Shown piece by piece: positions 1 through 64,000 of a DNA stretch of 64,000 nucleotides. Positions within the stretch are counted from its first letter, which is position 1, and every line of letters starts with the position of its first letter. A model generated the notes under the pieces. That model made no database searches and was not told the DNA's origin. It saw only the letters and a program-made list of their open reading frames with translations. The translations under genes and the position numbers were made by a program. Where the stretch lies: positions 32,001 through 96,000 of IMG/VR virus record IMGVR_UViG_3300045988_176357; one strand, written 5' to 3'. The stretch comes from a virus.

Positions 1-1035
1 TGCTGCACGAACTTTCGCGCGCTTAAGAGACTGTCCGACAAATACCGCATACTGTATATAGGACATCCGCAGGACTACAACGCACTCGCAAAGGATGTCG
101 CAGAGTACTGTCCGATACAGGATATCATCCATGCTGCACAGCTGATACAGAGCGCATCATTGTTCGTAGGGACTCAGACGCTGTTCACCTGGCTCGCATA
201 GTCGATGGGTGTAGACAGAATAGTCTCATGTTCACCTGTATTCAAGGATACTCACATGCGCTGCACGAAGGGATTCAAAGGCGCTTTCATGTACCCTGCA
301 TAGCTTGCCTTGATGCTGCGAAGCTGGGAGTGCCACAACGGGCTGCAGACTTCTGTCGGCTATGTGATAGGCACATACGGAAGCCCTGCTTACATCGACC
401 TGCAGCTTGCTCTGCACAAAGGCAAGTGGGGACATGACGTACTTGTGTCCGATGACGGTTCGCAGGATCCCGGGCTCGTGCAGGTGTGCAGTAAGTGGAA
501 TGTCCCTCTTGTCGGCAACAGGGATCAGCGCCTTGGCCACCAGGTCGGAGACCTTGCAGTATACAAGCGCGGGCTGCAGTATTTCAAGGACAAGGACTGG
601 ATGGTGAAGCTGTCCAGGCGTTTCGTCTGGATGCAGGACATGCAGGACACAATACAGCAGCACGACAGGCTCTGCTGGAAGCCCTGTCTGAGTTCCTGGT
701 GGATTGCGAAGCCCTCGCTTAAAGGTCAGGCGCTGACGACCAGCTGCATCGCCTTCAACAAGGGCGCCATGCCTGAGTAGATCGTACAGGACTTCGGCAG
801 CATGGACATCAGGTCCACCTACATGTAGAAGTATATCTACAGATGGCTGGCACAGTACTACGGCGCAGAACCTTTCACATAGTGGAGCGAAGTGTACACA
901 GCTCCGGGAAGATGCGTCACTGCCGACAGCATACTGTGGAGATAGAAGAACACCCCACAGGACTACTATAAGCTGTCGCAGGAATTGGGACTTCAGTGGG
1001 AACTGAAGGATTTCCAGGACATCATAACAGAATAA
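1..1035 (+). CDS. Glycosyltransferase, two-domain, 5' partial. N-terminal part resembles GT9/heptosyltransferase (…ASLFVGTQTLFTWLAQSMGVDRIV…). C-terminal part carries a VSDDGSQD motif typical of GT2.
   Basis: Frame 1 is open from nt 1 once in-frame TAGs at 199-201, 301-303, 778-780 and further on are read through. Ends at TAA 1033-1035. Motifs read directly from the translation. Confidence 0.45.
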
Positions 1036-1064
1036 CGCTGTGTCCTTAGGAAAAAGGACATGCC

Positions 1065-1688
1065 ATGAACAGACGCGTACTGCTGTTTCTGCTTAAGCTG
1101 TTGTTCAGTTACAAGCGGAATAAAGCCAAAGTTATAGATGCCATAGGCAAGATCCGTATCAGCCTGTTTCCCATGTGGGTGCTGTATCAGCCTTTCCCTT
1201 ACAAAGTGACCGGACAGGACATACAGATGGTGCAGAACAGGATACAGCCCGGTGACATAATACTCACAGGCTGCTCATGGAAAAAGCTGTAGGATCTTGT
1301 GGTGCCCAACAGGTACAGGCTGACACACGCAGGTATCTATGTTGGTGACAATACAGTAGTGCATGCTGTGACGAGCGGTGTATAGTAGCTGCATATTGTG
1401 GACTTTCTCAGATGCGACCGCGTATGTGTGCTGCGTGTCGAAGGCGACCATGAAGCTGCGATAAGACGCGCCATACGTTTCATAGGATAGCCTTATGACT
1501 TTGATTACAGACAGGGCTAGGACGCTCTGTACAGCTTCTAGCTGTGCGCATGCTGCTACAGGTAGCTGTAGTTCCAGAGGAAACCGCTGAAGCTGTTCTG
1601 GTTTACGTTGCCGTCCATATGTGGCAAGTACTATTACGACAAGTCCTTCGTGGACTCCGAATACTGCAAGGTGATATATGAGTGCTGA
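1065..1688 (+). CDS. NlpC/P60-like or permuted papain-fold peptidase.
   Basis: Frame 0, several internal TAGs, TGA stop at 1686-1688. Motif GDIILTG…HAGIYVGDNTVVHAVTSGV…C is typical of YiiX/NlpC-P60 folds. Confidence 0.4.
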
Positions 1689-2247
1689 AATAAATGACTA
1701 CTCAGGGTGGATGTACAGTCTGCCTCCCAATCCTCAATAGAAGGACTGGAAACAGCTGGCGACTAAACTGAAGTCCTATATAGAGTCGCCTAAATTCATG
1801 CGCACAGGTTCTACGTACGCATAGGTTGACCCTGTGTCAGGCAAGCTTGTGAAGCGCCCTGTGTCCGATGTCGTGCACAAGGTATCACCATAGGACAAGA
1901 CAGGAGTGAAGGCTTAGGACCTCAGAAGCATGATCCAGCAGGCAGTCGTTACAGGCGATAAGCAGCTGCTCAGAGACGTTTCCAGGTACAAGTACATCAC
2001 TGCGCATAAATTCGTTTCATAGAAATAGATGCAGAAATAGATGGACAGGCGCAGGAGACGCAGACTGGCGCTGACTGCTTTGATTCTGGGAGGAGCTGGA
2101 ACTACAGCGGGGCTGCTGCCTTTCATTGCCAATAAGGTATCAGGTTATCCTGACCAGGCTTCCACATATACGGATGCTCTGAAGCTCGCAGGTATCGGCG
2201 CCGCAGCAGGCATTGGAACCGCAGGGCTTATATAGAGTTTCAGGTGA
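1678..2247 (+). CDS. Hypothetical protein with Gly-rich C-terminal transmembrane segment.
   Basis: ATG 1678 overlaps the previous stop. Frame 1 with 9 in-frame TAGs. TGA at 2245-2247. C-terminus reads ALILGGAGTTAGLLPFI…GIGAAAGIGTAGLI. Confidence 0.35.
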
Positions 2248-2322
2248 GTAGGCAGATAAATGAGTTCACATTATTGCTGAGTAGGCAGAAAACTACATCA
2301 GTAGGCAGAATATAGGATCAAC

Positions 2323-2724
2323 ATGGATAAACAAGCATATTTCAAGATGATGAGCCTGTGCAAGGACTAGGCATTGAAGCTGCCTAAAGGCACGCTGTCC
2401 AGAATAGGCGGAGCAATTTTAGGTGCAGGTAAAGCCGCGATCAATCCGCAGACGTACAGAAATGCGTACAAGGGCGTAAAGGACGTTGCTCCTACCGCAG
2501 TTAAAGTTGCTGTCCCTGTAGGTGCTGTGGCTGGTGGTACTGTTGCTATGAATCAGGCGCATAAACTTGGCGCATAGCGAGGAGCGGCACAGGCACGCAA
2601 CTAGATGGCGGACAAAGCTGTGGCCGCATATAATAAAGGACTTCAGCAGGGAGCTGCAAGCAAAGCAGCTCAGCCCGGTTTCTGGCAGCGGCTTCTCGAC
2701 TACATAAAGAGCATTTTCAAGTGA
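2323..2724 (+). CDS. Hypothetical Gly-rich membrane protein, paralogue family MDKQAYFKMM….
   Basis: ATG 2323, frame 1, TAG read-through at 2368, 2575 and 2602, TGA 2722-2724. N-terminus nearly identical to the next gene. Confidence 0.4.
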
Positions 2725-2731
2725 GACATAT

Positions 2732-3475
2732 ATGGACAAACAAGCATACTTCAAGATGATGGGCCTGGATAAGCAGGCGGCTATTGATCCTCAGACACTC
2801 AAGAACATCCTGCTCGGCGCCGGAGCTGGTCTCGGTACCTATGCACTGTCGAGCTTCCTTCCCGGAGCAAGACAGAACAGGCTTGCAAGGCTTCTTGCGT
2901 CCCTTGGTGTTGGTCTTGGTACAGGTTATTTCGGCAACGACATTCGGAACTGGTTCAGCAACAGACAAAGCAAGAAACCTGCAGCTCCTGCTGTATCCAA
3001 TGCCGCCGCGCAGGCTGCTATCCAGAATCTGAAGACGCCTGCTCAGGTAGCGAACCAGATATAGGCTGCAGGAAGGCAGACAGCCGAGGCGCCCTCTACA
3101 GAAACAACGGCACCCAAAGCTGCGGCTCCTGCTGCTGCGCCTACTAAGGATCCGGACTAGGCGAAGATAGACTAGGACGTAGCTGCAGGCATGCGTGAAT
3201 TTCAGCGAGATGTTGCAAAAAATCCTATAAGGTATATGAATGCCAGTCCTGAAAAAGCTAGACAGTATCTTTATAAGGCATATAAAGCAGATCGTGCTGC
3301 CAGGGGGGCTGCTAAGGGCTATCCATACAAAATTAACCCCATCGCATTAGGCAGACAGGTCTATATGTAGGATTTCTATCCTGAAGCAGACAAAGATGCA
3401 CACGAAGTTCTCTATGGACCTCTTGGCAGAGGTGTGGTAAATTTCATGCTCAACAGAGGCGGCCGGGACCTGTGA
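2732..3475 (+). CDS. Hypothetical membrane protein, paralogue of 2323-2724.
   Basis: Frame 2. Track ORF 2732-3064 continues through TAG 3062-3064 and three more TAGs to TGA 3473-3475. Confidence 0.4.
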
Positions 3476-3571
3476 CTAAGGCGTAGCCTACGAAGGATAA
3501 TTGAGTATATGCCCTTAATGTAGCTCTTTTAGGTGGCTTTGTTGCTTTAACTAACAAATGAGATTATTCAA

Positions 3572-3877
3572 ATGGCATTTAAGAACTACACACTGACAAC
3601 TGCTGTGGACACATAGCAGATACTGTGCACAGCTGCTCCTACGACTGATATAGCTATTGTCTCCATATAGGTGTACGGAGGAGCACAGGGAGGCACTGTG
3701 ACGTTCACAAAGAAGCAGGGAGTATCACAGATATTTAAATTCGTACTGCCGGTAAAAGCTTAGGAAACAGTAGCAATAGATCACAAGATCTTTGTGCCTG
3801 CAGGCTACACGTACACCGCTACAGGATCATCTTCAGGAATGCAGATCTGCGCCAACGCAATGTAGATGACTGTGTGA
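3572..3877 (+). CDS. Small hypothetical beta-rich protein.
   Basis: ATG 3572, frame 2, 4 internal TAGs, TGA 3875-3877. Confidence 0.3.
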
Positions 3878-3884
3878 GGTTCAG

Positions 3885-6767
3885 ATGTTCACAAGTTACA
3901 AGCCATAGCAGTTCACCAGATACCCCACTACAATAGTTCCTGACTTAAGCGCAGGATTCGATACTCCGGAAGCCACAATATAGCTTCTTGGAGTTTCCGA
4001 CAGCGCATCCGTTACAGTCACTGCCACAGGGCCGAATACAGCCAAGAAGTTCCGGTTCAACTTCAAGCTTCCAAAGGGACATGATGGTGCCGCAGGAGGC
4101 TTTGCTTAGCCTGTGGCAACTGCGCAGCAACTTGCCTAGAACCAGTCGCCCACTGTTCAGGTTACTGCATCCGGACCATCTTCAGCTAAAGTGTTCGCTT
4201 TCGAATTCGGCATTCCAAAGGGTGCGACCGGACCTAAGGGATAGAAGGGCGATACAGGGCAGCAAGGTCCGAAGGGCGATACAGGAGATACAGGACCTCA
4301 GGGATAGACAGGCGCTACCGGAGCAACGGGTCCCGCCAATACGCTTACCATAGGCACAGTATCTTCAGGTGACACTGCCGCAGCTACCATTACCGGTACA
4401 GCTCCCAACCAGGTTCTGAATCTGACATTGCCTAAGGGTTAGCGTGGTGCCAGCTTCACTGTCGATGCTACCGGCTTATTGTCCTAGAGGCCCACGTACG
4501 ACGCACAGACCAAAGGGTTCTCGTTCCTGGCTACGGATACTGGTAACTTGTACATCAAGCAGTCGGACACATCCGGCGACTGGTCTTAGGCTATTCCTTT
4601 CAGAGGGGAAGACGGAGCTGCAGCCGGTTTCGGCATACCCGTTGCATCCGCTTCTTCATTATAGCCCGCTCAGAATCCTACTGTCACTGTAACAGCTACC
4701 GGTTAGAACACAGCAAAAGTGTTCAACTTTACATTCGGCATCCCCAAAGGCTAGAAGGGCGAAAAGGGAGATCCCGGACAGGCTGGTGCTCAGGGAGCTG
4801 ACGGTGCACAAGGCCCATAGGGACCCGCAGGTCCTGCTAACACGCTTACCATAGGCACCGTCTCTTCCGGCGGCACTGCCCAGGCTTCCATTACAGGTGA
4901 TGCGCCGAACCAGACACTCAATCTTGTACTGCCTAAAGGCGACAAGGGAGACCCGGGAGCAGACGGTGCACAAGGAGCGGACGGAATCACTCCTCATATA
5001 GACGACACCACAAAACACTGGTTCATAGGTGATACGGATACAGGTGTCAGCGCATAGGCTATTCCCGGCGTCACTACGTATCAGATTACAGAAGTCGATT
5101 CAGGCAACTATGCTACTATATACAGCAAGAATGTTCCTGTAGGGCTGAAGACAAACACAGGCACGTATTATCCTATATAGAAGAATACGGTTACTCTGAG
5201 TGACAGCAGCTGCAGGATACACCTTATACCTTATCTCAGTTACGAAGGCACTGATACATTCACTCCTCCGTGGACGTTGTATGTAACAGGTGCAGGCGCT
5301 GACGGGCAGCCAGGCAAGGACGGTGTGGCTGGCGGCTACGGCAATGTTCTCGGCGGGTTAGGTATGCGCATTGCAGCATACACCTCTGATTCAACTACAG
5401 TAACCCTTACGCTTGATGACAACTCAGATTCCACTTTCGACTGGAGTGTACTGCAGCCGTCATCAGTTGTCCGCATCAATAACACAGGCGGCGATCATCT
5501 CGTAGACAGCGACGCACAGTAGTAGCTGTACTACCTGAAGGGCTATATCAGCAGTGTCAACCAGGCAACTAAGAAAGTTGTCATCGATGGATGGTACTAC
5601 GCATAGTCTCAGTAGCGCAGAGAGATAAGTTCCAACATCAGTTCGTAGGTCCAGCAGGAACAGTCCTGGCTGTACATTACAGATGAAGCCAGACGCGATG
5701 CCGCTTTCAGTACAGGCGACAAGAACTTCGTCACAGGACACAGGGCCGTCGCAAACGGCTCATGGAACACTGTCGCAGGCGATATGGCACATGCCTCGGG
5801 AGGTCTCAACACAGTAGCAGGAGATCTCAGCCACGCTTTCGGTACAGCCAACAATGTACAAGCTGAAAGCGCTTTCGTAGCCGGTGTTGGTAACACAGTA
5901 AAAGAAACTGCAGGCCTGTCCATAGTTATTGGCGGCAGCAACGAAGTGCAGGCTTTCGGCTCCACCATTATTGGCAGCAATAATACAGGTCTTACCGGCA
6001 CGAACATGACTGCCATAGGTAACAGTAATGAAGGCTCCGGTACGCTGAGTACTGTTATCGGTAATAATAACACCATTAATGGGCAGTCAGGCAGAGTACT
6101 GGGCTTCGGCAACACCATGAACGCTCAGTTCGGTACACTGATAGGCATGCACGGAACGCTGGACAGCTATGCGTAGAACAGAGGAGCGTTCGCAGTTGCA
6201 ATAGGTTAGCTCGATCAGGCGCAGCTTCCTTTTATAGTGCGCGGATACAAAGCTGTACTGAATCCCCTGTTCAACTCAGACAGCACATCCTAGTCGCAAT
6301 TCCTTCTTCTGAACCCGAAGGACAGAACAGGCTAGCACAAGTACAACTCATAGCCTGGCTGCTCGGTGAGCTATATGGGACATCTCCTGGGCAACACATT
6401 CACTACGGACGCCACAGGTACCATAAGCCTGGATCATGACTTCTACAGCAGATGGGTGCTCACAGGAACAGGTGCCGTCACATTGCAGGCGGACAACTGG
6501 GTGGACGGAGATACAGGACACGTTGTAGTGGACACATCGAAGCAGACAATCAGCATTCCTGCTACATGGATCACAGGAGGCGCTGACATCGTGTCGACTC
6601 CTGGTATATATGTGCTGGAGCTGGTAAAAGTGAACTAGACCATATACTACAAAATAGTGTATCCTAATACAGAATCCTCAGGAAGCACCGGCACAGGGCT
6701 GGCGGTGGTCGTGAGTTCCACTCAGCCCTCGAACCCTGTAGACGGCATGATCTGGATACAGGAGTGA
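3885..6767 (+). CDS. Tail fibre protein with collagen-like Gly-X-Y segments and a C-terminal Hep/Hag-like beta-helix repeat region.
   Basis: Frame 0 links track ORFs 5277-5522, 5784-6176 and 6366-6638 (all frame 0) across about 35 TAGs. The first ATG follows a TGA at 3867-3869. TGA stop at 6765-6767. Contains GPKGDTGDTGPQG(TAG)TGATG and repeats GSNEVQAFGSTIIGSNNTGLTGTNMTAIGNSNEG. Confidence 0.7.
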
Positions 6768-6771
6768 TGTC

Positions 6772-7479
6772 ATGAGCGTGTCTGTATATAAGGGAGGCAC
6801 GTGGTATCCGCTGGCTAATTAGAGGATATTCAAGGACGGCATACCGCATGGCATCAAGCACAATGACTACATGTACTATGACGGCTAGTGGCACAGAATA
6901 TCCGACGAGTATATGGGCCGGATAATAATGACTCCGCAGACACATAACTCAGGCTCTGCCTCTGTGGATTCAGCAAAGAGTTACATCAGCGTGACAAGAG
7001 ACGGTGGCTCCCCATCATACATAACCGCATTTCCCGCTACCATACAGGTCAATTCATAGGTCACAGTCATATAGGGGGATGCTCTTGTATTCTCGTGCTC
7101 TGGTACGCAGCTGCAGTCACTCACATTCAGCGGCATGATTCCTTTGCTGAATTTCCAATGTGCCAGCTGCGGGCTCACCTAGATAGACCTGTCGGCATTC
7201 CAGTACCTGCGCACCTTGAATATACAGCGGAATGAGCTGACTTCCCTGGATACCAGAATGCTTAGCCAGCTGTACCAGTTATATGCGAATAATAACAGCC
7301 TGACTGCACAGAACATAGACCAGATACTGCAGTTCTTTGCTTACTCAGGAATAACAGGAGGCACCTGCTATCTGCAGGATCAGACGACAGGGGCAGGTCC
7401 GTCCTCTACAGGGCTGACTTATAAGTCTTCCTTATAGAGTAAAGGCTGGACAGTAGTGGTTGATCAGGGGAGTAATTGA
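6772..7479 (+). CDS. Leucine-rich-repeat protein, probably tail-associated.
   Basis: ATG 6772, frame 1, 8 TAGs, TGA 7477-7479. LRR-like region LTQIDLSAFQYLRTLNIQRNELTSLDTRMLSQLYQLYANNNSL. Confidence 0.45.
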
Positions 7480-7678
7480 GGCCAGCTACAGCTCGTCCTT
7501 AAGTGATAGCGCATTTGTACCGATCTCGACAAGAAATCAGTATAGCTTGTACGACATGAACCAAGCAGGCACAGCATAGTCATATCTGATATTTACCAGC
7601 ACAAACATCACTCCGTGCTTCCGATAACATCTGCTGTATGTTTTCCGCATAACACAGTATGAACCTATAGGAGAACAT

Positions 7679-8740
7679 ATGAACATAAGTACTTAGAACC
7701 TTATTGATCTCGCTGGATCTGTACAGCTTAAGCCAGGGCAGAGAATGGTGCGTGTATCAGGCAACACATGGATGCCTATTGGCGTCGGCGGCAACTTCAT
7801 GCCTGGAGGAACAAGCGGCACCTCGGCAGAGTATTACAAGTGCGCCAGCGTTGCGGAGCCAGGCACCTTATCGGTCAATATACCGAACAATGCAGAACTT
7901 TCCGGGGTATATACTTACAATTCGTCAAATGGCAGATATGTAAATACAAATGGTGCATTCTTTTTGCATGACGGAAATTACTGGGTGCTGGTAGGTACCA
8001 ACGGATACTATTACTGTCAGAGCGATGAAATAGCATCTGATACTACTCCTGCTGACGCCACAGGATGGAAGCTGTCAAGTGGTTCAATGGATGCTATAGA
8101 TATGACTGTGACTATACCGAAGACATGGAGCGGCTACAAGGCGGTATTCGACTCAACGGCTGGAACGTGGAGCTTCGAGAGCGATGCCACAGAGGGGCTG
8201 ACATATACCAGCGTCACGCCGATCGTCGGCGGAATCTACAGTGCGGATGCCTTGGTGATTGTGTCATTGCTTTATACGGGCACGCCAACGCTGACCAGTC
8301 CTACCGGCATGCCCAGCGAGAGCTCCGACGAGTGGGAAATCAGTGCCAGCAGTTTCTACAGTGATAACTCTGCTCCGTGGAAAGCCTTCGACGGGATAAC
8401 AGGTAGCTCTTCTGGATGGACAGGAGCATCAAATTCTTCGTGGTGGCTTCAGTGGCAAAATAAGACGAAACAAGTGCTTGTGCAGAAGCTCAGATTTCAG
8501 GGTACAGCTTCCGGTGATATCGCACAGCAGGCTATCACCTCTTTCATCCTTCAGGGCTCTGATGACGGCAGCACATGGACAGACTTGTATACTGCGTCAG
8601 GCTTGACATGGACTACTGGATATGAGTGGAAAGAGTTCACGTTCTCGAACAGCAAGAGCTACTACTACCATAGGTTGGCAAACATCACCGTAGCTGCAAA
8701 CTATCCTACCATTATTGAACTTGAAACCTATGACATGTGA
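7679..8740 (+). CDS. Tail or receptor-binding protein with a C-terminal F5/8 type C (discoidin)-like carbohydrate-binding region.
   Basis: ATG 7679 preceded by AGGAG. Frame 2. One TAG at 7694-7696, then track ORF 7745-8740 ends at TGA. Motif WKAFDG…SSWWLQWQ…FQG. Confidence 0.45.
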
Positions 8741-8780
8741 TGCTACAGCCAGTACTCAACACAGCAGGCAGCAAACAAGG

Positions 8781-9311
8781 ACTTAACTATGTATTAGGAA
8801 TACTCAGACAGCGATATCGTGTTACAGACCCTCGTTGACTAGAGCACAAATCAGTAGCTCAGCATCAGAACACCTTACGTGACACGCACAGTTACCATAG
8901 AGCAGCAACAGCGCATCCCGCTGTACATCAACGGCAAGCTCAAGTCAGCATAGCAGCTCTCACAGCTCGGCCTCCATGTGCGACAGTACACCAAGTTGTA
9001 GCGTTAGCAGATCTACTTCACCAACCTTTATGCGCAGGATGCACAGGGAGACAAGGCTCTGCAGCTTCGTGTCAGACAGTACAAGGCATATCTCGATCAG
9101 CTAGGACTCTCCTACAGCGTCTCCCAGGACACAATTATGGCTGCAATCCAGCAGTCAGACATGACGGATGCTTAGAAAGCTACAGTCGCAATGTAGATGA
9201 AAGCCATCTACGACGCCATTACCACCAATCTGTAGTTCTACGGATCTTAGACCCCGCACAAGGACACGTACAACTATATTGCAAAGCTTATACAGTACCT
9301 TCCGGAGGTGA
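8781..9311 (+). CDS. Hypothetical protein.
   Basis: ATG 8781, frame 0, codon positions verified. 10 TAGs. TGA 9309-9311 overlaps the next ATG (ATGA). Confidence 0.4.
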
Positions 9312-9556
9312 CAGAATGAGTCTTCCGTAGTACATGATCACCGACTTGCCGCAGTATGTACACATCACAGACCGCAGCAAGTTTCAGAACTCCATAGTAT
9401 AGCCGGGCGCTGCACTTATATTCAGCTAGGACGGAGCATCTCTCACAGTCAAGCTTCCTTCAGGCATCTTTCAGAGTGTCTCAGGAGATATGAGCGATTC
9501 CACGTATCAGAATATCATGGGCATCATCGGAGACACATCCGCCGCCAGCAACAACG
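9308..9556 (+). CDS. Hypothetical small protein.
   Basis: ATG 9308, frame 2, 3 TAGs, TGA 9554-9556. Codon positions verified. Confidence 0.35.
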
Positions 9557-9651
9557 CACTTTGACGGGGTACATTTGTTAGTAGTTCTGATGCGCTCCGT
9601 GCAGAGCGCACTGAATGTATCCACAAGCCAATGTAAAAACAGGAATACAAC

Positions 9652-11316
9652 ATGGCAGAAAAGAATGTACAGCTCAAGTGCGGTTAGGACTTGCTGTATC
9701 CGAAGACGAAGCTCGCTATGGTGGACGGGCTCATTGATCAGGATACAGGAAAGATCGACACTGCGCTTCTCCCGAAGACAGGGATTGACATCAAGTACAA
9801 CAACGGCATGATCTAGCAGGGAGTCACGTAGATCAACTTCGCAGGCACTGTTACAGTGTAGAAGACTGCGGACGGCGTTGTCAAAGCACGTATCGGCTAG
9901 AACCAGAACAGCTCCAACTTCAACTCCAAGGACGGCGTTACCGATGGTACTGTGTCGTACTCCGGCATCACTGCAAAGAGCATGATCATGACGACACCCG
10001 CCGACTAGACCTGGGGTATCGGAGACTGGGCTGCAGGTTCCACGCATTCCGGCTTCAACGCATCCACGGCTTCCTCTCAGAATGTCACTGTGACGACCGC
10101 CGGAAATATCCACTTCTAGTAGGAGAACAGCTCCTTCACCGCACAAGTCATCGACTGGTCCGGTGTTGCAGCACAGACCACCTTCGCTGTTGGTTCTGAC
10201 GGAACTGTTACGCCCTCCGGCGACGCCGGAATCACATGCTCCATCGCCAGCTACGGCACAGAAACAAATGCGCCTGCAGCTGTGGGCAACATGGGCAAGC
10301 CGACGTTCACGTTCGACATGAAGCAGCTTCTTCCTTAGGGCGGACGCTTCCACTTCAAGATCGTGCACAACAACGGCACATAGGGCGCCTTTACATGGGA
10401 AATGTAGTAGCTGTTCTACAATGCAGGTACGACGCCGACAGTTGCGACGCCTGCAATTGAGTTCGCTTCACAGGATACGACTCAGGTGTCCGGTGTCAGC
10501 TACATCAGCAGCGGGACGCTGAACGTCACGTCCGCGCAGATTGCCAATCTCAACAAGCGCGCCGCAACTACAGGCAACAAGGTTGCAGTCTCCGGCTCCT
10601 ACACGACGTACACATACAATGCGTCGCATCTGCAGGACTACACGCTTTAGTAGAACGACGTCACTGCGTTCGCTTCCACTGTCACGCTCGCAACGGGCAA
10701 GTCTCTTGCAGGCAACCTGTCTGTGAACATGAATGCGACCAATGCGTATGCGACCTCCGGCAATGTAGCCAGCAATGCCATCGCCGCTCTTGTCGACACT
10801 CTTGCAGCAGGAACGACAGATGCCACTGCAAACGAGTCCTTCAAGACCTAGACCTACAGGTTGAAAGCGGACTGTTCCACACCTTGGGACAGTACATAGA
10901 GCCTCGCAGCCAACGACGGTCTGCAGCAGATGCACAAGCAGCTCAAATATCCGACGCAGAACTTCTCTGCGTACACTCCTGCAGGACCTGATTACTCGGG
11001 ACTCACAGGATTCAGGTACTACATCAGAAGCTTCACGTTTGTCGGTACCAAGTTCGGAGGCACGTTCACGTTCGGCAACCTCACATAGAGCGATCTGGAT
11101 GCAGCCAAGCTCACCATTGAAGTGTCCAAGGACGGCTCCACATGGTACGACATCACCAAGACGTAGGCGTTCGGAGGTATCCGCGTGTTCGCAGATACTG
11201 TTAAGGCTCCGAAGCTGCAGTTCGCATTCGCAGACGCAGCTTCCGACGTCATCTACCTCCGCATCGGAATGAACAACACATTCACCAAGGCTCTCACAAG
11301 CCTTGCGTTCGCATAA
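9652..11316 (+). CDS. Large virion structural protein, probably a tail component.
   Basis: ATG 9652 with an AGGA RBS. Frame 1. About 17 TAGs. TAA 11314-11316 verified in frame. The two long minus-strand standard-code ORFs here (9481-10368, 10468-11538) are Cys/Arg/Leu-rich and read as antisense artefacts. Confidence 0.5.
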
Positions 11317-11328
11317 GGAGGTGCTTGA

Positions 11329-11931
11329 ATGAGCTAGAAATTCGTTGCCAACCGCAACTATTTTCATACGTTCTCCAAGGTCGGCGTTCAGGAAGACATG
11401 TACGTCTTCCAGTCCAAGGTCAAGGGAGGGCACACTGTATCCGCATAGGACGTCCGCGCATAGAACGGTCTGCTTCCTGTCGGAGCCACTTTCGATGAGC
11501 TGAAGGCACTGTACGTGGCGAACGCGAACGGTTAGCAAGCTGTGATGAAGATGTACTAGAAGTACTCTCTCAGCCGCATTGCCGACTCCAACGTGAACAA
11601 CAAGTACCAGGCATGGCAGATCATCGACAACGGTAAACCTGTACAGGGCTTTATCGCTCCCACCGATGTGTTGGATGCTTCAGGCAATCCGGCTCTCGGC
11701 TACACTGCCAAGCTGTACAAGTAGGATGGCACTACACAGATTGCAGGAACAGACGGCAACTGGGTGTTCGACTACTACTCAGGACTTGTTCTGTTCGAGA
11801 AAGGCAAGGAACCGTAGTCCCTCGGATGGGGCATGGTGAAACTGTCCGCTTTCGCTTATATAGGAAAAACTATCAAGCAGCAAATTGACTCTATCACCTC
11901 TGTTGCAGGTGTTGTGTACTAGGTAATATAA
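11329..11931 (+). CDS. Hypothetical protein.
   Basis: AAGGAGG RBS then ATG 11329. Frame 1. 7 TAGs. TAA 11929-11931. Confidence 0.4.
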
Positions 11932-11947
11932 CAAAAAGGACCATATA

Positions 11948-12643
11948 ATGGCTAATCTTAATGTCAGACTTAAAAATCAGACTGGCGACATTCTGTATCC
12001 GTAGACGCTCGCAGCGAATGTTCTGAATCTTGATACATTTATCCAGTCCCAGATCTCCTCTGCGGGTCTCCTGAGCCGCGAAATCGTAACTTCTCTTCCG
12101 ACTGAAAACATCAGCGAAGCCAAGATCTACATGATCCTCAAGGATCCTGCGGGATCTGGTCAGAACGTGTACAATGAGTACATGTATATCAATGGCGCGT
12201 GGGAACTCATCGGAGATACCGCTGTCGACCTCACCGGATACGCGACCGAAGAGTACGTGACGAATGCGATCAAGGATAAGGCTGATAAGGCCACCACACT
12301 TGCTGGATATGGCATCACGGACGGTGCGACGAAGACGTAGCTGAGTGATGCTGTCAGCACGATCAACACGTCTCTCGACGGCAAGGCGGACAAGGCCACC
12401 ACGCTGGCAGGATATGGGATCACAGACGCTGTTTCTGATTCCGAATTCGCCTCTGCGAAAACAGAACTGCAGAACAGCATCAACACCAAGGCTGATGCCT
12501 CTGCGGTCACGGCTCTTGAAGGTACCGTTGCAACCAAAGCGGATCAGGCGGATCTTGATGCTCTCAGTGACTCCGTCAGCGCTCTTAAGGAACAGGTCAA
12601 CGGCCTTGTCTCCAGTCAGATCACGTACTAGGTGATTGCATAA
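11948..12643 (+). CDS. Tail-fibre-like protein with repeated KATTLAGYGITD motif.
   Basis: ATG 11948 (AAGGA RBS). Frame 2, includes track ORF 12131-12340. TAGs at 12013-15, 12338-40 and 12628-30. TAA 12641-12643. GYGITD repeats are characteristic of side-tail-fibre proteins. Confidence 0.5.
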
Positions 12644-12667
12644 TCACTTCTCCCTTGAACTGACAAC

Positions 12668-12705
12668 TAAGACGCAAGGGATCCTTTTCCTTGCGTCTTT
12701 TTATT
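12668..12705 (+). terminator. Rho-independent terminator.
   Basis: Hairpin agacgcaaggg…ccttgcgtct followed by a T-run. Confidence 0.6.
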
Positions 12706-12715
12706 AGGAGCCACA

Positions 12716-14440
12716 ATGGCAGCGACCACTAAGAATGTATATTTGAAAAATGTAGCGGGTTAGACACTGTACCCGTATACTACCAATGTGCCGCATAAAG
12801 CTTAGTTTTCGTTTGCCGATGGCTAGCTTGCGCTTAACTTCGATAAAGTCAGAGACGGGCTCGGCCTTACAAGTGACAGTCTCAGTTTCAGTCTTCCCTA
12901 TCAGACCTTTTCACAGGTAACCGACAACCAGGTCATACTCAGCGGACTGCCTGTAGGAATCAAGACGGAGCTCGGAAACTACTATCCTGTGTAGAAGAAC
13001 TCTCTGCAGTTCACATAGACAGGAATCAGCCTGACAGTCACAAGATATCTCGCATACGACGGACTTGATACATTCTCAGGCACATGGACAGCTTACTTTG
13101 CCTGCGGTCGCGACGGACTGCAGGGACCTAAGGGATAGACAGGTGCGGCCGGGCCTGCCAATACACTTTCAATCGGAACAGTTTCTTCCGGTGACACAGC
13201 TTCAGCTACTATTACAGGTGACGCTCCCAACCAGGCACTCAATCTTGTGCTGCCTAAAGGATAGAAGGGAGATACTGGAGCAGACGGCACCAGCGGCGCG
13301 GACGGCATAACACCGCACATAGATAACACCACAAAGCACTGGTTCATAGGCGATACAGACACAGGTATACTTGCTCAGGCCGATCTCGGAGAAGCCAGGA
13401 AACAGATCACCAGTGTCGATGCACAGTTCAGAGCTTCAGTGAACAGTGCTCTTGCACCTGTAGCTATACTTACTGATCTTGGAAACTACTATCCGGTATA
13501 GAAGAACTCTGTTACTGTACAGGATAATACATATACAATTCAGCTTACCAGATACCTTGCGTACGATGGCGTCGACACTTTTACTGGCCCGTGGACAGTT
13601 TACTTCGCAGGCGGAGGCTAGACCGGACAACAGGGCATACAGGGCTAGCAAGGTCCTGCGGGCCCATCCAATACGCTCTCCATAGGTACGGTTACATCAG
13701 GCGACACAGCTTCGGCTACCATTACAGGCACATCACCTTAGCAGGTGTTGAACCTGGTGCTGCCGAAGGGGGATAAGGGAGACACAGGTCAAGCAGGTGC
13801 CGATGGAGCCTCAGCATATCAGGTATGGATCAACAACGGTAACGCAGGCACACAAACAGACTTCCTCGACTCACTTAAAGCTACAGGTTACAGACATCCG
13901 TTCACTGCTGCGGATATAGCAAATGACACGCTCACCATAACGACAACAGGCACTCCTGTATCCATATCCGATCAGGATTCCATTACGTATCCTCTGCAGT
14001 TCGCTTCATACAGAGTGACAGGCACGCAAGTTACGATTGACATGGCTGTGAACTTGAGCGCAATAGGCAAGGGCGTAAGCGGAACATGGTATGTCAACTT
14101 TGCTGCTGGCGGGCCTGGAGCATAGCCTTCCGGCACATATATTACAGAGCAGACCGGCGCTTCATTCACACCTGCTGCAAACAATATCTATAAGCACACT
14201 ATTGTGTCAGGGTAGAGCATCTCTTTCACTTCTACCAACATGAGTGCAGGAAGATGTTCTACATTTGAGCTGTGGCTTATAATGGGATCTGCAGTTGTCA
14301 GCTTCTCTTTGCCTGATACTCTTACATGGGTAGGAGCCGCGCCCAGCTTCGACAGTGCCAATACGCTGTATGCACTTGTAATAAGATGGGACGGATAGAG
14401 CTACATAGCCAATCTGGCATATACAAAGACTGTCGCATAA
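12716..14440 (+). CDS. Tail fibre protein, collagen-like, paralogue of 3885-6767, with an internally duplicated GNYYPVQKNS…RYLAYDG(L/V)DTF(S/T)G(T/P)WT domain.
   Basis: AGGAG RBS and ATG 12716. Frame 2, includes track ORF 13745-14125. About 20 TAGs. TAA 14438-14440. Shares NTL(S/T)IGTVSSGDTA…ITG…LNL(V/T)LPKG(TAG/D)KGDTG blocks with the first fibre. Confidence 0.7.
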
Positions 14441-14449
14441 GGAGTATGA

Positions 14450-14878
14450 ATGTACGCTAAGATATAGAACGGTTCCGTGGTTTATCCTCCACGGAACGAC
14501 GGAAACAGATTCAATGTCGATACCTGTGTATAGTGGCTTCAACAGCACGGCTTCACAGATATGACAGCGTAGCAGCTTGCTCCTTATCTTACACAGGAGA
14601 CAGTGGATTATACAGCTTTCGATAACGCATGTCAGATGTTCCGTCAGGTCTGCTATCAGATAGGCGGAGCCATAGGCAACGCATAGTTCAAAGGAGGCTT
14701 CGACTAGTACGCCTCTTTCATTGACTCACAGTACGCACAATAGAATCCGGCACAGGCTGCTTTATATGCTGCAATGTGGTCCGGTGCTAATGAGTATGCC
14801 AAATATGAAGGCTCCAAGATCGGTCTCGGGCAGCCTGACTGGTGGTACAGGTGCTGGGACATACAGAAGGAAGCATAA
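14450..14878 (+). CDS. Hypothetical protein, possibly a tail fibre assembly or chaperone protein.
   Basis: ATG 14450, frame 2, TAA 14876-14878 overlapping the next ATG (TAATG). Assignment by position only. Confidence 0.35.
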
Positions 14879-16422
14879 TGCCTATTACATAGAAAATATA
14901 CACCGACGCGTAGATGGCTGTTGATCCGCCTGTCGGAGCATTCACTGTATTCCATGGCTACAATAATGGAATGGACAGCACTGACGGCGTAGGTTTGAGG
15001 ATCCTCAAGAGCGACGGCACTATATAGAAAGCCGACGACAATGAAGCGTACCTGAAGCTGTCAGGCGGAACGATGACTGGTGTTATCTAGAGGAGCGGAC
15101 GCTTTGTGCACAACCCGACAGCAGGCGGTGCGCTTGTGCTGTAGGGTGGTAAAGACGGTATATAGCATGGTGGCGGCCTGTGGCTGTACGATGACTAGTA
15201 CGCATCCGCTTAGACATACAGGTTTCTGTTACGAGCTGCAGACAACGGTACATATTCGGATCTGAAAGGCGGACCGCAAGGTCAGCTGTTATGGGGAGGC
15301 AAAAATATCGTTCGCTCTGTCGTTACTTTATCGGGTACCGCCGATGCCAACGGTAATATAAGCCAGGGTACGCTGTTCACAGGCTAGCTTCTCGCTGCCT
15401 CCGCAGATCTGAACAACTACAAGACGCCGGGTTACTACTACAGCAACGCCAATGTGGACTGTGCACAGATGGGCAATCATCCATCCGGTCTGGCAGGAGT
15501 ACTGCATGTAGAGGGACACAATGGAAGTACCATCACGATACAGACGTGGACCGACTATGTTGTTAATAATGCTCAGGGCTAGATATGGACACGCAGATGC
15601 TACAACGGCACATGGTCCGTGTGGTACAGACTGCAGATGGAACCTCCTACTGTCGTGTATGTGGGAGCCACAAGAAGCATCACAAGCATCTCTCAGCTTC
15701 AGCAGTACCTGAATGCCAGAGGCTCGCAGACCAGAGCGATTACGGTGTCTTTTGACGACGGAACGTATGCCGGAACTCTTGGCTGTCTGCGTTGCTCTGT
15801 TGTTCTGCAGAGTACTTCTGCCAATGCCAGCAAGGTAACACTTACAGGGGATATCACTTTCGGTTACTCTGTGTTCAGCAGAGCGCAAAATCTCACAATG
15901 ACAGGCGGCGTCACTTTCCAGAACTGTCTGTGTGCATAGTGCATATCCTGCAGGCTGACAGGACCCAGCAGAACAGCAATCTCTGTTGTCAGCTGCGGGT
16001 CAGCCGCAATCAACTCGGTTACTGCAACAAGGTCAAGCGCTGCAGGGGACGTAATCAATGTCGCATATACACCTAAAGTCAATATCTATAACAGCTCCGC
16101 TACAAGCTACAGCACATCCAGTGGCGCCTGCATCGTTGTAGTAAGCTGCGATATGTGTACCATAACAGGCACTCTCACGTGCAGCACAGGCGCGTATGCA
16201 CTGTATATGCAGAACAGCTTTGTGGAGTTCAATTCAGCGGCGTCTGTGACATGGAACAACATAAGCACCACGTAGCTGTAGGGCAATTTCCGCAATCTGT
16301 GCGTGGCTTACAGCGGCACCACATTCAACAGAACAGGTACGACGGCCGCCAATAAGTGTGTCCCGGCCAACAAGGTGAACGGAAACAGCAACAGCCTTAA
16401 TGTTTTGCCTGACAACTACTGA
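14878..16422 (+). CDS. Tail fibre or tailspike protein with an SGGTMTG motif and a Cys-rich C-terminal domain.
   Basis: ATG 14878, frame 1, includes track ORF 15619-15939. About 12 TAGs. TGA 16420-16422. The GGTMTG motif is common in phage fibre proteins. Confidence 0.5.
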
Positions 16423-16442
16423 GAAGGACAAGGAGACGCCCC

Positions 16443-17039
16443 ATGAAATACGTAGTTTCAAATACTGACAATATCATCATAGCGACACACGACGATAATC
16501 AGAATGTCGAGAACCTGTACAATAACTGCACAGTGTACAAATCGACTGAGCACTATGAGCTTGGCGATACGTTCGTGATTCCTCCTGCCACATATCAGGA
16601 ACTAACGGAATTCCTGTATCAGGAAAAATGCAAGGTTGCATATGGTGGAGTCACTGTCGTCAGAGATTCTCAGCATTATACATTCGAAACCACGCAGGAT
16701 TCCATCACTATGTGCAACAGCCTTGCTCTGGCTATTGCATCGCAACCGGACACGTACACTATATACTGGAAGTGCTGGTGCGACGGCATGCCTAAAATGC
16801 TGGAGCTTACGAAAGTGCAGTTCAACGCGATCTTCGCCTTTGGTATCCAGATGATCAATTAGGCGTTCGCTGTATAGGGCACGCTCAATGCAACAGTACA
16901 GAGCATGCTCTCATAGCAGATGCAGGATCAGGAATACATAGCACAGTTCAAGCAGCAGGCGGAAGAAGCTTTCTCGGCAGTCAACACTGTGTTCAACATT
17001 ACATAGGCGTCGGACTCTTCTTTGACTGAAGCACAGTGA
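16443..17039 (+). CDS. Hypothetical protein.
   Basis: Track ORF 16443-16862 extended through 4 TAGs to TGA 17037-17039. Confidence 0.4.
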
Positions 17040-17085
17040 TGTTAGACTATAGATGTACATTGTAACGCATAATGTACTTTCGTAA

Positions 17086-17130
17086 GGTTTCCCGCGTCGT
17101 CACCATACCGGCGCGGGATTTTTTATTTTG
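17086..17130. terminator. Rho-independent terminator at the end of the tail-fibre block; could act in both directions.
   Basis: Hairpin cccgcg…cgcggg followed by T6. Sits between convergent + and - genes. Confidence 0.55.
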
Positions 17131-17299
17131 CAATCTGTGTACTGTATTTATCGTACTGTTCCTGTGTGATCTTTCCCTGCTGCAGCTGCTATGTCAGCCA
17201 CTTCTAGTCCTGAGCATAATTGTACTTTGCAGTGTCCATGCAGCCTGCACCAAAATACATAGCACAGCCAAGCAGCACCGTAATAAGTATCTTTCTCAT
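17123..17299 (-). CDS. Small lipoprotein, about 58 aa.
   Basis: ATG 17299 overlaps the upstream TGA (ATGA). Signal peptide with lipobox LLGC. 3 TAGs. TAA at 17125-17123. Confidence 0.4.
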
Positions 17300-18108
17300 T
17301 CTGCCTCCAATATAGCTTGTGTCTGCTGATACGCTTCTTCGCGCATACCGAAACCATCCGACCATTTGAGCAGATTCCCGTTGTAGCTCTATGCGGGTCT
17401 TATCAGATGTACATTTGGAAGTTCCAGATATCCTGCCTACTTCAACTGCATCACTTCTCTGTCCATAACAGCATTGAGCAGCTGCAGCAGTCCTGCTATT
17501 CCCTGTACTTCGCCAGTGTACTTTGTAGGCGGTGTCAGCACCACGTACACATCGTCGTACTTCGCTGTCTACTGAACCGAAGGCAACGGTATATTGTTGA
17601 GTACACCGCCATCGCCGTACAGCTCCTGGCCGACTTTAACAGGCATGAACAGAAACGGAATACTTGTAGCTGCAAGCACCCATGTCGGCGTGGCGGCCTT
17701 CATGTGACTCGTATAGTCATCAAGTCTGGTGACAGATACCTGTACACGGTCCATTGCACTGATTGTCATGTTCTGCAGAAGGAATCTTGCGAGTCCGGTA
17801 TTGTCGATGATGTAGTTGCTCTTGCTGTATGCGCTCTTGACAGCCTGCACAGGTGCAAGCTCCATCCACTAAGAGATGCTCTTGTTCTCCATAAGATCTG
17901 TGAACCACTGGCTGTCATGCCCGCTGTAATACAGACCGCTGAAAAGTGCGCCACCTGAAGATGCAAGAACCTTGCCTGGAACAGCTCCATGCTGCTAGAA
18001 GGCTCTGTATACCCCTGTGAGTATCTACGGAGACATTACACCGCCGCCCTGAGCGACAAGCAGCGTGTTGTCCAAGTACTTTATGTCGTTGGAAATAGAG
18101 TCTGACAT
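17296..18108 (-). CDS. Patatin-like phospholipase.
   Basis: Minus strand. AAGGAG RBS then ATG at 18108. GGG…VLASSGGALF (GxSxG-type) plus a DGG motif (YGDGGVLNNIP), i.e. a patatin Ser-Asp dyad architecture. 5 TAGs. TGA at 17298-17296. Confidence 0.6.
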
Positions 18109-18686
18109 TTACGTGCTCCTTATTTTTAGACTACAAGGAAACCAGCGTCTGTCTATAAGGATACCTATGTTTACCATACTTCAGCTTAAGAACAGCCAGC
18201 CTCTGAATCAGGCTTGTCAATAGTACATAAGAGAAACTCTCAATAAATTTTCATTAACAACGGACGGTCTGTGGCTGCGCACGTTAAAGATCGATACTGT
18301 GCAGTTCAAGTGGTGTCCGGCAATGCAGTAGTCGGACATTCTCGGAGCTTTCTGCCCTGTGAGCAGCGACACTGTATATATCCAGCCGCCTGAACTGGTT
18401 GCTAAGCTTGAATAGGATGCATAGACATAGCTGCAGATCGCATGGCTGTAGAGCATATTCTCCACAGTTGTGCATTAGCTGAGGCACATGTATCAGTGGC
18501 GGAAGAACAAGTTCTCCTATACGCTGGCTTCGCTTCCGCTTCTCAGACAGGTTATTCTGTAGAAAGACGCATAGCGCGTTCAGGTGTCCGCCTAGTTGTT
18601 CGCCTAGAGAGAAGCTGTAATACGCAACTAGAAGCGCAACATATCCAAAGGCTGGATGCAGGAAGTTGCAGTAGGGAGTGATTCAA

Positions 18687-18908
18687 ATGCGTAATATGCT
18701 GATTGCTGTTCTGTTGATATGTTCGATCGTTTTCGTGGTAAGCTGTCAGTCGGTTACATAGCGTTAGTACTATGAACCTACATAGCAGACAAGCTTCGTG
18801 GGAACAGACGGGCTCACAAGAGGCGCTGTCAAGAGCTAGAAGGGAAAGAACGGCATTCCCGATTTCTCGCAAAATAAAACTTTCAGTTTCAATCTGCTTA
18901 ATCTGTAA
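18687..18908 (+). CDS. Small lipoprotein-like protein.
   Basis: ATG 18687, frame 0. Signal peptide MRNMLIAVLLICSIVFVVSC. 5 TAGs. TAA 18906-18908. Confidence 0.35.
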
Positions 18909-18919
18909 CAGGAGCAACC

Positions 18920-19141
18920 ATGGCGAAATACATTCAGCCGAAGCATAAGACAGACTTTTCCAATGCCTATGTGTAGCCAGGGAAAATGCTGCTTTTTGTA
19001 TAGTCCGATTCATCTTAGGGATATGTACTTACAGGCAAGAATTCCGCAGGTCAGTTCGTTCGCATATCTGAGCAGAAGCAGGGCATAACATAGGAACAGG
19101 TACAGGCTATATCTCTCAGAAATGCATTAGTGTTCGGTTAA
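18920..19141 (+). CDS. Hypothetical small protein.
   Basis: ATG 18920, frame 2, TAA 19139-19141. Confidence 0.25.
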
Positions 19142-19150
19142 GGAGCTTAG

Positions 19151-21025
19151 ATGTATTAGAAGAGATATACAAGATCACTTGCAAACCCTTTCAGCACACG
19201 GTCCAACAGGTTCTTTCCAAAGACCATCAAGTAGTGCTTCGACTGGGCATAGTACATGCATGACAGATTTCCTGTCATAGGTACAGCTATAAACAAGGTC
19301 GTCAGATACTTCGCTGCCGATATAACAGTAACAAGCAAATAGTCTCCCTCTTAGACTGACACAGACTCGCTCAAGCACACATAGGAGCTGCTCAAGAACA
19401 GTTACAATCTGCTGTAGCTTCTGATACGCATTGGCTAGGAGCTTGCCACAATGGGCAATGTGTTCGTATATGCGATGCCTGTGATCAACCGGACACTGTG
19501 CTGTCCTGAATGTCGTAAGTTCGTGGTAGCCATGGATAAAGTGGTACCGAAAGTAGATTTTCAGTGGGACGGATAGTGCAAAGGCGTGTGTCCTAAGTGC
19601 GGCAAAAAGGTCACTTTTCTGATGGTTGACAAAGTCACCAGTGACTAGCTCGGGCGCAAGATCAGGTTTATGATCTACTCCCCGCGAGATGTTCAGCTCA
19701 AGTTCAATTAGCTTACAGGTTAGTACACATATCTGTACAAGATGCCTTCGCACATCAAGAATGCGATCGTGTAGGGCGATCCTGTATATCTCAGAACAAC
19801 ACCCAAAGTGTTCCTCAAAGGAGCTTTCTCCTAGAAGTTCATATAGTTCCCTGTCGATAAGTTTCTGCATCTCAGGACAGACACGCTGGCTTCCATGGAC
19901 AGGTTCTATAAGGGCTGGGGCACTCCTCTGTTCCTCAGCAGCTTCAACAACATTCTCAGACTGGCATATCTTGATAAGTTCAATTAGGCGGTTGCAACCG
20001 ACTTCATTGCTCCGATAAGAATGATCAGTCCTCCGACACAGCAGCTTCTTGCCGGTCAGGACAACCTCAGGCAGCCTATCAGCGGCCACGCTGTCAAGAA
20101 CTTCATTATGGAAGCCATTAAAGGGATCAGAGAGAATCCCTCTCAGTGGGTGGTATCTCCGTTCCCGCTCAACTATCAGATGCTCGGCGGATAGGCAAAG
20201 CAGCTTGCACCTGTGTAGCTGATGAAGTGGTACTAGGACAGAATTCTGTAGGATATGGCAATTCCTCTGTAGATCAGACAGACTACATTCCAGGCAGTAG
20301 CGCCATCTATGGGTCTCAGAATGTTTTAGCGGCAGTGGATACACTTTACTTCGCATCTTGACTACGGGCTCAGATGGCTTGTAGACAGAATCTGCTAGGT
20401 GCATCTGCTTGATCAGGTGTCGGTACGCCTTGACAAGACATCGTTCGTTTAGGACGACATGCACAAACAGACCATCCTTAACATGATGGGCAGCGGACTT
20501 GTCTCTACAGACACTGTTCTGAGTACTATAGGACTCGACTTCAAGGACTAGGTCAACAAGAAACTTGAAGAACAGAACTACGAAGCAGAAGAAGCCGCAA
20601 AGAGCCAGGCGAATCAGCAGCAGATGTAGATGACTGCTTCTGTATTGCCTCCTCCCGGATCATAGGGCATTGGAGCTGCACAGCTGAACATGTAGATGGT
20701 TCAGCAGGCGAACATGCCTCAGCAAGCTATGCAGCAAGGCGCACCTATGCCAGCAGCTCCTGCAGGAGCAGGCATGCCGCCGATGCCAGCAGGTTTGCAG
20801 AACAGTCAGTCTGCAGGTGTGTAGGCGCTGTTCCAGCAGGCACAGCAGATAGCTCAGCAGATATTCGACACAGGAGTTACGCAGGGTCCTGGTGCACGCA
20901 GAGCTGCTCTTGTGCAGTTGAAGCAACAGAATCCGTAGCTCCATGCACAGGTTAAGCAGATACTGTTGAACATTGATCAGCAGACCGCCTCGCAGGCAGT
21001 AGCACAATCCAAGATGCCGCAATGA
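19151..21025 (+). CDS. Large hypothetical virion protein with a CxxC…CxxC zinc ribbon and a Gln/Pro/Met-rich C-terminal low-complexity tail.
   Basis: Strong RBS TAAGGAG then ATG 19151. Frame 2 stays open (TAG only) to TGA 21023-21025. The overlapping 429-aa minus-strand standard-code ORF is Cys/His/Arg/Leu-rich and reads as antisense. Confidence 0.45.
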
Positions 21026-23154
21026 AGACGAAGATAAGACAGTACCTCGATAAAAGAGCTGCTTTTGACAGGGCGCTCGCCAAGTCTGCAGGCTGGTGGC
21101 AGGACCTGAAGAACTTTGGACAGGCCGTCGGGCAGAACATGGCCGATGCCAACCAGTACTATAAGAATAACAGAGCTATAGACAGGCTGCAGCAGGGCAA
21201 AGGCAATTATGGTGCTTCCGACAGAAAAGCTCTTCTCGATGTCATGCGTCGCAGACAGCAGTTTATCAGAGACCGATCCGGCATGTCCTGGAAAAGTCTC
21301 AACACAGGCCAGGCACTGAACACTGCAGGTACTACAGCGGCTGCGACTGCTGCTACTCTCGCAGGAGGAGAAGTTCTCGGGGCTGCTGCTACAGGTATCG
21401 CAACAGGTGCAAAAGCTGTCAGAGCTGCGCAGACAGCAGCTAAGGCAGCCAAAGATGCGCAGACAGCTGTCAATGCCGTCAAGCCTGCAGGAACAGTCTC
21501 CCGTATGCTACGCACAGGTACAGGGACTTTTATCAAAGACTACCTGACAGGTTAGACAATTGAAGCAGCTCCTTAGGTGTATGCTCAGACAGTCGCAAAG
21601 ATGCATCCGTAGTGGACTCCGTAGCAGCGATAGCAGTATCTCGGTAAAGCGAGACAGTGGGGGAGCACTCTGAACTCTGCGTACTGGACTGGAAGCAGTC
21701 TCAGAGCTCCCGGCAAATTTGGGAAGATACTTGGATTAGGTATGGGCGCCATGGGTCTGACCAATGCATACGCTCAGAATCAGAATCCGACAGAGTACTA
21801 CACTTTACAGGAAATACAGCAGGATCCTTCCAGACTGGACAGAATGCCACAGCTGACAGGACAGCAGCGCACTGTCATGCAAAGCTATCAGCAGTAGTTG
21901 AACAACCCGATGCAACGATTCGTTCGTCCATTCAGAACTCCTGGACAGTTCTTGTTCATACCTGGTGTAGGCTCAGTTGAAGATGTTGTTCCGTAGGGCA
22001 ATAATACTGTCGACTACGCACTTGGAAGAACACCGGATACTTATAATTTACAGCGTACACAGCAGGATCGTGCTGCAGCATACAGAACTCTGGAGTAGGA
22101 TCCGAATAACCCTACAGCTGAGCGTGTACTGGAGAATACGCCATAGTATGTGCGCCAGACAATCCGGAATAATGGCGACACGACAAAGAATACAGTGCAT
22201 GCTACAGCGTAGTAGGCATACAGATCATATTTCATGAAGCCTTAGGCGTAGCAGGATCCCGCATAGTTGCAGAGGCTTAGAATAGCCGCTCTGTAGTAGC
22301 AGCGCAATGCAGCAAGGTATGCAGCGCAAAATACAGGCTTGGTACAGGCAGGATTCGGCAAAATGATTCCTGCCTCTGTGGTGCAGCAGGGTGTTGTCGA
22401 CGCTACAAAGCAGAAGATGCAGCTCTACAAGCAGTTGTCGCAATAGAAAGATCCTGTTAAGCGTCAGCAGATACTGGAGCAGCTGCGATACGGCAACCAG
22501 CAGGGAGCCATAGGTGCATAGGCGCTGAAAGCCAAGTGGTCTCCGCAGATGCGCAATCAGGTTGTACAGCAGGTTGTTGGAGATAACGCAGATCTGACTC
22601 AGCTGCATCAGATGGTACAAGGTCAGAATGATTACAATAAATGGCTTGCGCAAAATAATCTGCAGCAAGATTCCGACCAGTATACCGCTTAGATAGCTGC
22701 AGGTATGAAAGACAGATATGTGCAGAACATCAAGAAGCAGATAGCTTCCACTGACGATCCTATAGGATACGCATAGAAGCTTCTTATGTTGAAGCAGCAC
22801 GCAGGATAGGACACTGCTGAACTTGGCAAGTAGCTGTACGACCAGATATATCCCAGAGTGAAGTAGCAGATATGGAAAGATCCTATCAATAACCTGCCGC
22901 AGGCTATTAAGCTGTGGGGAATGTCTAAGGGTTACTCCAAGTAGTTCCAGAACTTGTTCGGATCCAAGTCGGGTCTGTGGGGAGCTGTCGGCCTTGGTGC
23001 AGGTCTTCTCGTAGGGCTTCCTTTACTTTACAGCCTATTTAGCGGACGCGCATAGACACCGCAGGTTAACTATAAGGATGCCAGGTTCCAGCAGATGCTT
23101 GACTAGGCTGTGCAGATGAATATGCGCAGACAACAGGAAGGACATTACGCGTGA
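21022..23154 (+). CDS. Large Gln-rich alpha-helical protein with a C-terminal transmembrane segment. Candidate tape-measure or internal/ejection protein.
   Basis: ATG 21022 (ATGA overlap). Frame 1 verified codon by codon at 21550-21720. About 40 TAGs. TGA 23152-23154. Confidence 0.5.
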
Positions 23155-23210
23155 ACTAGCTGCCGAAATCAAATCCAATATCCAAGCTTGTATAGAGCTA
23201 CCAGAGTAAG

Positions 23211-23924
23211 GTGAAGAGTCCCTTAGGGCAGTCTTTACTGCTCGCAGGTATTGGATTGCCTGCTGCTTATATGCTTAAGCGCCCTGTTAACAAGCTGTTG
23301 AAACATTTGGGAAGAGATCCCAGAATTAACGCGGCTCTTGGAACACGTCCTGCGTAGATGGAATAGGGCCTGGACTAGATGTAGAACTCATGGGTCGGCA
23401 AGCATGGTCTGCCTCTGATGCTTGGTCTGACTCCAGCTGCTATTGCTCTGGCTATGAATGTCACTCCAGGGCAGCCTTATTCCGGACTCACTTCATGGGC
23501 TGTAAAGAAGAAAGCCGCACTCAAGAAGATTGCTTCTTTATGGTAGGCTGACGGATATCAACCGCAGATAGACTTCTCGCAGACACTGAATCCTAATACA
23601 GTTGTCAGCATGATACAGCATAATCCATACCTGAAGGATTCACCGTATTAGCGTAATCTTGGTACATCTATTATCACAGCAGCTAAAGCATACGGTAACT
23701 AGACGACGCTTGGCAGCATTTATGACAGCGCTGTCAACAAGTTCGATACCAAGCTCAGATTTGAGGGTGTTACAGATAAAGCTGTCAAGAGTCTTGTTCA
23801 GGGTTCTCTGGCAGGTATGTTTACAGATGTGGTCGGTTCCGTGATGGGGCTGCCTTAGCCTGTAAGAGGTCAGGTTGCCAATACTGCCGGATTTGCACAG
23901 GCTCTGTACTCGATACTGAATTAA
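23211..23924 (+). CDS. Hypothetical membrane protein.
   Basis: Frame 0, GTG/ATG start uncertain, TAA 23922-23924. Confidence 0.35.
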
Positions 23925-23947
23925 TGTATACGTAATAAAGGGATACA

Positions 23948-24247
23948 ATGAAATACTCTGATGTTTATAGACAGATGAACAAGGAAGCAGGACTTGGGTA
24001 GGCTCTGGCAAACGGAGCATATCTGATCGCGGCTGTGACTATGCTGACTCCTGCTGTTGGCGGCGCCGCTGCCGGATATGCAGCAGGCAAACTTACGACA
24101 CCTGGCGTTCAGGACGTATAGAACCTGTAGAAGTAGCACAGGCTTGCCAGACTCAAAAGAGACAATGAAACACAGCGTCTTCTCTAGCAGCGTGAAGACA
24201 CCAATGCAGCCTACAGTAAGAAAGTCAAGCCGATGAGGTTTGCCTGA
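23948..24247 (+). CDS. Hypothetical membrane protein.
   Basis: ATG 23948, frame 2, TGA 24245-24247. Confidence 0.35.
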
Positions 24248-24681
24248 TGCATAGTATCGGACCATAGGAAGCACTTCTGATGCAGCTGGACCAGGAATAG
24301 GAACCGGCGCTGACAGTCGACACTTCGCAGTCCATGTGGGACTACAGAAACAGGAATACATACAATGGAATTCCTGTCGAGCAGACTGCACAGGATCTGA
24401 AAGTCAATAATGCATAGTAGTTGTAGAGAGCTCTTCAGCTGAAGCAAGGCGTTGTCGTCTGGACAGGCTATCTGTCACCTTAGTACGACGACAAGAAATC
24501 TGTTTAGCAGTACAGAGATATCAGACAGAAGTAGGCTTAGGGTCTCATTCGTGTCTACAGCTAGGACAGACAGTTCTGCCCTCAAATCAATAAATTTCTT
24601 GTGCTTGTTACATACGCATCTCTTAGCTATTAGCTGAATCCGAGACTTGAATACCTCAAATAGGAACAGAACAATGAGTGA
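24247..24681 (+). CDS. Hypothetical protein.
   Basis: ATG 24247 (TGATG overlap), frame 1, TGA 24679-24681. Confidence 0.35.
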
Positions 24682-25672
24682 TCCGATTTTGCCGAATACC
24701 ATAACGACTGCGCCGTCTGTCAAATCCGCAGTCAACACAATAAATCCGCTTTCATTCCTGTTTTCAGGCAGAGATTACGTGCCGTCATGGTTCATAAATA
24801 TGTTCCGTGGAGCTAAGGGAAGCGAGTGGGAAACAACAGGTGCGCCTGCCAAGTCCGCACATATTGCCGCAAAGGTGCTTGCCGGAGCCGGTGCACTTGG
24901 GCTTGGAGCATGGGGAGCAAGACATCTTATGCACTCCATGAAGCTGGATGCCATAGATAACGCCAATTCAGCTGCTACTGCAGGTGGAAAGCTGTAGAAG
25001 TTGTACAAAAGACCTACAGGTGCCATGGCTGGATATACGCAGGCGGAACAGCGCAAAGCGAAGCAGCTGTAGGAATCTGACAGCAGAGGTGTTGAGAAGA
25101 AAGCCTTTGTAGGTAATGCTGTAAAGTATACCGATCCGTATTCGTTTGCTCTTGGTGTTGTACCTCCTGCCGCATCCTTGCTCGCTCTTGTGGCGTCCTT
25201 TAAGAATGCTGATAAATATTACGATACCAAACTGTCCAAGAAACTTGATCGGGACATTGCCAATGAATAGGCGGAGCGTGCCAGAATCTCCAAGCGCAGA
25301 ATACTTAAGGGACGCGGAGTTCAGGACCTGATTGAGCAGGAAGCCCCTGTGACTAAGACAGCTTCCGAAAAGCAGGGTGTGTCAGGGCCTGTGGTAAGCG
25401 CACTTGGCGGAGCTGTTGCTCTGCTTGCTGCCGCTTCATTTGTAGGCGGGTTCAAGTATGCTCGGAGAAATGATCCGCAGACAGTCAAGTTCAAGGCTTA
25501 CAAAAAGGGCATATAGGCATATAATAAAGCAAGAATAGCCTAGGAGAACGTCGAGACAAAGCCACTCGATCCCAGGCTTATAGAGCTTTTCAATGCCAAC
25601 ATCAACAATAAGAAGCGCCCGCAGGAAATGACGCCTGTTAACAGCACTTCCTACAGAGATGTGTTGATGTAA
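24674..25672 (+). CDS. Hypothetical membrane protein.
   Basis: ATG 24674, frame 2. Track ORF 24647-24997 extended across TAGs to TAA 25670-25672. Confidence 0.4.
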
Positions 25673-25684
25673 TAAGGAGCCGAT

Positions 25685-26416
25685 ATGCCGTAGTTGCAGG
25701 GAACAGTCAATAATATCCAGCGACAGAAGATGCAGTTCATCTCCGATGTGCTGGATCCTACACCAACTGTCATGTACAGAGCTGATGACTATAAGACTCA
25801 GCGCAAGTTGATCTTTGAGCGTGTTAAGAATGCTGTTCAGAAGAGATTCCCTCTGTACAATGATAAATATGTACTGTAGGTGTAGAACCTCGACTACGCA
25901 GATCCATAGGAATTCTCTTATGCTGACCAGAAGAAAGCTGTTCTGTAGGGGACGTCTGTAGGCAGAAGACTTCGTGGCAGCTATGTGCTCAGAGATGCTG
26001 CAACTAATCAGGTGGTCTCAAGAACGAAGCCGCAGACGCTCCTGAAAGTTCCATACATGACAGATCGAGGCACGTTCATCAACTCAGGTCATGAGTACAC
26101 ATTCAATAACATCATGCGTCTGTAGCCTGGTGTGTATACACGCAAGAACAACGATGACGACATTTCAGCACAGTTCAATGTGAAGAAAGGCACTGGAGCT
26201 GGATTCAGCATGACATTTGTTCCCAGCAAAGGTGTCTTCCAGATAAGCAGAGGCACTGCAAACGCTCCTGCATATACTGTGCTGAAAGACTTAGGTGTTA
26301 CAGATTAGCAGATGAAACAGGCGTGGGGCGACTAGCTGTACAATACCAATAAGTAGTACGGTACCGGGTAGAAGGCACGCATAGCTTCCAACAGAATCTA
26401 CAATTACAACTCATGA
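25685..26416 (+). CDS. Multisubunit RNA polymerase beta subunit, N-terminal fragment.
   Basis: AAGGAG RBS and ATG 25685. Frame 2. …DRGTFINSGHEYTFNNIMRLQPGVYTRKNNDD… aligns with bacterial beta [24 protein letters not shown]. TGA 26414-26416. Confidence 0.6.
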
Positions 26417-27249
26417 GCGTTGCGTCCGATATAGCTAAAGGTATAGTAACCAGATTACCATAGCACTGGGACTGGAAACGCGCTCTTACATATGCCGGTG
26501 TGACAGGAGGCGGAGCTGCGGGTTTGTCTTTGCTGATAAGCAAGCTGCGCAAACACGATAAAAGAAAACGCACACTCAATGCTATTGTATCAGGTTTGTC
26601 AGGAGCTCTCGGCGGTACTGCGCTTTATACAGGTCTTCAGAACTTCATATAGCTAACAGGAGGGCTTCCTCTTGGAGGTTAGAACCAGCTGCCTGCAGTC
26701 GATACCGACGACAAGGCACCAGGTAAACACTATATAGTGTATATAGGTGGAATGAACACTGCTCCCAGGTATGCCAAGAAGCTGATACCGGGTGCAAATA
26801 TGGCTGTGCTTGACTGGGGATAGCAGGACAAAGCTGTTAACTTTATAAACAGTATCAGAGCTAAAGATAAGGTAACACTTATAGGTCACTCTGCAGGAGG
26901 AGGTACAGCAATAGCTGTAGCCGACAAAGTCAATAGACCTGTAGACAAATTGATAACACTCGATCCTGTAGTGTTAAATCCTGTAAAGCGTCTGTTGTAG
27001 ATGTTCAGAGTAAGAAAGCCTAAATCAGCTGTTACAGCATAGAACTACATACCTTAGGACTACAAACTTAAGGACAGCAGTAACGGATTCCTGTCAAAAA
27101 ATAATCCTATATTGCTTAGACAGGTTCCAGGAATGAATAACACAGTTATTCCGAATTAGGCACATGGGTTGTGGTCTACCGGCTACAGAGCTACGCCTTA
27201 GTCAGCATAGACCTTATTGAATGTAAAAAAGAAGGTAGTATCGATATGA
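26413..27249 (+). CDS. Alpha/beta-hydrolase (lipase or esterase) with an N-terminal membrane anchor.
   Basis: ATG 26413 (ATGA overlap). Frame 1. Nucleophile elbow LIGHSAGGGTA (GHSxG). TGA 27247-27249. Confidence 0.5.
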
Positions 27250-27674
27250 AAAAGTACGCACAAATATGTAAGGACGCCGGTGTTGCTTCGTAGGTTGCAG
27301 GTAATGCCATACAAGCCGCCCTGCCTCATGCAATTGTCAACTCCAATGTACATTAGGACATTAAACTGGGCGCTCTCGGAGCTTTCGGTGCAGCACAGCT
27401 TGTAGCAGCGGCAGCAGCTCTGGCGACGCCTACGAGATCAAACAAGCAACAGCTTAAAGCCGGTATCTCTCCATGGCATACTCTTGGTAATCTGCTAGTA
27501 CCTGGAATGGCTTCTTACAATTTGTACAAGAGGTACGGTAATGCTATGGCTCAGGAATCAGCAGCCGCAAAAGAACGCGACATCCAAGGTGCGCTCAAGG
27601 CGACCAAAGACAAAGACGCAAATGTGAGGTAGGCAGCAAAAGCCTATCTTAAGATGCGTAAAGCGAAGGCATAA
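27246..27674 (+). CDS. Hypothetical protein.
   Basis: ATG 27246 (ATGA overlap), frame 0, TAA 27672-27674. Confidence 0.35.
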
Positions 27675-27686
27675 GCAGAGGACACA

Positions 27687-27917
27687 ATGACGTACAAGCA
27701 AGCATACGCTAAAGTGGCTTAGCTCAAGTCTCTTTAGGAGCAGAACAAGTAGAACACTCCTATGACCTACATGCAGGCGCACAGAAGAATGCAGCGCAGC
27801 ATCAACGACATGCTCAAACCTCACGAACCCGATATTGCACAGGCAAAACCTGACAACAAGCTTACAGTAGATGCTCCTGAAGGATCGCCTTCCTAGACAC
27901 TTGGCAATGTAAAGTAA
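27687..27917 (+). CDS. Hypothetical small protein.
   Basis: ATG 27687, frame 0, TAA 27915-27917. Confidence 0.3.
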
Positions 27918-27940
27918 GCTTACACACAGCACATTCAATG

Positions 27941-27990
27941 GGCCGCTTCCCTTCAAAACTGGCAAGGGAGGTGGCCCATTTGTATTATAT
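27941..27990 (+). terminator. Terminator-like hairpin.
   Basis: Near-palindrome gggccgcttccctt…aagggaggtggccc followed by a T-rich run. Confidence 0.4.
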
Positions 27991-28041
27991 GCACAAACAG
28001 ACACGGGGTCTGCAAAACAAACGAACTGAAAGGTATTGAAA

Positions 28042-28404
28042 ATGCAAATCAAATCCTTGGATGGAGTCATGCACGAAGTCTCACCTGCTTAGGTATAGCG
28101 GGTGTACAAGATGCTTCCGGCGCATGCCTCAAAGCAAATGAAGGTCTAGGAGGATGTAGAGCTCAATTAGGTGCTCGAAACGTTCGACTGGAAGTCGCAA
28201 AAGTACATGTAGAAGGCGGGACATAACATCAAGCGTATCGTGTAGCTGTAGGCATTGCCGACTACCGAAGATGATGTGAAAAGCGCACTGGCGCATGTTC
28301 TGTGTCACGGATGCCCTGAACGGATAGCGGATGCTCTGTATGAGTCCATCTAGTTCTAGGTATCAAGATTTATGAAACATCTCGTCGACGAATACATGGA
28401 GTAA
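28042..28404 (+). CDS. Hypothetical protein.
   Basis: ATG 28042, frame 1, TAA 28402-28404. Confidence 0.35.
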
Positions 28405-28411
28405 AACGAAT

Positions 28412-28930
28412 ATGGATATAATGGGATTGCTGGTGCCTATTCTTTCAGGCTCACCTGAGATAAAGGGCAAGTTGGAATCGGTGTTCGGACAGCCTGTCGA
28501 TCACATAAGCAAATGTGTGAGTCAGTTCATGGACGGCATAAAGAATGGTCCGGGTTTAGTGGATAAGTAGCTGCAGAAACAGCAGAGATTTATGCACATT
28601 TACCAGAGCGGACTGCGCATGGGCTTCCAGGATTACTAGGCGTAGATAGCCGCAGCCGATTGCGCTGGTTATCCCGTTATAGACGTTGCAAACTCCTTCG
28701 CTTAGCGGCGAGGATGGAACTGCACAATATAGGAAATATAGCAGCTCCATGACAAAATCATGCCCAGATTCATGTAGATGGGCAGGAAAACCGGACTGTT
28801 TCAAACTGAAAAGAAAACCTAGACAGCTCCAAAAGGGATCCCGAGCGTGCAGGTTACAGGAAGTGCGAAATAGCCTCCGTGGAGAACGGCGGAACAGCCA
28901 AAAGGTGCACCTGTTCCACCTGTAAAATAA
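28412..28930 (+). CDS. Hypothetical protein.
   Basis: ATG 28412, frame 2, about 11 TAGs, TAA 28928-28930. The 348-aa minus-strand standard-code ORF overlapping here looks antisense. Confidence 0.35.
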
Positions 28931-28954
28931 CAGCACCTGAAAATGAGGTAAGAA

Positions 28955-29497
28955 ATGAGTTACAATGATACGAATTGCGGTCACACCGGATGGGGTGTGG
29001 GTCTGTCTGCCATAATCGGCGGCGCTCTTGGATACTGGGCAGGTCGTTCCAGCGGTCCCGGAGGGTTTGGAGGGTACGGATGTTACGGCTTCCCGGCAGG
29101 GTATGCTGTGGCTGCTTAGAACGGTCACTGTTCGACATGCTTCGAGCAGGGTGTTGAGTCCGGTCAGACTCTCGCAGGTCTGAACTACATCGGCCAGCAG
29201 GTTGCTTCTAACAGCAGAGACATCGCCAACTCGATGACAGCTCTCAGCAACCAGCTCAACAATCAGACAGCTGCTATCCAGGCGCGTTTCGATGCGCTCA
29301 ATCAGCAGAAGATCGCGGATCAGGCTGCCTAGATCGCGGCTCTGCGTACGCAGAACGTTGTCGGTCTCAATGCTGCTGCTACCAACATGCAGCTCACGAG
29401 TCTGAACGATAAGGTCAGCTCTATCATAGCTGGCTGCGCAGTCAGGTCTGTCAATGCATGTCCGACGAACAACTGCTGCGGCTGCTCTAATCAGTGA
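28955..29497 (+). CDS. Type-II-like membrane protein: N-terminal transmembrane segment, coiled coil and Cys-rich C-terminus. Spanin-like architecture.
   Basis: GAGG RBS and ATG 28955. Frame 2. TGA 29495-29497. Confidence 0.35.
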
Positions 29498-29549
29498 TAA
29501 CCGATGAGGGAGGTTTCCGCCTCCCTCGCAACTAAGATGGAGGTTCACA

Positions 29550-29873
29550 ATGGCATGCTGCGCATTGGTAAAGAACTGCGGACGCTGGCAAGTGTATGCC
29601 ACTACAAAGGCTACAGGAGCCCAATATTACAGGATTTATGCTTGCCTCTGCAATCTGCAGAGATGCCCGCAAATAACCTGCGATATAGTGTCAGCCGGAG
29701 CCTCCGACTCCAGTGAAGCCACGTTGGTTACAAACTGCGGAGCGATTATCCCGCTGGTCAAGAGCTCTACACTGGCCCCGGTAACTGTGGGCTAGCTTCC
29801 GGCCGGAACCAGTATGGACGTTGTCGTGAAGACAGTCAACCAGATCCCGCAAGGTGTGGTTATTGGAGTCTGA
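29550..29873 (+). CDS. Hypothetical protein; frame choice uncertain.
   Basis: Frame 0 reads through one TAG to TGA 29871-29873. A frame-2 alternative (29535-29716) overlaps. Confidence 0.2.
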
Positions 29874-29892
29874 GGTAATCTCAGGTCCGCAA

Positions 29893-29930
29893 AGCCCTCT
29901 TACTGCAACAGGTAAGGGGGCTTTTTTGTG
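29893..29930 (+). terminator. Rho-independent terminator.
   Basis: Hairpin aagccctcttac…gtaagggggctt followed by a T-run. Confidence 0.6.
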
Positions 29931-29987
29931 CTCTGCTCTTACGCGCTAAGCTTTTTGATATACTTCAGCTACAGAAAGGAAACCTTC

Positions 29988-32900
29988 ATGGCTCCATTTA
30001 ATACCTCCGGCAAAGCTCCCAAGAACGCGCAAGACTGGGTCAGGTAGCTTCGCTTTTCCAACGATGTAAACATGAGCACTGTCGGTGTGGATACAGACAG
30101 AGTCACTCCTTAGCTCATGCTCGCTTCCAGCAAGAAACTTCTCGGAATCTCCAGAGGCTAGCAGGAAGGAGACGCGAAGGACTCGCTCAGATACCAGAAA
30201 GTGTTCGGACCTGTAGAGTACTTTGCGTAGAGAATACAGAAGGACGGAGGCAGCGTAGCCAGATCAATGCTGTGGAAGGCTACCAACAGAGGCAACGTCG
30301 ACTTCATCAACTCAGGCAGTCTGTAGCCGCACGTCAGTGCAGTGTTCCACCAGAGTAATCTTTCGCAGTTCGTCGACAACAGCACACCTCTCGACGGCAT
30401 CGACAACTCCATGAAGGTCACACGTGTCGGTGAGGGCGGTATATCCAGCGACTAGGTTGCGCCTATTGAGATGCGTCTTGTGCAGCCTTCTTACTATGGG
30501 TACATCGGTTCGGCTCGTACTGCATAGCGCTGTTACAGAGCCGATACACTCATTCTGACCAAGAAGGGCTGGAAGCCTGTAACACAGATGTCCATGGACG
30601 ACGAGTTCGCCACACTCATAGACGGCAGACCTGCATGGCACAGACCTATAGCGCTCAACAGCTACGACCATGATGGACCTATGTACTGTTACAACGGTCG
30701 CTACATCAAGTTCTCCGTCACTCCCAGTCACAGGATGTATGTAGCACAGGATAAAGACTACAGCATACAGTACATCGATCAGGTCTTCGGCAATACAGTG
30801 AAGGTTCTGTGCGCTGTCGACAAGGCGTCCAAAGTCGACTAGAAGCAGAGGTGGTTCTACTTGCCGCAGGTATAGTCCCCAGCAGCCAACTGCAAGAACA
30901 TATAGAAAGTGGACATTGTCGACTTCGCATAGTTCATGGGCTGGTATCTCAGCTAGGGCAGCCACGACTTACGCACAACCAAGCGAGGACAGAATTACAG
31001 AGTCCGTATTACACAGTCTCCTACAAAGAATCCTGAGCACTATGCACAGGTGCTGTAGCTTATGGACAGACTTCCGTTCACCTACAGCATAGACAGCAGA
31101 GACGGATCAGCCAATATTACAATCCTTCGGAAGCAGCTATACATGTATGTCAAACAGTTCGGACACAGTGAAGACAAGTTCATCCCTGAGTGGATCTTCC
31201 ATGCTCCAACTGCAGCGAGATGGGCATTCGTCGATGCGATCCTTAAGGGTGACGGCAAAGGCGCCAGAGATCTGTGCACCATTTCAAGCAGACTCGCAAA
31301 TGACTTTGCAAGGCTCATGTTCGAGCTCGGACAGTCTGTCAATATCATAAAAGAGCTGCAGAAATACGAGCACACAAAACGTCAGGTCAACCCCTAGGAA
31401 GATTTCCTGTACACAGTTACCTGGCACAGAACATTCTAGTCCACACTGCAAGGGCTTGGATAGAGATCAGGATATTATGTATAGGAATATAAGGGCAAGG
31501 TCTACTGTCCCACTGTCCCGGGAGGTCTCGTATATGTGAAGCTTCCGGGAGCTGCAAAAGGTTTCTGGTGCGGCAACAGCCCCGGCATCACAGGTTACAT
31601 GACAAAGAACGTCATGAAGGGTACAGACGGCAAGCTGTACCAGAACATGCTCAATGTTCGTACAGGTAAGATAGAGCCTGTTGACTCACAGAAAGCTGCA
31701 GCCTCGGTAGTCACAACCAACTAGTACATGAACACGGACGACGAATACGTGTACGCAATGGGCGGTCCCAGAGGCGTACGCATTGTCAAGAAGTCCGATA
31801 TCGACTACATACTTCCTCACTCGGATGATGCGTACTCAATGGCAGCCAACTACGTGCCCATGTATTCAGGCATCAAGTCGATGCGTCTGCTGATGGGCTG
31901 TTTGCATCCGGATACACCTGTGCTTGTTGTAGACAAAGACGGATACACAGACATCATCCCTGCAAAGAGAGTGGGACATGTCGGCACCATATATCTTGCA
32001 GGCTGTGACAGCAACGGCAGCGAAGCTATGTACAAGGTAAGGAACGTTGTTCCCAGAGTGCCTGACAAAAAGAGCAAGTTCCGCAAGATCATACTCCAGT
32101 CCGGCAGAACACTCATCACATCACCGTGCCACAAGTGGTACATATACAAAGACGACAAGTTCAACCTTGTTCCTGCTTCGTAGCTCAAACAGGGCATGCT
32201 TGTTCCAAGAACAGTGTTCCAGACTGTACCTGTAAGGAGTGCAACTGTAGCAGGCAAGCCTGTCACAAGAGAGATAGCAGTCCTTATGGGAAGACTTTGC
32301 GCCTCTTTGTAGGTAGTGGGAACAACTGTCAGGTTCTCTTTCGTTCGCGACAGGAACCCTGAAACAGACCAGAGACAGGACATCACAGACGCTCTTGCAC
32401 AGCTCGGTGTTGTGAACTACACGATATACACGCACAAATAGCAGACCTGGTGCAACATCAAGGACTGCGTCTTCAGGGACTGGATTGCGTAGAACATCGG
32501 TCGCGATTAGCAGCACAAACGCATACCGAAAAGCATGCTCTCACTCGACAGAGGCTATACGAGCATCTTCCTCGATTCCTTCTTCAAGACTCTGGATACA
32601 GTCGCATAGGACATCACAGGTGACAACTGGCTGCTCAGGCTTCCCAATCCCACTGTGCGCGACGGTGTTGCGTTCATGCTCACGAAGATCGACACCGATA
32701 CCAATTTCAGAGACGCAGTGCTTCCTGATCACAGAATCCACAGAGCACTGCACTTGCTTCCCATACAGAGAGGCAAGCACGATGTCATCCTGTAGCCCAT
32801 TGTCAGCATAGAGGAAATGCCGACACCTGGAATGATGATCGACATCGACTGTGACGACAACGTGTACGCAGTTGCGAACGGCATCATCACACATAACAGC

Positions 32901-35900
32901 AAGTACGGAACACAGGCAGTCCCTCTCCAGTAGCGTTAGGCTCCTTTTGTTCGCGCACTTGACTAGCAGTCCGGATAGGACATGCCTACGAGACTCGGAA
33001 GACTCCTCGGCACACAGTGGGCATAGAAGCCAGGTATGGTGAAAGCTGTTCGCAAGGACAGAATCGACATGCTGTACGACGACGGCACGAAGGGATCAGT
33101 GTATCTGTACGACAACTTCCCTGCCAATGCGAAGGGCTGGCTGACCAACTACGTGAAGGTCAAGGCCGGTGACAAGGTTGCTAAGGGGCAGCTGCTGGCG
33201 TCTTCCAACTACACTGACGACAACGGCGTTGCAGCTACAGGCAGGAACCTGCGTGTAGGCTACATGAGCTATCATGGCGCGACGTATGAGGATGCCTGTG
33301 CACTGTCGTAGTCGGCTGCGAAGAAGATGGGCTACACGATCATGTACAAGACAGGCATGGACAAGGACAAGTCCATCCGTACGTCCAAGCAGCTGTACAA
33401 CACCTGGAAGCCAGGACAGTACACAAAGTAGCAGCTGTAGAAGCTGGACGATTTCGGCGTGGTCAAGCCGGGCACTGTTTTGCAACCTGGCGACCCGATG
33501 ATCCTTGGTATCCGAACTACTGAGCCCTCGCCCGGCACACTTGGCAAGAGGATCCTCACCGATGTTACCTAGACATGGTAGCACAGCACACCGGGCACAG
33601 TCACGGACGTGACGAATACCAAGAGCGGCATCAAGGTGTACGCTACCGTCAGCAAGCCACTGTAGGTAGGTGACAAGATGTGCTACGATGAGTAGACGTA
33701 GGTACTGACAGCTGATGGCTGGAAGCGTTTTGCTCAACTCACATTGCATGACAAAGTGTACACGCTCGATCCTGATTCCGATACCATATAGCTGCAGCAC
33801 CCTGTGATGGTACACAGATACAGACATAAGGATCCGATGTACAAGCTCTGCACAAGAGACATCGACCTTATGGTCACTCCCAACCACAGGAACCTTGTCA
33901 GGATACATGCCGCACAGGGACCTGCCAAGTATCGGCTGGTGCAGGCAAGTGAGCATTATGGCGAGCTGCTGTAGATGCGTACAGGTGCGGAAGGTGCTCG
34001 CCGGGATGTGCCCGTGAACTACGCTGCGGACGACGTGTAGCAGTGGGTCGCCTACGACGGCTACGTGTACTGTGCCACTGTGTAGAAGTACCATACGCTG
34101 TACGTGCGCAGGAACGGCAAGGCAGTATGGTCAGGCAACTCTGGCTTCTAGGGCTCCAAAGGCACGGTCGCACAGGTCATCCCTGACGACAAGATGCCGA
34201 GGGACTCGCAGGGCAGGCCGCTGTAGCTGCTGTTCGACCCGCTTGGAATCATCAGTCGCACAAATCCCTCGCAGCTCATGCAGGCAGGACTCGGCAAAGT
34301 GGCAGCCAAGACAGGCAAGCCCATAGTGATGCCTCAGTTCATGCCCAAGGGACAATCAAGGCTCAAGTATGTCAAGGACCTCATGAAGAAGAACAATGTT
34401 CCATGGTCCTAGGACGTGTACGATCCGTAGTCAGGGCGCACAATCAAGAACGTCTTCACAGGCGTCGCCTACTACATGCCTCTCAAGCACCTTGCATAGT
34501 CCAAGATGAGTGCACGAGGCACTGAAGGGTACGATGCATCAGGTGTGCCGAAGTCCGGTGGTGAGCATGGAAGCAAGAAAATAGGACAGCTGTAGAGCAG
34601 CGCTCTGGTCGGACACGACGCCTTCGACTTCCTCACTCAGGACGCCAAGCTCATACGCGGCCAGTCCAACGCCGACTTCTGGCGCTCCATTCGCACAGGC
34701 CAGATACCTGTCGTCCCGGGCTAGCCTCTCGTGCACAAGAAGTTCTTCGCGCACCTGCAGGCTTCTGGACTCAACGTCCGCAGATCCAAGTAGGGCGTCT
34801 CTCTGTTCGCACTCTCCACAAAGGACGTGGACGACATGGCAGGCAACAGATAGCTCAAGTCAACAGACACATACGAGCAGAAGAACTTCAGACCCATCGA
34901 CGGCGGTCTCTTCGGACAGGACATCTTCGGACCCGACGGCATGAACTGGGGCTACATTCAGCTCGACAGCCCTCTCCCGAACCCCGTCATGTAGTAGCCG
35001 CTTGCGCGTCTCCTGCGCATGTCCGACAAGGACTTCCAGGCAGTCGCTCAGGGCAGAGCCACGGTCAATGGCATCTCCAACGCAACATAGATGAAACAGG
35101 CGCTGGCAAAGATCGACCTGTAGAAGGAAGCCCAGCAGTCGCTCGTATAGCTCAAGGATGCACGGCCCTCAAAGAAGGACGCTGCGCTGAAGCGCTATGT
35201 AGCCATTGCCAAGATGCGCGACAACGGTGTTCCTCCTCAGGACTACATGCTGGACAGAATACCGGTGCTGCCTCCCAAGTTCCGCCCGATCACACAGCAC
35301 GGCGGTCTCACAATGGTAGCAGACAGCAACTACCTGTATGCGCAGCTGCTGAACGCAAGGGACGACCTGCGCTAGGCACAGAAAGAAGGACTGCCCGCTG
35401 AGTACATCACCGACGCGAACGCGAAGCTTTACACGAAGTGGAAGGAACTGGTGGGGCTGTACGACCCATAGGACGTGAAGCTGAAGAACAAGTCGGTGAA
35501 GGGCCTGCTGAAGTGGGCCCTCGGCACGAGTCCCAAGCGCTCGGCGTTCGCCACGAAGGTGCTGGGGTCGACGGTGGACACTGTGGGACGCGGAGTCATT
35601 GTTCCCAGTACTAAATTACGATTGAATGAGATCGGGATGCCGGTGGACATGGCGTGGGATGTATATGCGCCTTTTGTGGTGCGCAAGCTGGTGCAGCGGA
35701 ACTACACACCTGTGGACGCCATGAAGATGGTCAAGTAGCGTGTGCCTGCGGCGTTCGATGCACTGCAGCAGGCGGTGAGCGAGCGGCCTGTGGTCATGAA
35801 CCGCGCTCCCTCGCTGCACAAGCTCAGTCTCATGGGCTTCAATGTGAGGCTGACAAGCGGCAAAGCTATCAAGATCAACCCCTCAATTGTTGTCCCGTAC

Positions 35901-37889
35901 GGAGCTGACTTTGACGGAGACTCATGTAAGTCGTTGATAATCATATGGTTACAACAAAAATAGGGCTCTCAGGTAGCAAAAAAGATATATAGAGGCAGTT
36001 AGAATTGGCACTTGACAAATGCGAAATCTGGTGTATATTACCTTCATAATGACAAGGAGCCGCAGCTCCAGAACCAACAATAGAAAGAAGGTAATACAAT
36101 GATTTCCAAAAATGAAAAAGTCTCAGTGATGCCGTATCTTATGGAACTCTCTGAAGTTCCTGTCATCAAAGGATCGGAAGTTGCCAAGTCGCCTACTGTC
36201 ACCGAATGGGATGTTGAGGAAGGCACTTTGGTGAACACCATAGACCCTGCTACAGGTGAGATTGTGTTTGCTCCCATGACAAAGGTATCCAGGCACACAA
36301 ACCTGAAAATGTTCGACGTGAAGTTCGGTATCAGCGGAGCCTATGAGCACATGTCCACAGTGTCTGAGGATCACAGCTTGATCACATATAACAGCACATC
36401 TATGGAACTGGAAAAGACCAGACCTGAAGAAGCCCTCGGCGCATGTGTTCCGATGACCAGATTCAACTGGTGCAACAAGGTTAACGATGAGCAGGGATGT
36501 GCAACTCATATCAACTTCCCGTCTGGTAACTACTCACTGTCCTACGATATGGGTGTCTTCTTTGGCCTCATGGTCGGTGACGGTTGGGTAGCCAGCACAA
36601 GTGCCAACACAAAGGTGGCCCATATCGCTTGCTGCGAAGAGTCCCTGCAGAACTACATATTGGAACTGACAAAGAGCGCGTCTATGCCGTTCACCAAACA
36701 GGCGGCACTATTCAGCTATGCAGCGGATGAACAGAGATTCAGCCAGCGAGACAAGCAGAGATTCACTATCTACATGGATAACGAAGATAAGGCGTTCCTT
36801 GAGAAGCTCATAGGTCATGGTGCCGAGAACAAACATATCCCCTATAAGAGCTTCATGGGAAGCATAGCACACATGATTGGCGTCCTTATGGGTCTGCTTG
36901 CTACAGATGGCGCGGTATCACATACGCCTGGAAGCGGAAACAGAAAGTCAGCTAAGAAAGCTATCATTTACCACACTGTAAGTCCTACACTGAGAGATGG
37001 AGTGCAGGATTTGGCATGCAGGCTTGGTATAAAGACAAGTGTCACGACATACACTGGCACATCTTCTGGAAACACAGCATATGCAATTGTGTTCTCACTT
37101 GAGGACTTTGCTAGACTGTACGATAAGAATCCGACAAGATGTGTGATACCTGTCAGCTATAAGCAGGAAGCTCTTATGCGTATCGTTAACGATGTGCATG
37201 AGAACAATAAAGCGTCGTGCAAGACCACCGTCACTTCTTATGATATAGTGCCGTTCCCTCGCGGACTGTTCTGCGAGTTCAGCTGGGCAAAGATTGTCGA
37301 CATCTCAAGAGACAGTGTCATAGCTGCACGTACCAAAGGCTTCATAAAGAGAAGCGTCGCAAAGCGTATTGCAGATGCTCTTGAGCGTCGCGACTGGTCT
37401 ATCTACAAAGATCCTGCATACCTCAAGAAAGCTGACCAGACGCATCGCACTCCCGCCCAGGCCAAGGCACTTGTGGACAAGTGGATCGCCATGGTACGCA
37501 ACGACGACATCGGCTGGGAAGTCGTGACAGACGTGACTCCGTCCACATGCACTGAGGGATGGGACTGCACAGTGCCTGGACCGTACACCTTCTCGCTCAG
37601 CACAGGAACTATTGTGCAGGACACCGTGAACCTGCACGTGCCTGTTTCACAGGCCGGTATCCGCGACGTGCGCTAGAAGATGATGCCCGAGCACAATCTG
37701 ATCTCAGCGAGAAAGCGCAAGATATTATACGCACCGTAGAAAGCTTATACGCAGGGACTCTATGTAGCCACAAGAATGGGTGAGGCCAAGGACGTGAAGA
37801 CCTTCAACACGCTGCAGGAAGCCAAAGACGCCTACAGAAAAGGCCTCATCGACGTGGATACACCGATACTGATCAAGGAGAAGCGATGA
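29988..37889 (+). CDS. Multisubunit RNA polymerase: beta subunit C-terminal two-thirds fused in frame to beta' N-terminal half, one 2633-codon ORF interrupted by four inteins.
   Basis: ATG 29988, frame 0. Every frame-0 track fragment (30588, 31062, 31536, 31728, 33036, 35475, 35742, 36099) falls in this frame. Codon-checked at 32160-33060, 33680-34150 and 34680-34980. Beta motifs recovered: HSDDAYSMAANYVPMYSG…SKYGTQAVPLQQRQ (≈HDDANRALMGANMQRQAVP), GRNLRVGYMSYHGATYEDACALS, KPL(TAG)VGDKM…SGFQGSKG (≈QPGDKMAGRHGNKG). Beta' motifs recovered: FRPIDGGLFGQDIFGP, NRAPSLHKLS, YGADFDGD…LHVPVS. A roughly 35-aa linker joins beta and beta' with no TGA or TAA. TGA 37887-37889. Confidence 0.75.
30531..31577 (+). 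mobile_element. Intein 1 in RNAP beta, with a LAGLIDADG-like homing-endonuclease segment.
   Basis: Starts AQR|CYRADTLILTKKGWKP (block A). Block B FSVTPSHRMYV. Contains WAFVDAILKGDGKG. Ends …GFWCGN|SPGITGY. Confidence 0.6.
31899..32897 (+). mobile_element. Intein 2 in RNAP beta, inserted within the GANMQRQAVP motif.
   Basis: …SMRLLMG|CLHPDTPVLVVDKDG… Block B LITSPCHKWYIY. Ends …VYAVANGIITHN|SKYGTQAVP (canonical HN+Ser). Confidence 0.7.
33681..34139 (+). mobile_element. Intein 3, a mini-intein in RNAP beta, inserted in GDKM|AGRHGNKG.
   Basis: VGDKM|CYDEQTQVLTADGWKRF… Block B MVTPNHRNLV. Ends …AVWSGN|SGFQGSKG. Codon positions verified. Confidence 0.65.
35922..37622 (+). mobile_element. Intein-like insertion 4 in beta', directly after the catalytic DFDGD motif: Hint block B plus two LAGLIDADG motifs, with non-canonical junctions.
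   Basis: GADFDGD|SCKSL…; block B HMSTVSEDHSLITY; FFGLMVGDGWV and LMGLLATDGAV; …TGTIVQD|TVNLHVPVS. Alignment with E. coli DFDGDQMAVHVP places the exteins at DFDGD / TVNLHVP. The 35940-36098 segment is AT-rich and contains only TAG stops. Confidence 0.5.
36012..36039 (+). promoter_or_regulatory. Sigma70-like promoter (TTGACA-N16-TATATT) plus a downstream GAAGG RBS, inside the intein-4 region and upstream of the internal ATG at 36099.
   Basis: ttgacaaatgcgaaatctggtgtatatt read directly from the sequence. May be coincidental. Confidence 0.25.
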
Positions 37890-38218
37890 CATACGCACAG
37901 GCATACGGACTCACCAAGCAGGCTAACACATAGCAGACTGCGGATAGCGCATTGCAGGATGCCTTCAACCTCGGCGGCCGAATGGGAGGCGCTGTCGGTG
38001 GAGGCACTGCAGGACTTGTAGGCGGAGGTCTTGCAGGCGCCGCGCTTGGGTACAATTTGCCTGACTGGTTCAGCAAGGCACAGAAAGCGGGCAAGCTGAA
38101 CAAGATTCTGGCTGCACTGGGCGGCGGTGTGCTCGGCGCAGGTGCAGGTCTGGTTGCCGGTGCTCATGGCGGTCACTGGATGGGCGGCCGCATCATGGAC
38201 GCAATCTCGAAGCAGTAA
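37886..38218 (+). CDS. Small Gly-rich (glycine-zipper) membrane protein.
   Basis: ATG 37886 overlaps the RNAP TGA (ATGA). Track ORF 37952-38218 extended upstream across 2 TAGs. TAA 38216-38218. Confidence 0.4.
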
Positions 38219-38278
38219 CGTGCAGCTGGGCCGTACAACTAAGAATCGAAGAACATATACCTAGCAGTTGATGGCATA

Positions 38279-38971
38279 ATGCGTACCTACACACAGATAT
38301 ACAAGCAAGCCAGAGATCTGAGAGATGCAGCAAAAGACGCCCGATGGCGTGCTTAGCTGAAGCACTTTGTGGATACCCTTCCGGATCTGTCACTTATGCA
38401 TCCTGATCTGACTCCGCAGCAGTACGCCGCCAAGGTGAAAGCTTCTCCGCCAGTTCCTTTACAGCCTTTCTCAGCTAAAGTTCTGCGTCCCTATTCCAGT
38501 GCTGCCGGTACTTACAAGCAGAACTTACAGAATGCAGCCATAAATGCCCTTGCGCAGACATAGTCCAGTAATAACAGGTTCGCCGTATCTGCTCCCGATA
38601 GGAAAGGCAGACAAGCTGTTGGAACATACCAGATACGTAGGCCAGCATTGGAACAGCTGAAGAAATGGAAGCTTGTTAAGCCGCATGTTACACAATAGGA
38701 TATTCTGTATGATGCATAGCTGAACAAGACACTAGGACCGCAGTACTTTCAGCGTATAAGTAAAGGCAGCCCATCTCCAGCTGTAGCCTATGCAAGATAC
38801 TTCAGAGGGCCTAATGCATATAAGAATGCTCTGAACAGAGGCTAGCTGCCAAAGGGAACCACGGAATAGGCATGGGCAAATAAGTTCAAGTAGGTACAGA
38901 GATACATGCAGAACTATAACAGGTAGCTGAAGCGCATTCCGGCAACCTCGAAAGGACCTGTGCAGCGATGA
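38279..38971 (+). CDS. Hypothetical protein with weak SLT/lytic-transglycosylase-like signature.
   Basis: ATG 38279, frame 2, about 12 TAGs, TGA 38969-38971. AVGTYQIRRP… and AVAYARYFRGPNAY resemble SLT motifs only loosely. Confidence 0.3.
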
Positions 38972-40272
38972 TCCCAGGGCTCCCCGACAGGCGCAACTAC
39001 GGTGACCTCGCGTCGCTGAAGCCATAGCAGACGTACACATTGCTGCGGCAGCTGCACAATGCACAGCGTGCCGGACGGCACGTGGACTTCCGCATAGGTT
39101 CTCCGTAGCTTGGTCTGTTCAGCTGGGCAGCACCTAAAGACCTTCCGACGCAGGCAGGCCAGAAACGGCTCCTCATATCGCAGCCTCTGCACACGTACGC
39201 ATACAAGGACTTCACAGGTCCCATCTATTCAGCTTATGGGCGTGGCACTGTATAGAAGCTTTAGTAGACGCCTATAGTCATCCTGCAGAACAGCCCTGAC
39301 AAGATCAAGTTCACACGCGCCGACAAGCGCAACGCGCCGGTGTACACAATGATCCGCACGCGCAACGGCAACTGGCTCACGTCCATCGTCAGCGACGACG
39401 CGCCGCCTGTCATCAGGCAGTACGACAAGTAGCACTTCAAAAGCATCTCACTGCAGCAGGCAGCCAATCTACTGGACCTTGGCGCTCAGGCCTATCCGAA
39501 GGCGGACGGCACAGGAGCACTCGCACAGGTGCGCAAGAACAGCATATAGGTGTACGGGATCCGCAAGGACAAGAACGGAAATCTGATACGATACACAGAC
39601 CACATAGGCGGACTCAGGGACATGAAGATCCCTCCGCAGCTTGTAGGCAAGGTATTCCGTGTAGAGGTCACAGGTTAGCAGAATGGCAGACCCATACAGC
39701 CCAATACTCTCTCAGGACTGCTCAATGCTTCTCTGCAGAGGAACATACAGGCACGCAAAGACAATAACATCAATCTGTTCATGTATGCACTTGCTCTTGC
39801 AGACAAGCAGGATCAATATGACAAACAGCAAGTTAACGAGCTTGTCTCCCAGCTGCAGTCTCCGAAGCTGCGTACATTGCCGAAGGTAACAGCACAGTAG
39901 TTCCAGGATCAGCTCAGACAGATGCGTGAGGGTACACATCCCATAACTCAGTAGGGCTTCATAATCCATCCCAAAGGTGGAAGACCGCTCAAAGCTAAAT
40001 TGCTGCAGGATGCAGATGTCATAGTACGTGATATATTCCCTGCATAGACACAGGATGGACAACGCGCAGGAGGATTCACGTACAGCTTGCCTGGACAGTA
40101 GACTGTTGTAGGCAGAGTAGGCACCGGTTTTACACATCAGCAGCTGCAGGATATGCTGCAGCATCCATAGCAATACACAGGCAGGACAGCAAAGATACAT
40201 GCGATGTCTCAGTATCCTTCAGGTGCATACAGAGCTCCTGCCTTCATATCTTTCAGAGCGGAAGGAGATTAA
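38968..40272 (+). CDS. ATP-dependent DNA ligase.
   Basis: ATG 38968 (ATGA overlap). Frame 1. Motif I AYPKADGTGA (KxDG). Motif IV (TAG)GFIIHPK. C-terminal motif VI YRAPAFISFRAEGD (≈LRFPRFIRIRED). TAA 40270-40272. Confidence 0.55.
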
Positions 40273-40617
40273 ATGCCCATTCATCAGAACGAAGACGGTA
40301 CCTGGCAGTGGGGCAAGTCAGGTAAGAAATACAAGAACAAGCAGGACGCAATAAAACAGATGCAGGCTATCTTCGCTTCCGGTTACAGAGAACCTGGGCA
40401 ACGCAAGAAAGCCGGGCTTACCTACATGTCTGCGTACCTGATTAAAAGAGCTGGTGGCGGTTCCTTCCAGGACTACATGAACTCCAATATTCCTGTGGAA
40501 AATGTGGAGCAGAGTCCGCAAAACAATGTGAAACAGGAACCTGAGAAACCTGCACAACAGCCGCCGACCCAGCAGCTTAACAGGCTTACGGGAATCTCTT
40601 TCTAGGAAATCAAATAA
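40273..40617 (+). CDS. Hypothetical protein.
   Basis: Track ORF 40273-40605 plus one TAG to TAA 40615-40617. GAAGGAG RBS. Confidence 0.45.
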
Positions 40618-40630
40618 GGACCTTATTAAT

Positions 40631-40969
40631 ATGACTTACATCGAAGCCTACAATATGTATAAGCAGGCTGCTCAGGTGAATGCTCCTGCTGCACATCCTT
40701 CTGTAACACCATCCGTTGCCACGAAACCTGCATTTGGTCAGTCGTATGTTAACGGCGGTTCAAAAATGCCTGACCTGCCGGGCACACGTACAGCAGTCAA
40801 AGGTGATACACCGTATCTGTACTGGACGCAGCTCGGCGGGAATAAACATATGCCGTGGCAAAAATGGCTGGGTCAGTTTCTGAAGGATAATCAGCTGAAA
40901 GCGGACGCCAAAGGCAGAGTTCTCCTGAAGCCAGGTCAGAACTATATGCTTGGCCCTGGAATTGAATAA
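40631..40969 (+). CDS. Hypothetical protein.
   Basis: Complete standard-code ORF with no TAG. TAA stop. Confidence 0.45.
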   Translation: MTYIEAYNMYKQAAQVNAPAAHPSVTPSVATKPAFGQSYVNGGSKMPDLPGTRTAVKGDTPYLYWTQLGGNKHMPWQKWLGQFLKDNQLKADAKGRVLLKPGQNYMLGPGIE

Positions 40970-40980
40970 TTGGAGTGACT

Positions 40981-41832
40981 ATGAGCTTTAAAGACATTTT
41001 CAAAGATATGAACAAGCAGGCGGCTTCGATGCTGACACCTTAGGCCATGCAGGCAGCGGCTGTGCCGCCTGAAGGTACTCCGCCTGCAGGTGCACCTATG
41101 GGAGGTGCTCCGATGGATCCGTCTATGATGGGTGCTCCGGCCGGTATGCCTGTGGATCCGGCGATGGCAGGCGCTGCTCCTGCAGGTGCTCCAATGGATC
41201 CGGCAATGATGGGTGGAGCTCCTATGGGGCCTGGACCTGATCCTGCCGGTGCGCCTGGAATGCCTGGAGCATCCGGAGCGTGGATGACTGATCCGATGTT
41301 CCTTGACTTCCTTATGCAGTCAGGTTTCCAGATCGATCAGGTTGGCAACGTAATCGATCCTAATGGACAGCCTATGGATCCTGCTATAATGGATCAGCTC
41401 TACGCTTAGTTTCAGGCACAGATGGGTGGAGCACAGCCAGACGTACAGGGAGCTCCCGCTGAAGGTGCACCTGCATAGCAGCCGCCGATGGAGCTGCCTT
41501 AGGAAGTGCTCAATCAGGTTGCAGGAATTGTGCAGGATGTTATCGACAGCTCTCTGGATGAGAAACTTTCCGCACTGGAGAAGAAGATATCTGCTTTCGC
41601 ATAGAAGCTCGATACCTTGAAGACCATGCTGGACGATATCCTTATCGGTAACACCAACCAGGATTCGCTTAACAAGTCCTAGGAAGCTTCCATTGACTCA
41701 CAGCTGTAGAAAGATCTGCGTTCAGCACAGCAGGTGGATGTGCAGTAGCCTGGAGGAACAGAACAGCTGCTTGCACCTGCTGCGGCTGTTCCTGCGTCCG
41801 GCAGCATATTGTAGCTTATGAGAGGTGCTTGA
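40981..41832 (+). CDS. Pro/Ala/Met-rich repeat protein (PAGAPM repeats) with a C-terminal coiled coil.
   Basis: ATG 40981, frame 1, includes track ORF 41047-41409, TGA 41830-41832. Confidence 0.4.
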
Positions 41833-42998
41833 TGGAAGTGTCCAGAAACATGAAGATTCTCGCAAAGCTTGCAAGCATAAATAAAGAAGCGCAGGGCAAT
41901 CCGATGCTCGTGTCTTCCCTTATCGGTGCCGGTGCTGGAGGACTTGCAGGAGACCTCACTTCACAGCTGCTGTGGAAGAAGCCGACTAAGACGCAGCGGA
42001 TTCTGTCTGCATTGGTCGGCGCCGGTCTTGGTGCAGGAACTGGCGCTGCTGTTACAGGTTCATTCGGACACAAAGCTGTATAGAATATTCCTGCGAGATT
42101 GCAGTCTATGTATTAGAATGCTATCGGCACAGTGTCAGGCAAATTGCCCTCCAAAGAGGACTTTGCATCCATGTCTCCTACAGCGAAAGCTATGTATGGC
42201 AGCACCAATACAGGAGATAAAGCTGCTGACAGACTAGGATCTGTTGTCAACACTCTGAAAAAGTCAGTAGTCGGATAGAATGACAAAGGCAGCGGTGTTA
42301 TAATTCCAGCACAGTTGGCAGCAGGAGGTATTGGCGGAGTCTTCGGCTGGAAAGGTGCTGTGTAGGCCCTTAACAGGCAGGGCAGACGAATACAGCTTAT
42401 AAAGGCTCTGGAAGATAAAGCAGGTGCTAATCCTGCGTTGTGGCGAGCTGCAGATATCTTGAAGATTTTCAAAATAAAAGGCGGCAATCCTGTTACTAAA
42501 CTTATCGATTAGATACAGGAAAGCTCTAAGCTTACAACGTCACCTCGTGCATATAAAAATAACCTTGCCAGTATAGTTCGGAATTTCCATAAGAGGAATG
42601 AAGCCAGTAAGGCTGCAGGTATGGGAGCTATAAGTGATACAATCCGGCAACGGTATTATGGAAAGTACAGGAACAAAGATCTTGATGCCTTCAGGCTGAA
42701 GGGCAGACAGAATGCCACAGCATTAGAGACCTTGTTCGGTTTGTCGAAACGCAGAGCCGGGCAGGTATTCGACAACACAGGTATCAAGACCGGTATATCC
42801 GCTGACGAAGCTGCCAAACTCCGGAATATGGTGACAAATCGTCCTCTTGGAAAGATGAAAGGTGCGGCTGGACTGCTGGCAGGTATCTTGTCTGCTGCTG
42901 CGTCGGCAGGTGGAGCCGGATATATAGGCAACGCACTTGCAGGTAACAATGCACGGTATCAGCAGGCGCTGACAAACCTGTAGAATGCTTATAAGTAA
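41832..42998 (+). CDS. Gly-rich membrane protein.
   Basis: ATG 41832 (TGATG overlap). Frame 0 links track ORFs 41829-42083 and 42621-42983. TAA 42996-42998. Confidence 0.4.
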
Positions 42999-43009
42999 CA
43001 GGTGCTGAA

Positions 43010-45319
43010 TTGGCTGTCACCACATTAGGCAGATAGGTAATCAAACAAGCGCTTCCTTAGAAGTACAGGAGCTTCGTTGACTAGCCCCTCACAAAGGCTC
43101 GCCAATAGAAGCTCACTACGCAGCTTGCCAAGGACAATCCATAGGCTTACATAGACATCCTGCAGAAGCTGAATGCCATCGCGTAGTCGACTGTATCTAC
43201 GTACGGCAAAGACACTACCATCACTCTGGATGACATAGATGCTGGAGAGAATGTGCGCAAGATGCATGCTAAGCTCCAGTAGCTGATACGTACTGTTGTG
43301 AACAGGAAAGATCTCACTCCGTAGCAGAAGTAGCAGAAGGTCATCTAGCTGGGTTACAAGTACACTGCACTGATGAAGGACCTTGGATTAAAGGATGCTC
43401 AGTAGCGTCGTACAGGTATTGCAAATCAGATTGCATCTGGATCCCGTGGCAACCCTGTACAGCTTATGCAGCTTCTTGTCGGCGACATGCAGATGCGTGA
43501 TGCCGCCAACAGGGACATCCCTTATCTTGCTACTATGCCGTATGTGGACGGTGATTCGCCTATGTCCTACTGGGCATCGAGCATGTCCGGTAGAAAATCA
43601 ACTTACGATACGCAGGCTGCTACAGGCATGGCCGGTTACCTGAACAAACAGGCAACCAATGTTATTCAGGCAACACCTATAGCTATGCGAGACTGCGGCA
43701 CTACCAATACAGGTGTGCCGGTATCAGCTACAGATCCTTAGAATGTAGGCTCCATACTGCTGCGCCCATGGAAGAACCATCCTGCAGGAACACCTGTCAC
43801 GTAGGAGATGCTGGACTAGGCTTAGTAGGGTGACGAGATTGTGATCCGCAGCCCGAACACATGCAAGGCTCACAACGGTGTGTGCGCTATGTGCTCAGGC
43901 ATCCAGGAAAACGGCAAGCTGCCTGCTGTAGGAAGCTACGTGGCACTGAATGCCATGAAGTCCTTCATCTAGCCGCTTACGCAGGCCGGTGTAAGCTGTC
44001 TGCATCCTGACACAAAGGTAAGTCTGGCTGAAGGTGGATATAAAAGAATAGCAGATATACAGATAGGCGATACTGTAATAGGTTGCGACATAGCAGGTAC
44101 AACTACACCTGTAAAGGTCACCAATGTATTCCATAATGGAATTCAGCCTGTATACAGAACTGTATCTGTTACATAGTCTGGTAAGCACTTGTAGCTCTTA
44201 TCCACACTTACACATAAATGCCTTATGCTGATCTAGGATGCACAAGTTCCAGCACTGCTGCCTATAGGGACACAGGCTAAGAAACGCTATATAGTACTGT
44301 CAGATAGGTCTGAGTAGCAAAAAGCTTAGATAATACAGCAGACATTCGTAGGCGATATATAGACCATAGATATCTAGGTTGACCATCCTGATCATCTGTT
44401 CCAACTTGTTGATTATCAAGTGGTAGCAAATTCGAAGCATGGTTCTGGTATGGGCGGCAAAAAGAGCTAGGACCCAGACGGCTAGGACCAGCCTACAGGG
44501 TTCGACTCCATAGCGCGCATGCTCCTTGTGCCCTCTACATTCCCTGGTGGCGCAGTGCTCTCTCAGGTCGATGGTCGCGTGTCATCTGTACGTCCTGCTC
44601 CGCAGGGAGGCAACTACATTACAGTCGGCACCAATACGGTATATGCGCCACGCGTACGTACAGTAACAGTAAAGCCCGGCGACATCGTGTAGGCTGGAGA
44701 CACCCTTACCAATGGCGTGCCTAATCCCATGTAGGTAGTCAAATACAAAGGTATCGGCTAGGGCAGACATTACTTCACGAACAAGCTTTTCGAGCTGCTT
44801 CCGAAATCCGGCGCAGGCACAGCAAGACGTAATGTGTAGCAGTTCGCCCGCGCCCTCATCAACAAGGTTCGCATAACATCCGACCAGGGTTTCGGCGGCT
44901 ATTATCCTGGCGACATTGCAGATTACGACGATATAGCGTAGAAATGGAGACCCAGAGAGGACAGCAAGATGCTGAACCTCAAGGAAGCCACAGGAAAGTA
45001 CCTGTAGGAGCCAGCACTGTATTACAGCATAGGAACAAGAATAACACCCAAGGTAGCCAAGAAACTGCAACAGTACGGTTACCAGCAGGTGAATACCAAT
45101 TAGAATCCTCCGCCGTTCTAGGCGAAGTTCGTAAGCTCCAAAGCGTTCTCTACTACGTAGAGGCGCTGGTTGCCCAGACTTAACGGAGAACGGCTTAAAG
45201 AGGCTATCTTCGACGCTGCAAGAACTGGAATAACTGACAGTTATGACAGCCCTTCATTCGTCGACAAGCTTATCATAGGCCCCTATAATCCGGCAAACAT
45301 TAAACCAGCAGGAATATGA
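43010..45319 (+). CDS. Multisubunit RNA polymerase beta' subunit, C-terminal fragment, carrying one mini-intein.
   Basis: Frame 2 opens after TAA 42992-42994; start codon uncertain (TTG 43010, or ATG 43262 which lies inside homologous sequence). …SGSRGNPVQLMQLLVGDMQM…YWASSMSGRKSTYDTQAATGMAGYLNKQATNVIQATPIAMRDCGT aligns with beta' …[20 protein letters not shown]…[45 protein letters not shown]. C-terminal GDTLTNGVPNPMQVVKYKGIGQGRHYFTNKLFEL… is also conserved. TGA 45317-45319. Confidence 0.7.
43997..44431 (+). mobile_element. Intein 5, a mini-intein in the beta' trigger-loop region.
   Basis: SFI(TAG)PLTQAGVS|CLHPDTKVSLAEGGYKRIADIQIGDTVIG… ends …YQVVAN|SKHGSGMGG. Confidence 0.6.
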
Positions 45320-45324
45320 AGTGT

Positions 45325-47466
45325 ATGTCTAACAATCTCATCATCGACGAAGGCTATCTGCGGAAAACAGCAGCGAATTAGCCTGGCTAGGGGCCGTCCT
45401 TTGAACAGCAGTTCGGCATCCTTGCGAATGCCCAGATCACCGACAAGTACCCCAGCCTCGGCAACTATCTTGTAGCTGCTCAGCTTCTTGACAAGAGTGA
45501 CGACAACTCGTTCGCCGTGTGCGCTGTTGTGTACAAGCTCGGCAACAACTTCATCTACGTGCCTGCTGTGTTCCGCAATGGAAAAATATTCACCGGCTAG
45601 ATCATGGAAGTTCCGTCGCTGCAGAGAATGCTGCCGTTGTCGGATGCATGGATGAGCTGGGTGAAGAACAAGGACATCGGCGGATAGGGCTAGCTAATTC
45701 CTTCATAGCTCTCCAGGCTGTACGGATAGAATGCATCTTCTGCACGCAGCAGAGAGCCTGTCGATCCGCTCATGAAAACAGCGTCTGTGAACAGTGTCTC
45801 TGTTATGGATACGGCATTGAAGCTCGGCAAGAAGGCTTCCTAGAAGCTCGTCGACATGTTCACCAACATTGACTATCTGAATGCCGCCTTCAAGTATTAC
45901 AGCCCTGAACAGATCGACTCATTCGCAAAGAAGGCTGCACAGATGTTCCCATAGACATAGCCTGTTTAGATCATCTCTGTGCTCGACAAGAAAGCTGCTC
46001 TCCTTACATAGGAACAGAAAAAGAATCTGTATGCCGACGGCTTTGTGGTCAAGTAGGGCAATAAAGTAGACTGGGGTCCCGCGTAGGATTCCATTAAGGC
46101 TGTCGAATATAAGAATCTTCGCTAGGCCTTCGTTAAGCCGCAGAAGTCCTGCATGTGCCAGGTGCTGACTCGGACCGGATAGCTGCAGGATGTAACTTAT
46201 CTTGTAGTTGAGGGTAACTGTAACAGAGATGTCTGTTGCTGCTGTGATTAGTGGGATCCCGGTTCCAGATATAAACGTGGAGTCAGTACTGTTAAACACG
46301 TTGCTCCGGCCAAAGACTCTCCATTCTTCGGCAACAGATAGTACAAGAATGTAATAGTTCAGGACGGCCAGTATCTTACTGTGTAGAGTGTTCCGTGTGT
46401 TCTGCTCAGCAGTATCAAGGATATCGACGTTTCCGCTACAGGTAAGAGCATATAGGGTCTCAAATAGATTCCGTACAACAGCATCCTGCTGACAAAAGAT
46501 GGCTACACGATGTTCGGCCTCAGAGGAACGAAGCAGCCGAACGGAGATTTTGTCTCCTATAATCTCACAGTTCACATTACAGAAGATGACAACCTCAAGC
46601 AGCCGCTGATTCTTAAAGAGTATATTGAAGTACCGAAAGGCAGCCGCATCATCTTCCCCGCAGGCAACTACAATACTGACGGCACACCTAAGCAGGATAA
46701 ACTGCAATAGACACACAAGTCTGTGTACGTGGCTTATGGAGATCTCGGCAGAGCCATCGACGCTTTTGATTCCAAGTACTACAGCAAGCTGAAGGTAACC
46801 AGCGACGGACAGTAGATTTCCATATCCGGTGCCAAATCCAATCCGGCTGACAGAATGCAGGTGAAAGAAGCTGTGCTGCACCTTGTGCGTGACTACGGAC
46901 TCGCTCCTCTGGATGCAAAGGCGATTGTCAAGAAAGCCGGTGCAGGCAGCATACTGAATCCTGTATCAACTTCGTACAGATTATTCAAATCTGCCGCGTA
47001 GATGGTTTAGAGCGACATGTGGAAACCTGCCGACATCGGCTACTCTGAAGTACAGAATGTTCCTCCGCAGGTGACACAGGAAGATATTCAAGGCAAGGCA
47101 CTGCAGGACGAGCGCTAGATGCAGACTGTGCAGCGTGCGGCTGAAGCAGGTGTGAAGTAGGTGTTCGATACACAGACACTTAAGATGCTTGTGCAGGCTG
47201 CTGATCCGCATGAATAGGTACTGTAGGCGCTGCCGGACTTCATGAACACGCTCGATAAGCTGTGCAAGCTGCTGTTCCTTTTCAGATGCCACTTGAGCGA
47301 TATGTAGAAGAAGTACGGAGCTGTGAAGCTCAGATCACTTTAGTTGTCCATCAAGAACACGCTGAATGATCTGTCATAGCTCACGATTTTCCTCAAGCTC
47401 AGAGGTCTCAACAATGGAGAAGCTCCTGATGCAGGAGATCTGCAGACAGGAACTATGATGAACTGA
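45325..47466 (+). CDS. Large hypothetical protein of 713 aa, a portal candidate by position at the head of the morphogenesis block.
   Basis: ATG 45325, frame 1, includes track ORF 46510-46710. About 45 TAGs. TGA 47464-47466. The 320-aa minus-strand standard-code ORF 45919-46881 is Leu-rich and reads as antisense. Confidence 0.4.
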
Positions 47467-47490
47467 TGCCTGTATCCAACTAGAGCGCAC

Positions 47491-47530
47491 CATTCAAGAG
47501 GAGTCCTGTCTTTTAGCGGGACTCCTTTTT
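47491..47530 (+). terminator. Rho-independent terminator.
   Basis: ggagtcc…ggactcc hairpin followed by a T-run. Confidence 0.55.
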
Positions 47531-47690
47531 ACAACCGCCCGACTGGCGATGGCAGGAAGCCAAGCAAATAGTCAGGGCGCAGCTGACAGACACCAACTAT
47601 ACACCTTCTTCCGACCCGATAATTCTGTATGCTGCTCGTATACAGAGAGCATGTCGGAATACAGATACGAGAAAGTTCGTACAGGCAAAG

Positions 47691-48350
47691 ATGCCCGATG
47701 CCTGGCAGGTGTTCACTCTTGGGACATTTGACAACTCGTCACAGCTCAGAGCCTAGGTGGAAGCATGTCTTATCTATGGCCTGACTCCTTAGAAGACTTC
47801 TTAGAAACTGAAATGGCTGACCCCTGTACAGGTAAGACTGTACTCTGACTTGTTCTGTGACCTCACAGGTGTTCAGGCTATATCAGGGTGGTTTTAGCAA
47901 ATGCTGCTGCAGCCAGCCAGAGTCGGTAAATCTATGAACCTGTTCAGGGCCAGAGCGCTCGCACATTACCACTCCTTATAGGCAGCCCTGCACTCTCTGC
48001 GTTTCGGAAACTCTGGAAAGAGTGCCAAGTAGGCTATGGACGCCATGTGGAGAAACTGCAGAAATACGCAGGTTTTTGACTACATAGCCAAGGAGCTTAA
48101 CGTACCTATCTAGGTGTACACCCAGATGATGTAGCAGGCGGTAAAGAATCGGTAGGATCAGGCATTTATGCTGCAGCAGAAATAGGGTGGAGGCTAGTCG
48201 CAGGCTATCATAGATGCGGCGAATATTCTCAACTCCAGTATAAGAGGATTCAGCAGAGCTTAGATACAGCTTACAACATAGCAGCAGAAAGCCGGTGTTG
48301 ACTTCACTACGCAGTACACTCAGTTTATAAAACATAAATCAGAGGCTTAA
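47691..48350 (+). CDS. Hypothetical protein.
   Basis: Frame 0. First ATG at 47691, though the frame is open further upstream. TAA 48348-48350. Confidence 0.35.
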
Positions 48351-48353
48351 TAT

Positions 48354-50087
48354 ATGGGATAGTTAAAGAAACTGGATCAGCTCACAGAATACCAGCTGAC
48401 CAATGCTATTGAGAAGGCGGCTACACTGGCCCTCGGCTCAGACAAGGACAGAAGCTAGATTCTGGCATAGCAGCTTGATCTTGCTGACGTCCCGAAGAAG
48501 CTCACAAAACTTGCGGCACAGGCATTCAATAGAAGGCTTGCTGTAGTCACGCTAGGAAAACGCAATGATTAGCACAAGGCGTAGGACTTCCCGCTTGCCG
48601 ACATCGAAAAGGTAGCTTCACTGCGTGGTGTGTAGCAGCTCGATAAGGTTGCCTCTGTCGGTACTGAGTTTGAGTTCAGAATCAAGGAGCCTGAAAAACC
48701 TGCAATGGTCAAAGCTGCGTCCTTCAAGGAACCACAGCCTGAACCGACTATCGGACAGCTGATGCAGAAGTTGTAGCACATGCTGTAGAAGGAAACCAAA
48801 GCATTCTAGGCGGACTATTACAATCTGATCAATTAGAAGAAAGATCTGGATCGTATGGTCAAGAAAGCCTCTGACATGCTGCGGGATGAGACTAAGCTTT
48901 CCAGGTTGATGTCTACAGTATATGGTGATACATACACTGAACTGTTTAAAGACAAGCTCCCTGAATAGTCTCTGAAGAAATCGGCTGCCTATGCTGTGCT
49001 TCCTGCATCTGCAACTGTTGAGTACGTGTAGAAGACTATACAGCAGGCATAGAATGTGCGATGGCGCCAGAAGTCTCTGTAGAAGAAAGCTCAGGCTCTG
49101 GATGTCTTCTGCACGGAAGCTGTAAAGACATAGAATGCTGTAAGGCAGGGGCTGCTCAGCGGGCTTATTAAAAATGCAGATGGGTATACGGTTGTCAAGG
49201 ATGTCCTTGCAAACATGTTGTCCGTACCTCTGATGGCAGGTATTAAAGGCGGTCAGGGTGCCTTGTAGACGGCAGGAAGCATACTTCGTTCCGGTACAGG
49301 CTCTCAGAGATATGCTGTAAATCCTTAGTCTGCTATTACAGGTGCTCTGCTGAATGCGGACAGATATGACGACAAGGTGATGCGCCTTGCTGACATGCTT
49401 GCAGACAGGGACTTCAAAGACTTCCCTGCACAGTAGATATAGAAAGCTGTGTAGGATGTCATAGTTTAGAACCCCTCATATCTGTCTCCGAGATTCAAGC
49501 AACACCTTAAAACAGCTGTTGCAGCTAGACTGATGCAGGGGGGCAAGACCAATCAGGCATCTCAGGCAGCTTAGGCCGCTACTGTAAAATCTATTACTTC
49601 AGCCGACAGGTAGCGTGCACAGGCTGCAGCTGTCAATGCAGTTAAAGGCATGTCTCCTGTGTAGACTTAGGGAAGTGTAGCTGACCTTGTTCCTGACTTG
49701 TCTAAAGCAATGTAGAGACTGAACCTTGGAAACACTGTATTTGTCGGAAATCTTGGACAGAACTGGTAGCAGTTCTCCAGAGATATCGGCTAGGCCAGAA
49801 AGCAGAACTAGGCTAATAAGTAGAAAGATGCTGAAGCCAGACTCCAGGCAATCAAGAACTACATGTCCAACAGGCAGAAAGCTATCAAGTACCTGGCCAA
49901 TAAAGCAGCTGCAAATCCGAAGCTCCAGAAACAGCTTGGCATTCCCAAAAGGACAGGAAAGAACATCAAAGGACTTACTGATCTGCGACTGTAGAATAAA
50001 CAACCTGCAGTCAATTTGGCTACAGCACAACTTGCAGCTGCCAGTGCACCTCAGCAGTAGGCGCTCTATGCTGAGATTGTCTAGTAA
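48354..50087 (+). CDS. Alpha-helical or coiled-coil protein of 577 aa, in the head-morphogenesis region.
   Basis: ATG 48354, frame 0, about 35 TAGs, TAA 50085-50087. Confidence 0.4.
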
Positions 50088-50098
50088 GAGGTAATGCA

Positions 50099-52027
50099 AT
50101 GATACAGAAAAGAATCGTCCCTTAGGCTTCCGATTTCGGAGGATAGGAACCTGTACAGATACTTAAAGTCAGTTCCAAAGGGTTGGATAAGTCTGCATCC
50201 ATGCAGAAACGTGCAGCAGCTTTCGACGACATCATAGCAGATCTGAAGCCGATGCCCAAGAAAGCGTACCTGCACGTTATCACTACTGGAGCGATGTAGC
50301 ACTTCGGTATCAACAGGAACTGCTTCGTAGCAGGTACTATGGTTGTCACCTGGAATGGCACGAAAGCAATCTAGCACATTCGTGTGGGTGATCTTGTGCA
50401 GAGCGGCAGCGGTTAGATGCGTAGGGTTAACGACACATCTGCCAGGTGGTACAAAGGTCAGCTTGTAAAACTGACAGCAAAGAACGGATAGATCGTTGTC
50501 ACCATGACATAGGATCATCCGGTACTTGTTCTCGATGCCAGCTAGAAGTGGGGCGACTTTGTTTCTGCCAAGGATATCAAGCCTGGAGCTAAGTTGCTGG
50601 TACCTGACGACAAAGTAACATAGACCGCACTGAAATACAATATAACTGTAGACAAGGTGTAGTTCACTTATACAGAGTCAACTGTCGTCTATGACCTGAA
50701 GATCGAAGTCGAACGTACCTTCTGCGTTCCTTTTGTCGTGCACAACTGCGACGGCTGGAATTAGGATGCTTTTGTGTACAGACCTCCGATGCCTAAAAAT
50801 GCATCCTGCAAGTAGATTCAGCTCGATGGCGGACTCAGGAAGTACCATTCGACATACCTGGACAAGGCAGCTGTATATCAGGAGCACCAGACTGACAAGT
50901 AGAAGTCAGGATAGGTGAAAGCAGCTGTGTACAATGATAAGATGCACAGAGGCTAGTTGCTCATTGAAGTGGACACTGACAAGTGGGCATAGCGGCTGAA
51001 CAAGAAGGCGAACGGCCAGGACATATTCCTTTCGGTTGGAGCTTCGCTGAGAACCGATTATTGCACCGCCTGCGGGAATGCAGCGCACACGCTCGACTAG
51101 CACTGTTAGCACATCAAGAAACATGCAGGAATGGTGCTGTCAGACGGTACCAAGATCGGCATGATAAACGATGCTCCCAAGTTCTATGACATCTCAGGAG
51201 TGAACGTACCTGCAGACCAGATGGCATTCGTGCTGCGCAAGGTAGCATCAGGCGACAGTGCAGCCAAGGCCATTGAAGCTGCGAGGTTCCAGGCAACAAG
51301 ACCTCCTATGTCATTGTCAAAGGCTGCAAGACTTCTCGGTAAACTCGCGTAGCTGTAGAAATGCATTCAGTGTGAAGCACAGGACGATCCGATCTTTGCT
51401 GACTCTCCGGAAGCTGTGGAAGATTTTCTAAAAGCGGTATAGAATTACGACGCCGACTAGATCATCGATCAGTGCAACCGCAAGGCAATCCTTCTGTCAC
51501 CGAAAATGCTCTTTAAGATCCTCGGCAAGGAATCTGATAATCAGTAGCTGTTCAATACCTTTGCCTAGAGCTGCCCTTGCAGTGGTCAGCACCTCATGTA
51601 GGATATGCAGCAGGACTAGGAATTCAAGCCTATGCTCAGCGACGGCAGTTTCGATTCTGTGCTTCCTGTAGATCTCACTTTATAGGATGTTCTTAAACAG
51701 TTCATACCTTAGTTTGGTGTCAGCAGGCCTGCTCTGAACGGCAAAGCTATACGAATATAGATAACATCCGCCTAGCCTTAGAAAGATATGCAGCAGTTCA
51801 AAGACAAACTGCAGGACAGCATGCAGGACTCAGAATCGAGTTAGGACGATGATTCCGGTGATCGACAGAATGAGGATTCAGACAAAGAGGAGGATATGTA
51901 GAAGAAGGCGTCTCTCGTTGGAGACCAGTTCAGAAGAACATATGCCAGATACGTTCTGAGTTTTGCTTAGCGTAACAGTTAGGACACCTGCATGTTAGCC
52001 ATGCAGAAGCTCGCCAGATATAAGTAA
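50099..52027 (+). CDS. Head-morphogenesis protein of 642 aa carrying a mini-intein, with a zinc-binding CxxC…H…H region and an acidic C-terminal tail.
   Basis: ATG 50099, frame 2, includes track ORF 51131-51352. TAA 52025-52027. Confidence 0.45.
50321..50746 (+). mobile_element. Intein 6, a mini-intein.
   Basis: …HFGINRN|CFVAGTMVVTWNGTKAIQHIRVGDLV… Block B VTMTQDHPVLVL. Ends …VVYDLKIEVERTFCVPFVVHN|CDGWNQ (canonical HN+Cys). Confidence 0.6.
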
Positions 52028-52077
52028 CGTCACTCTCTATGTGAGATAGATAATCCCAACAAAAAGGTAATATACCC

Positions 52078-53334
52078 ATGAGTATGCTTAACAAGAAAGC
52101 CGCTTTTCTCCACGATCTGCTTGTTCAGTCCGGAGCGCTGCACAAAGTTGCAGGCGGCGAATAGATTACAGAGAAGAAGCTCGATGCTCCGCAGCCCACT
52201 ATCGGCGACAAGATGCAGAATGAAACCGAAGAGGCTACGAATGGCAACTATGCTTCCGATCCCAGTGTGAACGCCGAGGTCAAAGGCACTGTCGAAATGG
52301 TAGAGAACAAGATCGAAGGCGACGATGACAAGAAGGCTGAAAAAGACCTTGCAGAGACCGGTACTGATGTGAAAGACGTATGTCCTGCAGGTATGCCTAC
52401 AGGAACTCCTGCTCAGGTTGCAAAGTCTGCAGCTCTCAAGCAGAAGCTCACGGCCTGCATCAATGCCCAGATCGAAAAAGAAGCCGCTATGAAGAAAGCA
52501 GCTGAAGAAGCTGAGCTTGCCAAACAGGCTGCAGCTAAGCAGGCTGAGAGCAATGAAGTGATGACAGCTACCGAAGTTCTTAACAAGGTTGCATCTTTCA
52601 CTGAGGACAAAACAGCTGAAGAACTTGCAGCGCTTACTGACGACATCGAAGTCAGCTTCAAGAAACTCGCTGCTACCAATCCGCTGTTCAATGTTGCCTG
52701 CGAACAGGCTCTGATTCGCAAGATGGCAGCTGAGGTTGAAGCTCTTTCAGCATCTGAAGGCATTCCTCCGGAAGAAGCGGCTGCGGCGCTCGATGCTGCT
52801 GTCGCTGAAGATCCTGAAGCGATGAGTGAACTTACTAACGAGGCTGAAGGTGAGGCTCTGTCTGATCTTGCAGCTGCGGAACAGGACTCTGCTGCTCTTA
52901 TGGACGGACTCGACCAGACCGCTGCACAGCTCTCTGAAGCTCTTGGTGAACCCGTTACAAGTGACGATATTCTCGCGGCTGTCGATGAAGTCACTGCTCA
53001 GGCCGAACAGCTTGGAGTTCCTCCGGAAGCTCTCGTTCAGGCTGCTGCAGCTGAGATGGCTCAGGGAGCTTAGATCTCTCCTGAAGATGCAGCTGCTGCT
53101 GAACAGCTTGTCAGTGATGCTGCTGCTCAGGGTGTTTCTCCCGAAGAGCTTGTCGAAGGCATTGCTCAGGCTGAAGCTGGTGCTGCCCCTGTCGAAGGTG
53201 CGCCTGCGGAGGCTCCTGCAGCTGAACCTGCACCCACTGAAGAGTAGCTCGCAAAAGAAGCTTGCCTCAGAAAGCTCGCATCTACGAAGCGCGGCGCCAA
53301 TCTCATGAAGATTCTTACTGCCAGCGGCAAGTAA
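52078..53334 (+). CDS. Scaffolding protein: acidic, Ala/Glu-rich and alpha-helical.
   Basis: ATG 52078, frame 1, includes track ORF 52213-53073. Only 3 TAGs. TAA 53332-53334. Sits directly upstream of the decoration and capsid genes. Confidence 0.5.
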
Positions 53335-53344
53335 GGAGCGCACA

Positions 53345-53752
53345 ATGTCACAGGACTTCCAGAAGATCGCTGAAGAAGCGATTAAACAGTGCGCAGAATA
53401 TGAAGCTCGCATTAACCAGCTCCAGGAACAGATTGCTCTCACCAAGAAGGCAAATCTGGCCGATCCTGAGCTGGTTAAGAAGTCCGTGGAAGCTCTCACT
53501 AAAACAGGAGGTATCACGGCATAGCAGGCAGACGAGACAGCTCAGTTGCTTGCCCACGACCCAAATGCCTCCTTAAGAGCTATTCAGGCTCTGTGCGACC
53601 GCTACACTGACGCAGCTCCCATTGTGAAAAAAGAATCCGATATATAGGGCGGCAGGCTTGTTGATACATTCAATAAGCAGGCATCGGCGGCTCCTGTTGA
53701 AGACGCATACGCTGCAGTTGCCCGTGTCCTCGGACTAAAGATGAATAAATAA
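53345..53752 (+). CDS. Hypothetical protein.
   Basis: TAAGGAG RBS, ATG 53345, frame 2, 2 TAGs, TAA 53750-53752. Confidence 0.4.
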
Positions 53753-53763
53753 AGGAAACTATT

Positions 53764-54348
53764 ATGGCTATTACAAGGTCTGTTAAACAGCAGTACGAGT
53801 ACTACGTTGCTGTTAAGAGCGGCGTTCTTGATGAGACCAACTGTCTCATGCACACGGCTGTGCTGAATGAGAATGCCGATAAGGTTGTTCGCGGCTCTGT
53901 TATCTCTCTGAATGCTGCGGGCGAATTCGTGCTTGGGCTTACTGAAGGTTCCGGCAATCTGTATCCGATGCCCTGCTTCGCGAAGAAGAATGCGTTTGAT
54001 CCGGATGTCATGACCGGCGCTGTCGGCAGTGCTACCGGCGAAGTTATCGCCAGTTCTACTGTCGGTAAGAAGATGTCCGCCTATGTTGCTACGGGTGCAT
54101 TTGAAATCGAATCCTCTGAGTTCGATAAGGATGCTACGTATGCGATCAATGCTGCACTTGTCTGTGCTGATGGCGACAAGCTTGGAAAGGTCACTCCCGG
54201 TGGTGCGAACGCTGTGTACGGAGCGAAGACTGTCGTCGGTATCGTCAGTGCGCTTCCGTTCCGCTCCAAAGCCAGCCTGAACGTGAACGGCACTGCTGTT
54301 AACCGCATCTGCTTCTGGTCGGTCTTCTTCCCGCCGAAGCGTGGTTAA
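53764..54348 (+). CDS. Putative head decoration protein (gpD-like), 194 aa.
   Basis: Complete standard-code ORF with zero TAG codons. AAAGGAAA RBS. Placed between scaffold and capsid genes. Assignment rests on position and a loose resemblance to lambda gpD only. Confidence 0.4.
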   Translation: MAITRSVKQQYEYYVAVKSGVLDETNCLMHTAVLNENADKVVRGSVISLNAAGEFVLGLTEGSGNLYPMPCFAKKNAFDPDVMTGAVGSATGEVIASSTVGKKMSAYVATGAFEIESSEFDKDATYAINAALVCADGDKLGKVTPGGANAVYGAKTVVGIVSALPFRSKASLNVNGTAVNRICFWSVFFPPKRG

Positions 54349-54404
54349 TCCGCTGTAAGATAAACCAGGGGAGCGTGTCTCCCCGATAACTATAGGAACG
54401 CAAT

Positions 54405-55418
54405 ATGTACACTTCCGATCAGATTGCTGCCATCAATCAGGAGTTTAAAGACAAGCTCCTCAGCGATGACTCCGCTATGGTGAAACAGGCGGGACTCGCA
54501 GGCACCACATATTTCCGTACGCGCATTCGCTAGAATGCCGTATACCGCAAGCTTCTTCCTCCGGTCTCCGTTACGGCTGACAACTTCGATGTGAATGAAG
54601 CCTCCGACCTTCCCAGCATGATTGTCGAGCTCGACATCAACTCCGAAGGTGCAATGCAGGTTCCGTTTGAAACGGCTACCACCGGCGCAACCTTCAACGG
54701 ACGCAAGGCGAGATGTGAATTCGGGCGCATCATGACGCCGAAGTACGAGATCGACAAAATCCGTCTTACCGGATACAAGATGCCGATCCTTGACATCCTG
54801 TACGACCTCATGCTCAAAGACATCATGGATGTCGAAGACGAAGCGTGGGCGGCTGTCAACCAGGAAATCGTCGGCAATGCTGATAACCAGACCGATCAGA
54901 TCGCTGAATTCGGTCTCCGCCGCGCTATCCGCCAGACCTGGGATCGTGAAGGCGTTGCCGGTCTCGGTGCTGCGGCTGCCGGATTGCTCCGCACGAAGGG
55001 CAAATTGAAACCGTCCAAAGGACTCATGAACGAACTTCTGTACATCAGAATGGCTGAGTGGGATCGAAATACCGTTGGCGGCGATATGGCTCAGGACATG
55101 CTGTTCGATGGTGTCACGACCGGCAAGCTGAACAAGCTCGATGTCCTCGTCACCTCCAAGGATACTGTCTGCTCCGAATACGATCTGTGGGTGTTCACTG
55201 ATCCGCAGTTCTATGGTGCGAACTACACGTACCAGGATGTCAGCATGGTTACGGACGAAAAGGATGGAATCTTCCTGAACTTCTTCGCCTATGAGACCAT
55301 CGGCGGTATCGTTGTGAACAGAGCCGGTGTCTGCAAGGTCACGTACGATGCGAAGAACATCAACGAGTGCACCTTCTGGACTGATCCGGTTGATGCTTCC
55401 GACGCCATCGGTGGCTGA
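54405..55418 (+). CDS. Major capsid protein (probable), 337 aa.
   Basis: ATG 54405, frame 0, a single TAG, then track ORF 54591-55418 ends at TGA. Followed immediately by a strong terminator. Position after scaffold and decoration genes. Confidence 0.5.
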
Positions 55419-55439
55419 TTGAAATCAGGTTGCTGATTA

Positions 55440-55472
55440 TAAAAGCCCTCCGTAACAGGAGGGCTTTTTTTA
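55440..55472 (+). terminator. Rho-independent terminator.
   Basis: aaagccctcc…ggagggcttt followed by T7. Confidence 0.7.
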
Positions 55473-55520
55473 TGTCCTTAATGTGGTAAACTGTAAGAAA
55501 CCAACAAGAAAGGAAGTATT

Positions 55521-56309
55521 ATGTCAGTAACTATTCAGACCGTCATCACCAACAAGAGTCGCGGAGTTCGTTCCCTTATTGTTTCCAGATCAAAGACGTA
55601 CAGTCTCAGAGCAGGAGAGACAGTAGTTCTCGATTACGATATCTGGTCGTACCTCACACCTACAGTAAAACGGAAACTTGAACTGGATGTGCAGATGGGA
55701 AGACTCGAGATCACAACAAGGCTGTTCACAGACAATGCCAACATCTCTGTCGACCCTGATGGAACATATAAGATTGCCAACGGCGGACTTGAGGTCGCCA
55801 AGCCCAAAGAGCAGGTGAAAGAAAATAAGCTCCCGGCAGCCAAGGCTGACAAGGCCACCACCAACGGAAAACTGTTTGACAACAGTGGTACGGTTATGGC
55901 TGACAAGAGCTCGTCTGTCATGCAGAAAGCCATCGGAGCCAAGCGTGTTGAGGCTGGTAATACAGATCAGACAGAACAGCCTGCACAGGACAAAACAGGA
56001 TTCACTAAAACCGACATGAGCTCCTCGGGTCTTATGCATACTATGAACAATCTCGAACCTGCACATTCATCCAGCGTGTTCAAAGCCACCTCGACAGATA
56101 CAACCAAAGCAGAGGAAGAAGCCAAAACAGAAACAGAGAAAGAACTGTCACGTCCTGAATACATCGACGAACTGTATGCAGCTAAAGATTACACAGCCAT
56201 CGCAGGAGCGCTGACAGAGTGGTATCCTGGAACAACGTTCACAAAGGCTTCTATCAAGAAATGCAACAGCTATGCTGAACTCAAAGAAAAGTACCCTGTG
56301 CTTGCGTAA
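55521..56309 (+). CDS. Hypothetical virion protein, 262 aa, with no TAG codons.
   Basis: Complete ORF in the standard code. AAAGGAAG RBS. TAA stop. Followed by a terminator. Confidence 0.5.
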   Translation: MSVTIQTVITNKSRGVRSLIVSRSKTYSLRAGETVVLDYDIWSYLTPTVKRKLELDVQMGRLEITTRLFTDNANISVDPDGTYKIANGGLEVAKPKEQVKENKLPAAKADKATTNGKLFDNSGTVMADKSSSVMQKAIGAKRVEAGNTDQTEQPAQDKTGFTKTDMSSSGLMHTMNNLEPAHSSSVFKATSTDTTKAEEEAKTETEKELSRPEYIDELYAAKDYTAIAGALTEWYPGTTFTKASIKKCNSYAELKEKYPVLA

Positions 56310-56370
56310 TCAGGCTTATATAACGCTCCGCACTTTGTAGCTCGCTACATCATAACCTCCTCCTTTCTTC

Positions 56371-56415
56371 CGTCTGTACAGTATTACTCCTTTTGCTGTA
56401 CAGACGGTCTTTTAT
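56371..56415 (+). terminator. Rho-independent terminator.
   Basis: ccgtctgtacag…ctgtacagacgg followed by a T-run. Confidence 0.65.
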
Positions 56416-56449
56416 TACGCACTCACCTTAGTACAGTATAGGAACACAA

Positions 56450-56995
56450 ATGCGTAAATAGATAATTCAGTTTGTAACAGGAACTTAGGGATAGATACAG
56501 CGACTGTGTCCTGTAGCTACGCAGCAACAGCGCCTTATCCTCAATACAACTACAGGACAGGTATTCTGGGACTATGCAGGTGTACGGCATAAAGTAACAG
56601 CATAGATTGCCGACTGGAACCAGCAGGACTCAGATGCCGAGTCGTACATAAAGAATAAGCCTGTAATACCTTCTGATATCAGCCAACTCACAGACAACAC
56701 AGGGCTGATACCTAAAGATGTTACCGATCTTACAGACACTTCAGGTAATGTCGGCTACCTTAAATAGAGTGTCAATATGCAGGATGTAACACAGGACTCT
56801 GGTGCATATTACCTGCAACTTAAAGCCACCAGACTGCCGACATTCATACAGGCACCCTCAGGTGCTGTACATGATATATAGGGAGATTCTCTTACGGTAA
56901 CACCTACAGGGAGTGTGAAGATGAACCTCTCAAGGTATCTTGCATACGAGAATGCAACAATAATAAACTCTCAGTGGAGCTTGTTATACAGTTAA
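56450..56995 (+). CDS. Hypothetical protein carrying the RYLAYxxxT motif shared with the tail-fibre repeat domain.
   Basis: ATG 56450, frame 2, about 9 TAGs, TAA 56993-56995. Confidence 0.35.
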
Positions 56996-57014
56996 TAAAA
57001 TTAAGGAATGTAAA

Positions 57015-57281
57015 ATGAAAGACAAAGAGTAGAAAGTACCCGGTACCGTTGTGTAGATTAAGTCGGTTGAAACCTGCGATGAAGCTTGTGAAACTTGCAC
57101 CCAGTAGTGCTCTGAGGAGAAGCTTCAGGCTTTGTAGCAGGCTTTACAGTACTCACAGTTTTAGGTCATACAGAAATCAATTCTGCTTGTTGCAGTAACA
57201 GGTAAATTACAGTGTATGATCGGTACAATCCAAATAATTCTCCTCATCGGGCTTATGATCCATATGTTTTTCTTCATGTGA
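57015..57281 (+). CDS. Small membrane protein with a Cys motif and C-terminal transmembrane segment. Holin-like size.
   Basis: ATG 57015, frame 0, TGA 57279-57281. Confidence 0.3.
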
Positions 57282-57284
57282 TAA

Positions 57285-57680
57285 ATGCGGTACACAAGAA
57301 CCTAGCTGGCTAACCACTATAACGTCACAAAAGGAAAGCTTCGGCGTATATTGAAAGCGCTGCAGCTTCAGCCTGTGTAGGTTGAACGTACTGCTACAGG
57401 GCGTCCTGTGTTCTATTATGCCGACAGCACTGTGTTGTAGATCGACAAATACCTGGATGCTCTTATGCAGAAGAAACAGCAGTAGCTTGTAAAGTGCTGT
57501 ATATGTAAGCAGAGTGTCAGTAAGAGCAGTATGATCGGCGGCAGATGCCAGATGTGTTATGTGAAGAAGTGCTGTGCACCTATTATGTACGGAAAGTAGT
57601 TCTGGAACAGGAAGGTAAACGCACAGACTGTCAGCACAGCTATTCGTTATCTGCAGTCAATGTTACCTGGCTCCACGTGA
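57285..57680 (+). CDS. Putative DNA-binding protein (HTH-like N-terminus, Cys-rich zinc-finger C-terminus). An overlapping frame-2 ORF, 57545-57823, is an alternative.
   Basis: ATG 57285, frame 0, TGA 57678-57680. Confidence 0.3.
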
Positions 57681-58072
57681 CAGGTTTGAACAGTCTGCGA
57701 AGCTTCCTTCTGGTGGCTTTCTTTTTGGCTTTTCTGTGCATCGAATCCGGTGTGACCTATCTGCCACCTGGAGTAGAATTCATGCCGTACAGTGAATTGA
57801 AAGAGCCGTACTTCTTTATGTAGCGCTTTTCCAGTCTGTCCAGCTGCTTGTTAGGCGCCTATTGGAGTATCTAAACTGAGAGCTGATCCCAGTTACCTGT
57901 AGCTTTGAGACGTTTAAGCTCCCTGACCAGCTTTGTACAGCCTGACCAGGGAGCCTTGTGTCGCTACCAGCGCTTTGAGAACGGCGTAGTGGATATGCCT
58001 ATGTAGTGCTTCTGTCCGCTTGTTATGAGATACACATAACCGTTACCCTTCTTGGGTACGTACTAAAAGTAG

Positions 58073-58492
58073 TCAGGATGCATCACCAAGCAGCTCTTTT
58101 ACACAGCATCTTTTGCTGTGTCTGATTTTGTTCATGTGGTAGTGAGCTGCACCGCATCCTCTGCACACATACAGCTGCTTCTTGTGGAAGTCACTAGATA
58201 CATACAGACTGTCTATGTTGAACAGCAGCTGACGCACTTTGCCTGACACTGATCGCTTGTTCCAGTCAGCAAGGTCGCATGAAGTGTGCCACAAAGCGCA
58301 ATCAGCCGTGTTGCATTTCACTTCAGCGCCTTTTCCGTTCTCATAGACGTGCACTTCAGGAATACTGCCGCAGAAAGGACAAGGCAGAACATGCTTAGGC
58401 AGCTTGGCTGTGCCTATTTCGTACTTGTCTGTACCTGGCACTTTGATGCCGTTCCTGCGGAAGATCTTATCTATGACTGTGTGTTTGTGCAT
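58073..58492 (-). CDS. Lar-family-like (restriction alleviation) zinc-ribbon protein with a second CxxC ribbon.
   Basis: Standard-code ORF on the minus strand with no TAG. LPCPFCGS…C…C resembles the Lar CPFCG motif, followed by YVCRGCGAAHYH. Confidence 0.5.
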   Translation of the reverse strand: MHKHTVIDKIFRRNGIKVPGTDKYEIGTAKLPKHVLPCPFCGSIPEVHVYENGKGAEVKCNTADCALWHTSCDLADWNKRSVSGKVRQLLFNIDSLYVSSDFHKKQLYVCRGCGAAHYHMNKIRHSKRCCVKELLGDAS

Positions 58493-58596
58493 GCTGTTCC
58501 TGTTGGTGTCTCTCCTGTGAAGTATAAAAGGGGCCAGAGTGCTGCAGGAGTTCAGTACTCTTGTCGACTGGCCGGTCTAGGCCCCTTGGAATTAAC

Positions 58597-58924
58597 TGGC
58601 GCTCCCACTGAGATTCGAACTCAAGATCTGGCGGATTTCATTGATAATCGAGGACTTACAACAATCCTGATATCTCTGGACTATATCATCTTCTCCGTTT
58701 CCAGAGAAGGAGCGCTTCGGACTTTCGTCCTACTCCCTTGCGGGATAGTCTCTGAACCCTTTCCGGGCTCCATAGCTTTCGCCTTAGGAGATCCCTTGAT
58801 CGGCTGCTGATTGCCTTCGGCGTTACCCGTTAAGGTGTCCCAGCAATTCACTTTCTTGTTCGACACACCTCGCGGTGTGAAGCTCCAAACAGAGTCCGCT
58901 GTTCTGCCATTAAACTATGGGAGC
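58597..58924 (-). tRNA. Amber-suppressor tRNA, anticodon CUA, split by a group I intron. Exons are 58924-58891 and 58638-58597.
   Basis: The spliced product folds as a cloverleaf. Acceptor GCUCCCA/UGGGAGC, U8, D-arm GUUU-AAUGGCA-GAAC, anticodon stem GCGGA/UCCGC, loop C-U-C-U|A-A-A giving anticodon CUA, T-arm UUGAG-UUCGAAU-CUCAG, discriminator G, encoded CCA. Confidence 0.7.
58639..58890 (-). mobile_element. Group I self-splicing intron (252 nt) inside the suppressor-tRNA anticodon loop.
   Basis: 5' exon ends in U, which pairs as U•G with the internal guide GGAG (a 4-bp P1). The intron ends in G (…CAAUG). P7-type core strands UUCAGAGACUAUC and GAUGAUAUAGUCC are present. Confidence 0.65.
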
Positions 58925-58931
58925 ATAATAT

Positions 58932-59007
58932 TGGTTGCGGGGACAGGATTCGAACCTGCATATCCAAGCTTATGAGGCTTGTCGGCAACCGTTGCCACCA
59001 CCCCGCC
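58932..59007 (-). tRNA. tRNA with anticodon CAU (Met, or Ile2 if lysidine-modified).
   Basis: Reverse-complement sequence read directly: GGCGGGGTGGTGGCAACGGTTGCCGACAAGCCTCATAAGCTTGGATATGCAGGTTCGAATCCTGTCCCCGCAACCA. Anticodon stem CAAGC/GCTTG, loop CTCATAA. T-loop GGTTCGAATCC. Acceptor GCGGGG/CCCCGC with a possible 1•72 mismatch. The D-arm register is slightly irregular. Confidence 0.6.
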
Positions 59008-59405
59008 ATATGTACACCTTAGTGCGCCTTGGTACTCCTTGTTGTTACATGACTAATCTACTGCAGACGTCGAAAAACAAAACAACTAACGCACTCAGCT
59101 CTAGTAAGCAGAAGCATACAAAAGCAATAATAAAAGGACACAACAATGTAGTTAATCACCAGCTTGGTCGCACTGATACTTGCTATATTCGGCGGGTTTG
59201 GGTATATGGTCAGGCAGACCGAGAAAGGATTCAAAAGGCTCTAGACCAGAATCGAAACCTTGTAGAAGAAATTAGATACGACAGTCGATTAGGACACATG
59301 TTAGTAGAGGCGCTGTCATTATGTAACAGCAGTCTCATTCCAAGAGCAGATAAGTTAGCTTACGTTGTCCATACAGCGCCTGACGCAGATATTAGAGAGC
59401 AAAAA

Positions 59406-59831
59406 ATGAAGTACGCGTTGCTTGCTTGTTCTATATTGTTGTTTGGGTTTCTGTTATCTTGTGCGCCCTTTGGCTCTACTGTATAGCCGCAGCCGAAGTA
59501 GCTGACAGTTGTCTAGCAAATAATACAGTAGAACAAAGACAGCATACGCAGCATATCGAATTAGATAAATCAGGACTATTAGATAGGGTATAGAACACAT
59601 AAACTTATCACATAGGTGCAACCTGAATCCGATCTGCACTATAAATAGCTTGGAAAGATTGTTTAGTCGATTGTGAAGTAGGTTTAGCAACAGGCCAACA
59701 AGACAAAGACTCAGCGCAAAGACAGAGCTAGAACTGCAGCTGTAGCAGTGGTAGCTATAGTTTGCCTGTGCGCTATAGGCAGATCTTGCAAAAGGGTAAG
59801 GGCTATATGCAGATCAAATAGAGATTCATAA
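59406..59831 (+). CDS. Putative lipoprotein (signal peptide plus LLSC lipobox), Gln-rich.
   Basis: ATG 59406, frame 0, about 14 TAGs, TAA 59829-59831. Weak RBS. Confidence 0.25.
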
Positions 59832-59928
59832 AGCTAATGGCAAAACTCGGATTCAAGCTGATGTAGAATAAAGCAGTCAGGTTTCAGGTTATCCGAAGTC
59901 TGCTTAAGTATTTATCAAGGATGGAATA

Positions 59929-60837
59929 ATGGCTGATATCTGTATTCCTTAGGTCACAGCAGGTGCTGGTGGTGTTGGTGGAGGACAGGGAGCCGATGGT
60001 CAGGCGTCCCTGATGGCTGACGGACACTATGCCACATCATATGGTGTACCTGTTATAAAGATCACCACAGGAATGACAGCCTAGTACACACTGCAGCTGA
60101 CCAGAGACATGTAGGGAACGATACCTGCATAGCTGTAGGACATGCATATAATTCAGTTCATGTGTCTGGCAGACGGCATGCACGGCAAGGCGCTGTTTCA
60201 AGTACCACTCACATATCTCGGCAACGGACGTGTACAGCTGCACCTCACACCGGCATAGGTCGACTACAGACCTGGGCTGCATTATGCATAGATACATTGC
60301 TATGATGAAAACCAGGCATTACGGCACGTGTTCAAGTGCTGTCTGTAGCTATAGAAATCTTTTGATGGCAGCCACATCGACTGCAGACGACCGATAACCA
60401 TTGCCTAGGTTCGTATGTAGCTGTATGATACGTGCTCAAAACAGAATCAGCTGCTGAATGACCTGTAGTTCTCCGACATCGTTATAGCAAGATGTATCGG
60501 CAGAGCTGTACAGGACTGGAACTAGATGCCTCCGACATTAGCCAACGCTTAGACAGCAGCTTCCTTCCCTTTCCCTGCCAACCTGTGTTCCGGCGCAGCT
60601 GCACATTGTCTGAGAATGGCCATGTACAGATACAACAGGAACGGTATGCGTCACTCCAATGCCGGACTTACATTCGATGACAACGATAAAGGAGCTCTTT
60701 ATGCCAGCCTGGCTGACAAAGCTATGACAGACTGGAAGAGCTGGATAATAGCCAAGAAGAGCTAGCTGAACATGCTGTAGTGCATGGGAAGCATTTCAGA
60801 CGGATTCATGTAGGGTTCGTAGCCTTGGTGGAGGTAA
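59929..60837 (+). CDS. Hypothetical protein.
   Basis: AAGGA RBS and ATG 59929. Frame 1. About 25 TAGs. TAA 60835-60837. Confidence 0.25.
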
Positions 60838-60838
60838 C

Positions 60839-61678
60839 ATGTCCTCTCCGTTCGATTCCATAAAGGTATTTGTGCAGCCGAATGGCACCAGAGTCGTCAG
60901 CTGGCAATTTACACATGGAGTATAGATTCCATAGACCGCTACCATAACTGTTCAGAGAGCACGAGCTGGTGGCTAGTGGTAGACATTGGAAGAGGGGCTT
61001 CCTGTCTCTTACTGCTACTCTGATACTACCGCCTGGAACAGGAACAAATATCAGAATGACTATTACAGGCTGATACTTCAGACACAAGACGGTCAGAGCT
61101 ACACATCAGATCCGCAGCATACAGGTATGACTCTCTCATATCCTTACTATTCATAGGCTGCGAATCTCATAAGACTGAGCTAGTTGTAGATACAGAGAAC
61201 AGGAAGATAGGGGTATCTGCTGAAAAAGATAACCTATGGACCAAAATGTCCTGTATGTCAGCAATTCGGTGACGATCATCCTGTAAACTAGCACTGTCCT
61301 CAGTGCCTTGGTACAGGTAAAAAGGGCGGGTACTATAAAGCGATTCCTTTAGGTGTTCTGTAGCAAGGATAGTCAGCTGACCAGTCTGTAGCCATGTCCG
61401 GGCAGTAGGTATCATAGACATTGACTGTGAAATGCACTGCATGGCCGATAATACAGCACGGAGATGTGTGGACAGATAAATATACAAGTCTCAGATACTA
61501 CATAGATAAGATACAGGTCGCTTCGAAATTTAAACATGTGCCTTTGATATATACATTACAGATGCATTTGATATAGCAGTCGGATATAATGTATACTGAT
61601 AATGCTGATCAGCTTATTCAGGAAGCACATGTTTAGTACAGCAACCCTGACTGGGACAAGGCCTTCGGTTAGTTATGA
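60839..61678 (+). CDS. Hypothetical protein with a CxxC…CxxC zinc ribbon. The 3' end may be over-extended into an AT-rich region.
   Basis: GGAGG RBS and ATG 60839. Frame 2. TGA 61676-61678. Confidence 0.3.
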
Positions 61679-61740
61679 TATTTACAGACTACACATAGAA
61701 AAGCACATTTCAGAACGGTTACGCTCAGCAGTACCGTATC

Positions 61741-62352
61741 ATGAAGTACTTCAAGGATCTGCTCAATAACTGGTTTGCAGATAAGAGAAACATAAAGGAC
61801 TAGCGCCTTGTCAGTCTGCTGTATGATGTTAATGGGAATCTGAATAAGGACTGCTTCAAGACAGGTACTGCATTCAATCCTGACGGCACTTATGCAGGTA
61901 CTACACCTGCTGTTGTTGTCAGTCTTGGCACTGTCACATACCAGAACAGACCTATTAACAGAGCAGGCAATCCCTAGTTCCTCAGGAATCCAATGCAGCC
62001 GCCTGTAAAATAGTGCAGATTCAAGCTCATTCCGATTCAAATTACCGTCATTACATAGAGTTGTGACGGTACTATCTTATTAGCTGAACTCATATAGCTG
62101 TTTCTTGCTATGAACAGTTAGGTTATACAGCAGGACACAAATGCTCTAAGTTTCGTCAACGTGAACTAGATAAGCAGTCCACAAGCTGTACAGCCCGGAT
62201 CAGGAGGCAACGCGAAACAGCTGTATGCATCTACCATATCTGTGTCTACTATGAGTGTACTCACTTGGACAACAGATACACAAGGACCTGTGTTCAATGG
62301 TTACAGCATGCGGAATGCGGAGCTCGGCAATATTAAGGTAACTAACAGCTGA
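61741..62352 (+). CDS. Hypothetical protein.
   Basis: ATG 61741, frame 1, about 9 TAGs, TGA 62350-62352. Confidence 0.35.
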
Positions 62353-62397
62353 TATGCCCAACAACGTGTCAGTATCGAAACAATAAGGATAAATATG

Positions 62398-64000
62398 ATT
62401 ACAGACTATAAGGATCCTAGTGTAACCCTTAATCAGGTTTACAAGGCATCCACTGTCGGTACTACACCGGCGTTGGGAGCCTGTATTATCGGTCCGAATT
62501 ACTTTGTACGTACATATTCCGACCTGAAGGAGTCTCTCAGACTCGACAGTTAGGACAATTACGCAAAGTAGGACTATTCGGTCGTGTATACTCCTGCAGA
62601 CGGACTTTCCTTCAGATACTTCCCTGGAAGAGAGACGAAAGACGGCAGTGTAGACGAAGATTCCGTGAAGGTGCTTGTCAAAAACGCCCAGCTCTAGTAC
62701 CTTCCTGAGTTCGGAGCTTCTGACAGCATCACTACGGATGCAGTGTATGGTACAGATACGATCAGTATCAAACAGGAAGGCATCTACTATGTCTTCAACG
62801 GTGCAGGAAGCGACACATCTGTTCCGGCTGTTCAGGCTGGAGACGCAGTGAAGATCACTGTCGCCGGGGATACTGTTGACTGCTACGTTCAGGGTTTCCT
62901 CAGAGACGACGGAGGCAAGTATACCAAGTGCGTTCTTACCAAGAGTCTTCCACAGGGAGACATCACTGCGGTCAGTTTCAGGCGCGTTGTCGATTGCTAT
63001 GTCAACCAGGCATATGTGACTGTCCGCACCGTCGATGGCGTGCAGCAGGTTTCCATCCAGCCTAATGCAGAGGCGACCGTAGATCTCGGTATCGGTCAGA
63101 CAGAGTATCCTATTCTGACAGGTGCTTTCTATGTCGAATACAGGTGTCGGTCCAATCGCTATGTCGGTACTTATGGCATGGTCGCTGATATCGATGATGT
63201 CCAGGGAATGCTTGGCAAAGTCTGCGCGGACAATCCGCTAGGTGTTGCTGTTGCGTGCGCTGTGACTGAATCCGATGGCGCATTCGTGTACTTCACAGCC
63301 ACTGCATAGGAAGACCTCAACAACAGCGCTGTTAAGGTGTACAACGATGCGGCGGATCTCATTGCCGACACTGACGGCATTTACGGCATTGTTCCGTGTA
63401 CTGCCGATGCAGAAGTTACGAAAAACCTGTTCAACTTCGTGACCAACCAGTCCGGTGAGTAGGTTCCGTATCCCAAGTATCTGTATGGCAGCTGCGACAT
63501 TCCGACTGAAGAGAAGCTGAATGGTACGTATCTCACTGTGACAGATTCTTCTGCTTCCGGCAACACAACTACGGTAACGTTCAGCAGCTCTCCGCTGCTT
63601 GCTATGTCTACGGTTGTTAAAGGCGATGTGCTTCGCATAGGCGATAAGAGCTACACCATCACTGGTTCCAACCACAAGGACAAGGTGTATGTTGCAGGCG
63701 ATCAGACAGCAAATATTGCTTCAGGCGCCGTTGCAGACATTTATCACACGCTGACTGACAACGCTCAGATTGTGGCAAGTATCATTGCGGCTAAACCGGT
63801 TGCCGACAGACGAGCATCCATTGTGTTCGCGGACGGCCCGATGTACAACGGATAGCCGGTTCACAATTACTGTGTTGCAGCTGCTCTTGCTGGAATGCGT
63901 TCCGGAACTTATCCGCATGCTCCCCTCAGCAATGTTACCGTCACCGCTGTCACGACTTCATAGGAGCATGGGTTTACAGCCAGTCAGCTCAAGCAGCTCG
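62398..64000 (+). CDS. Large structural protein, tail sheath or tail-tube-like candidate, 3' partial.
   Basis: AAGGA RBS and ATG 62398. Frame 1 links track ORFs 62743-63309 and 63538-63855 through TAGs. Runs off the window end. Confidence 0.45.

What the first reader, a model, noticed from the sequence alone, without database searches (positions are those of the whole stretch)
1..64000. TAG is a sense codon across the whole window; only TGA and TAA terminate
Under the standard code the + strand breaks into short ORFs, mostly under 110 aa. Stitching same-frame fragments across TAG only gives long, protein-like ORFs such as 3885-6767, 21022-23154 and 29988-37889. TAG sits inside collagen Gly-X-Y triplets (GPQG-TAG-TGATG; LPKG-TAG-KGDTG where the paralogue has LPKGDKGDTG). 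TAG also sits inside universally conserved RNA polymerase and ligase motifs. Every stitched ORF ends at TGA or TAA, very often overlapping the next start (ATGA, TAATG, TGATG), which supports these being the real stops. This is the signature of alternative-code (table-15-like) phages. At about 50% GC with a fused, intein-laden RNAP, this one does not look like a standard crAss-like or Lak genome.
Basis: partly seen in the sequence, partly recalled or inferred. Interest (0 to 1): 0.8.

Follow-up and report, generated by a model that had tools for sequence, protein, structure and literature searches.

The report
Phage reads TAG as glutamate
This roughly 180-kb-class phage does read the stop codon TAG as an amino acid, but the amino acid is glutamate rather than the glutamine that phage "table 15" assumes, and I found no earlier report of that code in a virus or bacterium.

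Summary
In detail: TAG is a sense codon. Reading TAG through raises + strand ORF coverage from 21% to 89%. It gives 65 tiled genes (95% coding, 628 in-frame TAGs, 3.1% of codons) that end only at TGA (34) or TAA (30). Homology confirms the stitched proteins.

The interpretation "table-15-like" is wrong on the amino acid.
- At 264 TAG positions in 15 genes, aligned to 84 standard-code relatives, the column profile matches the phage's own GAA/GAG-Glu positions. Log-likelihoods are E -688, Q -730, D -741, and E wins 2000 of 2000 bootstraps.
- GAR-Glu is only 2.5-2.8% of codons. GAR plus TAG is 6.0%, as in standard-code relatives.
- TAG encodes the GEME glutamate of RNA polymerase beta and the catalytic Glu of an SLT transglycosylase.

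The window carries a tRNA(CUA) on the minus strand (58597-58924), split by a 252-nt group I intron. In the closest relatives the syntenic tRNA(CUA) has no intron and is plainly a tRNA-Glu with one anticodon change. Public databases translate this clade with table 15, writing Q where E belongs.

I found no prior report of TAG-to-Glu in phages or bacteria. How the tRNA is charged and how release factor 1 is evaded are inferred, not shown.

The parts
1..64000 (.). Region in which TAG is a sense codon, inferred to be Glu, on both strands. Only TGA and TAA terminate.
29988..37889 (+). Fused RNA polymerase beta-beta' ORF: 2633 aa, 64 TAG, four inteins at aa 182-530, 638-970, 1232-1384 and 1979-2545. 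TAG encodes the second Glu of the GEME motif, among other conserved sites.
   Evidence: Pfam Rpb2_6 3e-36, Rpb1_2 2e-21, intein and LAGLIDADG domains. Intein limits. Tally at 38 extein TAGs: E 53%, D 16%, Q 3.5%. Alignments to solved structures.
3885..6767 (+).
21022..23154 (+).
38279..38971 (+). SLT lytic transglycosylase. The Glu of its E-S motif (ALAQT-TAG-SS) is the TAG at 38561-38563.
   Evidence: Pfam SLT 5e-8. Codon check.
38968..40272 (+). DNA ligase with a LigD-type phosphoesterase domain (13 TAG). TAG sits at the 'EG' of the motif IV-like QxGFIIHP.
   Evidence: Pfam LigD_N. Solved-structure matches. The motif reading is by eye.
43262..45319 (+). Second RNA polymerase gene (beta' C-terminal part) with a Hint/intein insert, 29 TAG.
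   Evidence: Pfam Rpb1_5 and Hint. E is the best-fitting amino acid at its 23 TAG columns.
54405..55418 (+). Major head protein, with 1 TAG in 337 codons. It lies in a TAG-poor capsid block (52078-56309), and the TAG avoidance is conserved in relatives.
   Evidence: phrog_2522. Per-gene TAG counts.
58891..58924 (-). tRNA(CUA) exon 1, positions 1-35. It ends ...GCGGA-CUCU, and the last base is the U before the 5' splice site.
   Evidence: ARAGORN with intron search: tRNA (cta) c[58597,58924], intron at position 35, 252 nt. Sequence.
58639..58890 (-). Group I intron (252 nt) in the anticodon loop, between nt 35 and 36. P1 pairs exon CUCU with intron GGAG, with U.G at the splice site. The intron ends in G.
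   Evidence: Rfam Intron_gpI E=1.4e-5, 31 bits, below the gathering score of 50. The homologous intron in L083 shares the conserved core and shows compensatory changes. The same intron family occurs elsewhere.
58597..58638 (-). tRNA(CUA) exon 2, with an encoded CCA end. The spliced tRNA forms a clean cloverleaf with G1-C72, U11-A24, U13.G22, A37 and G73.
58932..59007 (-). tRNA-Met(CAT), immediately upstream of the tRNA(CUA). The same pair and order occurs in relatives L079 and L080.
57631..58083 (-). GIY-YIG homing-endonuclease-like gene (150 aa) with 6 in-frame TAGs, in the tRNA module.
   Evidence: phrog_314 2e-13. Pfam GIY-YIG 1.3e-8. Coordinates.
58073..58492 (-). Cys-rich 139-aa ORF with no TAG and a weak Lar-like match, in the tRNA module. 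The + strand ORF 58391-58810 that overlaps it and the tRNA gene is spurious.
17296..18108 (-). Patatin-like phospholipase gene on the minus strand with 6 in-frame TAGs. The TAG-free + strand ORFs 17072-17329 and 17407-17958 are spurious.
   Evidence: Pfam Patatin 1.2e-11.

Best explanation
The window comes from a large (about 160-200 kb class) tailed phage whose genes use a code in which TAG means glutamate and only TGA and TAA terminate. About half of all Glu codons have been converted to TAG, except in the most abundant capsid proteins.

Proposed decoding route: a phage-encoded tRNA with anticodon CUA (c58597-58924) must first lose a self-splicing group I intron from its anticodon loop. It is then charged with Glu, most likely by the host glutamyl-tRNA synthetase. 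It lacks the U1-A72, G2-C71 and G3-C70 pairs used by GlnRS and the U1-A72 used by amidotransferases, so it is not converted to Gln.

Shown:
- TAG is sense.
- TAG positions behave as Glu positions.
- A tRNA(CUA) gene with an intron is present in the window.
- In the closest relatives the syntenic suppressor is a tRNA-Glu with a C36-to-A anticodon change.

Inferred:
- Which enzyme charges the tRNA.
- That the intron self-splices.
- That release factor 1 is outcompeted or neutralised. The 64 TAGs in the RNA polymerase ORF need about 99% read-through per codon for a 50% yield.
For: 1. TAG is sense. ORF coverage and tiling support it. Pfam domains run through the TAGs.

2. Column tallies.
- RNA polymerase exteins, 38 TAG sites against 102 homologues of normal composition: E 53.2%, D 16.2%, Q 3.5%. 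The query's GAR-Glu sites give E 55.9%; its CAR-Gln sites give Q 28.7%.
- Window-wide, 264 TAG columns in 15 genes against 84 standard-code loci: E 26.0%, D 12.8%, Q 4.8%. The majority residue is E in 95 columns. Log-likelihoods are E -687.8, Q -730.0, D -741.3. E wins 2000 of 2000 bootstraps and is best in 13 of 15 genes. Seven control amino acids were all recovered correctly.
- An earlier run on 214 columns gave Pearson 0.988 to the Glu profile and 0.575 to the Gln profile.

3. Composition. GAR is 2.5% and Gln 5.0% across the window. GAR plus TAG is 6.0%, against GAR of 5.5-7.2% in standard-code relatives. CAR plus TAG would be 8.4%, against 3.2-4.5%.

4. Codon-level exchange with recoded relatives. 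Window TAG aligns to TAG 63, GAR 49, CAR 12 in L079, and to GAR 70, TAG 27, CAR 8 in L083.

5. Functional sites. TAG sits at the GEME Glu (E in 96 of 102 homologues) and at other near-invariant Glu sites. It also encodes the Glu of the SLT E-S motif. Solved-structure alignments agree.

6. tRNA.
- The window has a tRNA(CUA) with an intron.
- The syntenic tRNA(CUA) of L079/L080 hits annotated tRNA-Glu in 39 of the top 40 phage rows, and its only E. coli hits are tRNA-Glu.
- Its 26-nt 5' half is found in 65 bacterial tRNAs, all of them tRNA-Glu.
- Identity rules come from PMC9976931.

7. The relatives' database proteins have Q exactly where the DNA has TAG: 57 of 57 cases in P0004.
Against: - There is no protein-level evidence. 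The assignment is statistical.
- The window's own tRNA(CUA) is divergent. It is 64-71% identical to tRNA-Glu-type sequences, and its best database hits are of mixed isotype. Its Glu identity therefore rests on the protein alignments and on a few shared determinants (U11-A24, U13.G22, G1-C72).
- U34 and C36 are strong GluRS determinants in E. coli (PMC9976931), and both differ in a CUA anticodon.
- From memory (Normanly et al. 1990), a synthetic E. coli tRNA-Glu amber suppressor was partly or mostly mischarged by GlnRS.
- Gln content correlates positively with TAG density across genes (rho 0.41).
- Relatives' TAG codons align with window CAG about as often as with GAA in raw counts.
- No aaRS or release-factor gene was found in the window. 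The rest of the genome was not available.
Confidence: 0.85

Rival explanations
1. Standard phage table 15: TAG is read as glutamine through a Gln-accepting amber suppressor, as in crAss-like, Lak and other gut phages.
For: It is the only TAG reassignment reported in phages so far, and it has been validated by metaproteomics in crAss-like phages (PMC9523058, listed). Gene callers chose table 15 for the relatives. Gln content correlates positively with TAG density. CAG and TAG differ by a single transition, and some CAG-to-TAG exchange is seen.
Against: - TAG columns hold 4.8% Q against 26% E. The log-likelihood is 42 nats worse than for Glu, with 0 of 2000 bootstraps favouring Q.
- The proteome would be 8.1-8.4% Gln and 2.5-2.8% Glu, unlike any standard-code relative.
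- If TAG and CAG were synonymous they should exchange freely, yet TAG rarely sits at ancestral Gln positions.
- Catalytic Glu sites would become Gln.
- The relatives' suppressor is a tRNA-Glu and lacks the Gln determinants U1-A72, G2-C71, G3-C70 and U38.
Confidence: 0.05
2. Ambiguous decoding: TAG is read mostly as Glu, but with a substantial share of Gln or of termination. This would depend on the host's synthetases and on release factor 1, possibly as a regulatory device.
For: Amber suppressors built on a tRNA-Glu body can be mischarged by GlnRS in E. coli (from memory). Q is the second-best fit. The most abundant capsid proteins avoid TAG in all relatives, as expected if decoding is costly or imperfect. 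L083 and L085 use TAG block-wise.
Against: 64 TAGs in one essential ORF leave little room for termination: 0.95^64 is about 4%. TAG at catalytic Glu sites would give inactive enzyme when read as Gln. Sequence data alone cannot measure a mixture.
Confidence: 0.07
3. TAG encodes another residue: aspartate, pyrrolysine (ARAGORN's default label for a CUA anticodon) or lysine.
For: Asp is the second most common residue in TAG columns at 12.8%, and one collagen paralogue has D where the other has TAG. ARAGORN prints 'tRNA-Pyl'.
Against: - The log-likelihood for D is 53 nats below E, and K is worse still.
- The D share at TAG columns is about what true Glu columns show.
- The tRNA has a normal D loop with GG, a TTCGAAT T loop and a 5-bp anticodon stem, unlike tRNA-Pyl (tRNA-Pyl features from memory).
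- No pyl genes were seen in the window.
Confidence: 0.02
4. Artefact: the TAGs are assembly or sequencing errors, or the real genes lie on the minus strand under table 4 (TGA = Trp).
For: The minus strand gives 83% ORF coverage with TGA as sense.
Against: - Pfam and homologue matches are all to + strand translations.
- The minus-strand effect is explained by the rarity of TTA and CTA codons.
- The same TAG usage, often at the same codons, appears in independent assemblies from different samples: L001, L005, L079-L083 and L085.
Confidence: 0.01

Closest known systems
Genetic code 15 phages (TAG to Gln: crAss-like, Lak, Garnet/Topaz and similar, phAss-1)
   Same: A virulent-type large phage with TAG as a sense codon throughout most genes, TGA/TAA as the only stops, and a phage-encoded tRNA(CUA). 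tRNA introns have also been noted in recoded jumbo phages.
   Different: - The amino acid is Glu, not Gln.
- The suppressor descends from tRNA-Glu, not tRNA-Gln.
- TAG density is very high at 3.1% of codons, and TAG is used in the RNA polymerase and replication-type genes as well as in structural genes. Only the most abundant capsid proteins avoid it.
- The phage lineage is different: Arash-like, with a fused RNA polymerase.
Peritrich ciliate nuclear code (NCBI table 30: TAA and TAG to Glu), and other ciliate UAG reassignments
   Same: TAG is read as glutamate. Ciliate papers were the only ones a phrase search for UAG/TAG-to-glutamate returned.
   Different: Those are eukaryotic nuclear genomes in which TAA is reassigned together with TAG, leaving TGA as the sole stop (from memory). 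Here TAA ends 30 genes, the system is viral, and it presumably runs inside a standard-code bacterial host.
Bacterial tRNA-Glu(CUC/UUC) and laboratory tRNA-Glu(CUA) amber suppressors
   Same: The L079/L080 tRNA(CUA) shares its 26-nt 5' half with 65 bacterial tRNA-Glu genes. It shares the acceptor 3' strand with Cloacimonadota tRNA-Glu(CUC). It has the 4-nt variable loop, U11-A24 and U13.G22. It differs from a CUC anticodon by C36 to A.
   Different: It is natural, phage-borne and used proteome-wide. From memory, the synthetic E. coli version was partly or mostly mischarged with Gln. The window's own copy has a diverged body and a group I intron.
Group I introns in bacterial tRNA anticodon loops (for example cyanobacterial tRNA-Leu(UAA); from memory)
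   Same: A group I intron inserted in the anticodon loop of a tRNA gene, with a U before the 5' splice site paired to G in P1 and a terminal G.
   Different: The host gene is a phage amber suppressor, and the insertion lies between nt 35 and 36 of a CUA anticodon. The intron belongs to a family also found in several copies in non-tRNA sites of another phage contig. Its Rfam score is below the gathering threshold.
Salmonella phage Arash and Vibrio phages D181/D148/D69 (180-187 kb, unclassified Caudoviricetes)
   Same: Same genome class and local gene order: portal, then fused beta-beta' RNA polymerase, then a second RNA polymerase gene.
   Different: Only 29% identity in the RNA polymerase, and standard code. 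The 38 IMG/VR standard-code relatives examined have no tRNA module next to the capsid genes.

Membership tests
Translation table 15 (TAG = Gln) | TAG is a sense codon; TAA and TGA terminate | tested here: met
Translation table 15 (TAG = Gln) | TAG positions align with Gln in standard-code homologues | tested here: not met
   Q is 3.5-5% at TAG columns against E at 25-53%. The log-likelihood for Q is 42 nats below E.
Translation table 15 (TAG = Gln) | The suppressor tRNA(CUA) has tRNA-Gln character (U1-A72, G2-C71, G3-C70, U38) | tested here: not met
   None of the four phage tRNA(CUA) genes has these features. Rules from PMC9976931.
TAG = Glu code (as in the TAG half of table 30) | TAG positions align with Glu, and GAR is depleted in proportion | tested here: met
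Table 30 (peritrich: TAA and TAG = Glu) | TAA is also a sense codon | tested here: not met
   TAA ends 30 of 64 genes. Reading TAA as sense gives only 31% coverage.
tRNA-Glu family (relatives' suppressor, L079/L080) | Sequence and identity elements of bacterial tRNA-Glu | tested here: met
   39 of the top 40 phage hits are annotated tRNA-Glu. All 65 bacterial tRNAs with the same 5' half are tRNA-Glu. U11-A24, U13.G22 and a 4-nt variable loop are present.
tRNA-Glu family (the window's own tRNA(CUA)) | Sequence and identity elements of bacterial tRNA-Glu | tested here: inconclusive
   G1-C72, U11-A24, U13.G22, A37 and G73 are present. But position 2-71 is C2-G71, the variable loop is longer, and database hits are of mixed isotype.
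Pyrrolysine decoding | A tRNA-Pyl-type tRNA and pyl genes | tested here: not met
   The tRNA has a canonical cloverleaf with GG in the D loop and TTCGAAT in the T loop. No pyl-like Pfam hits turned up among the window proteins scanned. The whole genome was not seen.
Group I intron | Match to the Rfam Intron_gpI model at the gathering score | tested here: inconclusive
   31 bits, E=1.4e-5, below the gathering score of 50. The L083 homologue was not reported at E<=0.01.
Group I intron | U.G pair at the 5' splice site in P1, a terminal G, and a conserved core with compensatory changes | tested here: met
   Exon CUCU pairs with intron GGAG, and the intron ends ...AATG. The core is conserved with compensatory changes against L083.
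Group I intron | Self-splicing activity | not testable with these tools
   Needs an in vitro splicing assay.
Arash-like phages with fused beta-beta' RNA polymerase | A single ORF with Rpb2 and Rpb1 domains, next to the portal gene, plus a second beta' C-terminal gene | tested here: met

The most novel reading that the evidence does not exclude
This is a previously undescribed genetic code for a virus or prokaryotic system: UAG = glutamate, with UAA and UGA as stops. It is fixed in a clade of large phages and is run by amber suppressors derived from tRNA-Glu. In some members, including this one, a self-splicing group I intron in the anticodon loop gates the suppressor. Current gene callers and databases silently mistranslate about 3% of residues in these proteomes, catalytic glutamates included, as glutamine. 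Some other phages labelled 'code 15' may hide the same code.
Probability: 0.7. Interest if true: 0.9.

Novelty: new variant of a known kind. Interest (0 to 1): 0.85.

Why it matters
- It would add a third amino acid to the stop-codon reassignments known in phages. The main survey states that only TAG-to-Gln and TGA-to-Trp are seen (bioRxiv 2021.08.26.457843). That paper explains those two by the susceptibility of GlnRS and TrpRS to suppressor tRNAs. A Glu code would show that GluRS can be recruited as well.
- It exposes a systematic annotation error. Tools that detect TAG recoding apply table 15, so this clade's proteins are stored with Q where E belongs. That is 57 sites in one RNA polymerase, and it degrades homology searches, structure prediction and active-site inference.
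- It gives a natural, apparently efficient Glu amber-suppressor tRNA scaffold, which is of interest for genetic-code engineering.
- A suppressor whose anticodon loop holds a self-splicing intron suggests a testable switch for when the alternative code turns on.

Tried and rejected
- The window's own contig is not in IMG/VR, so the rest of the genome could not be read. That is where further tRNAs, an aaRS, RF2 or anti-RF1 factors might be.
- A pattern for tRNA-Glu-type CUA suppressors found nothing in IMG/VR. The recoded clade is seen only in ENA and Logan assemblies.
- Sequence similarity could not assign an isotype to the window's own tRNA(CUA). The hits were Asn, Arg, Trp, Lys and 'TERM'.
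- Rfam did not report the homologous intron in L083.
- The promoter/terminator scan around the tRNA module was no better than chance.
- Per-gene correlations of amino-acid content with TAG were ambiguous: E negative, Q positive.
- Distant solved structures are informative only at invariant sites.
- The minus-strand/table 4 reading and the pyrrolysine label were considered and rejected.
- Four literature searches found no TAG-to-Glu report outside ciliates. The library lacks most subscription journals, so the absence is not proof.

Full report
**Observation**

The window is 49.6% G+C. Under the standard code, ORFs of at least 150 aa cover only 21% of the + strand. Reading TAG as sense raises this to 89%. 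Reading TGA or TAA as sense gives 53% and 31%.

A tiling of TAG-sense ORFs gives 65 genes over 95% of the window. They contain 628 in-frame TAGs among 20,272 codons (3.1%). Their stops are only TGA (34) and TAA (30). Of 64 junctions, 12 are exact ATGA, TGATG or TAATG overlaps and 19 more have gaps of 15 nt or less.

The minus strand also gives long ORFs if TGA is read as sense (83% coverage). That is a mirror effect: TTA (63) and CTA (29) codons are rare in the + strand genes, while TCA (200) is common. Pfam finds real domains only in the + strand translations. One 2,633-codon ORF with 64 TAGs holds RNA polymerase Rpb2_6 (3e-36), Rpb1_2 (2e-21), and intein and LAGLIDADG domains. TAG is therefore a sense codon.

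**Which amino acid: composition**

Composition gave the first hint. GAA plus GAG is only 2.5% of codons, Gln is already 5.0%, and TAG is 3.1%.

- Under table 15 the proteome would have 8.1% Gln and 2.5% Glu.
- With TAG as Glu, Glu becomes 5.6%.

Standard-code relatives of the same proteins have GAR at 5.5-7.2% and CAR at 3.2-4.5%. In the window's homologous genes, GAR plus TAG is 6.0%, whereas CAR plus TAG would be 8.4%.

**Which amino acid: alignments**

I removed the four inteins from the RNA polymerase and searched the exteins, with TAG masked as X. This returned 120 full-length homologues. They fall into two groups:

- The 18 closest (61-67% identity) have about 2.4% E and 6.7% Q.
- The other 102 have about 5% E and 3% Q.

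At the 38 extein TAG sites, the 102 normal-composition homologues carry E 53.2%, D 16.2% and Q 3.5%. The query's own GAR-Glu sites give E 55.9%, and its CAR-Gln sites give Q 28.7%. Several TAG sites are near-invariant Glu. One is the second Glu of the beta-subunit GEME motif, which is E in 96 of 102 homologues.

I then fetched 77 RNA-polymerase-anchored and 38 capsid-anchored loci of relatives from IMG/VR and kept the 84 that are clearly standard-code. The tally then covers 264 TAG columns in 15 genes:

| Measure | Result |
|---|---|
| Mean column composition | E 26.0%, D 12.8%, A 6.6%, K 6.3%, Q 4.8% |
| Columns with E as majority residue | 95 |
| Log-likelihood against profiles learned from the same alignments | E -687.8, Q -730.0, D -741.3 |
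| Bootstraps won by E | 2000 of 2000 |
| Genes in which E fits best | 13 of 15 (the other two have 3-4 columns) |
| Control sets (E, Q, D, K, N, S, A) | All recovered correctly |

An earlier run on 214 columns gave Pearson 0.988 to the Glu profile and 0.575 to the Gln profile. The result held with the RNA polymerase left out.

**Functional sites**

The E-S motif of the SLT lytic transglycosylase (Pfam 5e-8) reads ALAQT-TAG-SS, with the TAG at 38561-38563. To my knowledge that Glu is catalytic in this family, and Gln there is inactive.

Alignments to solved bacterial RNA polymerases put TAG opposite the E of GEME, the first D of LVDDK, the E of ISE and the D of PLD.

**Relatives and databases**

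In relative L001, all 57 disagreements between the stored protein P0004 and a standard translation are TAG codons written as Q. The low-E, high-Q group is therefore the same recoded clade, translated with table 15 by a gene caller.

TAG use varies across the clade from 1.2% to 3.9% of codons, while GAR plus TAG stays at 6.0-8.6%.

At the codon level, window TAGs align in recoded relatives to TAG, then GAA/GAG, with CAG/CAA about 4-9 times rarer:

| Relative | TAG | GAR | CAR |
|---|---|---|---|
| L079 | 63 | 49 | 12 |
| L083 | 27 | 70 | 8 |

If TAG and CAG were synonymous, a single transition would exchange them freely. They do not exchange freely.

**The decoder**

ARAGORN and Rfam first reported only a tRNA-Met on the minus strand. 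Reading on from it, I saw the 5' half of a second tRNA.

ARAGORN with intron search then called a tRNA(CUA) at c58597-58924 with a 252-nt intron after position 35. Rfam matches the insert to the group I intron model at E=1.4e-5. That is 31 bits, below the gathering score of 50. The 5' exon ends in U, which pairs with G in a CUCU/GGAG P1 helix, and the intron ends in G. The 'Pyl' label is only ARAGORN's name for a CUA anticodon, since the cloverleaf is canonical.

Using the major head protein (54405-55418) as an anchor, I fetched the same region from recoded relatives. What sits next to the capsid genes is:

- **L079/L080** (capsid protein 85% identical): an intron-less tRNA(CUA) followed by tRNA-Met, the same pair and order as in the window.
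- **L081/L082:** another intron-less tRNA(CUA).
- **L083:** a tRNA(CUA) with a 273-nt intron. Its catalytic core is highly conserved with the window's and shows compensatory changes.

The L079 tRNA is plainly a tRNA-Glu:

- 39 of its top 40 matches in the phage collection are genes annotated tRNA-Glu, at up to 86% identity.
- Its only matches in 5,426 E. coli genomes are tRNA-Glu.
- Its 26-nt 5' half occurs in 65 bacterial tRNAs, all of them tRNA-Glu (33 UUC, 32 CUC). The closest, Cloacimonadota tRNA-Glu(CUC), also share the acceptor 3' strand.

It is in effect a tRNA-Glu(CUC) with C36 changed to A.

The published identity rules are in PMC9976931:

- **tRNA-Glu:** G1-C72, U2-A71, U11-A24, U13-G22:A46, absence of residue 47, and the anticodon loop.
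- **tRNA-Gln:** U1-A72, G2-C71, G3-C70.
- **Amidotransferases:** rely on U1-A72.

None of the four phage tRNA(CUA) genes has the Gln or amidotransferase pairs, and all four keep U13.G22.

The window's own copy is more diverged. It is 64-71% identical to the Glu-type sequences, and its database hits are of mixed isotype. Its Glu identity therefore rests on the protein evidence plus G1-C72, U11-A24 and U13.G22.

The 38 standard-code relatives in IMG/VR have no tRNA near the capsid genes. The tRNA module therefore goes with the recoding.

**Mechanism, and what is inferred**

The best-supported model has three steps:

1. The minus-strand module is transcribed.
2. The intron splices out.
3. The tRNA(CUA) is charged with Glu by the host GluRS and escapes GlnRS and GatCAB.

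Charging and splicing are inferred. So is the handling of release factor 1. With 64 TAGs in the RNA polymerase ORF, 99% read-through per codon gives 53% full-length product, and 95% gives 4%. RF1 must therefore be outcompeted, inhibited or weak in the host.

No aaRS or release-factor gene was found in the window. The rest of the genome could not be reached.

The most abundant capsid proteins avoid TAG in every relative: the head protein, 53764-54348, 52078-53334 and 55521-56309. This fits a cost or limit on decoding rather than a switch for late genes.

A partly ambiguous reading, mostly Glu with some Gln, cannot be excluded from sequence alone.

**Comparison with what is known**

The system works like the known TAG-recoded phages: a phage-borne amber suppressor with TGA/TAA stops. 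It fails the defining test of table 15, which is the amino acid.

It shares the amino acid with the peritrich ciliate code, but TAA is a stop here.

[quoted passage not shown] Later surveys and tools assume table 15. Phrase and keyword searches for TAG/UAG-to-glutamate found only ciliate papers.

The phage belongs to a large, mostly standard-code group of 160-200 kb phages with a fused beta-beta' RNA polymerase. The nearest cultured members are Salmonella phage Arash and Vibrio phages D181, D148 and D69, at 29% identity.

**Verdict**

- I rate it a new variant of a known kind, of high interest, with about 0.85 confidence that TAG is Glu.
- Proteomics and tRNA charging assays would settle it.

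Noticed in passing
window 17296-18108 (minus strand); + ORFs 17072-17329 and 17407-17958: A patatin-like phospholipase gene (Pfam 1.2e-11) runs on the minus strand with 6 in-frame TAGs. The two TAG-free + strand ORFs over it are spurious. A small lipoprotein-like minus-strand ORF (MRKILITVLLGCAMYFGAGC..., 2 TAG) follows and ends near 17126.
   Followed up: partly
window 29988-37889; also 43262-45319 and 50099-52027: The RNA polymerase ORF carries four inteins (aa 182-530, 638-970, 1232-1384, 1979-2545). The fourth holds a LAGLIDADG domain and ends ...VQD|T instead of the usual HN. Further Hint/intein inserts sit in the second RNA polymerase gene and in 50099-52027. Relatives differ in which inteins they carry (lengths 1400-2136 aa).
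   Followed up: partly
window 52078-56309, and orthologues in L079, L081, L083, L085: The capsid block (acidic scaffold-like protein, 53764-54348, major head protein, 55521-56309) has 0-3 TAGs per gene and uses GAA/GAG for Glu. The avoidance is conserved in all recoded relatives. L083 and L085 also have whole TAG-free genes next to TAG-rich ones, which suggests block-wise or graded recoding.
   Followed up: partly
L194 (IMGVR_UViG_3300045988_177579), positions about 3225, 3690, 4961 and 5891: At least four copies of the same group I intron family (core GAAAGTGAATTGCTGG ... AATCAGCAGCCGATCAAGGGA) lie within 3 kb of another phage contig. None is in a tRNA. This is a mobile intron family, one copy of which sits in the suppressor tRNA.
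   Followed up: partly
window c58597-58924 compared with L083 c16817-17164: The two intron-bearing tRNA(CUA) genes have very similar intron cores but quite different tRNA bodies. Only the anticodon loop and T loop are well conserved. This suggests intron homing into CUA anticodon loops, or fast divergence of the tRNA body.
   Followed up: no
window 58932-59007 (minus strand): The tRNA-Met(CAT) next to the suppressor has a G1.A72 mismatch and no GGG/CCC run in the anticodon stem. Whether it acts as initiator, elongator or tRNA-Ile2 is unclear. It travels with the tRNA(CUA) in L079/L080.
   Followed up: no
L083 16711-16781 (minus strand): An Rfam int-alpA RNA match just above its gathering score (36.1 against 35.8 bits) lies immediately downstream of the tRNA(CUA).
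   Followed up: no
window 57631-58492 (minus strand): The tRNA module also holds a GIY-YIG homing-endonuclease gene with 6 TAGs (Pfam 1.3e-8) and a Cys-rich 139-aa ORF with no TAG and a weak Lar (restriction alleviation) match (E=0.0046). Relatives have GIY-YIG genes at the same place.
   Followed up: partly
window 3885-6767, 9652-11316, 12716-14440, 14878-16422: There are several large tail-fibre-like genes with collagen Gly-X-Y runs and shared internal modules (for example ANTLTIGTVSSGDTA...NLVLPKG repeats). 7679-8740 has an F5/8 type C (discoidin) domain and only 1 TAG.
   Followed up: no
P0001-P0018 and L001, L079-L083, L085: Public protein collections hold this clade's proteins translated with table 15, with Q written at every TAG. 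G+C content in the clade ranges from 39% (L001) to 50% (this window).
   Followed up: yes

What the first reader, a model, noticed from the sequence alone, without database searches (positions are those of the whole stretch)
25685..45319. The multisubunit RNAP is encoded in three dispersed pieces, interleaved with unrelated genes
The beta N-terminus (25685-26416) is separated from the beta-C/beta'-N fusion (29988-37889) by about 3.5 kb of small genes. These include an alpha/beta-hydrolase (GHSAG) whose start overlaps the beta-N stop. The beta' C-terminal fragment (43010-45319, itself carrying an intein in the trigger-loop region) lies a further 5 kb downstream. The DNA ligase and several membrane and Pro/Ala-rich proteins sit in between. 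The split points differ from the beta-N/beta-C/beta'-N/beta'-C pattern of phiKZ-like virion RNAPs.
Basis: partly seen in the sequence, partly recalled or inferred. Interest (0 to 1): 0.55.

Follow-up and report, generated by a model that had tools for sequence, protein, structure and literature searches.

The report
Three-piece, intein-laden phage RNA polymerase
A large uncultured phage encodes its own cell-like RNA polymerase as three separate genes scattered among unrelated genes and interrupted by five self-excising protein elements; these genes only make sense if the stop codon TAG is read as glutamate, a reassignment I did not find reported for phages.

Summary
All three ORFs are open only if TAG is a sense codon. 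25685-26416 is RNAP beta-N (E=2e-25 to the N-terminus of Salmonella phage Arash gp206). 29988-37889 is beta-C fused to beta'-N, with four inteins. 43010-45319 is beta'-C, with a mini-intein in the trigger loop. The layout is not an assembly artefact. At least 120 database clusters hold a stand-alone ~245-aa beta-N, and four relatives' loci show the fusion gene and beta'-C always separated by variable cargo genes. More distant relatives, including cultured phage Arash, keep beta-N fused, so they have two pieces. The genes lie between portal and major capsid genes. In Arash both RNAP proteins are among the most abundant virion proteins, so a packaged, injected RNAP is the best reading (inferred). 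It is a new variant of a known kind. The most striking result came in passing: TAG here stands for glutamate, not glutamine. TAG falls on invariant-Glu sites only, GAA/GAG are depleted, and a relative's suppressor tRNA derives from tRNA-Glu. The window encodes a tRNA(CUA) interrupted by a group I intron.

The parts
25685..26416 (+). RNAP beta N-terminal piece (243 aa, 10 in-frame TAG). TAAGGAG Shine-Dalgarno before the ATG; the TGA stop overlaps the next gene's ATG.
26413..29873 (+). Cargo island 1: seven small ORFs. These are an alpha/beta-hydrolase with GHSAG (26413-27249), then 27246-27674, 28042-28404, 28412-28930, 28955-29497 and 29550-29873. The content differs between relatives.
29891..29924 (+). 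Strong intrinsic-terminator-like hairpin (14-bp stem plus T run), just upstream of the fusion gene.
29988..37889 (+). beta-C::beta'-N fusion gene. The precursor is 2633 aa with 64 in-frame TAG; the extein is 1231 aa. It carries GDK...SKG and GADFDGD active-site motifs.
30531..31577 (+). Intein 1 (349 aa, C...GN|S), inserted in the beta 'TPEG' motif.
31899..32897 (+). Intein 2 (333 aa, C...HN|S), inserted in the beta 'LMG|...QAVP' motif. It is present in almost all split-clade relatives.
33681..34139 (+). Mini-intein 3 (153 aa, C...GN|S), inserted in the beta 'GDKM|SG..SKG' motif.
35922..37622 (+). Insert 4: an atypical LAGLIDADG intein (567 aa, S1...QD|T+1) directly after DFDGD. Its body has 0 TAG and 29 GAA/GAG. 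An internal sigma70-like promoter lies at 36012-36039, followed by an SD and the ATG at 36099.
37886..42998 (+). Cargo island 2. It holds a Gly-rich hydrophobic protein, an SLT transglycosylase (38279-38971), a LigD_N + ATP-dependent ligase (38968-40272), two small ORFs, a Pro/Ala-rich protein (40981-41832, a conserved neighbour of beta'-C in relatives), and 41832-42998.
43010..45319 (+). RNAP beta' C-terminal piece. It has a TTG start with an AGGTG SD. The precursor is 769 aa with 35 TAG; the extein is 624 aa.
43997..44431 (+). Mini-intein (145 aa, C...AN|S) in the beta' trigger loop.
58597..58924 (-). Amber-reading tRNA(CUA) needed to translate all three RNAP genes. A 252-nt group I intron (58639-58890) interrupts it between anticodon nucleotides 35 and 36.
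19151..21025 (+). Portal gene (context; homologous to Arash gp204).
54405..55418 (+). Major capsid protein gene (context; homologous to Arash gp226).

Best explanation
The region encodes the catalytic core of a phage multisubunit RNA polymerase of the Arash-like lineage, divided among three genes: beta-N, beta-C fused to beta'-N, and beta'-C.

Proposed sequence of events:
1. The genes are translated only when the phage's own tRNA(CUA) is available, because they contain 109 TAG codons, read as Glu.
2. Five inteins then excise themselves. All sit in active-centre motifs: TPEG, LMG/QAVP, GDK/SKG, DFDGD and the trigger loop.
3. The three polypeptides assemble non-covalently into a beta/beta'-like enzyme.
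4. The genes lie in the head module between portal and capsid genes, and the homologous Arash proteins are abundant in virions. So the enzyme is most likely packaged into the capsid and injected to transcribe early genes in the next host.
5. The DNA between the pieces acts as variable cargo islands, whose content and length change between relatives.

Shown here: the homology, the split and fusion points, the intein boundaries, the conservation of the layout, and the reading of the code. Inferred: splicing, assembly, packaging and the timing of expression.
For: - Homology of all three pieces.
- Collinear mapping of the extein segments on Arash gp206 and gp216.
- The beta break falls in a non-conserved, length-variable linker of fused relatives. 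No conserved block is lost and there is no room for split-intein halves.
- The best 120 beta-N homologues are all stand-alone proteins of 229-287 aa.
- beta-N is conserved about as well as the fusion gene: 58-70% versus 59-70% identity in the same relatives.
- The same three-piece layout occurs in L002, L003 and L004. L005 and Arash have two pieces.
- Synteny runs portal, RNAP pieces, then MCP.
- In Arash virion mass spectrometry gp206 is the top protein (3516 spectra) and gp216 has 1210 (PMC10585845).
- Each piece has its own SD, and a terminator precedes the fusion gene.
Against: - Nothing here shows expression, splicing, assembly or packaging for this phage.
- The Arash proteome lists 116 'virion' proteins. 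That is generous, and its authors themselves allow for carry-over of abundant proteins.
- Insert 4 has non-canonical termini (Ser1, Gln-Asp at the C-terminus), so its splicing is not assured.
- No alpha, omega or sigma homologue was found, but only 64 kb of a roughly 180-kb genome was examined.
Confidence: 0.75

Rival explanations
1. The enzyme is a non-virion RNAP. It is made during infection to transcribe middle or late genes and is not packaged. Its position in the structural module is incidental.
For: phiKZ-type phages have such a second enzyme (PMC7598289). The Arash authors note that abundant proteins may contaminate virion preparations.
Against: The genes need TAG suppression, as the structural genes around them do. 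They sit between portal and MCP in all relatives. In Arash the RNAP has more spectra than the capsid protein. Only one RNAP set was seen, but only a third of the genome was examined.
Confidence: 0.15
2. The dispersal is an artefact or a sign of decay: a mis-assembly, or an RNAP gene broken by insertions and no longer functional. The beta-N ORF would then be a remnant.
For: The gene is unusually burdened with five inteins. One intein has atypical termini right at the catalytic DFDGD.
Against: The same break occurs in independent assemblies from many samples. All pieces keep intact ORFs, active-site motifs and SD sequences. beta-N evolves at the same rate as the fusion gene. The atypical intein termini are invariant in 8 homologues from both coding types.
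Confidence: 0.03
3. The pieces are rejoined covalently (split-intein trans-splicing or ribosomal bypassing), so that a normal full-length beta or beta' is made.
For: The genome is rich in inteins, and phage genes split by split inteins are known (from general knowledge).
Against: Alignment with fused relatives leaves only about 13 unaligned residues at the beta-N C-terminus and about 15 at the fusion N-terminus. That is too few for IntN and IntC halves, and there are no Hint motifs there. The same holds at the beta' break.
Confidence: 0.03

Closest known systems
Salmonella phage Arash RNAP (gp206 + gp216; PMC10585845), with Vibrio phages D69/D181/D148
   Same: beta is fused to beta'-N in one gene, and beta'-C is a separate gene several kb away. 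The genes lie next to the portal and upstream of the MCP. Identity is about 30% over 99% of the extein. The Arash proteins are abundant in virions.
   Different: Arash has two pieces, with beta-N contiguous. It has no inteins and uses the standard code. Here beta-N is a separate gene 3.5 kb upstream, there are five inteins, and TAG is a sense codon.
phiKZ/AR9-type jumbo-phage virion and non-virion RNAPs (PMC7598289)
   Same: A phage-encoded beta/beta'-like enzyme made of several polypeptides. No alpha or omega homologue was seen in the 64 kb examined. beta' is split after the DPBB domain. The genes are dispersed.
   Different: Those enzymes have 4-5 polypeptides with beta-C and beta'-N separate. 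Their beta' break coincides with the cyanobacterial site; here it is about 40-60 residues upstream. The sequences here are far closer to bacterial RNAP. phiKZ-type phages were not among the listed tblastn hits.
Cyanobacterial/plastid rpoC1-rpoC2 split; archaeal rpoB (B'/B'') split; Helicobacter/Wolbachia rpoB-rpoC fusion (from general knowledge)
   Same: Natural precedents for splitting or fusing the two largest subunits without loss of function.
   Different: The positions differ. Those genes remain adjacent in an operon. None combines an N-terminal beta split, a beta-beta' fusion and a beta' split.
mReC clade (Weinheimer & Aylward 2020, PMC7481178)
   Same: Uncultured tailed phages with beta/beta' genes that still align with cellular RNAP; some contigs exceed 200 kb.
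   Different: That paper does not describe fusion, splitting or inteins (0 occurrences of 'split' or 'intein'). Membership was not established; the contig ids I looked for were not in its supplements.
Stop-codon-recoded phages, code 15 (TAG to Gln; Borges et al., Peters et al.)
   Same: TAG is a sense codon in most structural genes. The phage encodes a tRNA(CUA). A subset of genes is free of the recoded codon.
   Different: Here TAG corresponds to Glu, not Gln. Borges et al. state that they saw only TAG to Gln and TGA to Trp.

Membership tests
Multisubunit (two-DPBB) RNA polymerase beta/beta' | beta' catalytic NADFDGD motif within the DPBB (Pfam Rpb1_2) | tested here: met
   GADFDGD at aa 1972-1978 of the fusion ORF; Rpb1_2 at 8e-22. 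phmmer to bacterial beta' gives 6e-50.
Multisubunit (two-DPBB) RNA polymerase beta/beta' | beta C-terminal catalytic domain (Pfam Rpb2_6; GDK...KG motif) | tested here: met
   Rpb2_6 at 1.8e-39. The motif reads VGDKM|intein|SGF(TAG)GSKG.
Multisubunit (two-DPBB) RNA polymerase beta/beta' | beta N-terminal region present | tested here: met
   The 243-aa ORF matches fused homologues at 1e-40 to 1e-60 and PDB beta N-termini at 4e-4. It has no Pfam hit at E<=0.01.
Multisubunit (two-DPBB) RNA polymerase beta/beta' | beta' C-terminal half with trigger loop (Pfam Rpb1_5) | tested here: met
   Rpb1_5 at 4e-10; phmmer to bacterial beta' at 2e-28.
Multisubunit (two-DPBB) RNA polymerase beta/beta' | alpha dimer and omega assembly subunits | not tested
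   None was seen among the window ORFs I scanned, but only 64 kb of a roughly 180-kb genome was available.
Arash-like phage RNAP | beta fused to beta'-N in one gene, with beta'-C in a separate gene in the portal-MCP module | tested here: met
Arash-like phage RNAP | complete beta (including the N-terminus) within the fusion gene | tested here: not met
   The fusion ORF begins at the equivalent of gp206 residue ~257. beta-N is a separate gene.
Arash-like phage RNAP | protein present in virions | not testable with these tools
   Known only for Arash (PMC10585845).
phiKZ/AR9-type split RNAP | separate beta-N, beta-C, beta'-N and beta'-C polypeptides | tested here: not met
   beta-C and beta'-N form one continuous ORF.
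phiKZ/AR9-type split RNAP | beta' split coincides with the cyanobacterial rpoC1/rpoC2 site | tested here: not met
   The fusion ends at about gamma residue 562 of 625. beta'-C starts before residue 1 of RpoC2 (query residue 69 aligns to RpoC2 residue 49). I made no direct alignment to phiKZ proteins.
Canonical inteins (inserts 1-3 and the beta'-C insert) | Cys1, a Hint domain, a C-terminal Asn followed by Ser/Thr/Cys, and an extein that is continuous once the insert is removed | tested here: met
   The inserts are C...GN|S, C...HN|S, C...GN|S and C...AN|S. Pfam Intein_splicing, Hint_2 and Hint match. The flanks align without a gap to intein-less homologues.
Canonical inteins (insert 4) | Cys/Ser1, block B TxxH, and a C-terminal His-Asn followed by a nucleophile | tested here: inconclusive
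   Ser1, block B (SEDH), two LAGLIDADG motifs and a block F-like WDCTVPGPYTF are present. The C-terminus is Gln-Asp|Thr rather than His-Asn. This is invariant in 8 homologues.
Genetic code 15 (TAG = Gln) | TAG aligns with Gln in homologues | tested here: not met
   The majority residue at 38 TAG sites is E at 27, D at 6 and Q at 0. At 144 further sites the counts are E 39, D 23, Q 6. At invariant sites TAG falls only on Glu.
Group I intron (in the tRNA) | Rfam Intron_gpI model; U before the 5' splice site and G at the intron's 3' end; precise presence/absence at the site | tested here: inconclusive
   The Rfam score is 31 bits, below the gathering score of 50 (E=3e-5). The ...CUCU|G...AUG|AAA junctions fit. 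An intron-less allele in L007 lacks exactly these 252 nt.

The most novel reading that the evidence does not exclude
This phage lineage has reassigned TAG to glutamate, a code not reported for phages in the literature I searched. The reassignment uses a phage tRNA(CUA) that descends from, or mimics, tRNA-Glu, and in this genome that tRNA must first splice out a group I intron. The virion RNA polymerase is one of the products gated by this switch. It can be made only after the code change. It then needs five protein-splicing events and the assembly of three polypeptides. One of its inteins is still written in the standard code and may be expressible on its own from an internal promoter and start codon.
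Probability: 0.5. Interest if true: 0.8.

Novelty: new variant of a known kind. Interest (0 to 1): 0.6.

Why it matters
**For RNAP biology.** The lineage is a natural experiment in how far the two large subunits can be cut and re-joined. It has an N-terminal beta split at a new position, a beta-beta' fusion and a beta' split. All are conserved across a large uncultured clade that has a cultured two-piece relative (Arash) for comparison. Five inteins sit in the active centre, which makes enzyme maturation depend on protein splicing.

**For genome annotation.** Pipelines that call these phages 'code 15' put Gln at every Glu-derived TAG. In the closest database homologues this lowers apparent Glu to 1-3% and will mislead structure prediction and phylogeny.

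**For the genetic code.** If proteomics confirms it, a TAG-to-Glu phage code would break the generalisation that phages reassign only TAG to Gln and TGA to Trp. It would also raise the question of how GluRS accepts a CUA anticodon.

Tried and rejected
- **Pfam on the 243-aa piece:** no hit at E<=0.01. Homology had to be shown through Arash and the metagenomic homologues.
- **Megablast of 23 kb against INPHARED phages:** no match.
- **PHROGs on 20 interleaved or flanking proteins:** only the ligase and one weak endolysin-like hit.
- **Group I intron carrying a free-standing endonuclease as an explanation for insert 4:** rejected. The insert is in frame, Rfam finds nothing there at gathering threshold, and eight homologues share Hint blocks with an invariant QD|T end.
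- **'Intein-less' relatives (~1565 aa) carrying beta-N:** rejected. Their extra ~330 aa is an intein-2 homologue that Pfam did not annotate.
- **BLAST of the window's suppressor tRNA against phage and E. coli tRNAs:** uninformative for identity.
- **Looking for the mReC contig ids in that paper and its supplements:** nothing found.
- **Literature searches for amber-to-glutamate in phages:** nothing relevant.
- **A split intein at the beta break:** rejected for lack of unaligned sequence.


Full report
**1. The observation**

Under the bacterial code the region has no long ORF. Translating the three claimed frames shows 10, 64 and 35 internal stops. Every one is TAG, and each frame ends at TGA. 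With TAG as a sense codon, the + strand of the whole window becomes a tight array of genes.

Pfam gives these results:
- 29988-37889 has RNA_pol_Rpb2_6 (1.8e-39), Rpb1_1 and Rpb1_2 (8e-22), plus Intein_splicing, LAGLIDADG_3 and Hint_2.
- 43010-45319 has Rpb1_5 (4e-10) plus Hint.
- The 243-aa product of 25685-26416 has no Pfam hit.

Even so, the top 35 PDB matches of the 243-aa product are all RNAP beta subunits at collinear N-terminal positions, with a best E-value of 4e-4. It aligns to residues 29-210 of Salmonella phage Arash gp206 at E=2.4e-25. It also aligns to the N-termini of about 25 metagenomic homologues at 1e-40 to 1e-60. All three pieces are therefore RNAP, at the stated coordinates.

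**2. Anatomy**

Mapping onto Arash gp206 (1525 aa, beta + beta'-N) and gp216 (606 aa, beta'-C) is collinear. It defines four inserts in the large ORF and one in beta'-C.

| Insert | Residues | Termini | Insertion site |
|---|---|---|---|
| Intein 1 | 182-530 of the fusion ORF | C...GN\|S | beta TPEG motif |
| Intein 2 | 638-970 | C...HN\|S | LMG\|...QAVP |
| Mini-intein 3 | 1232-1384 | C...GN\|S | GDKM\|SG.GSKG |
| Insert 4 | 1979-2545 | S...QD\|T | directly after DFDGD |
| beta'-C mini-intein | 330-474 of beta'-C | C...AN\|S | two residues before the trigger-loop His |

The extein of the fusion gene is 1231 aa, the same as in intein-free homologues such as P0119.

Insert 4 is not an intron. 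Eight homologues, from both standard-code and recoded relatives, share Ser/Thr1, a block-B SEDH, two LAGLIDADG motifs, and WDCTVPGPYTF...G.VVQD followed by Thr. It is an intein family with atypical termini. I could not test whether it splices.

Alignment with fused relatives places the beta break in a non-conserved, length-variable linker. No conserved block is lost, and only about 13 + 15 residues stay unaligned, so there is no room for split-intein halves.

On the beta' side the fusion ends at about E. coli beta' residue 554, which is gamma ~562 of 625 in the cyanobacterial enzyme. beta'-C begins before the first residue of cyanobacterial RpoC2. The break therefore follows the DPBB domain, as in cyanobacteria and in phiKZ-type enzymes according to PMC7598289. 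It lies about 40-60 residues further upstream.

Translation and transcription signals:
- beta-N has a TAAGGAG SD, and its TGA overlaps the ATG of the hydrolase gene.
- The one strong terminator-like hairpin of the region (29891-29924) precedes the fusion gene, which has its own SD.
- beta'-C starts at TTG behind an AGGTG SD.

**3. Is the layout real and general?**

The extein-only fusion protein finds 546 database proteins.
- Every homologue of at least ~50% identity starts where the window's ORF starts and lacks beta-N.
- Homologues of 41-51% identity, and Arash, carry beta-N fused.
- The best 120 homologues of beta-N are all stand-alone proteins of 229-287 aa.

Genomic context from five assemblies shows how variable the spacing is.

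| Genome | Type | beta-N to fusion gene | Fusion gene to beta'-C |
|---|---|---|---|
| Window | split, recoded | 3.5 kb | 5.1 kb |
| L002 | split, standard code | 4.6 kb upstream | one gene |
| L004 | split, standard code | 4.5 kb upstream | two genes |
| L003 | split, recoded | 6.7 kb upstream | more than 10 kb |
| L005 | fused | fused | two genes |
| Arash | fused | fused | nine genes |

The intervening genes are mostly unrelated between genomes. One exception is a Pro/Ala-rich protein (window 40981-41832) that often sits just upstream of beta'-C. beta-N is as conserved as the fusion gene: 58-70% versus 59-70% identity in the same relatives.

So the three-piece arrangement is a derived, stable character of a large uncultured clade. 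The gaps between the pieces behave as variable cargo islands.

**4. What it most likely does**

The window is syntenic with the Arash head module. The order is portal (19151-21025), the RNAP pieces, gp218-like and gp222-like structural proteins, then the major capsid protein (54405-55418).

In Arash, gp206 is the most abundant protein in purified virions by spectral count and gp216 is also high (PMC10585845). The cargo between the pieces fits co-packaged, ejected proteins, but that is inference. It includes a hydrolase with GHSAG, an SLT transglycosylase, a LigD_N + ATP-dependent ligase (KADG motif, PHROG 6e-13), and Gly/Ala-rich hydrophobic proteins.

My best reading is a virion RNAP made late, matured by five splicing events, assembled from three chains, packaged, and injected for early transcription. 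A non-virion role is the main rival. Artefact, decay and covalent rejoining are unlikely, for the reasons given under the rival explanations.

**5. The code (outside the finding, but needed to read it)**

In TAG-rich genes the Glu codons GAA/GAG are almost absent. TAG-poor genes (52078-56309, including the MCP, and the body of insert 4) use them normally. Window-wide, GAA+GAG make up 2.5% of codons, but TAG+GAA+GAG make up 5.7%, a normal Glu content.

Alignment evidence, with TAG masked as X:
- At the 38 TAG sites of the fusion extein, the majority residue in 120 homologues is Glu at 27, Asp at 6 and Gln at none.
- The homologues are bimodal. The 18 closest have Gln at these sites with only 1-3% Glu overall. 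That pattern is expected for recoded genomes translated automatically with code 15. The other 102 have Glu at these sites.
- Ten other genes, compared with the standard-code relative L002, give Glu 39, Asp 23 and Gln 6 at 144 TAG sites. The Glu substitution profile fits best, 28 log units better than Gln.
- A third standard-code locus (L010) gives Glu 15, Asp 4 and Gln 0.
- Among 302 positions that are at least 90% invariant in the 102 standard-code homologues, TAG occurs only at invariant-Glu sites (6 of 11). All 4 invariant-Gln sites are CAG.

The suppressor tRNA:
- ARAGORN with introns allowed finds a tRNA(CUA) at 58597-58924 (minus strand), next to a tRNA-Met. A 252-nt intron splits it between anticodon nucleotides 35 and 36.
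- Rfam's group I intron model matches this intron below threshold (31 bits, E=3e-5).
- A 92%-identical relative (L007) has the same tRNA without these 252 nt.
- In another recoded relative (L008), the syntenic tRNA(CUA) matches annotated tRNA-Glu genes in 5394 of 5426 E. coli genomes over 97-99% of its length. Its anticodon arm matches the window's tRNA but for one base.
- The window's tRNA body is more diverged, so sequence alone does not settle which amino acid it carries.

The phage-recoding literature I could search assigns TAG to Gln. Borges et al. state that they saw only TAG to Gln and TGA to Trp.

I conclude that TAG here encodes Glu, or something functionally equivalent to it. I did not find this described, and it needs proteomic proof.

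**6. Insert 4 and the code**

The body of insert 4 has 29 GAA/GAG and no TAG. In all other parts of the RNAP genes, including the other four inteins, TAG accounts for 53-78% of Glu-equivalent codons. The simplest reading is recent homing from a standard-code relative, and such relatives do carry this intein.

Its first 59 codons are AT-rich. They contain a near-consensus sigma70-like promoter (TTGACA-16-TATATT, 36012-36039), followed by an SD and an ATG at 36099. That Met is conserved in 7 of 8 homologues. Independent, pre-switch expression of the endonuclease part is possible. However, the promoter count in the region is at chance level, so this stays speculative.

**7. Verdict**

The system is a new variant of a known kind. 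It is an Arash-type phage RNAP with an additional, clade-wide N-terminal beta split, five inteins and variable cargo between its genes. On its own that is of moderate interest. It gains interest from the TAG-to-Glu reading and the intron-interrupted suppressor tRNA on which its expression depends.

Noticed in passing
whole window; tested on 25685-26416, 29988-37889, 43010-45319 and ten other genes: TAG is a sense codon that corresponds to glutamate, not glutamine. GAA/GAG are depleted (2.5% of codons; 5.7% with TAG added). TAG aligns with Glu or Asp in standard-code homologues. Among invariant sites it falls only on invariant-Glu sites. Database homologues translated with code 15 carry spurious Gln.
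   Followed up: yes
window 58597-58924 (-), intron 58639-58890; tRNA-Met at 58932-59007 (-): An amber-reading tRNA(CUA) is interrupted in the anticodon by a 252-nt group I-like intron. Default ARAGORN and Rfam at gathering threshold both miss it. The close relative L007 (c[2636,2709]) has the same tRNA without the intron.
   Followed up: yes
L008 c[5063,5138]; L011 c[4441,4534]: The syntenic suppressors differ between recoded relatives. L008 has a clear tRNA-Glu derivative. L011 has a 94-nt tRNA(CUA) with a long variable arm (class II, A73), yet its TAG codons still align with the window's TAG codons. This is unexplained.
   Followed up: partly
window 35922-37622 (insert 4), promoter-like site 36012-36039, ATG 36099: The body of the LAGLIDADG intein after DFDGD uses the standard code (0 TAG, 29 GAA/GAG), unlike its host gene and the other four inteins. 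An 11/12 sigma70-like promoter, an SD and a conserved Met precede it.
   Followed up: partly
window 52078-56309 and 7679-8740: A block of TAG-poor, GAA/GAG-rich genes. It includes a very Glu/Ala-rich scaffold-like protein (52078-53334) and the major capsid protein (54405-55418). So the presumably most highly expressed late genes avoid the recoded codon.
   Followed up: partly
window 50099-52027: The homologue of Arash structural protein gp222 carries its own mini-intein (Pfam Hint_2, Intein_splicing; C...HN|C). The L002 homologue has larger intein/LAGLIDADG inserts at this gene.
   Followed up: partly
window 40981-41832; L002 15168-15941; L004 14767-15174; L003 24416-25078: A Pro/Ala/Met-rich protein with a coiled-coil-like C-terminus is a conserved neighbour just upstream of beta'-C in several relatives. 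The rest of the cargo varies. It could be an RNAP-associated or co-packaged factor.
   Followed up: no
window 3885-6767, 12716-14440 and neighbours: Tail-fibre-like genes with collagen (GXY) repeats and repeated modules. 7679-8740 has an F5/8 type C (discoidin) domain.
   Followed up: no
fusion ORF around aa 1690-1720 (nt ~35050-35150): By eye, the beta' N-terminal zinc-binding segment of bacterial beta' (the CxC...CxxC motif between 'FGP' and 'GHIEL') seems to be missing: the sequence reads FGPDGMNWGYIQL. The beta-to-beta' linker is only about 25 residues. I did not verify this with a structural alignment.
   Followed up: no
window 27558-28070 (-): A TAG-free 170-aa minus-strand ORF fills the only sizeable gap (27674-28042) in the + strand gene array of cargo island 1. 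I did not examine it.
   Followed up: no

What the first reader, a model, noticed from the sequence alone, without database searches (positions are those of the whole stretch)
29988..45319. Identity of the residue inserted at TAG is not settled: TAG aligns with conserved Gln at some sites and conserved Glu/Asp at others
TAG aligns with Gln in beta KPL(TAG)VGDKM, where bacteria have (I/L)Q(P/V)GDKM, and in beta' AP(TAG)KA, where E. coli has PSQDV. TAG aligns with the near-invariant Glu of the beta' GEPGTQ motif (ours SFI-TAG-PLTQAG). It aligns with the motif IV Glu of ATP-dependent ligases (TAG-GFIIHPK at about 39950, versus EGxxxK). It aligns with Asp in beta HLVDDKMHARS (ours HLA-TAG-SKMSARG). 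It also occupies the position filled by Asp in the paralogous fibre (LPKG-D/TAG-KGDTG). Gln is the default expectation for TAG-recoded phages and Q/E/D swaps are conservative. The suppressor tRNA nonetheless has G1:C72 and G73, like tRNA-Glu, rather than the U1:A72 of typical bacterial tRNA-Gln. If the host uses the indirect Glu-tRNA(Gln) amidation route, partial Glu insertion is conceivable.
Basis: partly seen in the sequence, partly recalled or inferred. Interest (0 to 1): 0.65.

Follow-up and report, generated by a model that had tools for sequence, protein, structure and literature searches.

The report
Phage amber codon encodes glutamate
In this ~190-kb metagenomic phage and its relatives, the "stop" codon TAG is an ordinary sense codon that stands for glutamate, not the glutamine that the literature and the protein databases assume for such phages.

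Summary
The window is a TAG-recoded phage with 582 in-frame TAGs (3.1% of codons).

- **Composition:** Glu from GAA/GAG is only 2.5% and Gln is already 4.9%. E+TAG is 5.6%, as in standard-code relatives.
- **Deep alignments:** 218 TAG sites in 10 genes were compared with 78 relatives whose DNA has no in-frame TAG. The TAG columns have the profile of real Glu codons. Glu is the best fit; Gln is 37 nats worse.
- **Conserved columns (RNAP and ligase):** conserved-Glu columns hold TAG 24, GAR 13, CAR 2. Conserved-Gln columns hold CAR 15, TAG 0 (p=2e-9).
- **Named motifs:** ligase motif IV is Glu in 97/97 homologs and beta' GEPGTQ in 55/58.
- **Strain variation:** among 98%-identical strains, TAG<->GAG changes occur at the synonymous rate. 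TAG<->CAG changes are about 7-fold too rare to be synonymous.
- **Relatives:** six recoded relatives also give Glu. Two of them carry suppressor tRNAs with tRNA-Glu bodies.
- **This phage's suppressor:** it is split by a group I intron. It has tRNA-Gln-like arms but a flipped acceptor stem (G1:C72, C2:G71, U3:A70).

Public databases translate this clade with TAG=Gln. A minor Gln component is not excluded, and no proteomics was possible.

The parts
58891..58924 (-). Suppressor tRNA(CUA), exon 1: positions 1-35 of the tRNA, ending ...CUCU (U35).
   Evidence: ARAGORN with introns allowed. The intron-less allele in L082 gives the same junction. G1:C72, C2:G71, U3:A70, D-stem GUUU/GAAC.
58639..58890 (-). 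252-nt group I intron between U35 and A36 of the anticodon.
   Evidence: Rfam RF00028 scores 31 bits, E=6e-6, below the gathering score of 50. U precedes the 5' splice site, the intron ends in G, and exon CUCU can pair with intron GGAG (sequence). The segment is exactly absent from the 97%-identical L082. A homologous intron (73% identity) sits at the same site in L101.
58597..58638 (-). Suppressor tRNA(CUA), exon 2: A36 to the encoded CCA, discriminator G73.
   Evidence: The spliced sequence is identical to the L082 gene through G73.
29988..37889 (+). RNA polymerase beta fused to the N-terminal half of beta'. It has 64 in-frame TAGs and four inteins (30531-31577, 31899-32897, 33681-34139, 35922-37622).
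   Evidence: Pfam RNA_pol_Rpb2_6 and Rpb1_2 are recorded on homologs. PDB matches to beta and beta'. The 38 extein TAG columns are E 48%, D 16%.
33663..33665 (+). TAG in beta KPL-X-VGDKM.
   Evidence: E. coli has Gln here. The column is variable: E 71 of 120 homologs; K 32, Q 21, E 8 of 77 more distant loci; L001 has CAG and L005 has AGA. Uninformative.
34497..34499 (+). TAG in beta HLA-X-SKMSARG.
   Evidence: E. coli has Asp. Homologs: E 89, D 26; E 47, D 10 of 78.
37737..37739 (+). TAG in beta' YAP-X-KAY.
   Evidence: It aligns with Thr/Ser of solved bacterial beta'. Homologs: E 82, Q 16; L001 and L005 have TAG here.
38968..40272 (+). ATP-dependent DNA ligase with an N-terminal LigD-type phosphoesterase domain; 13 TAGs.
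   Evidence: Pfam LigD_N. PDB matches. Motifs KADG, FRVEV, X-GFIIHPK and LKAK. TAG columns: E 35%, D 18%.
39952..39954 (+). TAG at ligase motif IV (X-GFIIHPK).
   Evidence: 97 of 97 standard-code homologs have Glu.
42995..45319 (+). C-terminal half of RNA polymerase beta', with 35 TAGs and one intein (43997-44431).
   Evidence: Pfam RNA_pol_Rpb1_5 is recorded on the syntenic genes of relatives. Plurality residue at 35 TAG sites: E 15, K 7, D 3, Q 1.
43970..43972 (+). TAG in beta' SFI-X-PLTQAG (the GEPGTQ motif).
   Evidence: E in 55 of 58 DNA-verified standard-code relatives.
13262..13264 (+). TAG in the collagen-like fibre repeat LPKG-X-KGDTG. Paralogous repeats have Asp at 13772 and 4941.
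   Evidence: TAG occupies the x position of G-x-y triplets 7 times.
35922..37622 (+). LAGLIDADG intein inside beta', written almost without TAG (3 TAG and 31 GAA/GAG in 567 codons).
   Evidence: It is an internal contrast with the exteins (38 TAG and 21 GAA/GAG in 1231 codons).
52078..56309 (+). TAG-poor genes that write Glu as GAA/GAG: 52078-53334 (12.6% E), 54405-55418 (capsid-like, a guess from position only) and 55521-56309 (7.7% E, no TAG).
   Evidence: The fewer TAGs a gene has, the more GAA/GAG it has.

Best explanation
TAG is a sense codon for glutamate in this phage and in its whole recoded clade. TAA and TGA remain the stops. TAG supplies 55% of all Glu codons in the window (582 TAG against 469 GAA/GAG).

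Decoding is by a phage-encoded tRNA with anticodon CUA. In this genome the tRNA gene must first lose a self-splicing group I intron that sits between anticodon bases 35 and 36.

The most likely charging route (inferred, not shown):
- The host glutamyl-tRNA synthetase, probably a non-discriminating one that already accepts both tRNA-Glu and tRNA-Gln bodies, loads Glu onto the suppressor.
- The suppressor lacks the acceptor-stem marks U1:A72, G2:C71 and G3:C70. These direct a tRNA to GlnRS or to the GatCAB amidotransferase.
- Glu-tRNA(CUA) is therefore not converted to Gln-tRNA and is delivered to TAG as Glu.

Shown by computation: the TAG = Glu assignment, the tRNA gene, the intron and its splice junction, and the tRNA-Glu-type suppressors in relatives. 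Inferred: which enzyme charges the tRNA, escape from amidation, and self-splicing in vivo.
For: **1. Composition.** E(GAA+GAG) is 2.52%, Q is 4.90% and TAG is 3.12%, so E+TAG is 5.6%. TAG-poor genes and the TAG-poor intein have normal or high GAA/GAG. Across relatives, Q stays at 3.5-4.0% while E falls as TAG rises.

**2. RNAP exteins against 120 homologs.** TAG columns are E 47.9, D 16.0, Q 10.7. Real E codons give E 52, Q 13, D 9. Real Q codons give Q 32, E 10. A typical 55-60%-identical standard-code homolog shows about 25 E, 6 D and 1 Q at the 38 TAG columns.

**3. The Q in close homologs is an artefact.** In P0004 all 57 in-frame TAGs were written as Q by the database.

**4. DNA-verified standard-code relatives.** 78 relatives have zero in-frame TAG in 974-4974 aligned codons. 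At 218 TAG sites in 10 genes the plurality residue is E 71, D 38, Q 3. Columns at least 80% conserved: E 20, Q 2. Log-likelihood: E best, Q -36.7, D -46.8 nats.

**5. Conserved columns in RNAP and ligase.** Conserved-E columns hold TAG 24, GAR 13, CAR 2. Conserved-Q columns hold CAR 15, TAG 0. Fisher p=2e-9.

**6. Functional motifs.** Ligase motif IV is E in 97/97. GEPGTQ is E in 55/58.

**7. Microdiversity in 98%-identical strains.** TAG<->GAG: 2 observed, 2.2 expected if synonymous. TAG<->CAG: 2 observed, 15.0 expected if synonymous; Poisson P is about 4e-5 by my own arithmetic.

**8. Relatives.** Six recoded relatives each give E as best fit.

**9. Suppressors in relatives.** In the same tRNA-Met/tRNA(CUA) slot, L099 and L100 have tRNA-Glu-like bodies. 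These show the GUCUAG(U/C)GGC... D-arm and a 4-nt variable loop, and L099 aligns end to end with E. coli tRNA-Glu.

**10. Acceptor stems.** None of the four clade suppressors has U1:A72.
Against: - There is no protein-level evidence.
- The window's own tRNA is not tRNA-Glu-like. From A7 to U35 it is almost identical to bacterial tRNA-Gln(CUG). ARAGORN gives it a 6-nt variable region, not the 4-nt one of tRNA-Glu.
- A two-profile fit gives 0.89 Glu-like (bootstrap 0.76-0.99), so up to about a quarter Gln-like signal is not excluded.
- The window has extra Gln, and it has CAG at a few conserved-Glu columns where relatives have TAG, for example 34281.
- TAG<->CAG polymorphisms are more frequent than other non-synonymous first-position changes.
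- The host, its GluRS type and the other two thirds of the 192-kb genome were not seen, so a phage-encoded synthetase is possible.
- Homologs are phylogenetically related, so the site counts are not fully independent. For the P-numbered homologs, standard-code status was inferred from composition, not from DNA.
Confidence: 0.9

Rival explanations
1. TAG = glutamine (standard phage code 15). The clade has simply replaced many Glu by Gln.
For: This is the default in the literature. E. coli has Gln at one TAG site. The window tRNA's D-arm and anticodon arm resemble tRNA-Gln(CUG). A CUA anticodon is one base from CUG.
Against: - It would give a proteome with 8% Gln and 2.5% Glu.
- It would put Gln at invariant Glu positions such as ligase motif IV (97/97 E) and GEPGTQ (55/58 E).
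- TAG never occupies a conserved-Gln column in RNAP or ligase: 0 against 15 CAR.
- The fit is 36.7 nats worse than Glu.
- TAG<->CAG changes are about 7-fold rarer than synonymous transitions.
- The acceptor stem lacks U1:A72, G2:C71 and G3:C70.
- Relatives use tRNA-Glu-type suppressors.
Confidence: 0.02
2. Dual decoding. The suppressor is charged with Glu and a fraction is amidated to Gln (or is charged by GlnRS), so TAG yields mostly Glu with a minority of Gln.
For: - tRNA-Gln-like arms.
- E/Q mixture estimate 0.89, bootstrap 0.76-0.99.
- Excess Gln (4.9% against 3.5-4.0% in relatives), and CAG at conserved-Glu columns where relatives have TAG.
- TAG<->CAG polymorphisms (2-4 per comparison) exceed other non-synonymous NAG changes (0-1).
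Against: - The mixture fit is not significantly better than pure Glu (0.78 nats).
- G1:C72 removes the pair that GatCAB is known to need (established knowledge, not tested here).
- TAG sits at invariant catalytic Glu positions.
- T->C transitions that turn TAG(Glu) into CAG(Gln), a conservative change, explain the CAG excess without ambiguity.
Confidence: 0.07
3. TAG = aspartate or another residue (Lys, Trp, Tyr, pyrrolysine).
For: Asp is the second commonest residue at TAG columns (13-18%), and the fibre paralogs have Asp. ARAGORN labels any CUA tRNA as 'Pyl'. The D-arm is also shared with some tRNA-Trp and tRNA-Gly.
Against: Log-likelihood relative to Glu: D -46.8, K -76, Y -235, W -251 nats. 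Conserved columns (at least 80%) at TAG sites: E 20, D 0. Real Glu codons show the same share of Asp in homologs. No Pyl genes are seen in the window.
Confidence: 0.01

Closest known systems
TAG-recoded phages using genetic code 15 (crAss-like, Lak and other gut phage clades)
   Same: There is dense in-frame TAG in long ORFs, and TAA/TGA are kept as stops. The suppressor tRNA(CUA) is phage-encoded. Some genes are left TAG-free, and relatives of the same clade use the standard code (literature).
   Different: The amino acid differs. In those phages TAG aligns with Gln (77-85% in Lak terminases), and proteomics showed Gln in two crAss-like phages (abstract of PMC9523058). Here TAG aligns with Glu by every test. 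Several structural genes here are TAG-poor.
Peritrich ciliate nuclear code (NCBI table 30, TAA/TAG = Glu); recalled from memory, not checked here
   Same: TAG is read as glutamate.
   Different: That code is eukaryotic and nuclear, TAA is reassigned too, and decoding is by cellular tRNAs. Here a virus reassigns TAG alone, inside a host that presumably uses the standard code.
Indirect Gln-tRNA(Gln) pathway: non-discriminating GluRS plus GatCAB, which recognises U1:A72 of tRNA-Gln (established biochemistry, from memory)
   Same: The window suppressor keeps a tRNA-Gln-like D-arm and anticodon stem, the parts that tRNA-Gln and tRNA-Glu share as GluRS substrates. A Glu-charged tRNA-Gln-like molecule is the normal intermediate of that pathway.
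   Different: The acceptor stem is flipped (G1:C72, C2:G71, U3:A70), so the amidation step should fail and the intermediate would become the end product. Charging and amidation were not tested.
Group I introns in bacterial tRNA anticodon loops (cyanobacterial tRNA-Leu(UAA), Azoarcus tRNA-Ile; subgroup IC3, from memory)
   Same: A small (~250 nt) group I intron lies in the anticodon loop. The 5' exon ends in U, the intron ends in G, and the conserved core matches Rfam RF00028.
   Different: The host gene is an amber suppressor, and the insertion is between positions 35 and 36. The score is below Rfam's gathering threshold. The intron is present or absent among 97%-identical strains.

Membership tests
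Genetic code 15 phage (TAG = Gln) | Many in-frame TAG codons in otherwise intact ORFs; TAA/TGA as stops | tested here: met
   582 in-frame TAGs. The longest ORF grows from 531 to 2658 aa when TAG is read through.
Genetic code 15 phage (TAG = Gln) | Phage-encoded suppressor tRNA with anticodon CUA | tested here: met
   tRNA(CUA) at 58597-58924 on the minus strand. The junction is confirmed by the intron-less allele in L082.
Genetic code 15 phage (TAG = Gln) | TAG aligns with Gln in standard-code homologs | tested here: not met
   TAG columns match Glu. Q is the plurality at 3 of 218 sites, there are 0 TAGs at conserved-Gln columns, and Gln fits 36.7 nats worse.
Bacterial tRNA-Gln | U1:A72, G2:C71, G3:C70 acceptor stem (GlnRS identity set; U1:A72 for GatCAB; from established knowledge) | tested here: not met
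   The window tRNA has G1:C72, C2:G71 and U3:A70. All 26 listed bacterial tRNA-Gln genes sharing its D-arm begin with T, and all but one begin TGGGG/TGAGG.
Bacterial tRNA-Gln | Body similarity (D-arm, anticodon stem) and a YUG anticodon | tested here: inconclusive
   A7-U35 is identical to Hyphomicrobiales tRNA-Gln(CUG) except for 1 nt, and the anticodon stem is the same. The anticodon is CUA and position 38 is A, not C.
Bacterial tRNA-Glu | G1:C72, U11:A24, U13:G22 (E. coli GluRS identity elements, from memory) | tested here: met
   All three are present in the window tRNA. They are not unique to tRNA-Glu: the tRNA-Gln, tRNA-Trp and tRNA-Gly genes with the same D-arm share 11:24 and 13:22.
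Bacterial tRNA-Glu | Four-nucleotide variable loop (no residue 47) and overall tRNA-Glu body | tested here: not met
   The window tRNA has a 6-nt variable region by ARAGORN. The feature is met by the suppressors of relatives L099 and L100 (variable loop GAAC; L099 aligns end to end with E. coli tRNA-Glu).
Group I intron | Rfam RF00028 covariance model at or above the gathering score | tested here: inconclusive
   31 bits against a gathering score of 50, local E=6e-6. The conserved core segments align.
Group I intron | U before the 5' splice site, terminal G, P1 pairing with the 5' exon, precise excision restoring the host gene | tested here: met
   ...CUCU|G...AAUG|AAA; exon CUCU can pair with intron GGAG. 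The 252 nt are exactly absent from L082, which leaves an intact tRNA. Catalysis itself was not tested.
Glu-charged suppressor that escapes amidation (proposed mechanism) | Aminoacylation by GluRS and no conversion by GatCAB or charging by GlnRS | not testable with these tools
   The host is unknown. Shine-Dalgarno-like motifs precede 27 of 35 genes. No synthetase was found in the window, and the rest of the genome was not seen.

The most novel reading that the evidence does not exclude
A widespread clade of ~190-kb phages runs a genetic code not described for any virus or bacterium: TAG = Glu, with TAA/TGA as stops. The code is implemented by interchangeable suppressor tRNAs of different ancestry sitting in one genomic slot. 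One kind is a tRNA-Gln-like molecule whose acceptor stem has been flipped. It would enter the host's Glu-tRNA(Gln) pathway at the GluRS step but could not be amidated, which turns a normally toxic intermediate into the decoder of a new codon. In some strains a mobile group I intron sits in the anticodon itself. A residual Gln fraction at TAG (statistical proteins) would be part of this reading.
Probability: 0.35. Interest if true: 0.92.

Novelty: new variant of a known kind. Interest (0 to 1): 0.86.

Why it matters
- **Coding rules.** Stop-codon recoding in phages is treated as two cases, TAG=Gln and TGA=Trp (or Gly). Gene callers, annotation pipelines and NCBI translation tables offer only those.
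- **Database errors.** If TAG=Glu here, every protein of this clade in public databases carries Gln where the phage makes Glu, at about 3% of positions. These include catalytic residues. That affects structure prediction, family profiles and proteomic searches.
- **Method.** The identity of a reassigned codon has to be inferred clade by clade. The usual shortcuts (terminase alignments that include code-15-translated relatives, or the tRNA's resemblance to tRNA-Gln) can give the wrong answer.
- **Mechanism.** This is a natural case in which tRNA identity for GluRS, GlnRS and GatCAB could be studied. It also offers a possibly useful orthogonal Glu amber suppressor.
- **Abundance.** The phage is common: one of its proteins is indexed in 57 blocks of the assembly collection.

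Tried and rejected
- **Default tRNA scans.** Default ARAGORN and Rfam gathering scans found only tRNA-Met. The suppressor appeared only when introns were allowed.
- **Splice junction.** My first splice, one base off, gave anticodon CUG (Gln). I rejected it because it violates the group I rules (U before the 5' site, terminal G) and because the intron-less L082 allele reads CUA.
- **tRNA BLAST.** BLAST of the tRNA against phage records gave a mix of isotypes (Asn, Arg, Trp, Lys, suppressors) and was uninformative. Against E. coli it gave only a 26-nt match.
- **Anticodon-arm scan.** Scanning viral contigs for the anticodon arm returned unrelated suppressors, some with long variable arms.
- **Ligase domain.** Pfam found only the LigD_N domain in the ligase, and PDB matches to the catalytic part were weak. 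The motif IV claim was settled instead with 97 homologs.
- A single-protein query with the capsid-like protein found nothing.
- **Phage collection.** The INPHARED collection has no close relative; the best hit is 29% identity, Salmonella phage Arash.
- **Codon comparison with L001.** It looked ambiguous: TAG in L001 faces CAR 14 and GAR 15 in the window. Checking those columns against standard-code homologs showed they are mostly Glu/Asp.
- **Not done.** No positive control on a proven TAG=Gln phage was run. The internal controls were the real Glu, Gln and Asp codons of the same alignments, and each was classified correctly.

Full report
**What the window is.**
- Read with the standard code, the longest ORF is 531 aa. 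Read with TAG as sense, nearly the whole plus strand closes into long ORFs, up to 2658 aa.
- In 44 plus-strand ORFs (18,633 codons) TAG occurs in frame 582 times, or 3.12%.
- The window is identical to part of ENA record ERZ28595212, LIJU14-1_SAMEA2338819_METAG-scaffold_51, which is 192,159 bp long. One of its proteins is indexed in 57 blocks of public assemblies.
- The finding's range runs from the start of an RNA polymerase beta/beta' fusion gene (29988-37889; 64 TAGs, four inteins). It continues through a ligase (38968-40272) to the end of the second half of beta' (42995-45319; one intein).

- The five TAG codons in the range are real.
- In HMMER alignments to solved bacterial RNAP, KPL-X-VGDKM faces Gln of E. 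coli and HLA-X-SKMSARG faces Asp, as stated.
- YAP-X-KAY faces Thr/Ser, not Gln.
- In the phage's own family these columns read:
  - KPL-X: variable (E 71 of 120 homologs; K 32, Q 21, E 8 of 77 more distant loci).
  - AP-X: E 82.
  - HLA-X: E 89, D 26.
  - SFI-X-PLTQ: E 55/58.
  - Ligase X-GFIIHPK: E 97/97.
- The fibre comparison (LPKG-X-KGDTG against LPKG-D-KGDTG) is real but lies at 13262/13772/4941, outside the stated range.

**Composition.**
- Gln from CAA/CAG is already 4.9%, while Glu from GAA/GAG is only 2.5%.
- Adding TAG to Glu gives 5.6%, the value seen in standard-code relatives (5-6.5%). Adding it to Gln gives 8%.
- Genes with few TAGs have normal or high GAA/GAG (4-12.6%). TAG% correlates negatively with E%.
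- The LAGLIDADG intein inside beta' has 3 TAG and 31 GAA/GAG in 567 codons. The exteins have 38 TAG and 21 GAA/GAG in 1231 codons.
- Across seven related loci, Q stays at 3.5-4.0% while E drops as TAG rises.

**Deep alignments.**
- The RNAP exteins found 120 full-length homologs.
- At the 38 TAG columns they have E 47.9%, D 16.0%, Q 10.7%. This is the profile of the phage's real Glu codons (E 52, Q 13, D 9), not of its Gln codons (Q 32, E 10).
- The homologs split cleanly into two groups.
  - P0019-P0120 have normal composition. A typical 55-60%-identical member shows about 25 E, 6 D and 1 Q at the TAG columns.
  - P0001-P0018, the closest clade, have 1.2-3.4% E and 5.7-8.6% Q. They show 'Q' both at our TAG columns and at 10-13 of our 21 true Glu columns.
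- DNA of one of them (L001) shows why: its 57 in-frame TAGs were all written as Q by the database. Close homologs therefore bias any naive tally toward Gln.
- To remove that bias I fetched 80 related loci. I kept the 78 with no in-frame TAG in 974-4974 aligned codons.
- Over 218 TAG sites in 10 genes:
  - The mean column profile is E25 D13 A7 K7. Real Glu codons give E29 D15 K8; real Gln codons give Q21 E12 K10.
  - The plurality residue is E 71, D 38, Q 3.
  - Columns at least 80% conserved are E 20, Q 2.
  - Glu is the best of 20 candidates. Gln is 36.7 nats worse and Asp 46.8.
- The real Glu, Gln and Asp codons of the same alignments are classified correctly.
- In RNAP plus ligase, conserved-Glu columns hold TAG 24, GAR 13, CAR 2. 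Conserved-Gln columns hold CAR 15, TAG 0 (Fisher p=2e-9).

**Shallow divergence.** Five strains about 98% identical to the window cover 13-18 kb.
- In the longest comparison, TAG<->GAG changes number 2 against 2.2 expected from the T<->G rate at four-fold sites.
- TAG<->CAG changes number 2 against 15.0 expected from the synonymous T<->C rate.
- So TAG/GAG behaves as a synonymous pair and TAG/CAG does not.
- The numbers are small, but the test is independent of the alignments above.

**The clade.**
- Six other recoded genomes (L001, L005, L099-L102) each give Glu as best fit.
- The ligase and capsid-like protein searches show the same database split. A low-E/high-Q group of 17 clusters (P0121-P0137) is evidently translated with code 15.

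**The suppressor tRNA.**
- The gene lies on the minus strand at 58597-58924, next to tRNA-Met.
- It is interrupted by a 252-nt group I intron between U35 and A36. Rfam RF00028 scores 31 bits (E=6e-6), which is below the gathering score.
- A 97%-identical strain (L082) has the same gene without the intron, which fixes the anticodon as CUA.
- A scan of bacterial genomes for its D-arm shows that its best match is tRNA-Gln(CUG). The two are nearly identical from A7 to U35 and share the same anticodon stem.
- Every one of those tRNA-Gln genes begins with U1 paired to A72, and all but one has G2:C71 and G3:C70. The phage tRNA has G1:C72, C2:G71 and U3:A70.
- In relatives, the same genomic slot holds other suppressors.
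  - L099 and L100 have tRNA-Glu bodies. L099 aligns over its full length with E. coli tRNA-Glu, and both have the 4-nt variable loop.
  - L101 has a different body and a homologous intron at the same site.
- Standard-code relatives have no tRNA there.
- None of the four suppressors has U1:A72.

**Mechanism.**
- Established biochemistry (from memory, not tested here) says three things:
  - GlnRS reads U1:A72, G2:C71 and G3:C70.
  - Bacterial GatCAB needs U1:A72.
  - Non-discriminating GluRS accepts both tRNA-Glu and tRNA-Gln bodies and does not insist on base 36.
- A tRNA-Gln-like body with a flipped acceptor stem would therefore be glutamylated and stay glutamylated. tRNA-Glu-derived suppressors would reach the same end directly.
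- This fits the data but is inference.
- The host is unknown. Shine-Dalgarno-like motifs before 27 of 35 genes argue weakly against Bacteroidota.
- No synthetase is in the window, and two thirds of the genome were not seen.

**What remains open.**
- A two-profile fit gives 0.89 Glu-like (0.76-0.99), not significantly different from 1.
- The window has more Gln than its relatives. It has CAG at a few conserved-Glu columns where relatives keep TAG, for example 34281 (E 75/78).
- TAG<->CAG polymorphisms, though rare, exceed other non-synonymous first-position changes.
- The simplest reading is frequent T->C transitions converting TAG(Glu) to CAG(Gln), a mild substitution. A minor Gln fraction in decoding cannot be excluded without mass spectrometry.

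**Novelty.**
- Full-text searches found TAG=Gln assumed or inferred throughout.
- One study of Lak phages noted occasional alignment with Glu but concluded Gln.
- No report of a TAG=Glu phage code was found.
- The library is incomplete, so prior description elsewhere cannot be ruled out.

**Verdict.** The interpretation needs inverting: Glu is the rule, and Gln at most a trace.

Noticed in passing
window 58639-58890 (-); L082 2636-2709; L101 16817-17164: The suppressor tRNA gene is polymorphic for a group I intron placed inside the anticodon, between bases 35 and 36. The intron is present in the window and absent from a 97%-identical strain. A 73%-identical intron sits at the same site in a relative whose tRNA body is different. 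A one-base shift of the splice site would create a CUG (Gln) anticodon.
   Followed up: partly
window 30531-31577, 31899-32897, 33681-34139, 35922-37622, 43997-44431; also 50075-52027: The RNA polymerase genes carry five inteins, and another ORF has a Hint-like insert (CFVAGT...VVHN|C). The LAGLIDADG intein at 35922-37622 is almost free of TAG and rich in GAA/GAG, as if recently acquired from a standard-code source.
   Followed up: partly
P0001-P0018, P0121-P0137; L001 10001-16306: Public protein databases hold this clade's proteins translated with TAG=Gln. In P0004 all 57 in-frame TAGs are rendered Q. The proteins show 1-3.7% Glu and 6-10.6% Gln as a result.
   Followed up: yes
window 7679-8740, 52078-53334, 54405-55418, 55521-56309: Several genes, including a very Glu-rich (12.6%) scaffold-like protein and a capsid-like protein, have almost no TAG. 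They are probably structural genes (a guess from position only; Pfam found nothing). This does not follow the published pattern that late structural genes are the recoded ones.
   Followed up: no
window 34281-34283 and six other CAG/CAA codons listed: CAG (Gln) sits at columns that are conserved Glu in standard-code relatives. At 34281 the standard-code count is E 75/78 and the recoded relatives L001 and L005 have TAG. Overall Gln is 4.9% against 3.5-4.0% in relatives. This suggests TAG->CAG transitions, or a trace of Gln decoding.
   Followed up: partly
window 57631-58098 (-) and 58073-58591 (-): A GIY-YIG homing-endonuclease-like ORF, itself containing six TAGs, and a small Cys-rich ORF lie immediately downstream of the suppressor tRNA. 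Relatives L099 and L102 also have GIY-YIG genes in this region.
   Followed up: no
window 58932-59007 (-): The neighbouring tRNA-Met(CAU) has a G1.A72 mismatch at the top of the acceptor stem. It lacks the three G:C pairs of an initiator anticodon stem, so its role (initiator, elongator or tRNA-Ile2 precursor) is unclear.
   Followed up: no
window 3870-6767 and 12671-14440: Two large fibre proteins contain collagen-like G-x-y runs. TAG takes the x position seven times (G-TAG-K, G-TAG-T), while GAA/GAG does so once.
   Followed up: partly
window 17296-18108 (-), 1065-1688, 26413-27249: There is a patatin-like phospholipase on the minus strand, a C92/NlpC-P60-type amidase, and a weak match (below Pfam's cut-offs) to alpha/beta hydrolases. 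All have in-frame TAGs.
   Followed up: no

What the first reader, a model, noticed from the sequence alone, without database searches (positions are those of the whole stretch)
29988..37889. RNAP beta (C-part) and beta' (N-part) fused into one 2633-codon ORF interrupted by four inteins
A single frame-0 ORF carries the beta motifs (GANMQRQAVP-like, NLRVGYMSYHGATYEDACALS, QVGDKM/SGFQGSKG, the C-terminal …FAHLQASGLNV…). A roughly 35-aa linker follows with no TGA or TAA. The beta' N-terminus (FRPIDGGLFGQDIFGP) and the catalytic NRAPSLHKLS…YGADFDGD…LHVPVS region then follow, before TGA 37887. Four Hint-domain insertions sit exactly inside the most conserved motifs: within the ANMQRQAVP-like motif, within GDKM|AGRHGNKG, directly after DFDGD, and upstream of SPGITG. 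Two or three of them carry LAGLIDADG endonuclease segments. Jumbo-phage multisubunit RNAPs are normally split into separate beta and beta' fragments. A beta–beta' fusion carrying four inteins is an unusual architecture. It also implies that active polymerase requires four protein-splicing events.
Basis: partly seen in the sequence, partly recalled or inferred. Interest (0 to 1): 0.85.

Follow-up and report, generated by a model that had tools for sequence, protein, structure and literature searches.

The report
Intein-riddled fused phage RNA polymerase gene
A phage that reads the stop codon TAG as glutamate encodes its main RNA polymerase subunit (beta fused to the front half of beta') as one 2633-codon gene broken up by four self-splicing inteins, and the fourth intein carries its own promoter and a TAG-free endonuclease gene and is a truly split gene in related phages that use the standard code.

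Summary
Bases 29988-37889 (+) form one 2633-codon frame with 64 in-frame TAG codons and no TAA or TGA before 37887.

With the four inserts removed, the 1231-residue product is colinear with bacterial beta (C-terminal two thirds) followed by beta' (N-terminal about 550 residues).

Three parts of the interpretation need correcting.
- **Code.** TAG here encodes Glu, not Gln, so table 15 is wrong. An intron-containing tRNA(CUA) gene lies at 58597-58924 (-).
- **Fusion.** It is not peculiar to this phage. Cultured Salmonella phage Arash (gp206, its most abundant virion protein) and Vibrio phage D69 carry the same fusion in the standard code.
- **Intein load.** Relatives carry 1-5 inteins at seven or more sites in this gene. 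The beta' C-part gene in this window has a fifth intein.

Inserts 1-3 are ordinary class-1 inteins. Insert 4 (Ser1 ... Gln-Asp|Thr) is different:
- Standard-code relatives have two separate genes here, with a short N-fragment of 20-34 residues.
- In this window the gap stays open in frame, with only TAG codons.
- The gap keeps a sigma-70-like promoter, a ribosome-binding site and an ATG.
- The 508-codon C-part has no TAG at all.

The parts
29988..37889 (+). Whole ORF: 2633 sense codons plus TGA. Precursor of the fused beta(C-part)-beta'(N-part) RNA polymerase subunit.
   Evidence: AAGGA lies 7 nt upstream of ATG 29988. A terminator-like hairpin lies upstream at 29891-29924.
29988..30530 (+). 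Extein 1 (beta). Ends ...IGSARTA(TAG)R, which corresponds to the ...R-TPES motif of Arash.
30531..31577 (+). Intein I1: 349 aa, Cys1 ... Gly-Asn | Ser+1, with a LAGLIDADG-type endonuclease domain. Contains 10 TAG.
   Evidence: Homologous inteins sit at or near this site in L004, L011, L012 and L008. The I1/I3-family profile hits PI-PkoII (7e-13) and the AceL NrdHF intein (3e-6).
31578..31898 (+). Extein 2 (beta). Ends ...MRLLMG.
31899..32897 (+). Intein I2: 333 aa, Cys1 ... His-Asn | Ser+1, inside the LMG|(ANMQRQAVP-like) motif. Contains 7 TAG.
   Evidence: Pfam Intein_splicing E 4e-8, 33.5 bits against a cut-off of 35.8. A homologous intein sits at the same site in L004-L007, L010, L011 and L012. 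The profile hits PI-PkoII and PI-PfuI at 9e-4 and gp41-1 at 3e-3.
32898..33680 (+). Extein 3 (beta). Ends ...VGDKM.
33681..34139 (+). Intein I3: 153-aa mini-intein, Cys1 ... Gly-Asn | Ser+1, a paralogue of I1 without the endonuclease domain. Contains 6 TAG.
   Evidence: The alignment with I1 and the L004 inteins shows shared blocks CYxxxTxxxTxxGWK, VTPNHR and VYC(P/A)TV. The same site is occupied in L008 and L010.
34140..35921 (+). Extein 4: the end of beta (to about 34790), then the beta' N-terminus through the catalytic YGADFDGD (35907-35921 encodes DFDGD).
34767..34811 (+). Beta/beta' junction ...GLNVRRSK-(TAG 34791)-GVSLFA.... It is continuous, with no TAA or TGA.
   Evidence: The standard-code homologues Arash gp206, D69 and L004-L007 are uninterrupted across this point.
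35922..37622 (+). Insert I4: 567 aa, Ser1 ... Gln-Asp | Thr+1. Atypical intein with a LAGLIDADG domain.
35922..35960 (+). I4 N-fragment-like strand SCKSLIIIWLQQK. It aligns without gaps to the tails of gene 1 in the split relatives (SAADLVRIEV..., TTRNQVRIHI...).
   Evidence: Position 1 is Ser, Thr or Cys in all 9 family members seen.
35961..36098 (+). I4 spacer: GC 37%, TAG at 35961, 36000 and 36081, and no TAA/TGA in frame 0 against 3 and 4 in the other two frames.
36012..36039 (+). Sigma-70-like promoter TTGACA-16-TATATT, 11 of 12 matches. It is the best site in 29.5-38.5 kb.
   Evidence: A -35 hexamer TTGAC(A/T) lies at a similar distance from DFDGD (76-90 nt) in L008, L010, L011 and L012, followed by a -10-like TATAnn (a poorer match in L012).
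36084..36101 (+). AAAGAAGG ribosome-binding site and ATG 36099, the internal start of the I4 C-part.
   Evidence: The equivalent ATG is the start of gene 2 in L008 and L010.
36099..37622 (+). I4 C-part: Hint plus LAGLIDADG, 508 codons with no TAG and 29 GAA/GAG. Read in the standard code, the ORF runs on to TAG 37674-37676.
   Evidence: - One search lists the ORF 36099..37676.
- One search gives P about 1e-13 for zero TAG.
- The AlphaFold model has pLDDT 82.5, and Foldseek returns PI-PfuI at 1e-15 and the TliVMA intein at 2e-15.
- Pfam LAGLIDADG_3 scores 36.9 bits.
37623..37889 (+). Extein 5 (TVNLHVPVS... to ...ILIKEKR) plus TGA.
25685..26416 (+). Separate gene for the beta N-terminal part. 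It matches Arash gp206 residues 29-210.
   Evidence: It is also a separate gene, 1.6-5.7 kb upstream, in L004, L005 and L007.
42995..45319 (+). Beta' C-part gene (Arash gp216-like, Pfam Rpb1_5). It is interrupted by a 145-aa mini-intein at 43997-44431 (CLHPDT ... VVAN|S).
   Evidence: L005 and L007 lack the insert.
58597..58924 (-). tRNA with anticodon CUA. A 252-nt group-I-like intron (58639-58890) sits in the anticodon loop. This tRNA is the decoder the ORF depends on.
   Evidence: ARAGORN -i reports tRNA(cta) i(35,252). Rfam Intron_gpI scores 31 bits, below its gathering score of 50.

Best explanation
The ORF is the precursor of the large catalytic subunit of a phage-encoded multisubunit RNA polymerase. 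By homology with phage Arash, this enzyme is probably packaged in the virion.

**Translation and splicing.**
- It is translated with UAG read as Glu by a phage tRNA(CUA).
- The 2633-residue precursor then removes four inteins by protein splicing.
- This leaves a 1231-residue chain: beta from about the fork/Rpb2_6 region to its C-terminus, joined directly to beta' from its N-terminus to just past the NADFDGD loop.

**Assembly.** This chain assembles with a separately encoded beta N-part (25685-26416). It also needs a beta' C-part (42995-45319), which must splice out its own mini-intein.

**Inteins 1-3.** They are conventional class-1 inteins (Cys1, terminal Asn, Ser+1). They have lived in this gene long enough to acquire TAG codons at the same rate as the exteins.

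**Intein 4.** It belongs to a family with Ser/Thr/Cys at position 1, a terminal Asp and Thr+1. Its first beta-strand is separated from the rest by a spacer.
- In two standard-code relatives the spacer is a true intergenic region. The polymerase gene is then split and must be joined in trans, as an atypically split intein with a 20-34-residue N-fragment.
- In this phage and the other TAG-recoded relatives the spacer is kept free of TAA and TGA, so the element is translated through and splices in cis.
- The spacer still holds a promoter, a ribosome-binding site and an ATG, and the C-part is kept free of TAG.
- I infer that the C-part, a LAGLIDADG homing endonuclease, is also made on its own when UAG still terminates.

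**Shown:**
- the ORF, the code assignment and the fusion;
- the insert positions and the intein homology;
- the split state in relatives;
- the TAG-free ORF and the conserved promoter-like site.

**Inferred:**
- splicing activity;
- virion packaging;
- independent expression of the endonuclease.
For: **ORF and code.**
- 64 in-frame TAG and no other stop.
- Residues aligned with TAG in standard-code relatives, over 736 aligned positions: E 238, D 123, K 54, A 44, Q 39. This matches the profile of GAR-encoded Glu in the same alignments.
- Glu is the best assignment by 158 nats over Asp and 219 over Gln.
- GAA plus GAG make up about 1% of codons in the TAG-rich genes.
- A tRNA(CUA) gene is present.

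**Fusion.**
- tblastn to Arash gives one piece, 98% coverage, E 1e-145, under a single annotated CDS.
- The alignment across the junction has no break in Arash, D69 or L004-L007.
- Arash gp206 is the most abundant protein found in virions (PMC10585845).

**Inteins.**
- The boundaries are C...(G/H)N|S for I1-I3, and the extein motifs are restored exactly against intein-free homologues.
- Profile matches to solved inteins.
- The structure model of the I4 C-part matches the endonuclease-containing inteins PI-PfuI, TliVMA, PI-PkoII and PI-SceI.

**I4 anatomy.**
- L008/L009 and L010 have gene 1 ending NADFDGD plus 20-34 aa and a stop. Then come 102-144 nt with stops in all frames, then gene 2 starting at the equivalent ATG.
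- P0013-P0018 have the same gene-2 form.
- Recoded L011 and L012 have open spacers containing only TAG.
- The promoter-like site is conserved.
- TAG/GAR counts: I4 C-part 0/29, exteins 38/21, I1-I3 23/18. L011 and L012 show 0/27 and 0/37 in the C-part.
- Identity of the I4 C-part tracks identity of the exteins across four genomes.
Against: - No experimental evidence of splicing exists for any of these inteins.
- I4 ends in Asp rather than Asn and lacks the penultimate His. Splicing with a terminal Asp is known only from a few inteins; this rests on my own knowledge, not a test.
- The short N-strand of I4 in this window (SCKSLIIIWL) is only weakly similar to those of relatives. In the model of P0008 the equivalent strand has only moderate confidence (pLDDT about 65-69), and I could not inspect whether it docks.
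- In L007 the residue before the intein is Asn instead of the catalytic Asp, so at least one family member may not yield an active enzyme.
- The promoter is only a consensus match.
- TAG-poor genes in this window also include the major head protein and a scaffold-like gene. TAG avoidance therefore does not by itself mean early expression.
- The amino-acid identity of the tRNA(CUA) could not be read from its sequence.
Confidence: 0.8

Rival explanations
1. Beta and beta' are two genes. TAG 34791 terminates beta, and beta' starts just after it at the GTG of GVSLF....
For: A TAG lies exactly at the junction, and GGC GTG follows it.
Against: - TAG occurs 64 times in this frame, including inside universally conserved motifs.
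- Six standard-code homologues are continuous here.
- No ribosome-binding site was seen upstream of the GTG.
- A tRNA(CUA) is encoded in the window.
Confidence: 0.03
2. Insert 4 does not splice. It is an autoprocessing or decayed Hint-endonuclease module, and the polymerase works as two non-covalently assembled chains cut at DFDGD. Alternatively, this gene copy is inactive.
For: - The terminal residue is Asp and there is no penultimate His.
- The first strand is poorly conserved.
- The standard-code relatives are physically split.
- L007 has Asn at position -1.
Against: - Ser, Thr or Cys is at position 1 in 9 of 9 members.
- V-Q-D-T at the C-junction is invariant, as is the block-B His (SxDH).
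- The frame is kept open across the spacer in all recoded genomes.
- A domain of about 500 residues left attached next to the catalytic Asp triad would probably obstruct the active centre. This last point is inference.
Confidence: 0.13
3. Insert 4 is removed at the RNA level, as a group I or group II intron carrying a LAGLIDADG ORF.
For: - LAGLIDADG ORFs are common in group I introns.
- The ORF has its own ATG.
- The spacer looks non-coding.
Against: - Rfam finds no intron in 25-46 kb even at E up to 1, although it does detect the tRNA intron elsewhere in the window.
- The frame is continuous on both sides in this window and in L007, L011, L012 and P0007-9.
- The fold is Hint plus LAGLIDADG, like PI-PfuI.
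- The C-terminal Hint blocks abut the extein.
Confidence: 0.02
4. The I4 C-part is TAG-free because it arrived recently from a standard-code phage by homing, or because only TAG-free lineages can keep spreading into standard-code genomes. On this view it is not translated on its own.
For: - It is a homing-endonuclease element.
- Empty target sites exist in the standard-code relatives L004-L006.
- Its GC3 is lower than that of the exteins.
Against: - Its divergence tracks that of the exteins: 67, 52, 41 and 40% against 68-81, 57-63, 33-45 and 34-45%.
- It is TAG-free in at least three recoded genomes that are 52-67% identical.
- I1 also carries an endonuclease, yet it has 10 TAG.
- The promoter-like site, ribosome-binding site and ATG are retained.
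Confidence: 0.15
5. TAG encodes Gln (table 15).
For: Every recoded-TAG phage I know of is reported as TAG to Gln (own knowledge).
Against: - E outnumbers Q 238 to 39 at aligned positions, with a log-likelihood difference of 219 nats.
- CAA/CAG usage is normal, while GAA/GAG are depleted about five-fold where TAG is frequent.
- TAG sits at the E of TPE(S/G), at an E conserved in all relatives in ...G(Q/S)L-E-S (the GEME motif, as I recall it from E. coli beta) and at PGE-P.
Confidence: 0.03

Closest known systems
Salmonella phage Arash gp206 (WGL32657.1), and the equivalent CDS of Vibrio phages D69, D181 and D148
   Same: - One polypeptide joins beta to the N-terminal half of beta'.
- It is colinear over 98% of the stitched exteins (29% identity, E 1e-145).
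- The gene set is the same: a portal gene upstream, and a separate beta' C-part followed by a helicase-like gene downstream.
- In Arash it is the most abundant virion protein.
   Different: - Arash and D69 use the standard code and have no inteins in this gene.
- They include the beta N-terminal part of about 245 residues in the same chain.
- D181 and D148 are interrupted by a free-standing homing endonuclease gene instead of inteins.
Naturally split 'atypical' inteins with a short N-fragment: AceL-TerL (25 aa), GOS-TerL (37 aa), Cat-TerL (30 aa); PMC11766414
   Same: - The I4 family in L008 and L010 has a 20-34-residue N-fragment at the end of one gene and the rest of the intein at the start of the next gene.
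- Like those inteins, it comes from phage-type metagenomic DNA.
   Different: - The host protein is an RNA polymerase, not a terminase.
- The C-fragment keeps a full LAGLIDADG endonuclease domain.
- The nucleophiles are Ser/Thr1 and Thr+1, and the terminal residue is Asp.
- In the window itself the two parts are joined by a translated spacer, so it is not split.
Endonuclease-containing inteins PI-PfuI, PI-PkoII, TliVMA and PI-SceI
   Same: - The architecture is Hint plus LAGLIDADG. Foldseek E values run from 1e-15 to 1e-9 for the I4 C-part.
- The I1 family profile matches PI-PkoII at 7e-13.
   Different: - Sequence identity is 10-15%.
- I4 has a spacer after its first strand and a terminal Asp.
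TAG-recoded phages using code 15 (Lak, crAss-like and others)
   Same: - TAG is in-frame and read as sense.
- The phage encodes a tRNA(CUA).
- Some genes remain TAG-poor.
   Different: - Here the amino acid is Glu.
- TAG is the majority Glu codon (about 64% in this ORF's exteins) rather than a minority Gln codon.
- TAG to Glu is known to me only from ciliate and trypanosomatid nuclear codes (tables 30 and 31; own knowledge).
Split multisubunit RNAPs of phiKZ/AR9-type jumbo phages, and the rpoB-rpoC fusions of Helicobacter and Wolbachia (own knowledge)
   Same: - The catalytic core is of the beta/beta' type.
- Subunit boundaries are shifted relative to those of bacteria.
   Different: - Here the break points are after about 245 residues of beta and after about residue 550 of beta'. 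The second is near the cyanobacterial gamma/beta' break.
- The fusion joins the end of beta to the start of beta'.
- No close sequence relationship to the phiKZ enzymes was seen.

Membership tests
Multisubunit RNA polymerase beta / beta' | Rpb2_6 domain of beta, and the Rpb1_1/Rpb1_2 domains of beta' with the Asp-triad loop (NADFDGD). | tested here: met
   - Rpb2_6 scores 158 bits and Rpb1_2 scores 96 bits.
- Rpb1_1 scores 35 bits, below its cut-off of 39.7.
- The loop reads YGADFDGD.
- The extein aligns to solved beta and beta' chains at E 1e-46 to 1e-49.
Arash-type fused beta-beta'N subunit | A single chain that is continuous across the junction between the beta C-terminus and the beta' N-terminus. 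| tested here: met
   No TAA/TGA or frameshift lies in 34767-34860. Arash, D69 and L004-L007 are continuous at the same point.
Arash-type fused beta-beta'N subunit | The protein is packaged in the virion. | not testable with these tools
   This is known only for Arash, from mass spectrometry.
Intein (class 1) | An in-frame insert inside a conserved host motif, absent from homologues, with the host motif restored on removal. | tested here: met
   This holds for all four inserts.
Intein (class 1) | A nucleophile (Cys or Ser) at position 1, and Cys, Ser or Thr at +1. | tested here: met
   I1-I3 have Cys1 and Ser+1. I4 has Ser1 and Thr+1. Position 1 is Ser, Thr or Cys in 9 of 9 members of the I4 family.
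Intein (class 1) | C-terminal Asn, usually as His-Asn. | tested here: not met
   - I1 (GN), I2 (HN) and I3 (GN) meet this feature.
- I4 does not. It ends Gln-Asp, and the Asp is invariant in the family.
Intein (class 1) | Hint fold. | tested here: met
   - I4 C-part: model with pLDDT 82.5, with solved inteins as the top Foldseek hits.
- I1/I3 and I2: profile matches to solved inteins, and Pfam Intein_splicing or Hint_2 below their cut-offs.
- No structure was modelled for I1-I3.
Intein (class 1) | Protein splicing activity. | not testable with these tools
   This needs expression experiments or proteomics.
LAGLIDADG homing endonuclease domain | Two LAGLIDADG-type helices in an alpha-beta-beta-alpha-beta-beta-alpha core. 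| tested here: met
   - I4: Pfam LAGLIDADG_3 at 36.9 bits against a cut-off of 22.5, and I-DmoI/PI-SceI fold matches.
- I1: a profile match to the PI-PkoII endonuclease region at 7e-13.
- I2: nothing detected.
- I3: no such domain, as it is a mini-intein.
Atypically split intein (AceL-TerL type) | The N-fragment and C-fragment are encoded by separate genes. | tested here: not met
   - In the window the two parts are in one frame with only TAG (Glu) codons between them.
- The feature is met in the relatives L008/L009 and L010.
Genetic code 15 (TAG to Gln) | TAG positions correspond to Gln in homologues. | tested here: not met
   E 238, D 123 and Q 39. Glu is favoured by 219 nats over Gln.
Group I intron in a tRNA anticodon loop | Match to the group I covariance model, and splice sites that restore a cloverleaf. 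| tested here: inconclusive
   - Rfam Intron_gpI scores 31 bits against a gathering score of 50, with E 6e-6 in the 801-nt search.
- Removing 58639-58890 (which follows a U and ends in G) gives a canonical 76-nt tRNA with anticodon CUA.

The most novel reading that the evidence does not exclude
This phage lineage uses a genetic code not described for viruses or bacteria: UAG means Glu. UAG has replaced most GAA/GAG codons in many genes, and it is read by a tRNA(CUA) that must first lose a group I intron.

Inside this recoded polymerase gene, the fourth intein keeps a promoter and a homing-endonuclease ORF that stays readable in the standard code. The same DNA would then give two products:
- a free endonuclease while UAG still terminates;
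- a cis-splicing polymerase precursor once UAG is decoded.

In standard-code relatives the same element is a trans-splicing split intein with an endonuclease-bearing C-fragment.
Probability: 0.45. Interest if true: 0.9.

Novelty: new variant of a known kind. Interest (0 to 1): 0.77.

Why it matters
**Protein splicing as a condition for transcription.** A polymerase whose catalytic subunits need five protein-splicing events shows how far inteins can load an essential gene. Two of those events sit right at the Mg-binding loop and in the trigger-loop region. In these phages, protein splicing becomes a precondition for phage-driven transcription.

**A natural series for intein splitting.** The fourth intein links three forms of one element at one site:
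- contiguous with a translated spacer;
- contiguous only because a stop codon is recoded;
- physically split.

This is a natural series for studying how split inteins arise. It is also a possible source of short-N-fragment split inteins with Ser/Thr chemistry for protein engineering.

**A code that annotation pipelines would miss.** The UAG = Glu code matters for annotation. Pipelines that try only table 15 will mistranslate about 3-5% of residues in these phages. The code also raises a testable question about how a CUA tRNA comes to be charged with Glu.

Tried and rejected
**Searches that did not help.**
- Megablast of 27-41 kb against the phage collection found nothing.
- The tRNA(CUA) could not be assigned an identity by similarity. 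Its nearest annotated phage tRNAs are Asn, Arg, Trp and unnamed suppressors at 76-79% identity.
- Literature searches for TAG to Glu in phages found only TAG to Gln and TGA to Gly/Trp reports. Absence from that library is not proof of novelty.

**Ideas rejected.**
- I suspected that the 5' end of I4 was frameshifted relative to L007, with the alternative frame reading C-VDNHMVTTKIG.... I dropped this for two reasons:
  - frame 0 aligns without gaps to the gene-1 tails of L008 and L010 and to P0007-9;
  - the alternative frame contains TAG and TAA.
- I first read the TAG-free I4 ORF as a recent import. This was rejected as the main explanation, because the ORF co-diverges with the exteins and is TAG-free in other recoded genomes.
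- 'TAG-poor means early gene' was rejected as a general rule, because the major head protein and a scaffold-like gene are also TAG-poor.
- The off-frame ORF 34565-35401 matched relatives in tblastn. Its product is Arg-rich, low-complexity sequence from the wrong frame of a GC-rich stretch, so it is not a gene.

**Limits of the tools.**
P0008 was used instead. Its N-strand is modelled as a strand at moderate confidence, but its contacts could not be inspected.
- ARAGORN in default mode missed the suppressor tRNA.

Full report
**1. The observation**

Translating 29988-37889 in frame gives 2633 sense codons. All 64 in-frame stops are TAG, and the first TAA or TGA is the TGA at 37887. The nearest upstream in-frame TAA/TGA is at 29913.

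ATG 29988 is preceded by AAGGA, and further upstream by a terminator-like hairpin at 29891-29924. Throughout the window the + strand gives long ORFs only if TAG is read as sense. The ORF is therefore real under a TAG-sense code.

**2. Which amino acid is TAG?**

Three results say Glu.

- **Codon usage.** In the exteins and in inteins 1-3, GAA/GAG are rare while TAG is frequent. The exteins have 21 GAA/GAG and 38 TAG in 1231 codons, and CAA/CAG are normal. The same holds for most large genes of the window.
- **Aligned residues.** I aligned 13 or more window proteins to standard-code relatives (Arash, D69 and three IMG/VR contigs).
  - The residues opposite TAG are E 238, D 123, K 54, A 44 and Q 39.
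  - That is the same profile as for GAR-encoded Glu of the window, and unlike that for Gln.
  - A BLOSUM-based likelihood puts Glu 158 nats above Asp and 219 above Gln. The counts are not independent, but the margin is very large.
- **A decoder tRNA.** The window encodes a tRNA with anticodon CUA on the minus strand.
  - Its 5' exon is 58924-58891 and its 3' exon is 58638-58597.
  - A 252-nt group-I-like intron sits in the anticodon loop.
  - Rfam Intron_gpI scores 31 bits, below its gathering score.
  - ARAGORN with introns allowed reports tRNA(cta) i(35,252), and the spliced RNA is a canonical cloverleaf.
  - Its charging identity could not be read from similarity.

Searches of the held literature found only TAG to Gln and TGA to Trp/Gly for phages.

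**3. The fusion**

With the four inserts removed, the 1231-residue chain carries Rpb2_6 (158 bits), Rpb1_1 (below its cut-off) and Rpb1_2 (96 bits). It aligns to solved bacterial beta over extein residues about 111-789, and to beta' residues about 142-546 over extein residues 835-1228.

The closest annotated relatives are cultured phages:
- **Salmonella phage Arash gp206.** It has 1525 aa, gives a single tblastn piece with 98% coverage and E 1e-145, and is annotated only as 'beta subunit'.
- **Vibrio phage D69.** In its sisters D181 and D148 the gene is interrupted by a homing-endonuclease gene.

Arash, D69 and four IMG/VR relatives (57-64% identity) all use the standard code, and all run without interruption across the beta/beta' junction. 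The TAG at 34791 is therefore an ordinary sense codon, and the fusion is a clade character. In Arash, gp206 and the beta' C-part gp216 are among the most abundant virion proteins. That is why I call this a probable virion RNAP.

The window differs from Arash in one respect. The first roughly 245 residues of beta are a separate gene here (25685-26416), 3.6 kb upstream. The same arrangement is seen in L004, L005 and L007. The beta' C-part is ORF 42995-45319.

**4. Inteins 1-3**

The boundaries are:
- I1: ...TA(E)R | C...GN | SPGITG
- I2: ...RLLMG | C...HN | SKYGTQAVP
- I3: ...VGDKM | C...GN | SGF(E)GSKG

I2 matches Pfam Intein_splicing at E 4e-8, and so do all its homologues. A homologous intein occupies the same site in L004-L007, L010, L011 and L012.

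I1 and I3 are paralogues. They share the blocks CYxxxTxxxTxxGWK, VTP(N/S)HR and VYC(P/A)TV, and I3 lacks the endonuclease domain. Their joint profile hits PI-PkoII (7e-13) and the AceL NrdHF intein (3e-6). The I2 profile hits PI-PkoII, PI-PfuI and gp41-1 more weakly.

These three inteins carry TAG in the same proportion as the exteins: 23 TAG to 18 GAR. They are therefore old residents of this genome.

Across the clade I counted at least seven insertion sites in this gene, and L011 and L012 carry five inteins each. One oddity stands out. I1 lies four codons downstream of its 58%-identical homologue in L012, although the spliced exteins are colinear.

**5. Insert 4**

It starts directly after DFDGD with Ser and ends Gln-Asp before Thr-Val-Asn-Leu-His.

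*Intein nature.*
- Its C-part (from Met at 36099) has Pfam LAGLIDADG_3.
- A 17-sequence profile hits the DnaB mini-intein (6e-6) and PI-SceI (4e-4).
- An AlphaFold model (pLDDT 82.5) finds PI-PfuI, the TliVMA intein, PI-PkoII and PI-SceI as its best structural matches.
- No group I or II intron model matches the region.

It is therefore an intein-type Hint-endonuclease module.

*Split relatives.* The unusual part is the first 59 codons. Database homologues fall into two forms.
- In the standard-code genomes L008/L009 and L010 there are two genes.
  - Gene 1 ends ...NADFDGD plus a 20-34-residue tail (SAADLVRIEVTSEIFEKMLK*, TTRNQVRIHINLKEL...*).
  - Then come 102-144 nt with five stops in every frame. 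This stretch holds a TTGAC(A/T) hexamer followed by TATAGT or TATAAT, and an AAAGGA ribosome-binding site.
  - Gene 2 then starts at the Met equivalent to 36099. It runs through the Hint-LAGLIDADG module, VQD|T, and the rest of the extein.
- P0013-P0018, P0022 and P0023 have the same gene-2 form.

This is the layout of an atypically split intein with a short N-fragment, so far described for phage terminases.

*Recoded genomes.* In the window and in the other TAG-recoded genomes (L011, L012, P0007-9) the same stretch is a multiple of three long. It has no TAA or TGA in frame 0, against 2-5 in each other frame, and it contains 0-6 TAG. Its GC content is 37%, against about 50-57% for the coding parts. 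It keeps three signals:
- the promoter-like site, which in the window is TTGACA-16-TATATT at 36012-36039, the best match in 9 kb;
- the ribosome-binding site;
- the ATG.

The window's tail SCKSLIIIWLQQK aligns without gaps to the gene-1 tails (S1, L5, I6, I8, L10). Position 1 is Ser, Thr or Cys in all nine members seen. In the alignment of the I4 C-parts (17 sequences), the block-B His, V-Q-D and Thr+1 are invariant.

*TAG avoidance.* The C-part has 0 TAG among 29 Glu-type codons, where 64% would be expected (P about 1e-13). The same is true in L011 (0/27) and L012 (0/37). Its divergence nevertheless tracks that of the exteins in four genomes. TAG avoidance has therefore been maintained; it is not a trace of recent arrival.

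**6. How it most likely works**

*Shown:*
- the ORF, the code and the fusion;
- the insert positions and the intein homology;
- the split state in relatives;
- the open spacer and the TAG-free C-part.

*Inferred:*
- The precursor is made once UAG is decoded as Glu.
- Four cis-splicing reactions then give the 1231-residue subunit.
- That subunit joins the beta N-part and the spliced beta' C-part.
- I4 splices with Ser1 and Thr+1 and by cyclisation of its terminal Asp. Such Asp-terminal inteins exist, to my knowledge, but are rare.
- The retained promoter, ribosome-binding site and ATG, together with the TAG-free ORF, suggest a second product. This would be a 525-residue protein, the I4 C-part plus 17 extein residues ending at TAG 37674, made while UAG still terminates. 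It would act as the homing endonuclease.

The main caveat concerns that second product. The major head protein gene (54390-55418) and a scaffold-like gene (52054-53334) are also TAG-poor. TAG avoidance may therefore also reflect translation efficiency.

**7. Comparison and novelty**

- The fusion is a new member of the Arash type.
- Inteins in RNAP subunits are known in archaea, eukaryotes and giant viruses (own knowledge).
- Inteins 1-3 are ordinary.
- Two things are new variants:
  - the I4 family, which is an endonuclease-bearing intein with Ser/Thr1, a terminal Asp and Thr+1, split in some phages and bridged by recoded stop codons in others;
  - the UAG = Glu code in which the whole gene is written.

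Neither new variant has been tested experimentally.

**8. Other points**

- The beta' C-part gene carries a 145-residue mini-intein (43997-44431, CLHPDT...VVAN|S) in the region before the conserved ...KHGSG. It is absent from L005 and L007.
- ORF 50075-52027 has another mini-intein (50321-50746; Hint_2 4.6e-7, above that family's cut-off).
- The window therefore holds at least six inteins.

Noticed in passing
Whole window, + strand genes. Examples: 19142-21025, 42995-45319, 48351-52027.: TAG is read as Glu, not Gln, and is the majority Glu codon in most genes. TAG makes up 3-6% of codons, while GAA plus GAG make up about 1%.
   Followed up: yes
window 58597-58924 (-): An amber-suppressor-type tRNA (anticodon CUA) is interrupted by a 252-nt group-I-like intron (58639-58890) in the anticodon loop. 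It lies directly downstream of tRNA-Met (58932-59007). Default ARAGORN missed it.
   Followed up: partly
window 43997-44431 (+), inside ORF 42995-45319: A 145-aa mini-intein (CLHPDT...VVAN|S, 7 TAG) sits in the beta' C-part gene. It is absent from L005 and L007, so the polymerase needs a fifth splicing event.
   Followed up: partly
window 50321-50746 (+), inside ORF 50075-52027: A 142-aa mini-intein (CFVAGT...VVHN|C; Pfam Hint_2 4.6e-7) sits in a TAG-rich 650-aa protein of unknown function.
   Followed up: partly
window 52054-56309 (+), and 7628-8740 (+): A cluster of TAG-poor, GAR-using genes: an acidic scaffold-like protein, the major head protein (phrog_2522) and a 270-aa ORF. A tail protein at 7628-8740 is also TAG-poor. 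Codon choice for Glu is therefore gene-specific within one genome.
   Followed up: partly
window 30519-30533, compared with L012: Intein I1 is inserted four codons downstream of its homologue in L012 (R|C..N|TAEKSPGITG against RTAER|C..N|SPGITG). In L008 it is three codons downstream. The intein appears to have slid within one motif.
   Followed up: partly
L007 14369-14390: The standard-code relative L007 has DFDGN|C at the I4 site. The third catalytic Asp is replaced by Asn next to a Cys1 intein that ends Trp-Asp.
   Followed up: no
window 25685-26416 (+) and 26353-29497: The beta N-terminal part is a separate gene. About 3.5 kb of small ORFs with no family matches lie between it and the main ORF. 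The length of this gap varies from 1.6 to 5.7 kb among relatives.
   Followed up: partly
window 3870-6767 and 12671-14440 (+): Large proteins with collagen-like G-x-y repeats and repeated modules, probably tail fibres.
   Followed up: no
window 38920-40272 (+): A protein whose C-terminus matches the ATP-dependent DNA ligase family phrog_114 (6e-13). It lies directly downstream of the polymerase gene.
   Followed up: no
window 34565-35401 (+, off frame): A 279-codon TAG-free ORF lies in another frame of the GC-rich junction region. Its Arg-rich product and its matches to the same off-frame of relatives indicate an artefact, not an overlapping gene.
   Followed up: partly
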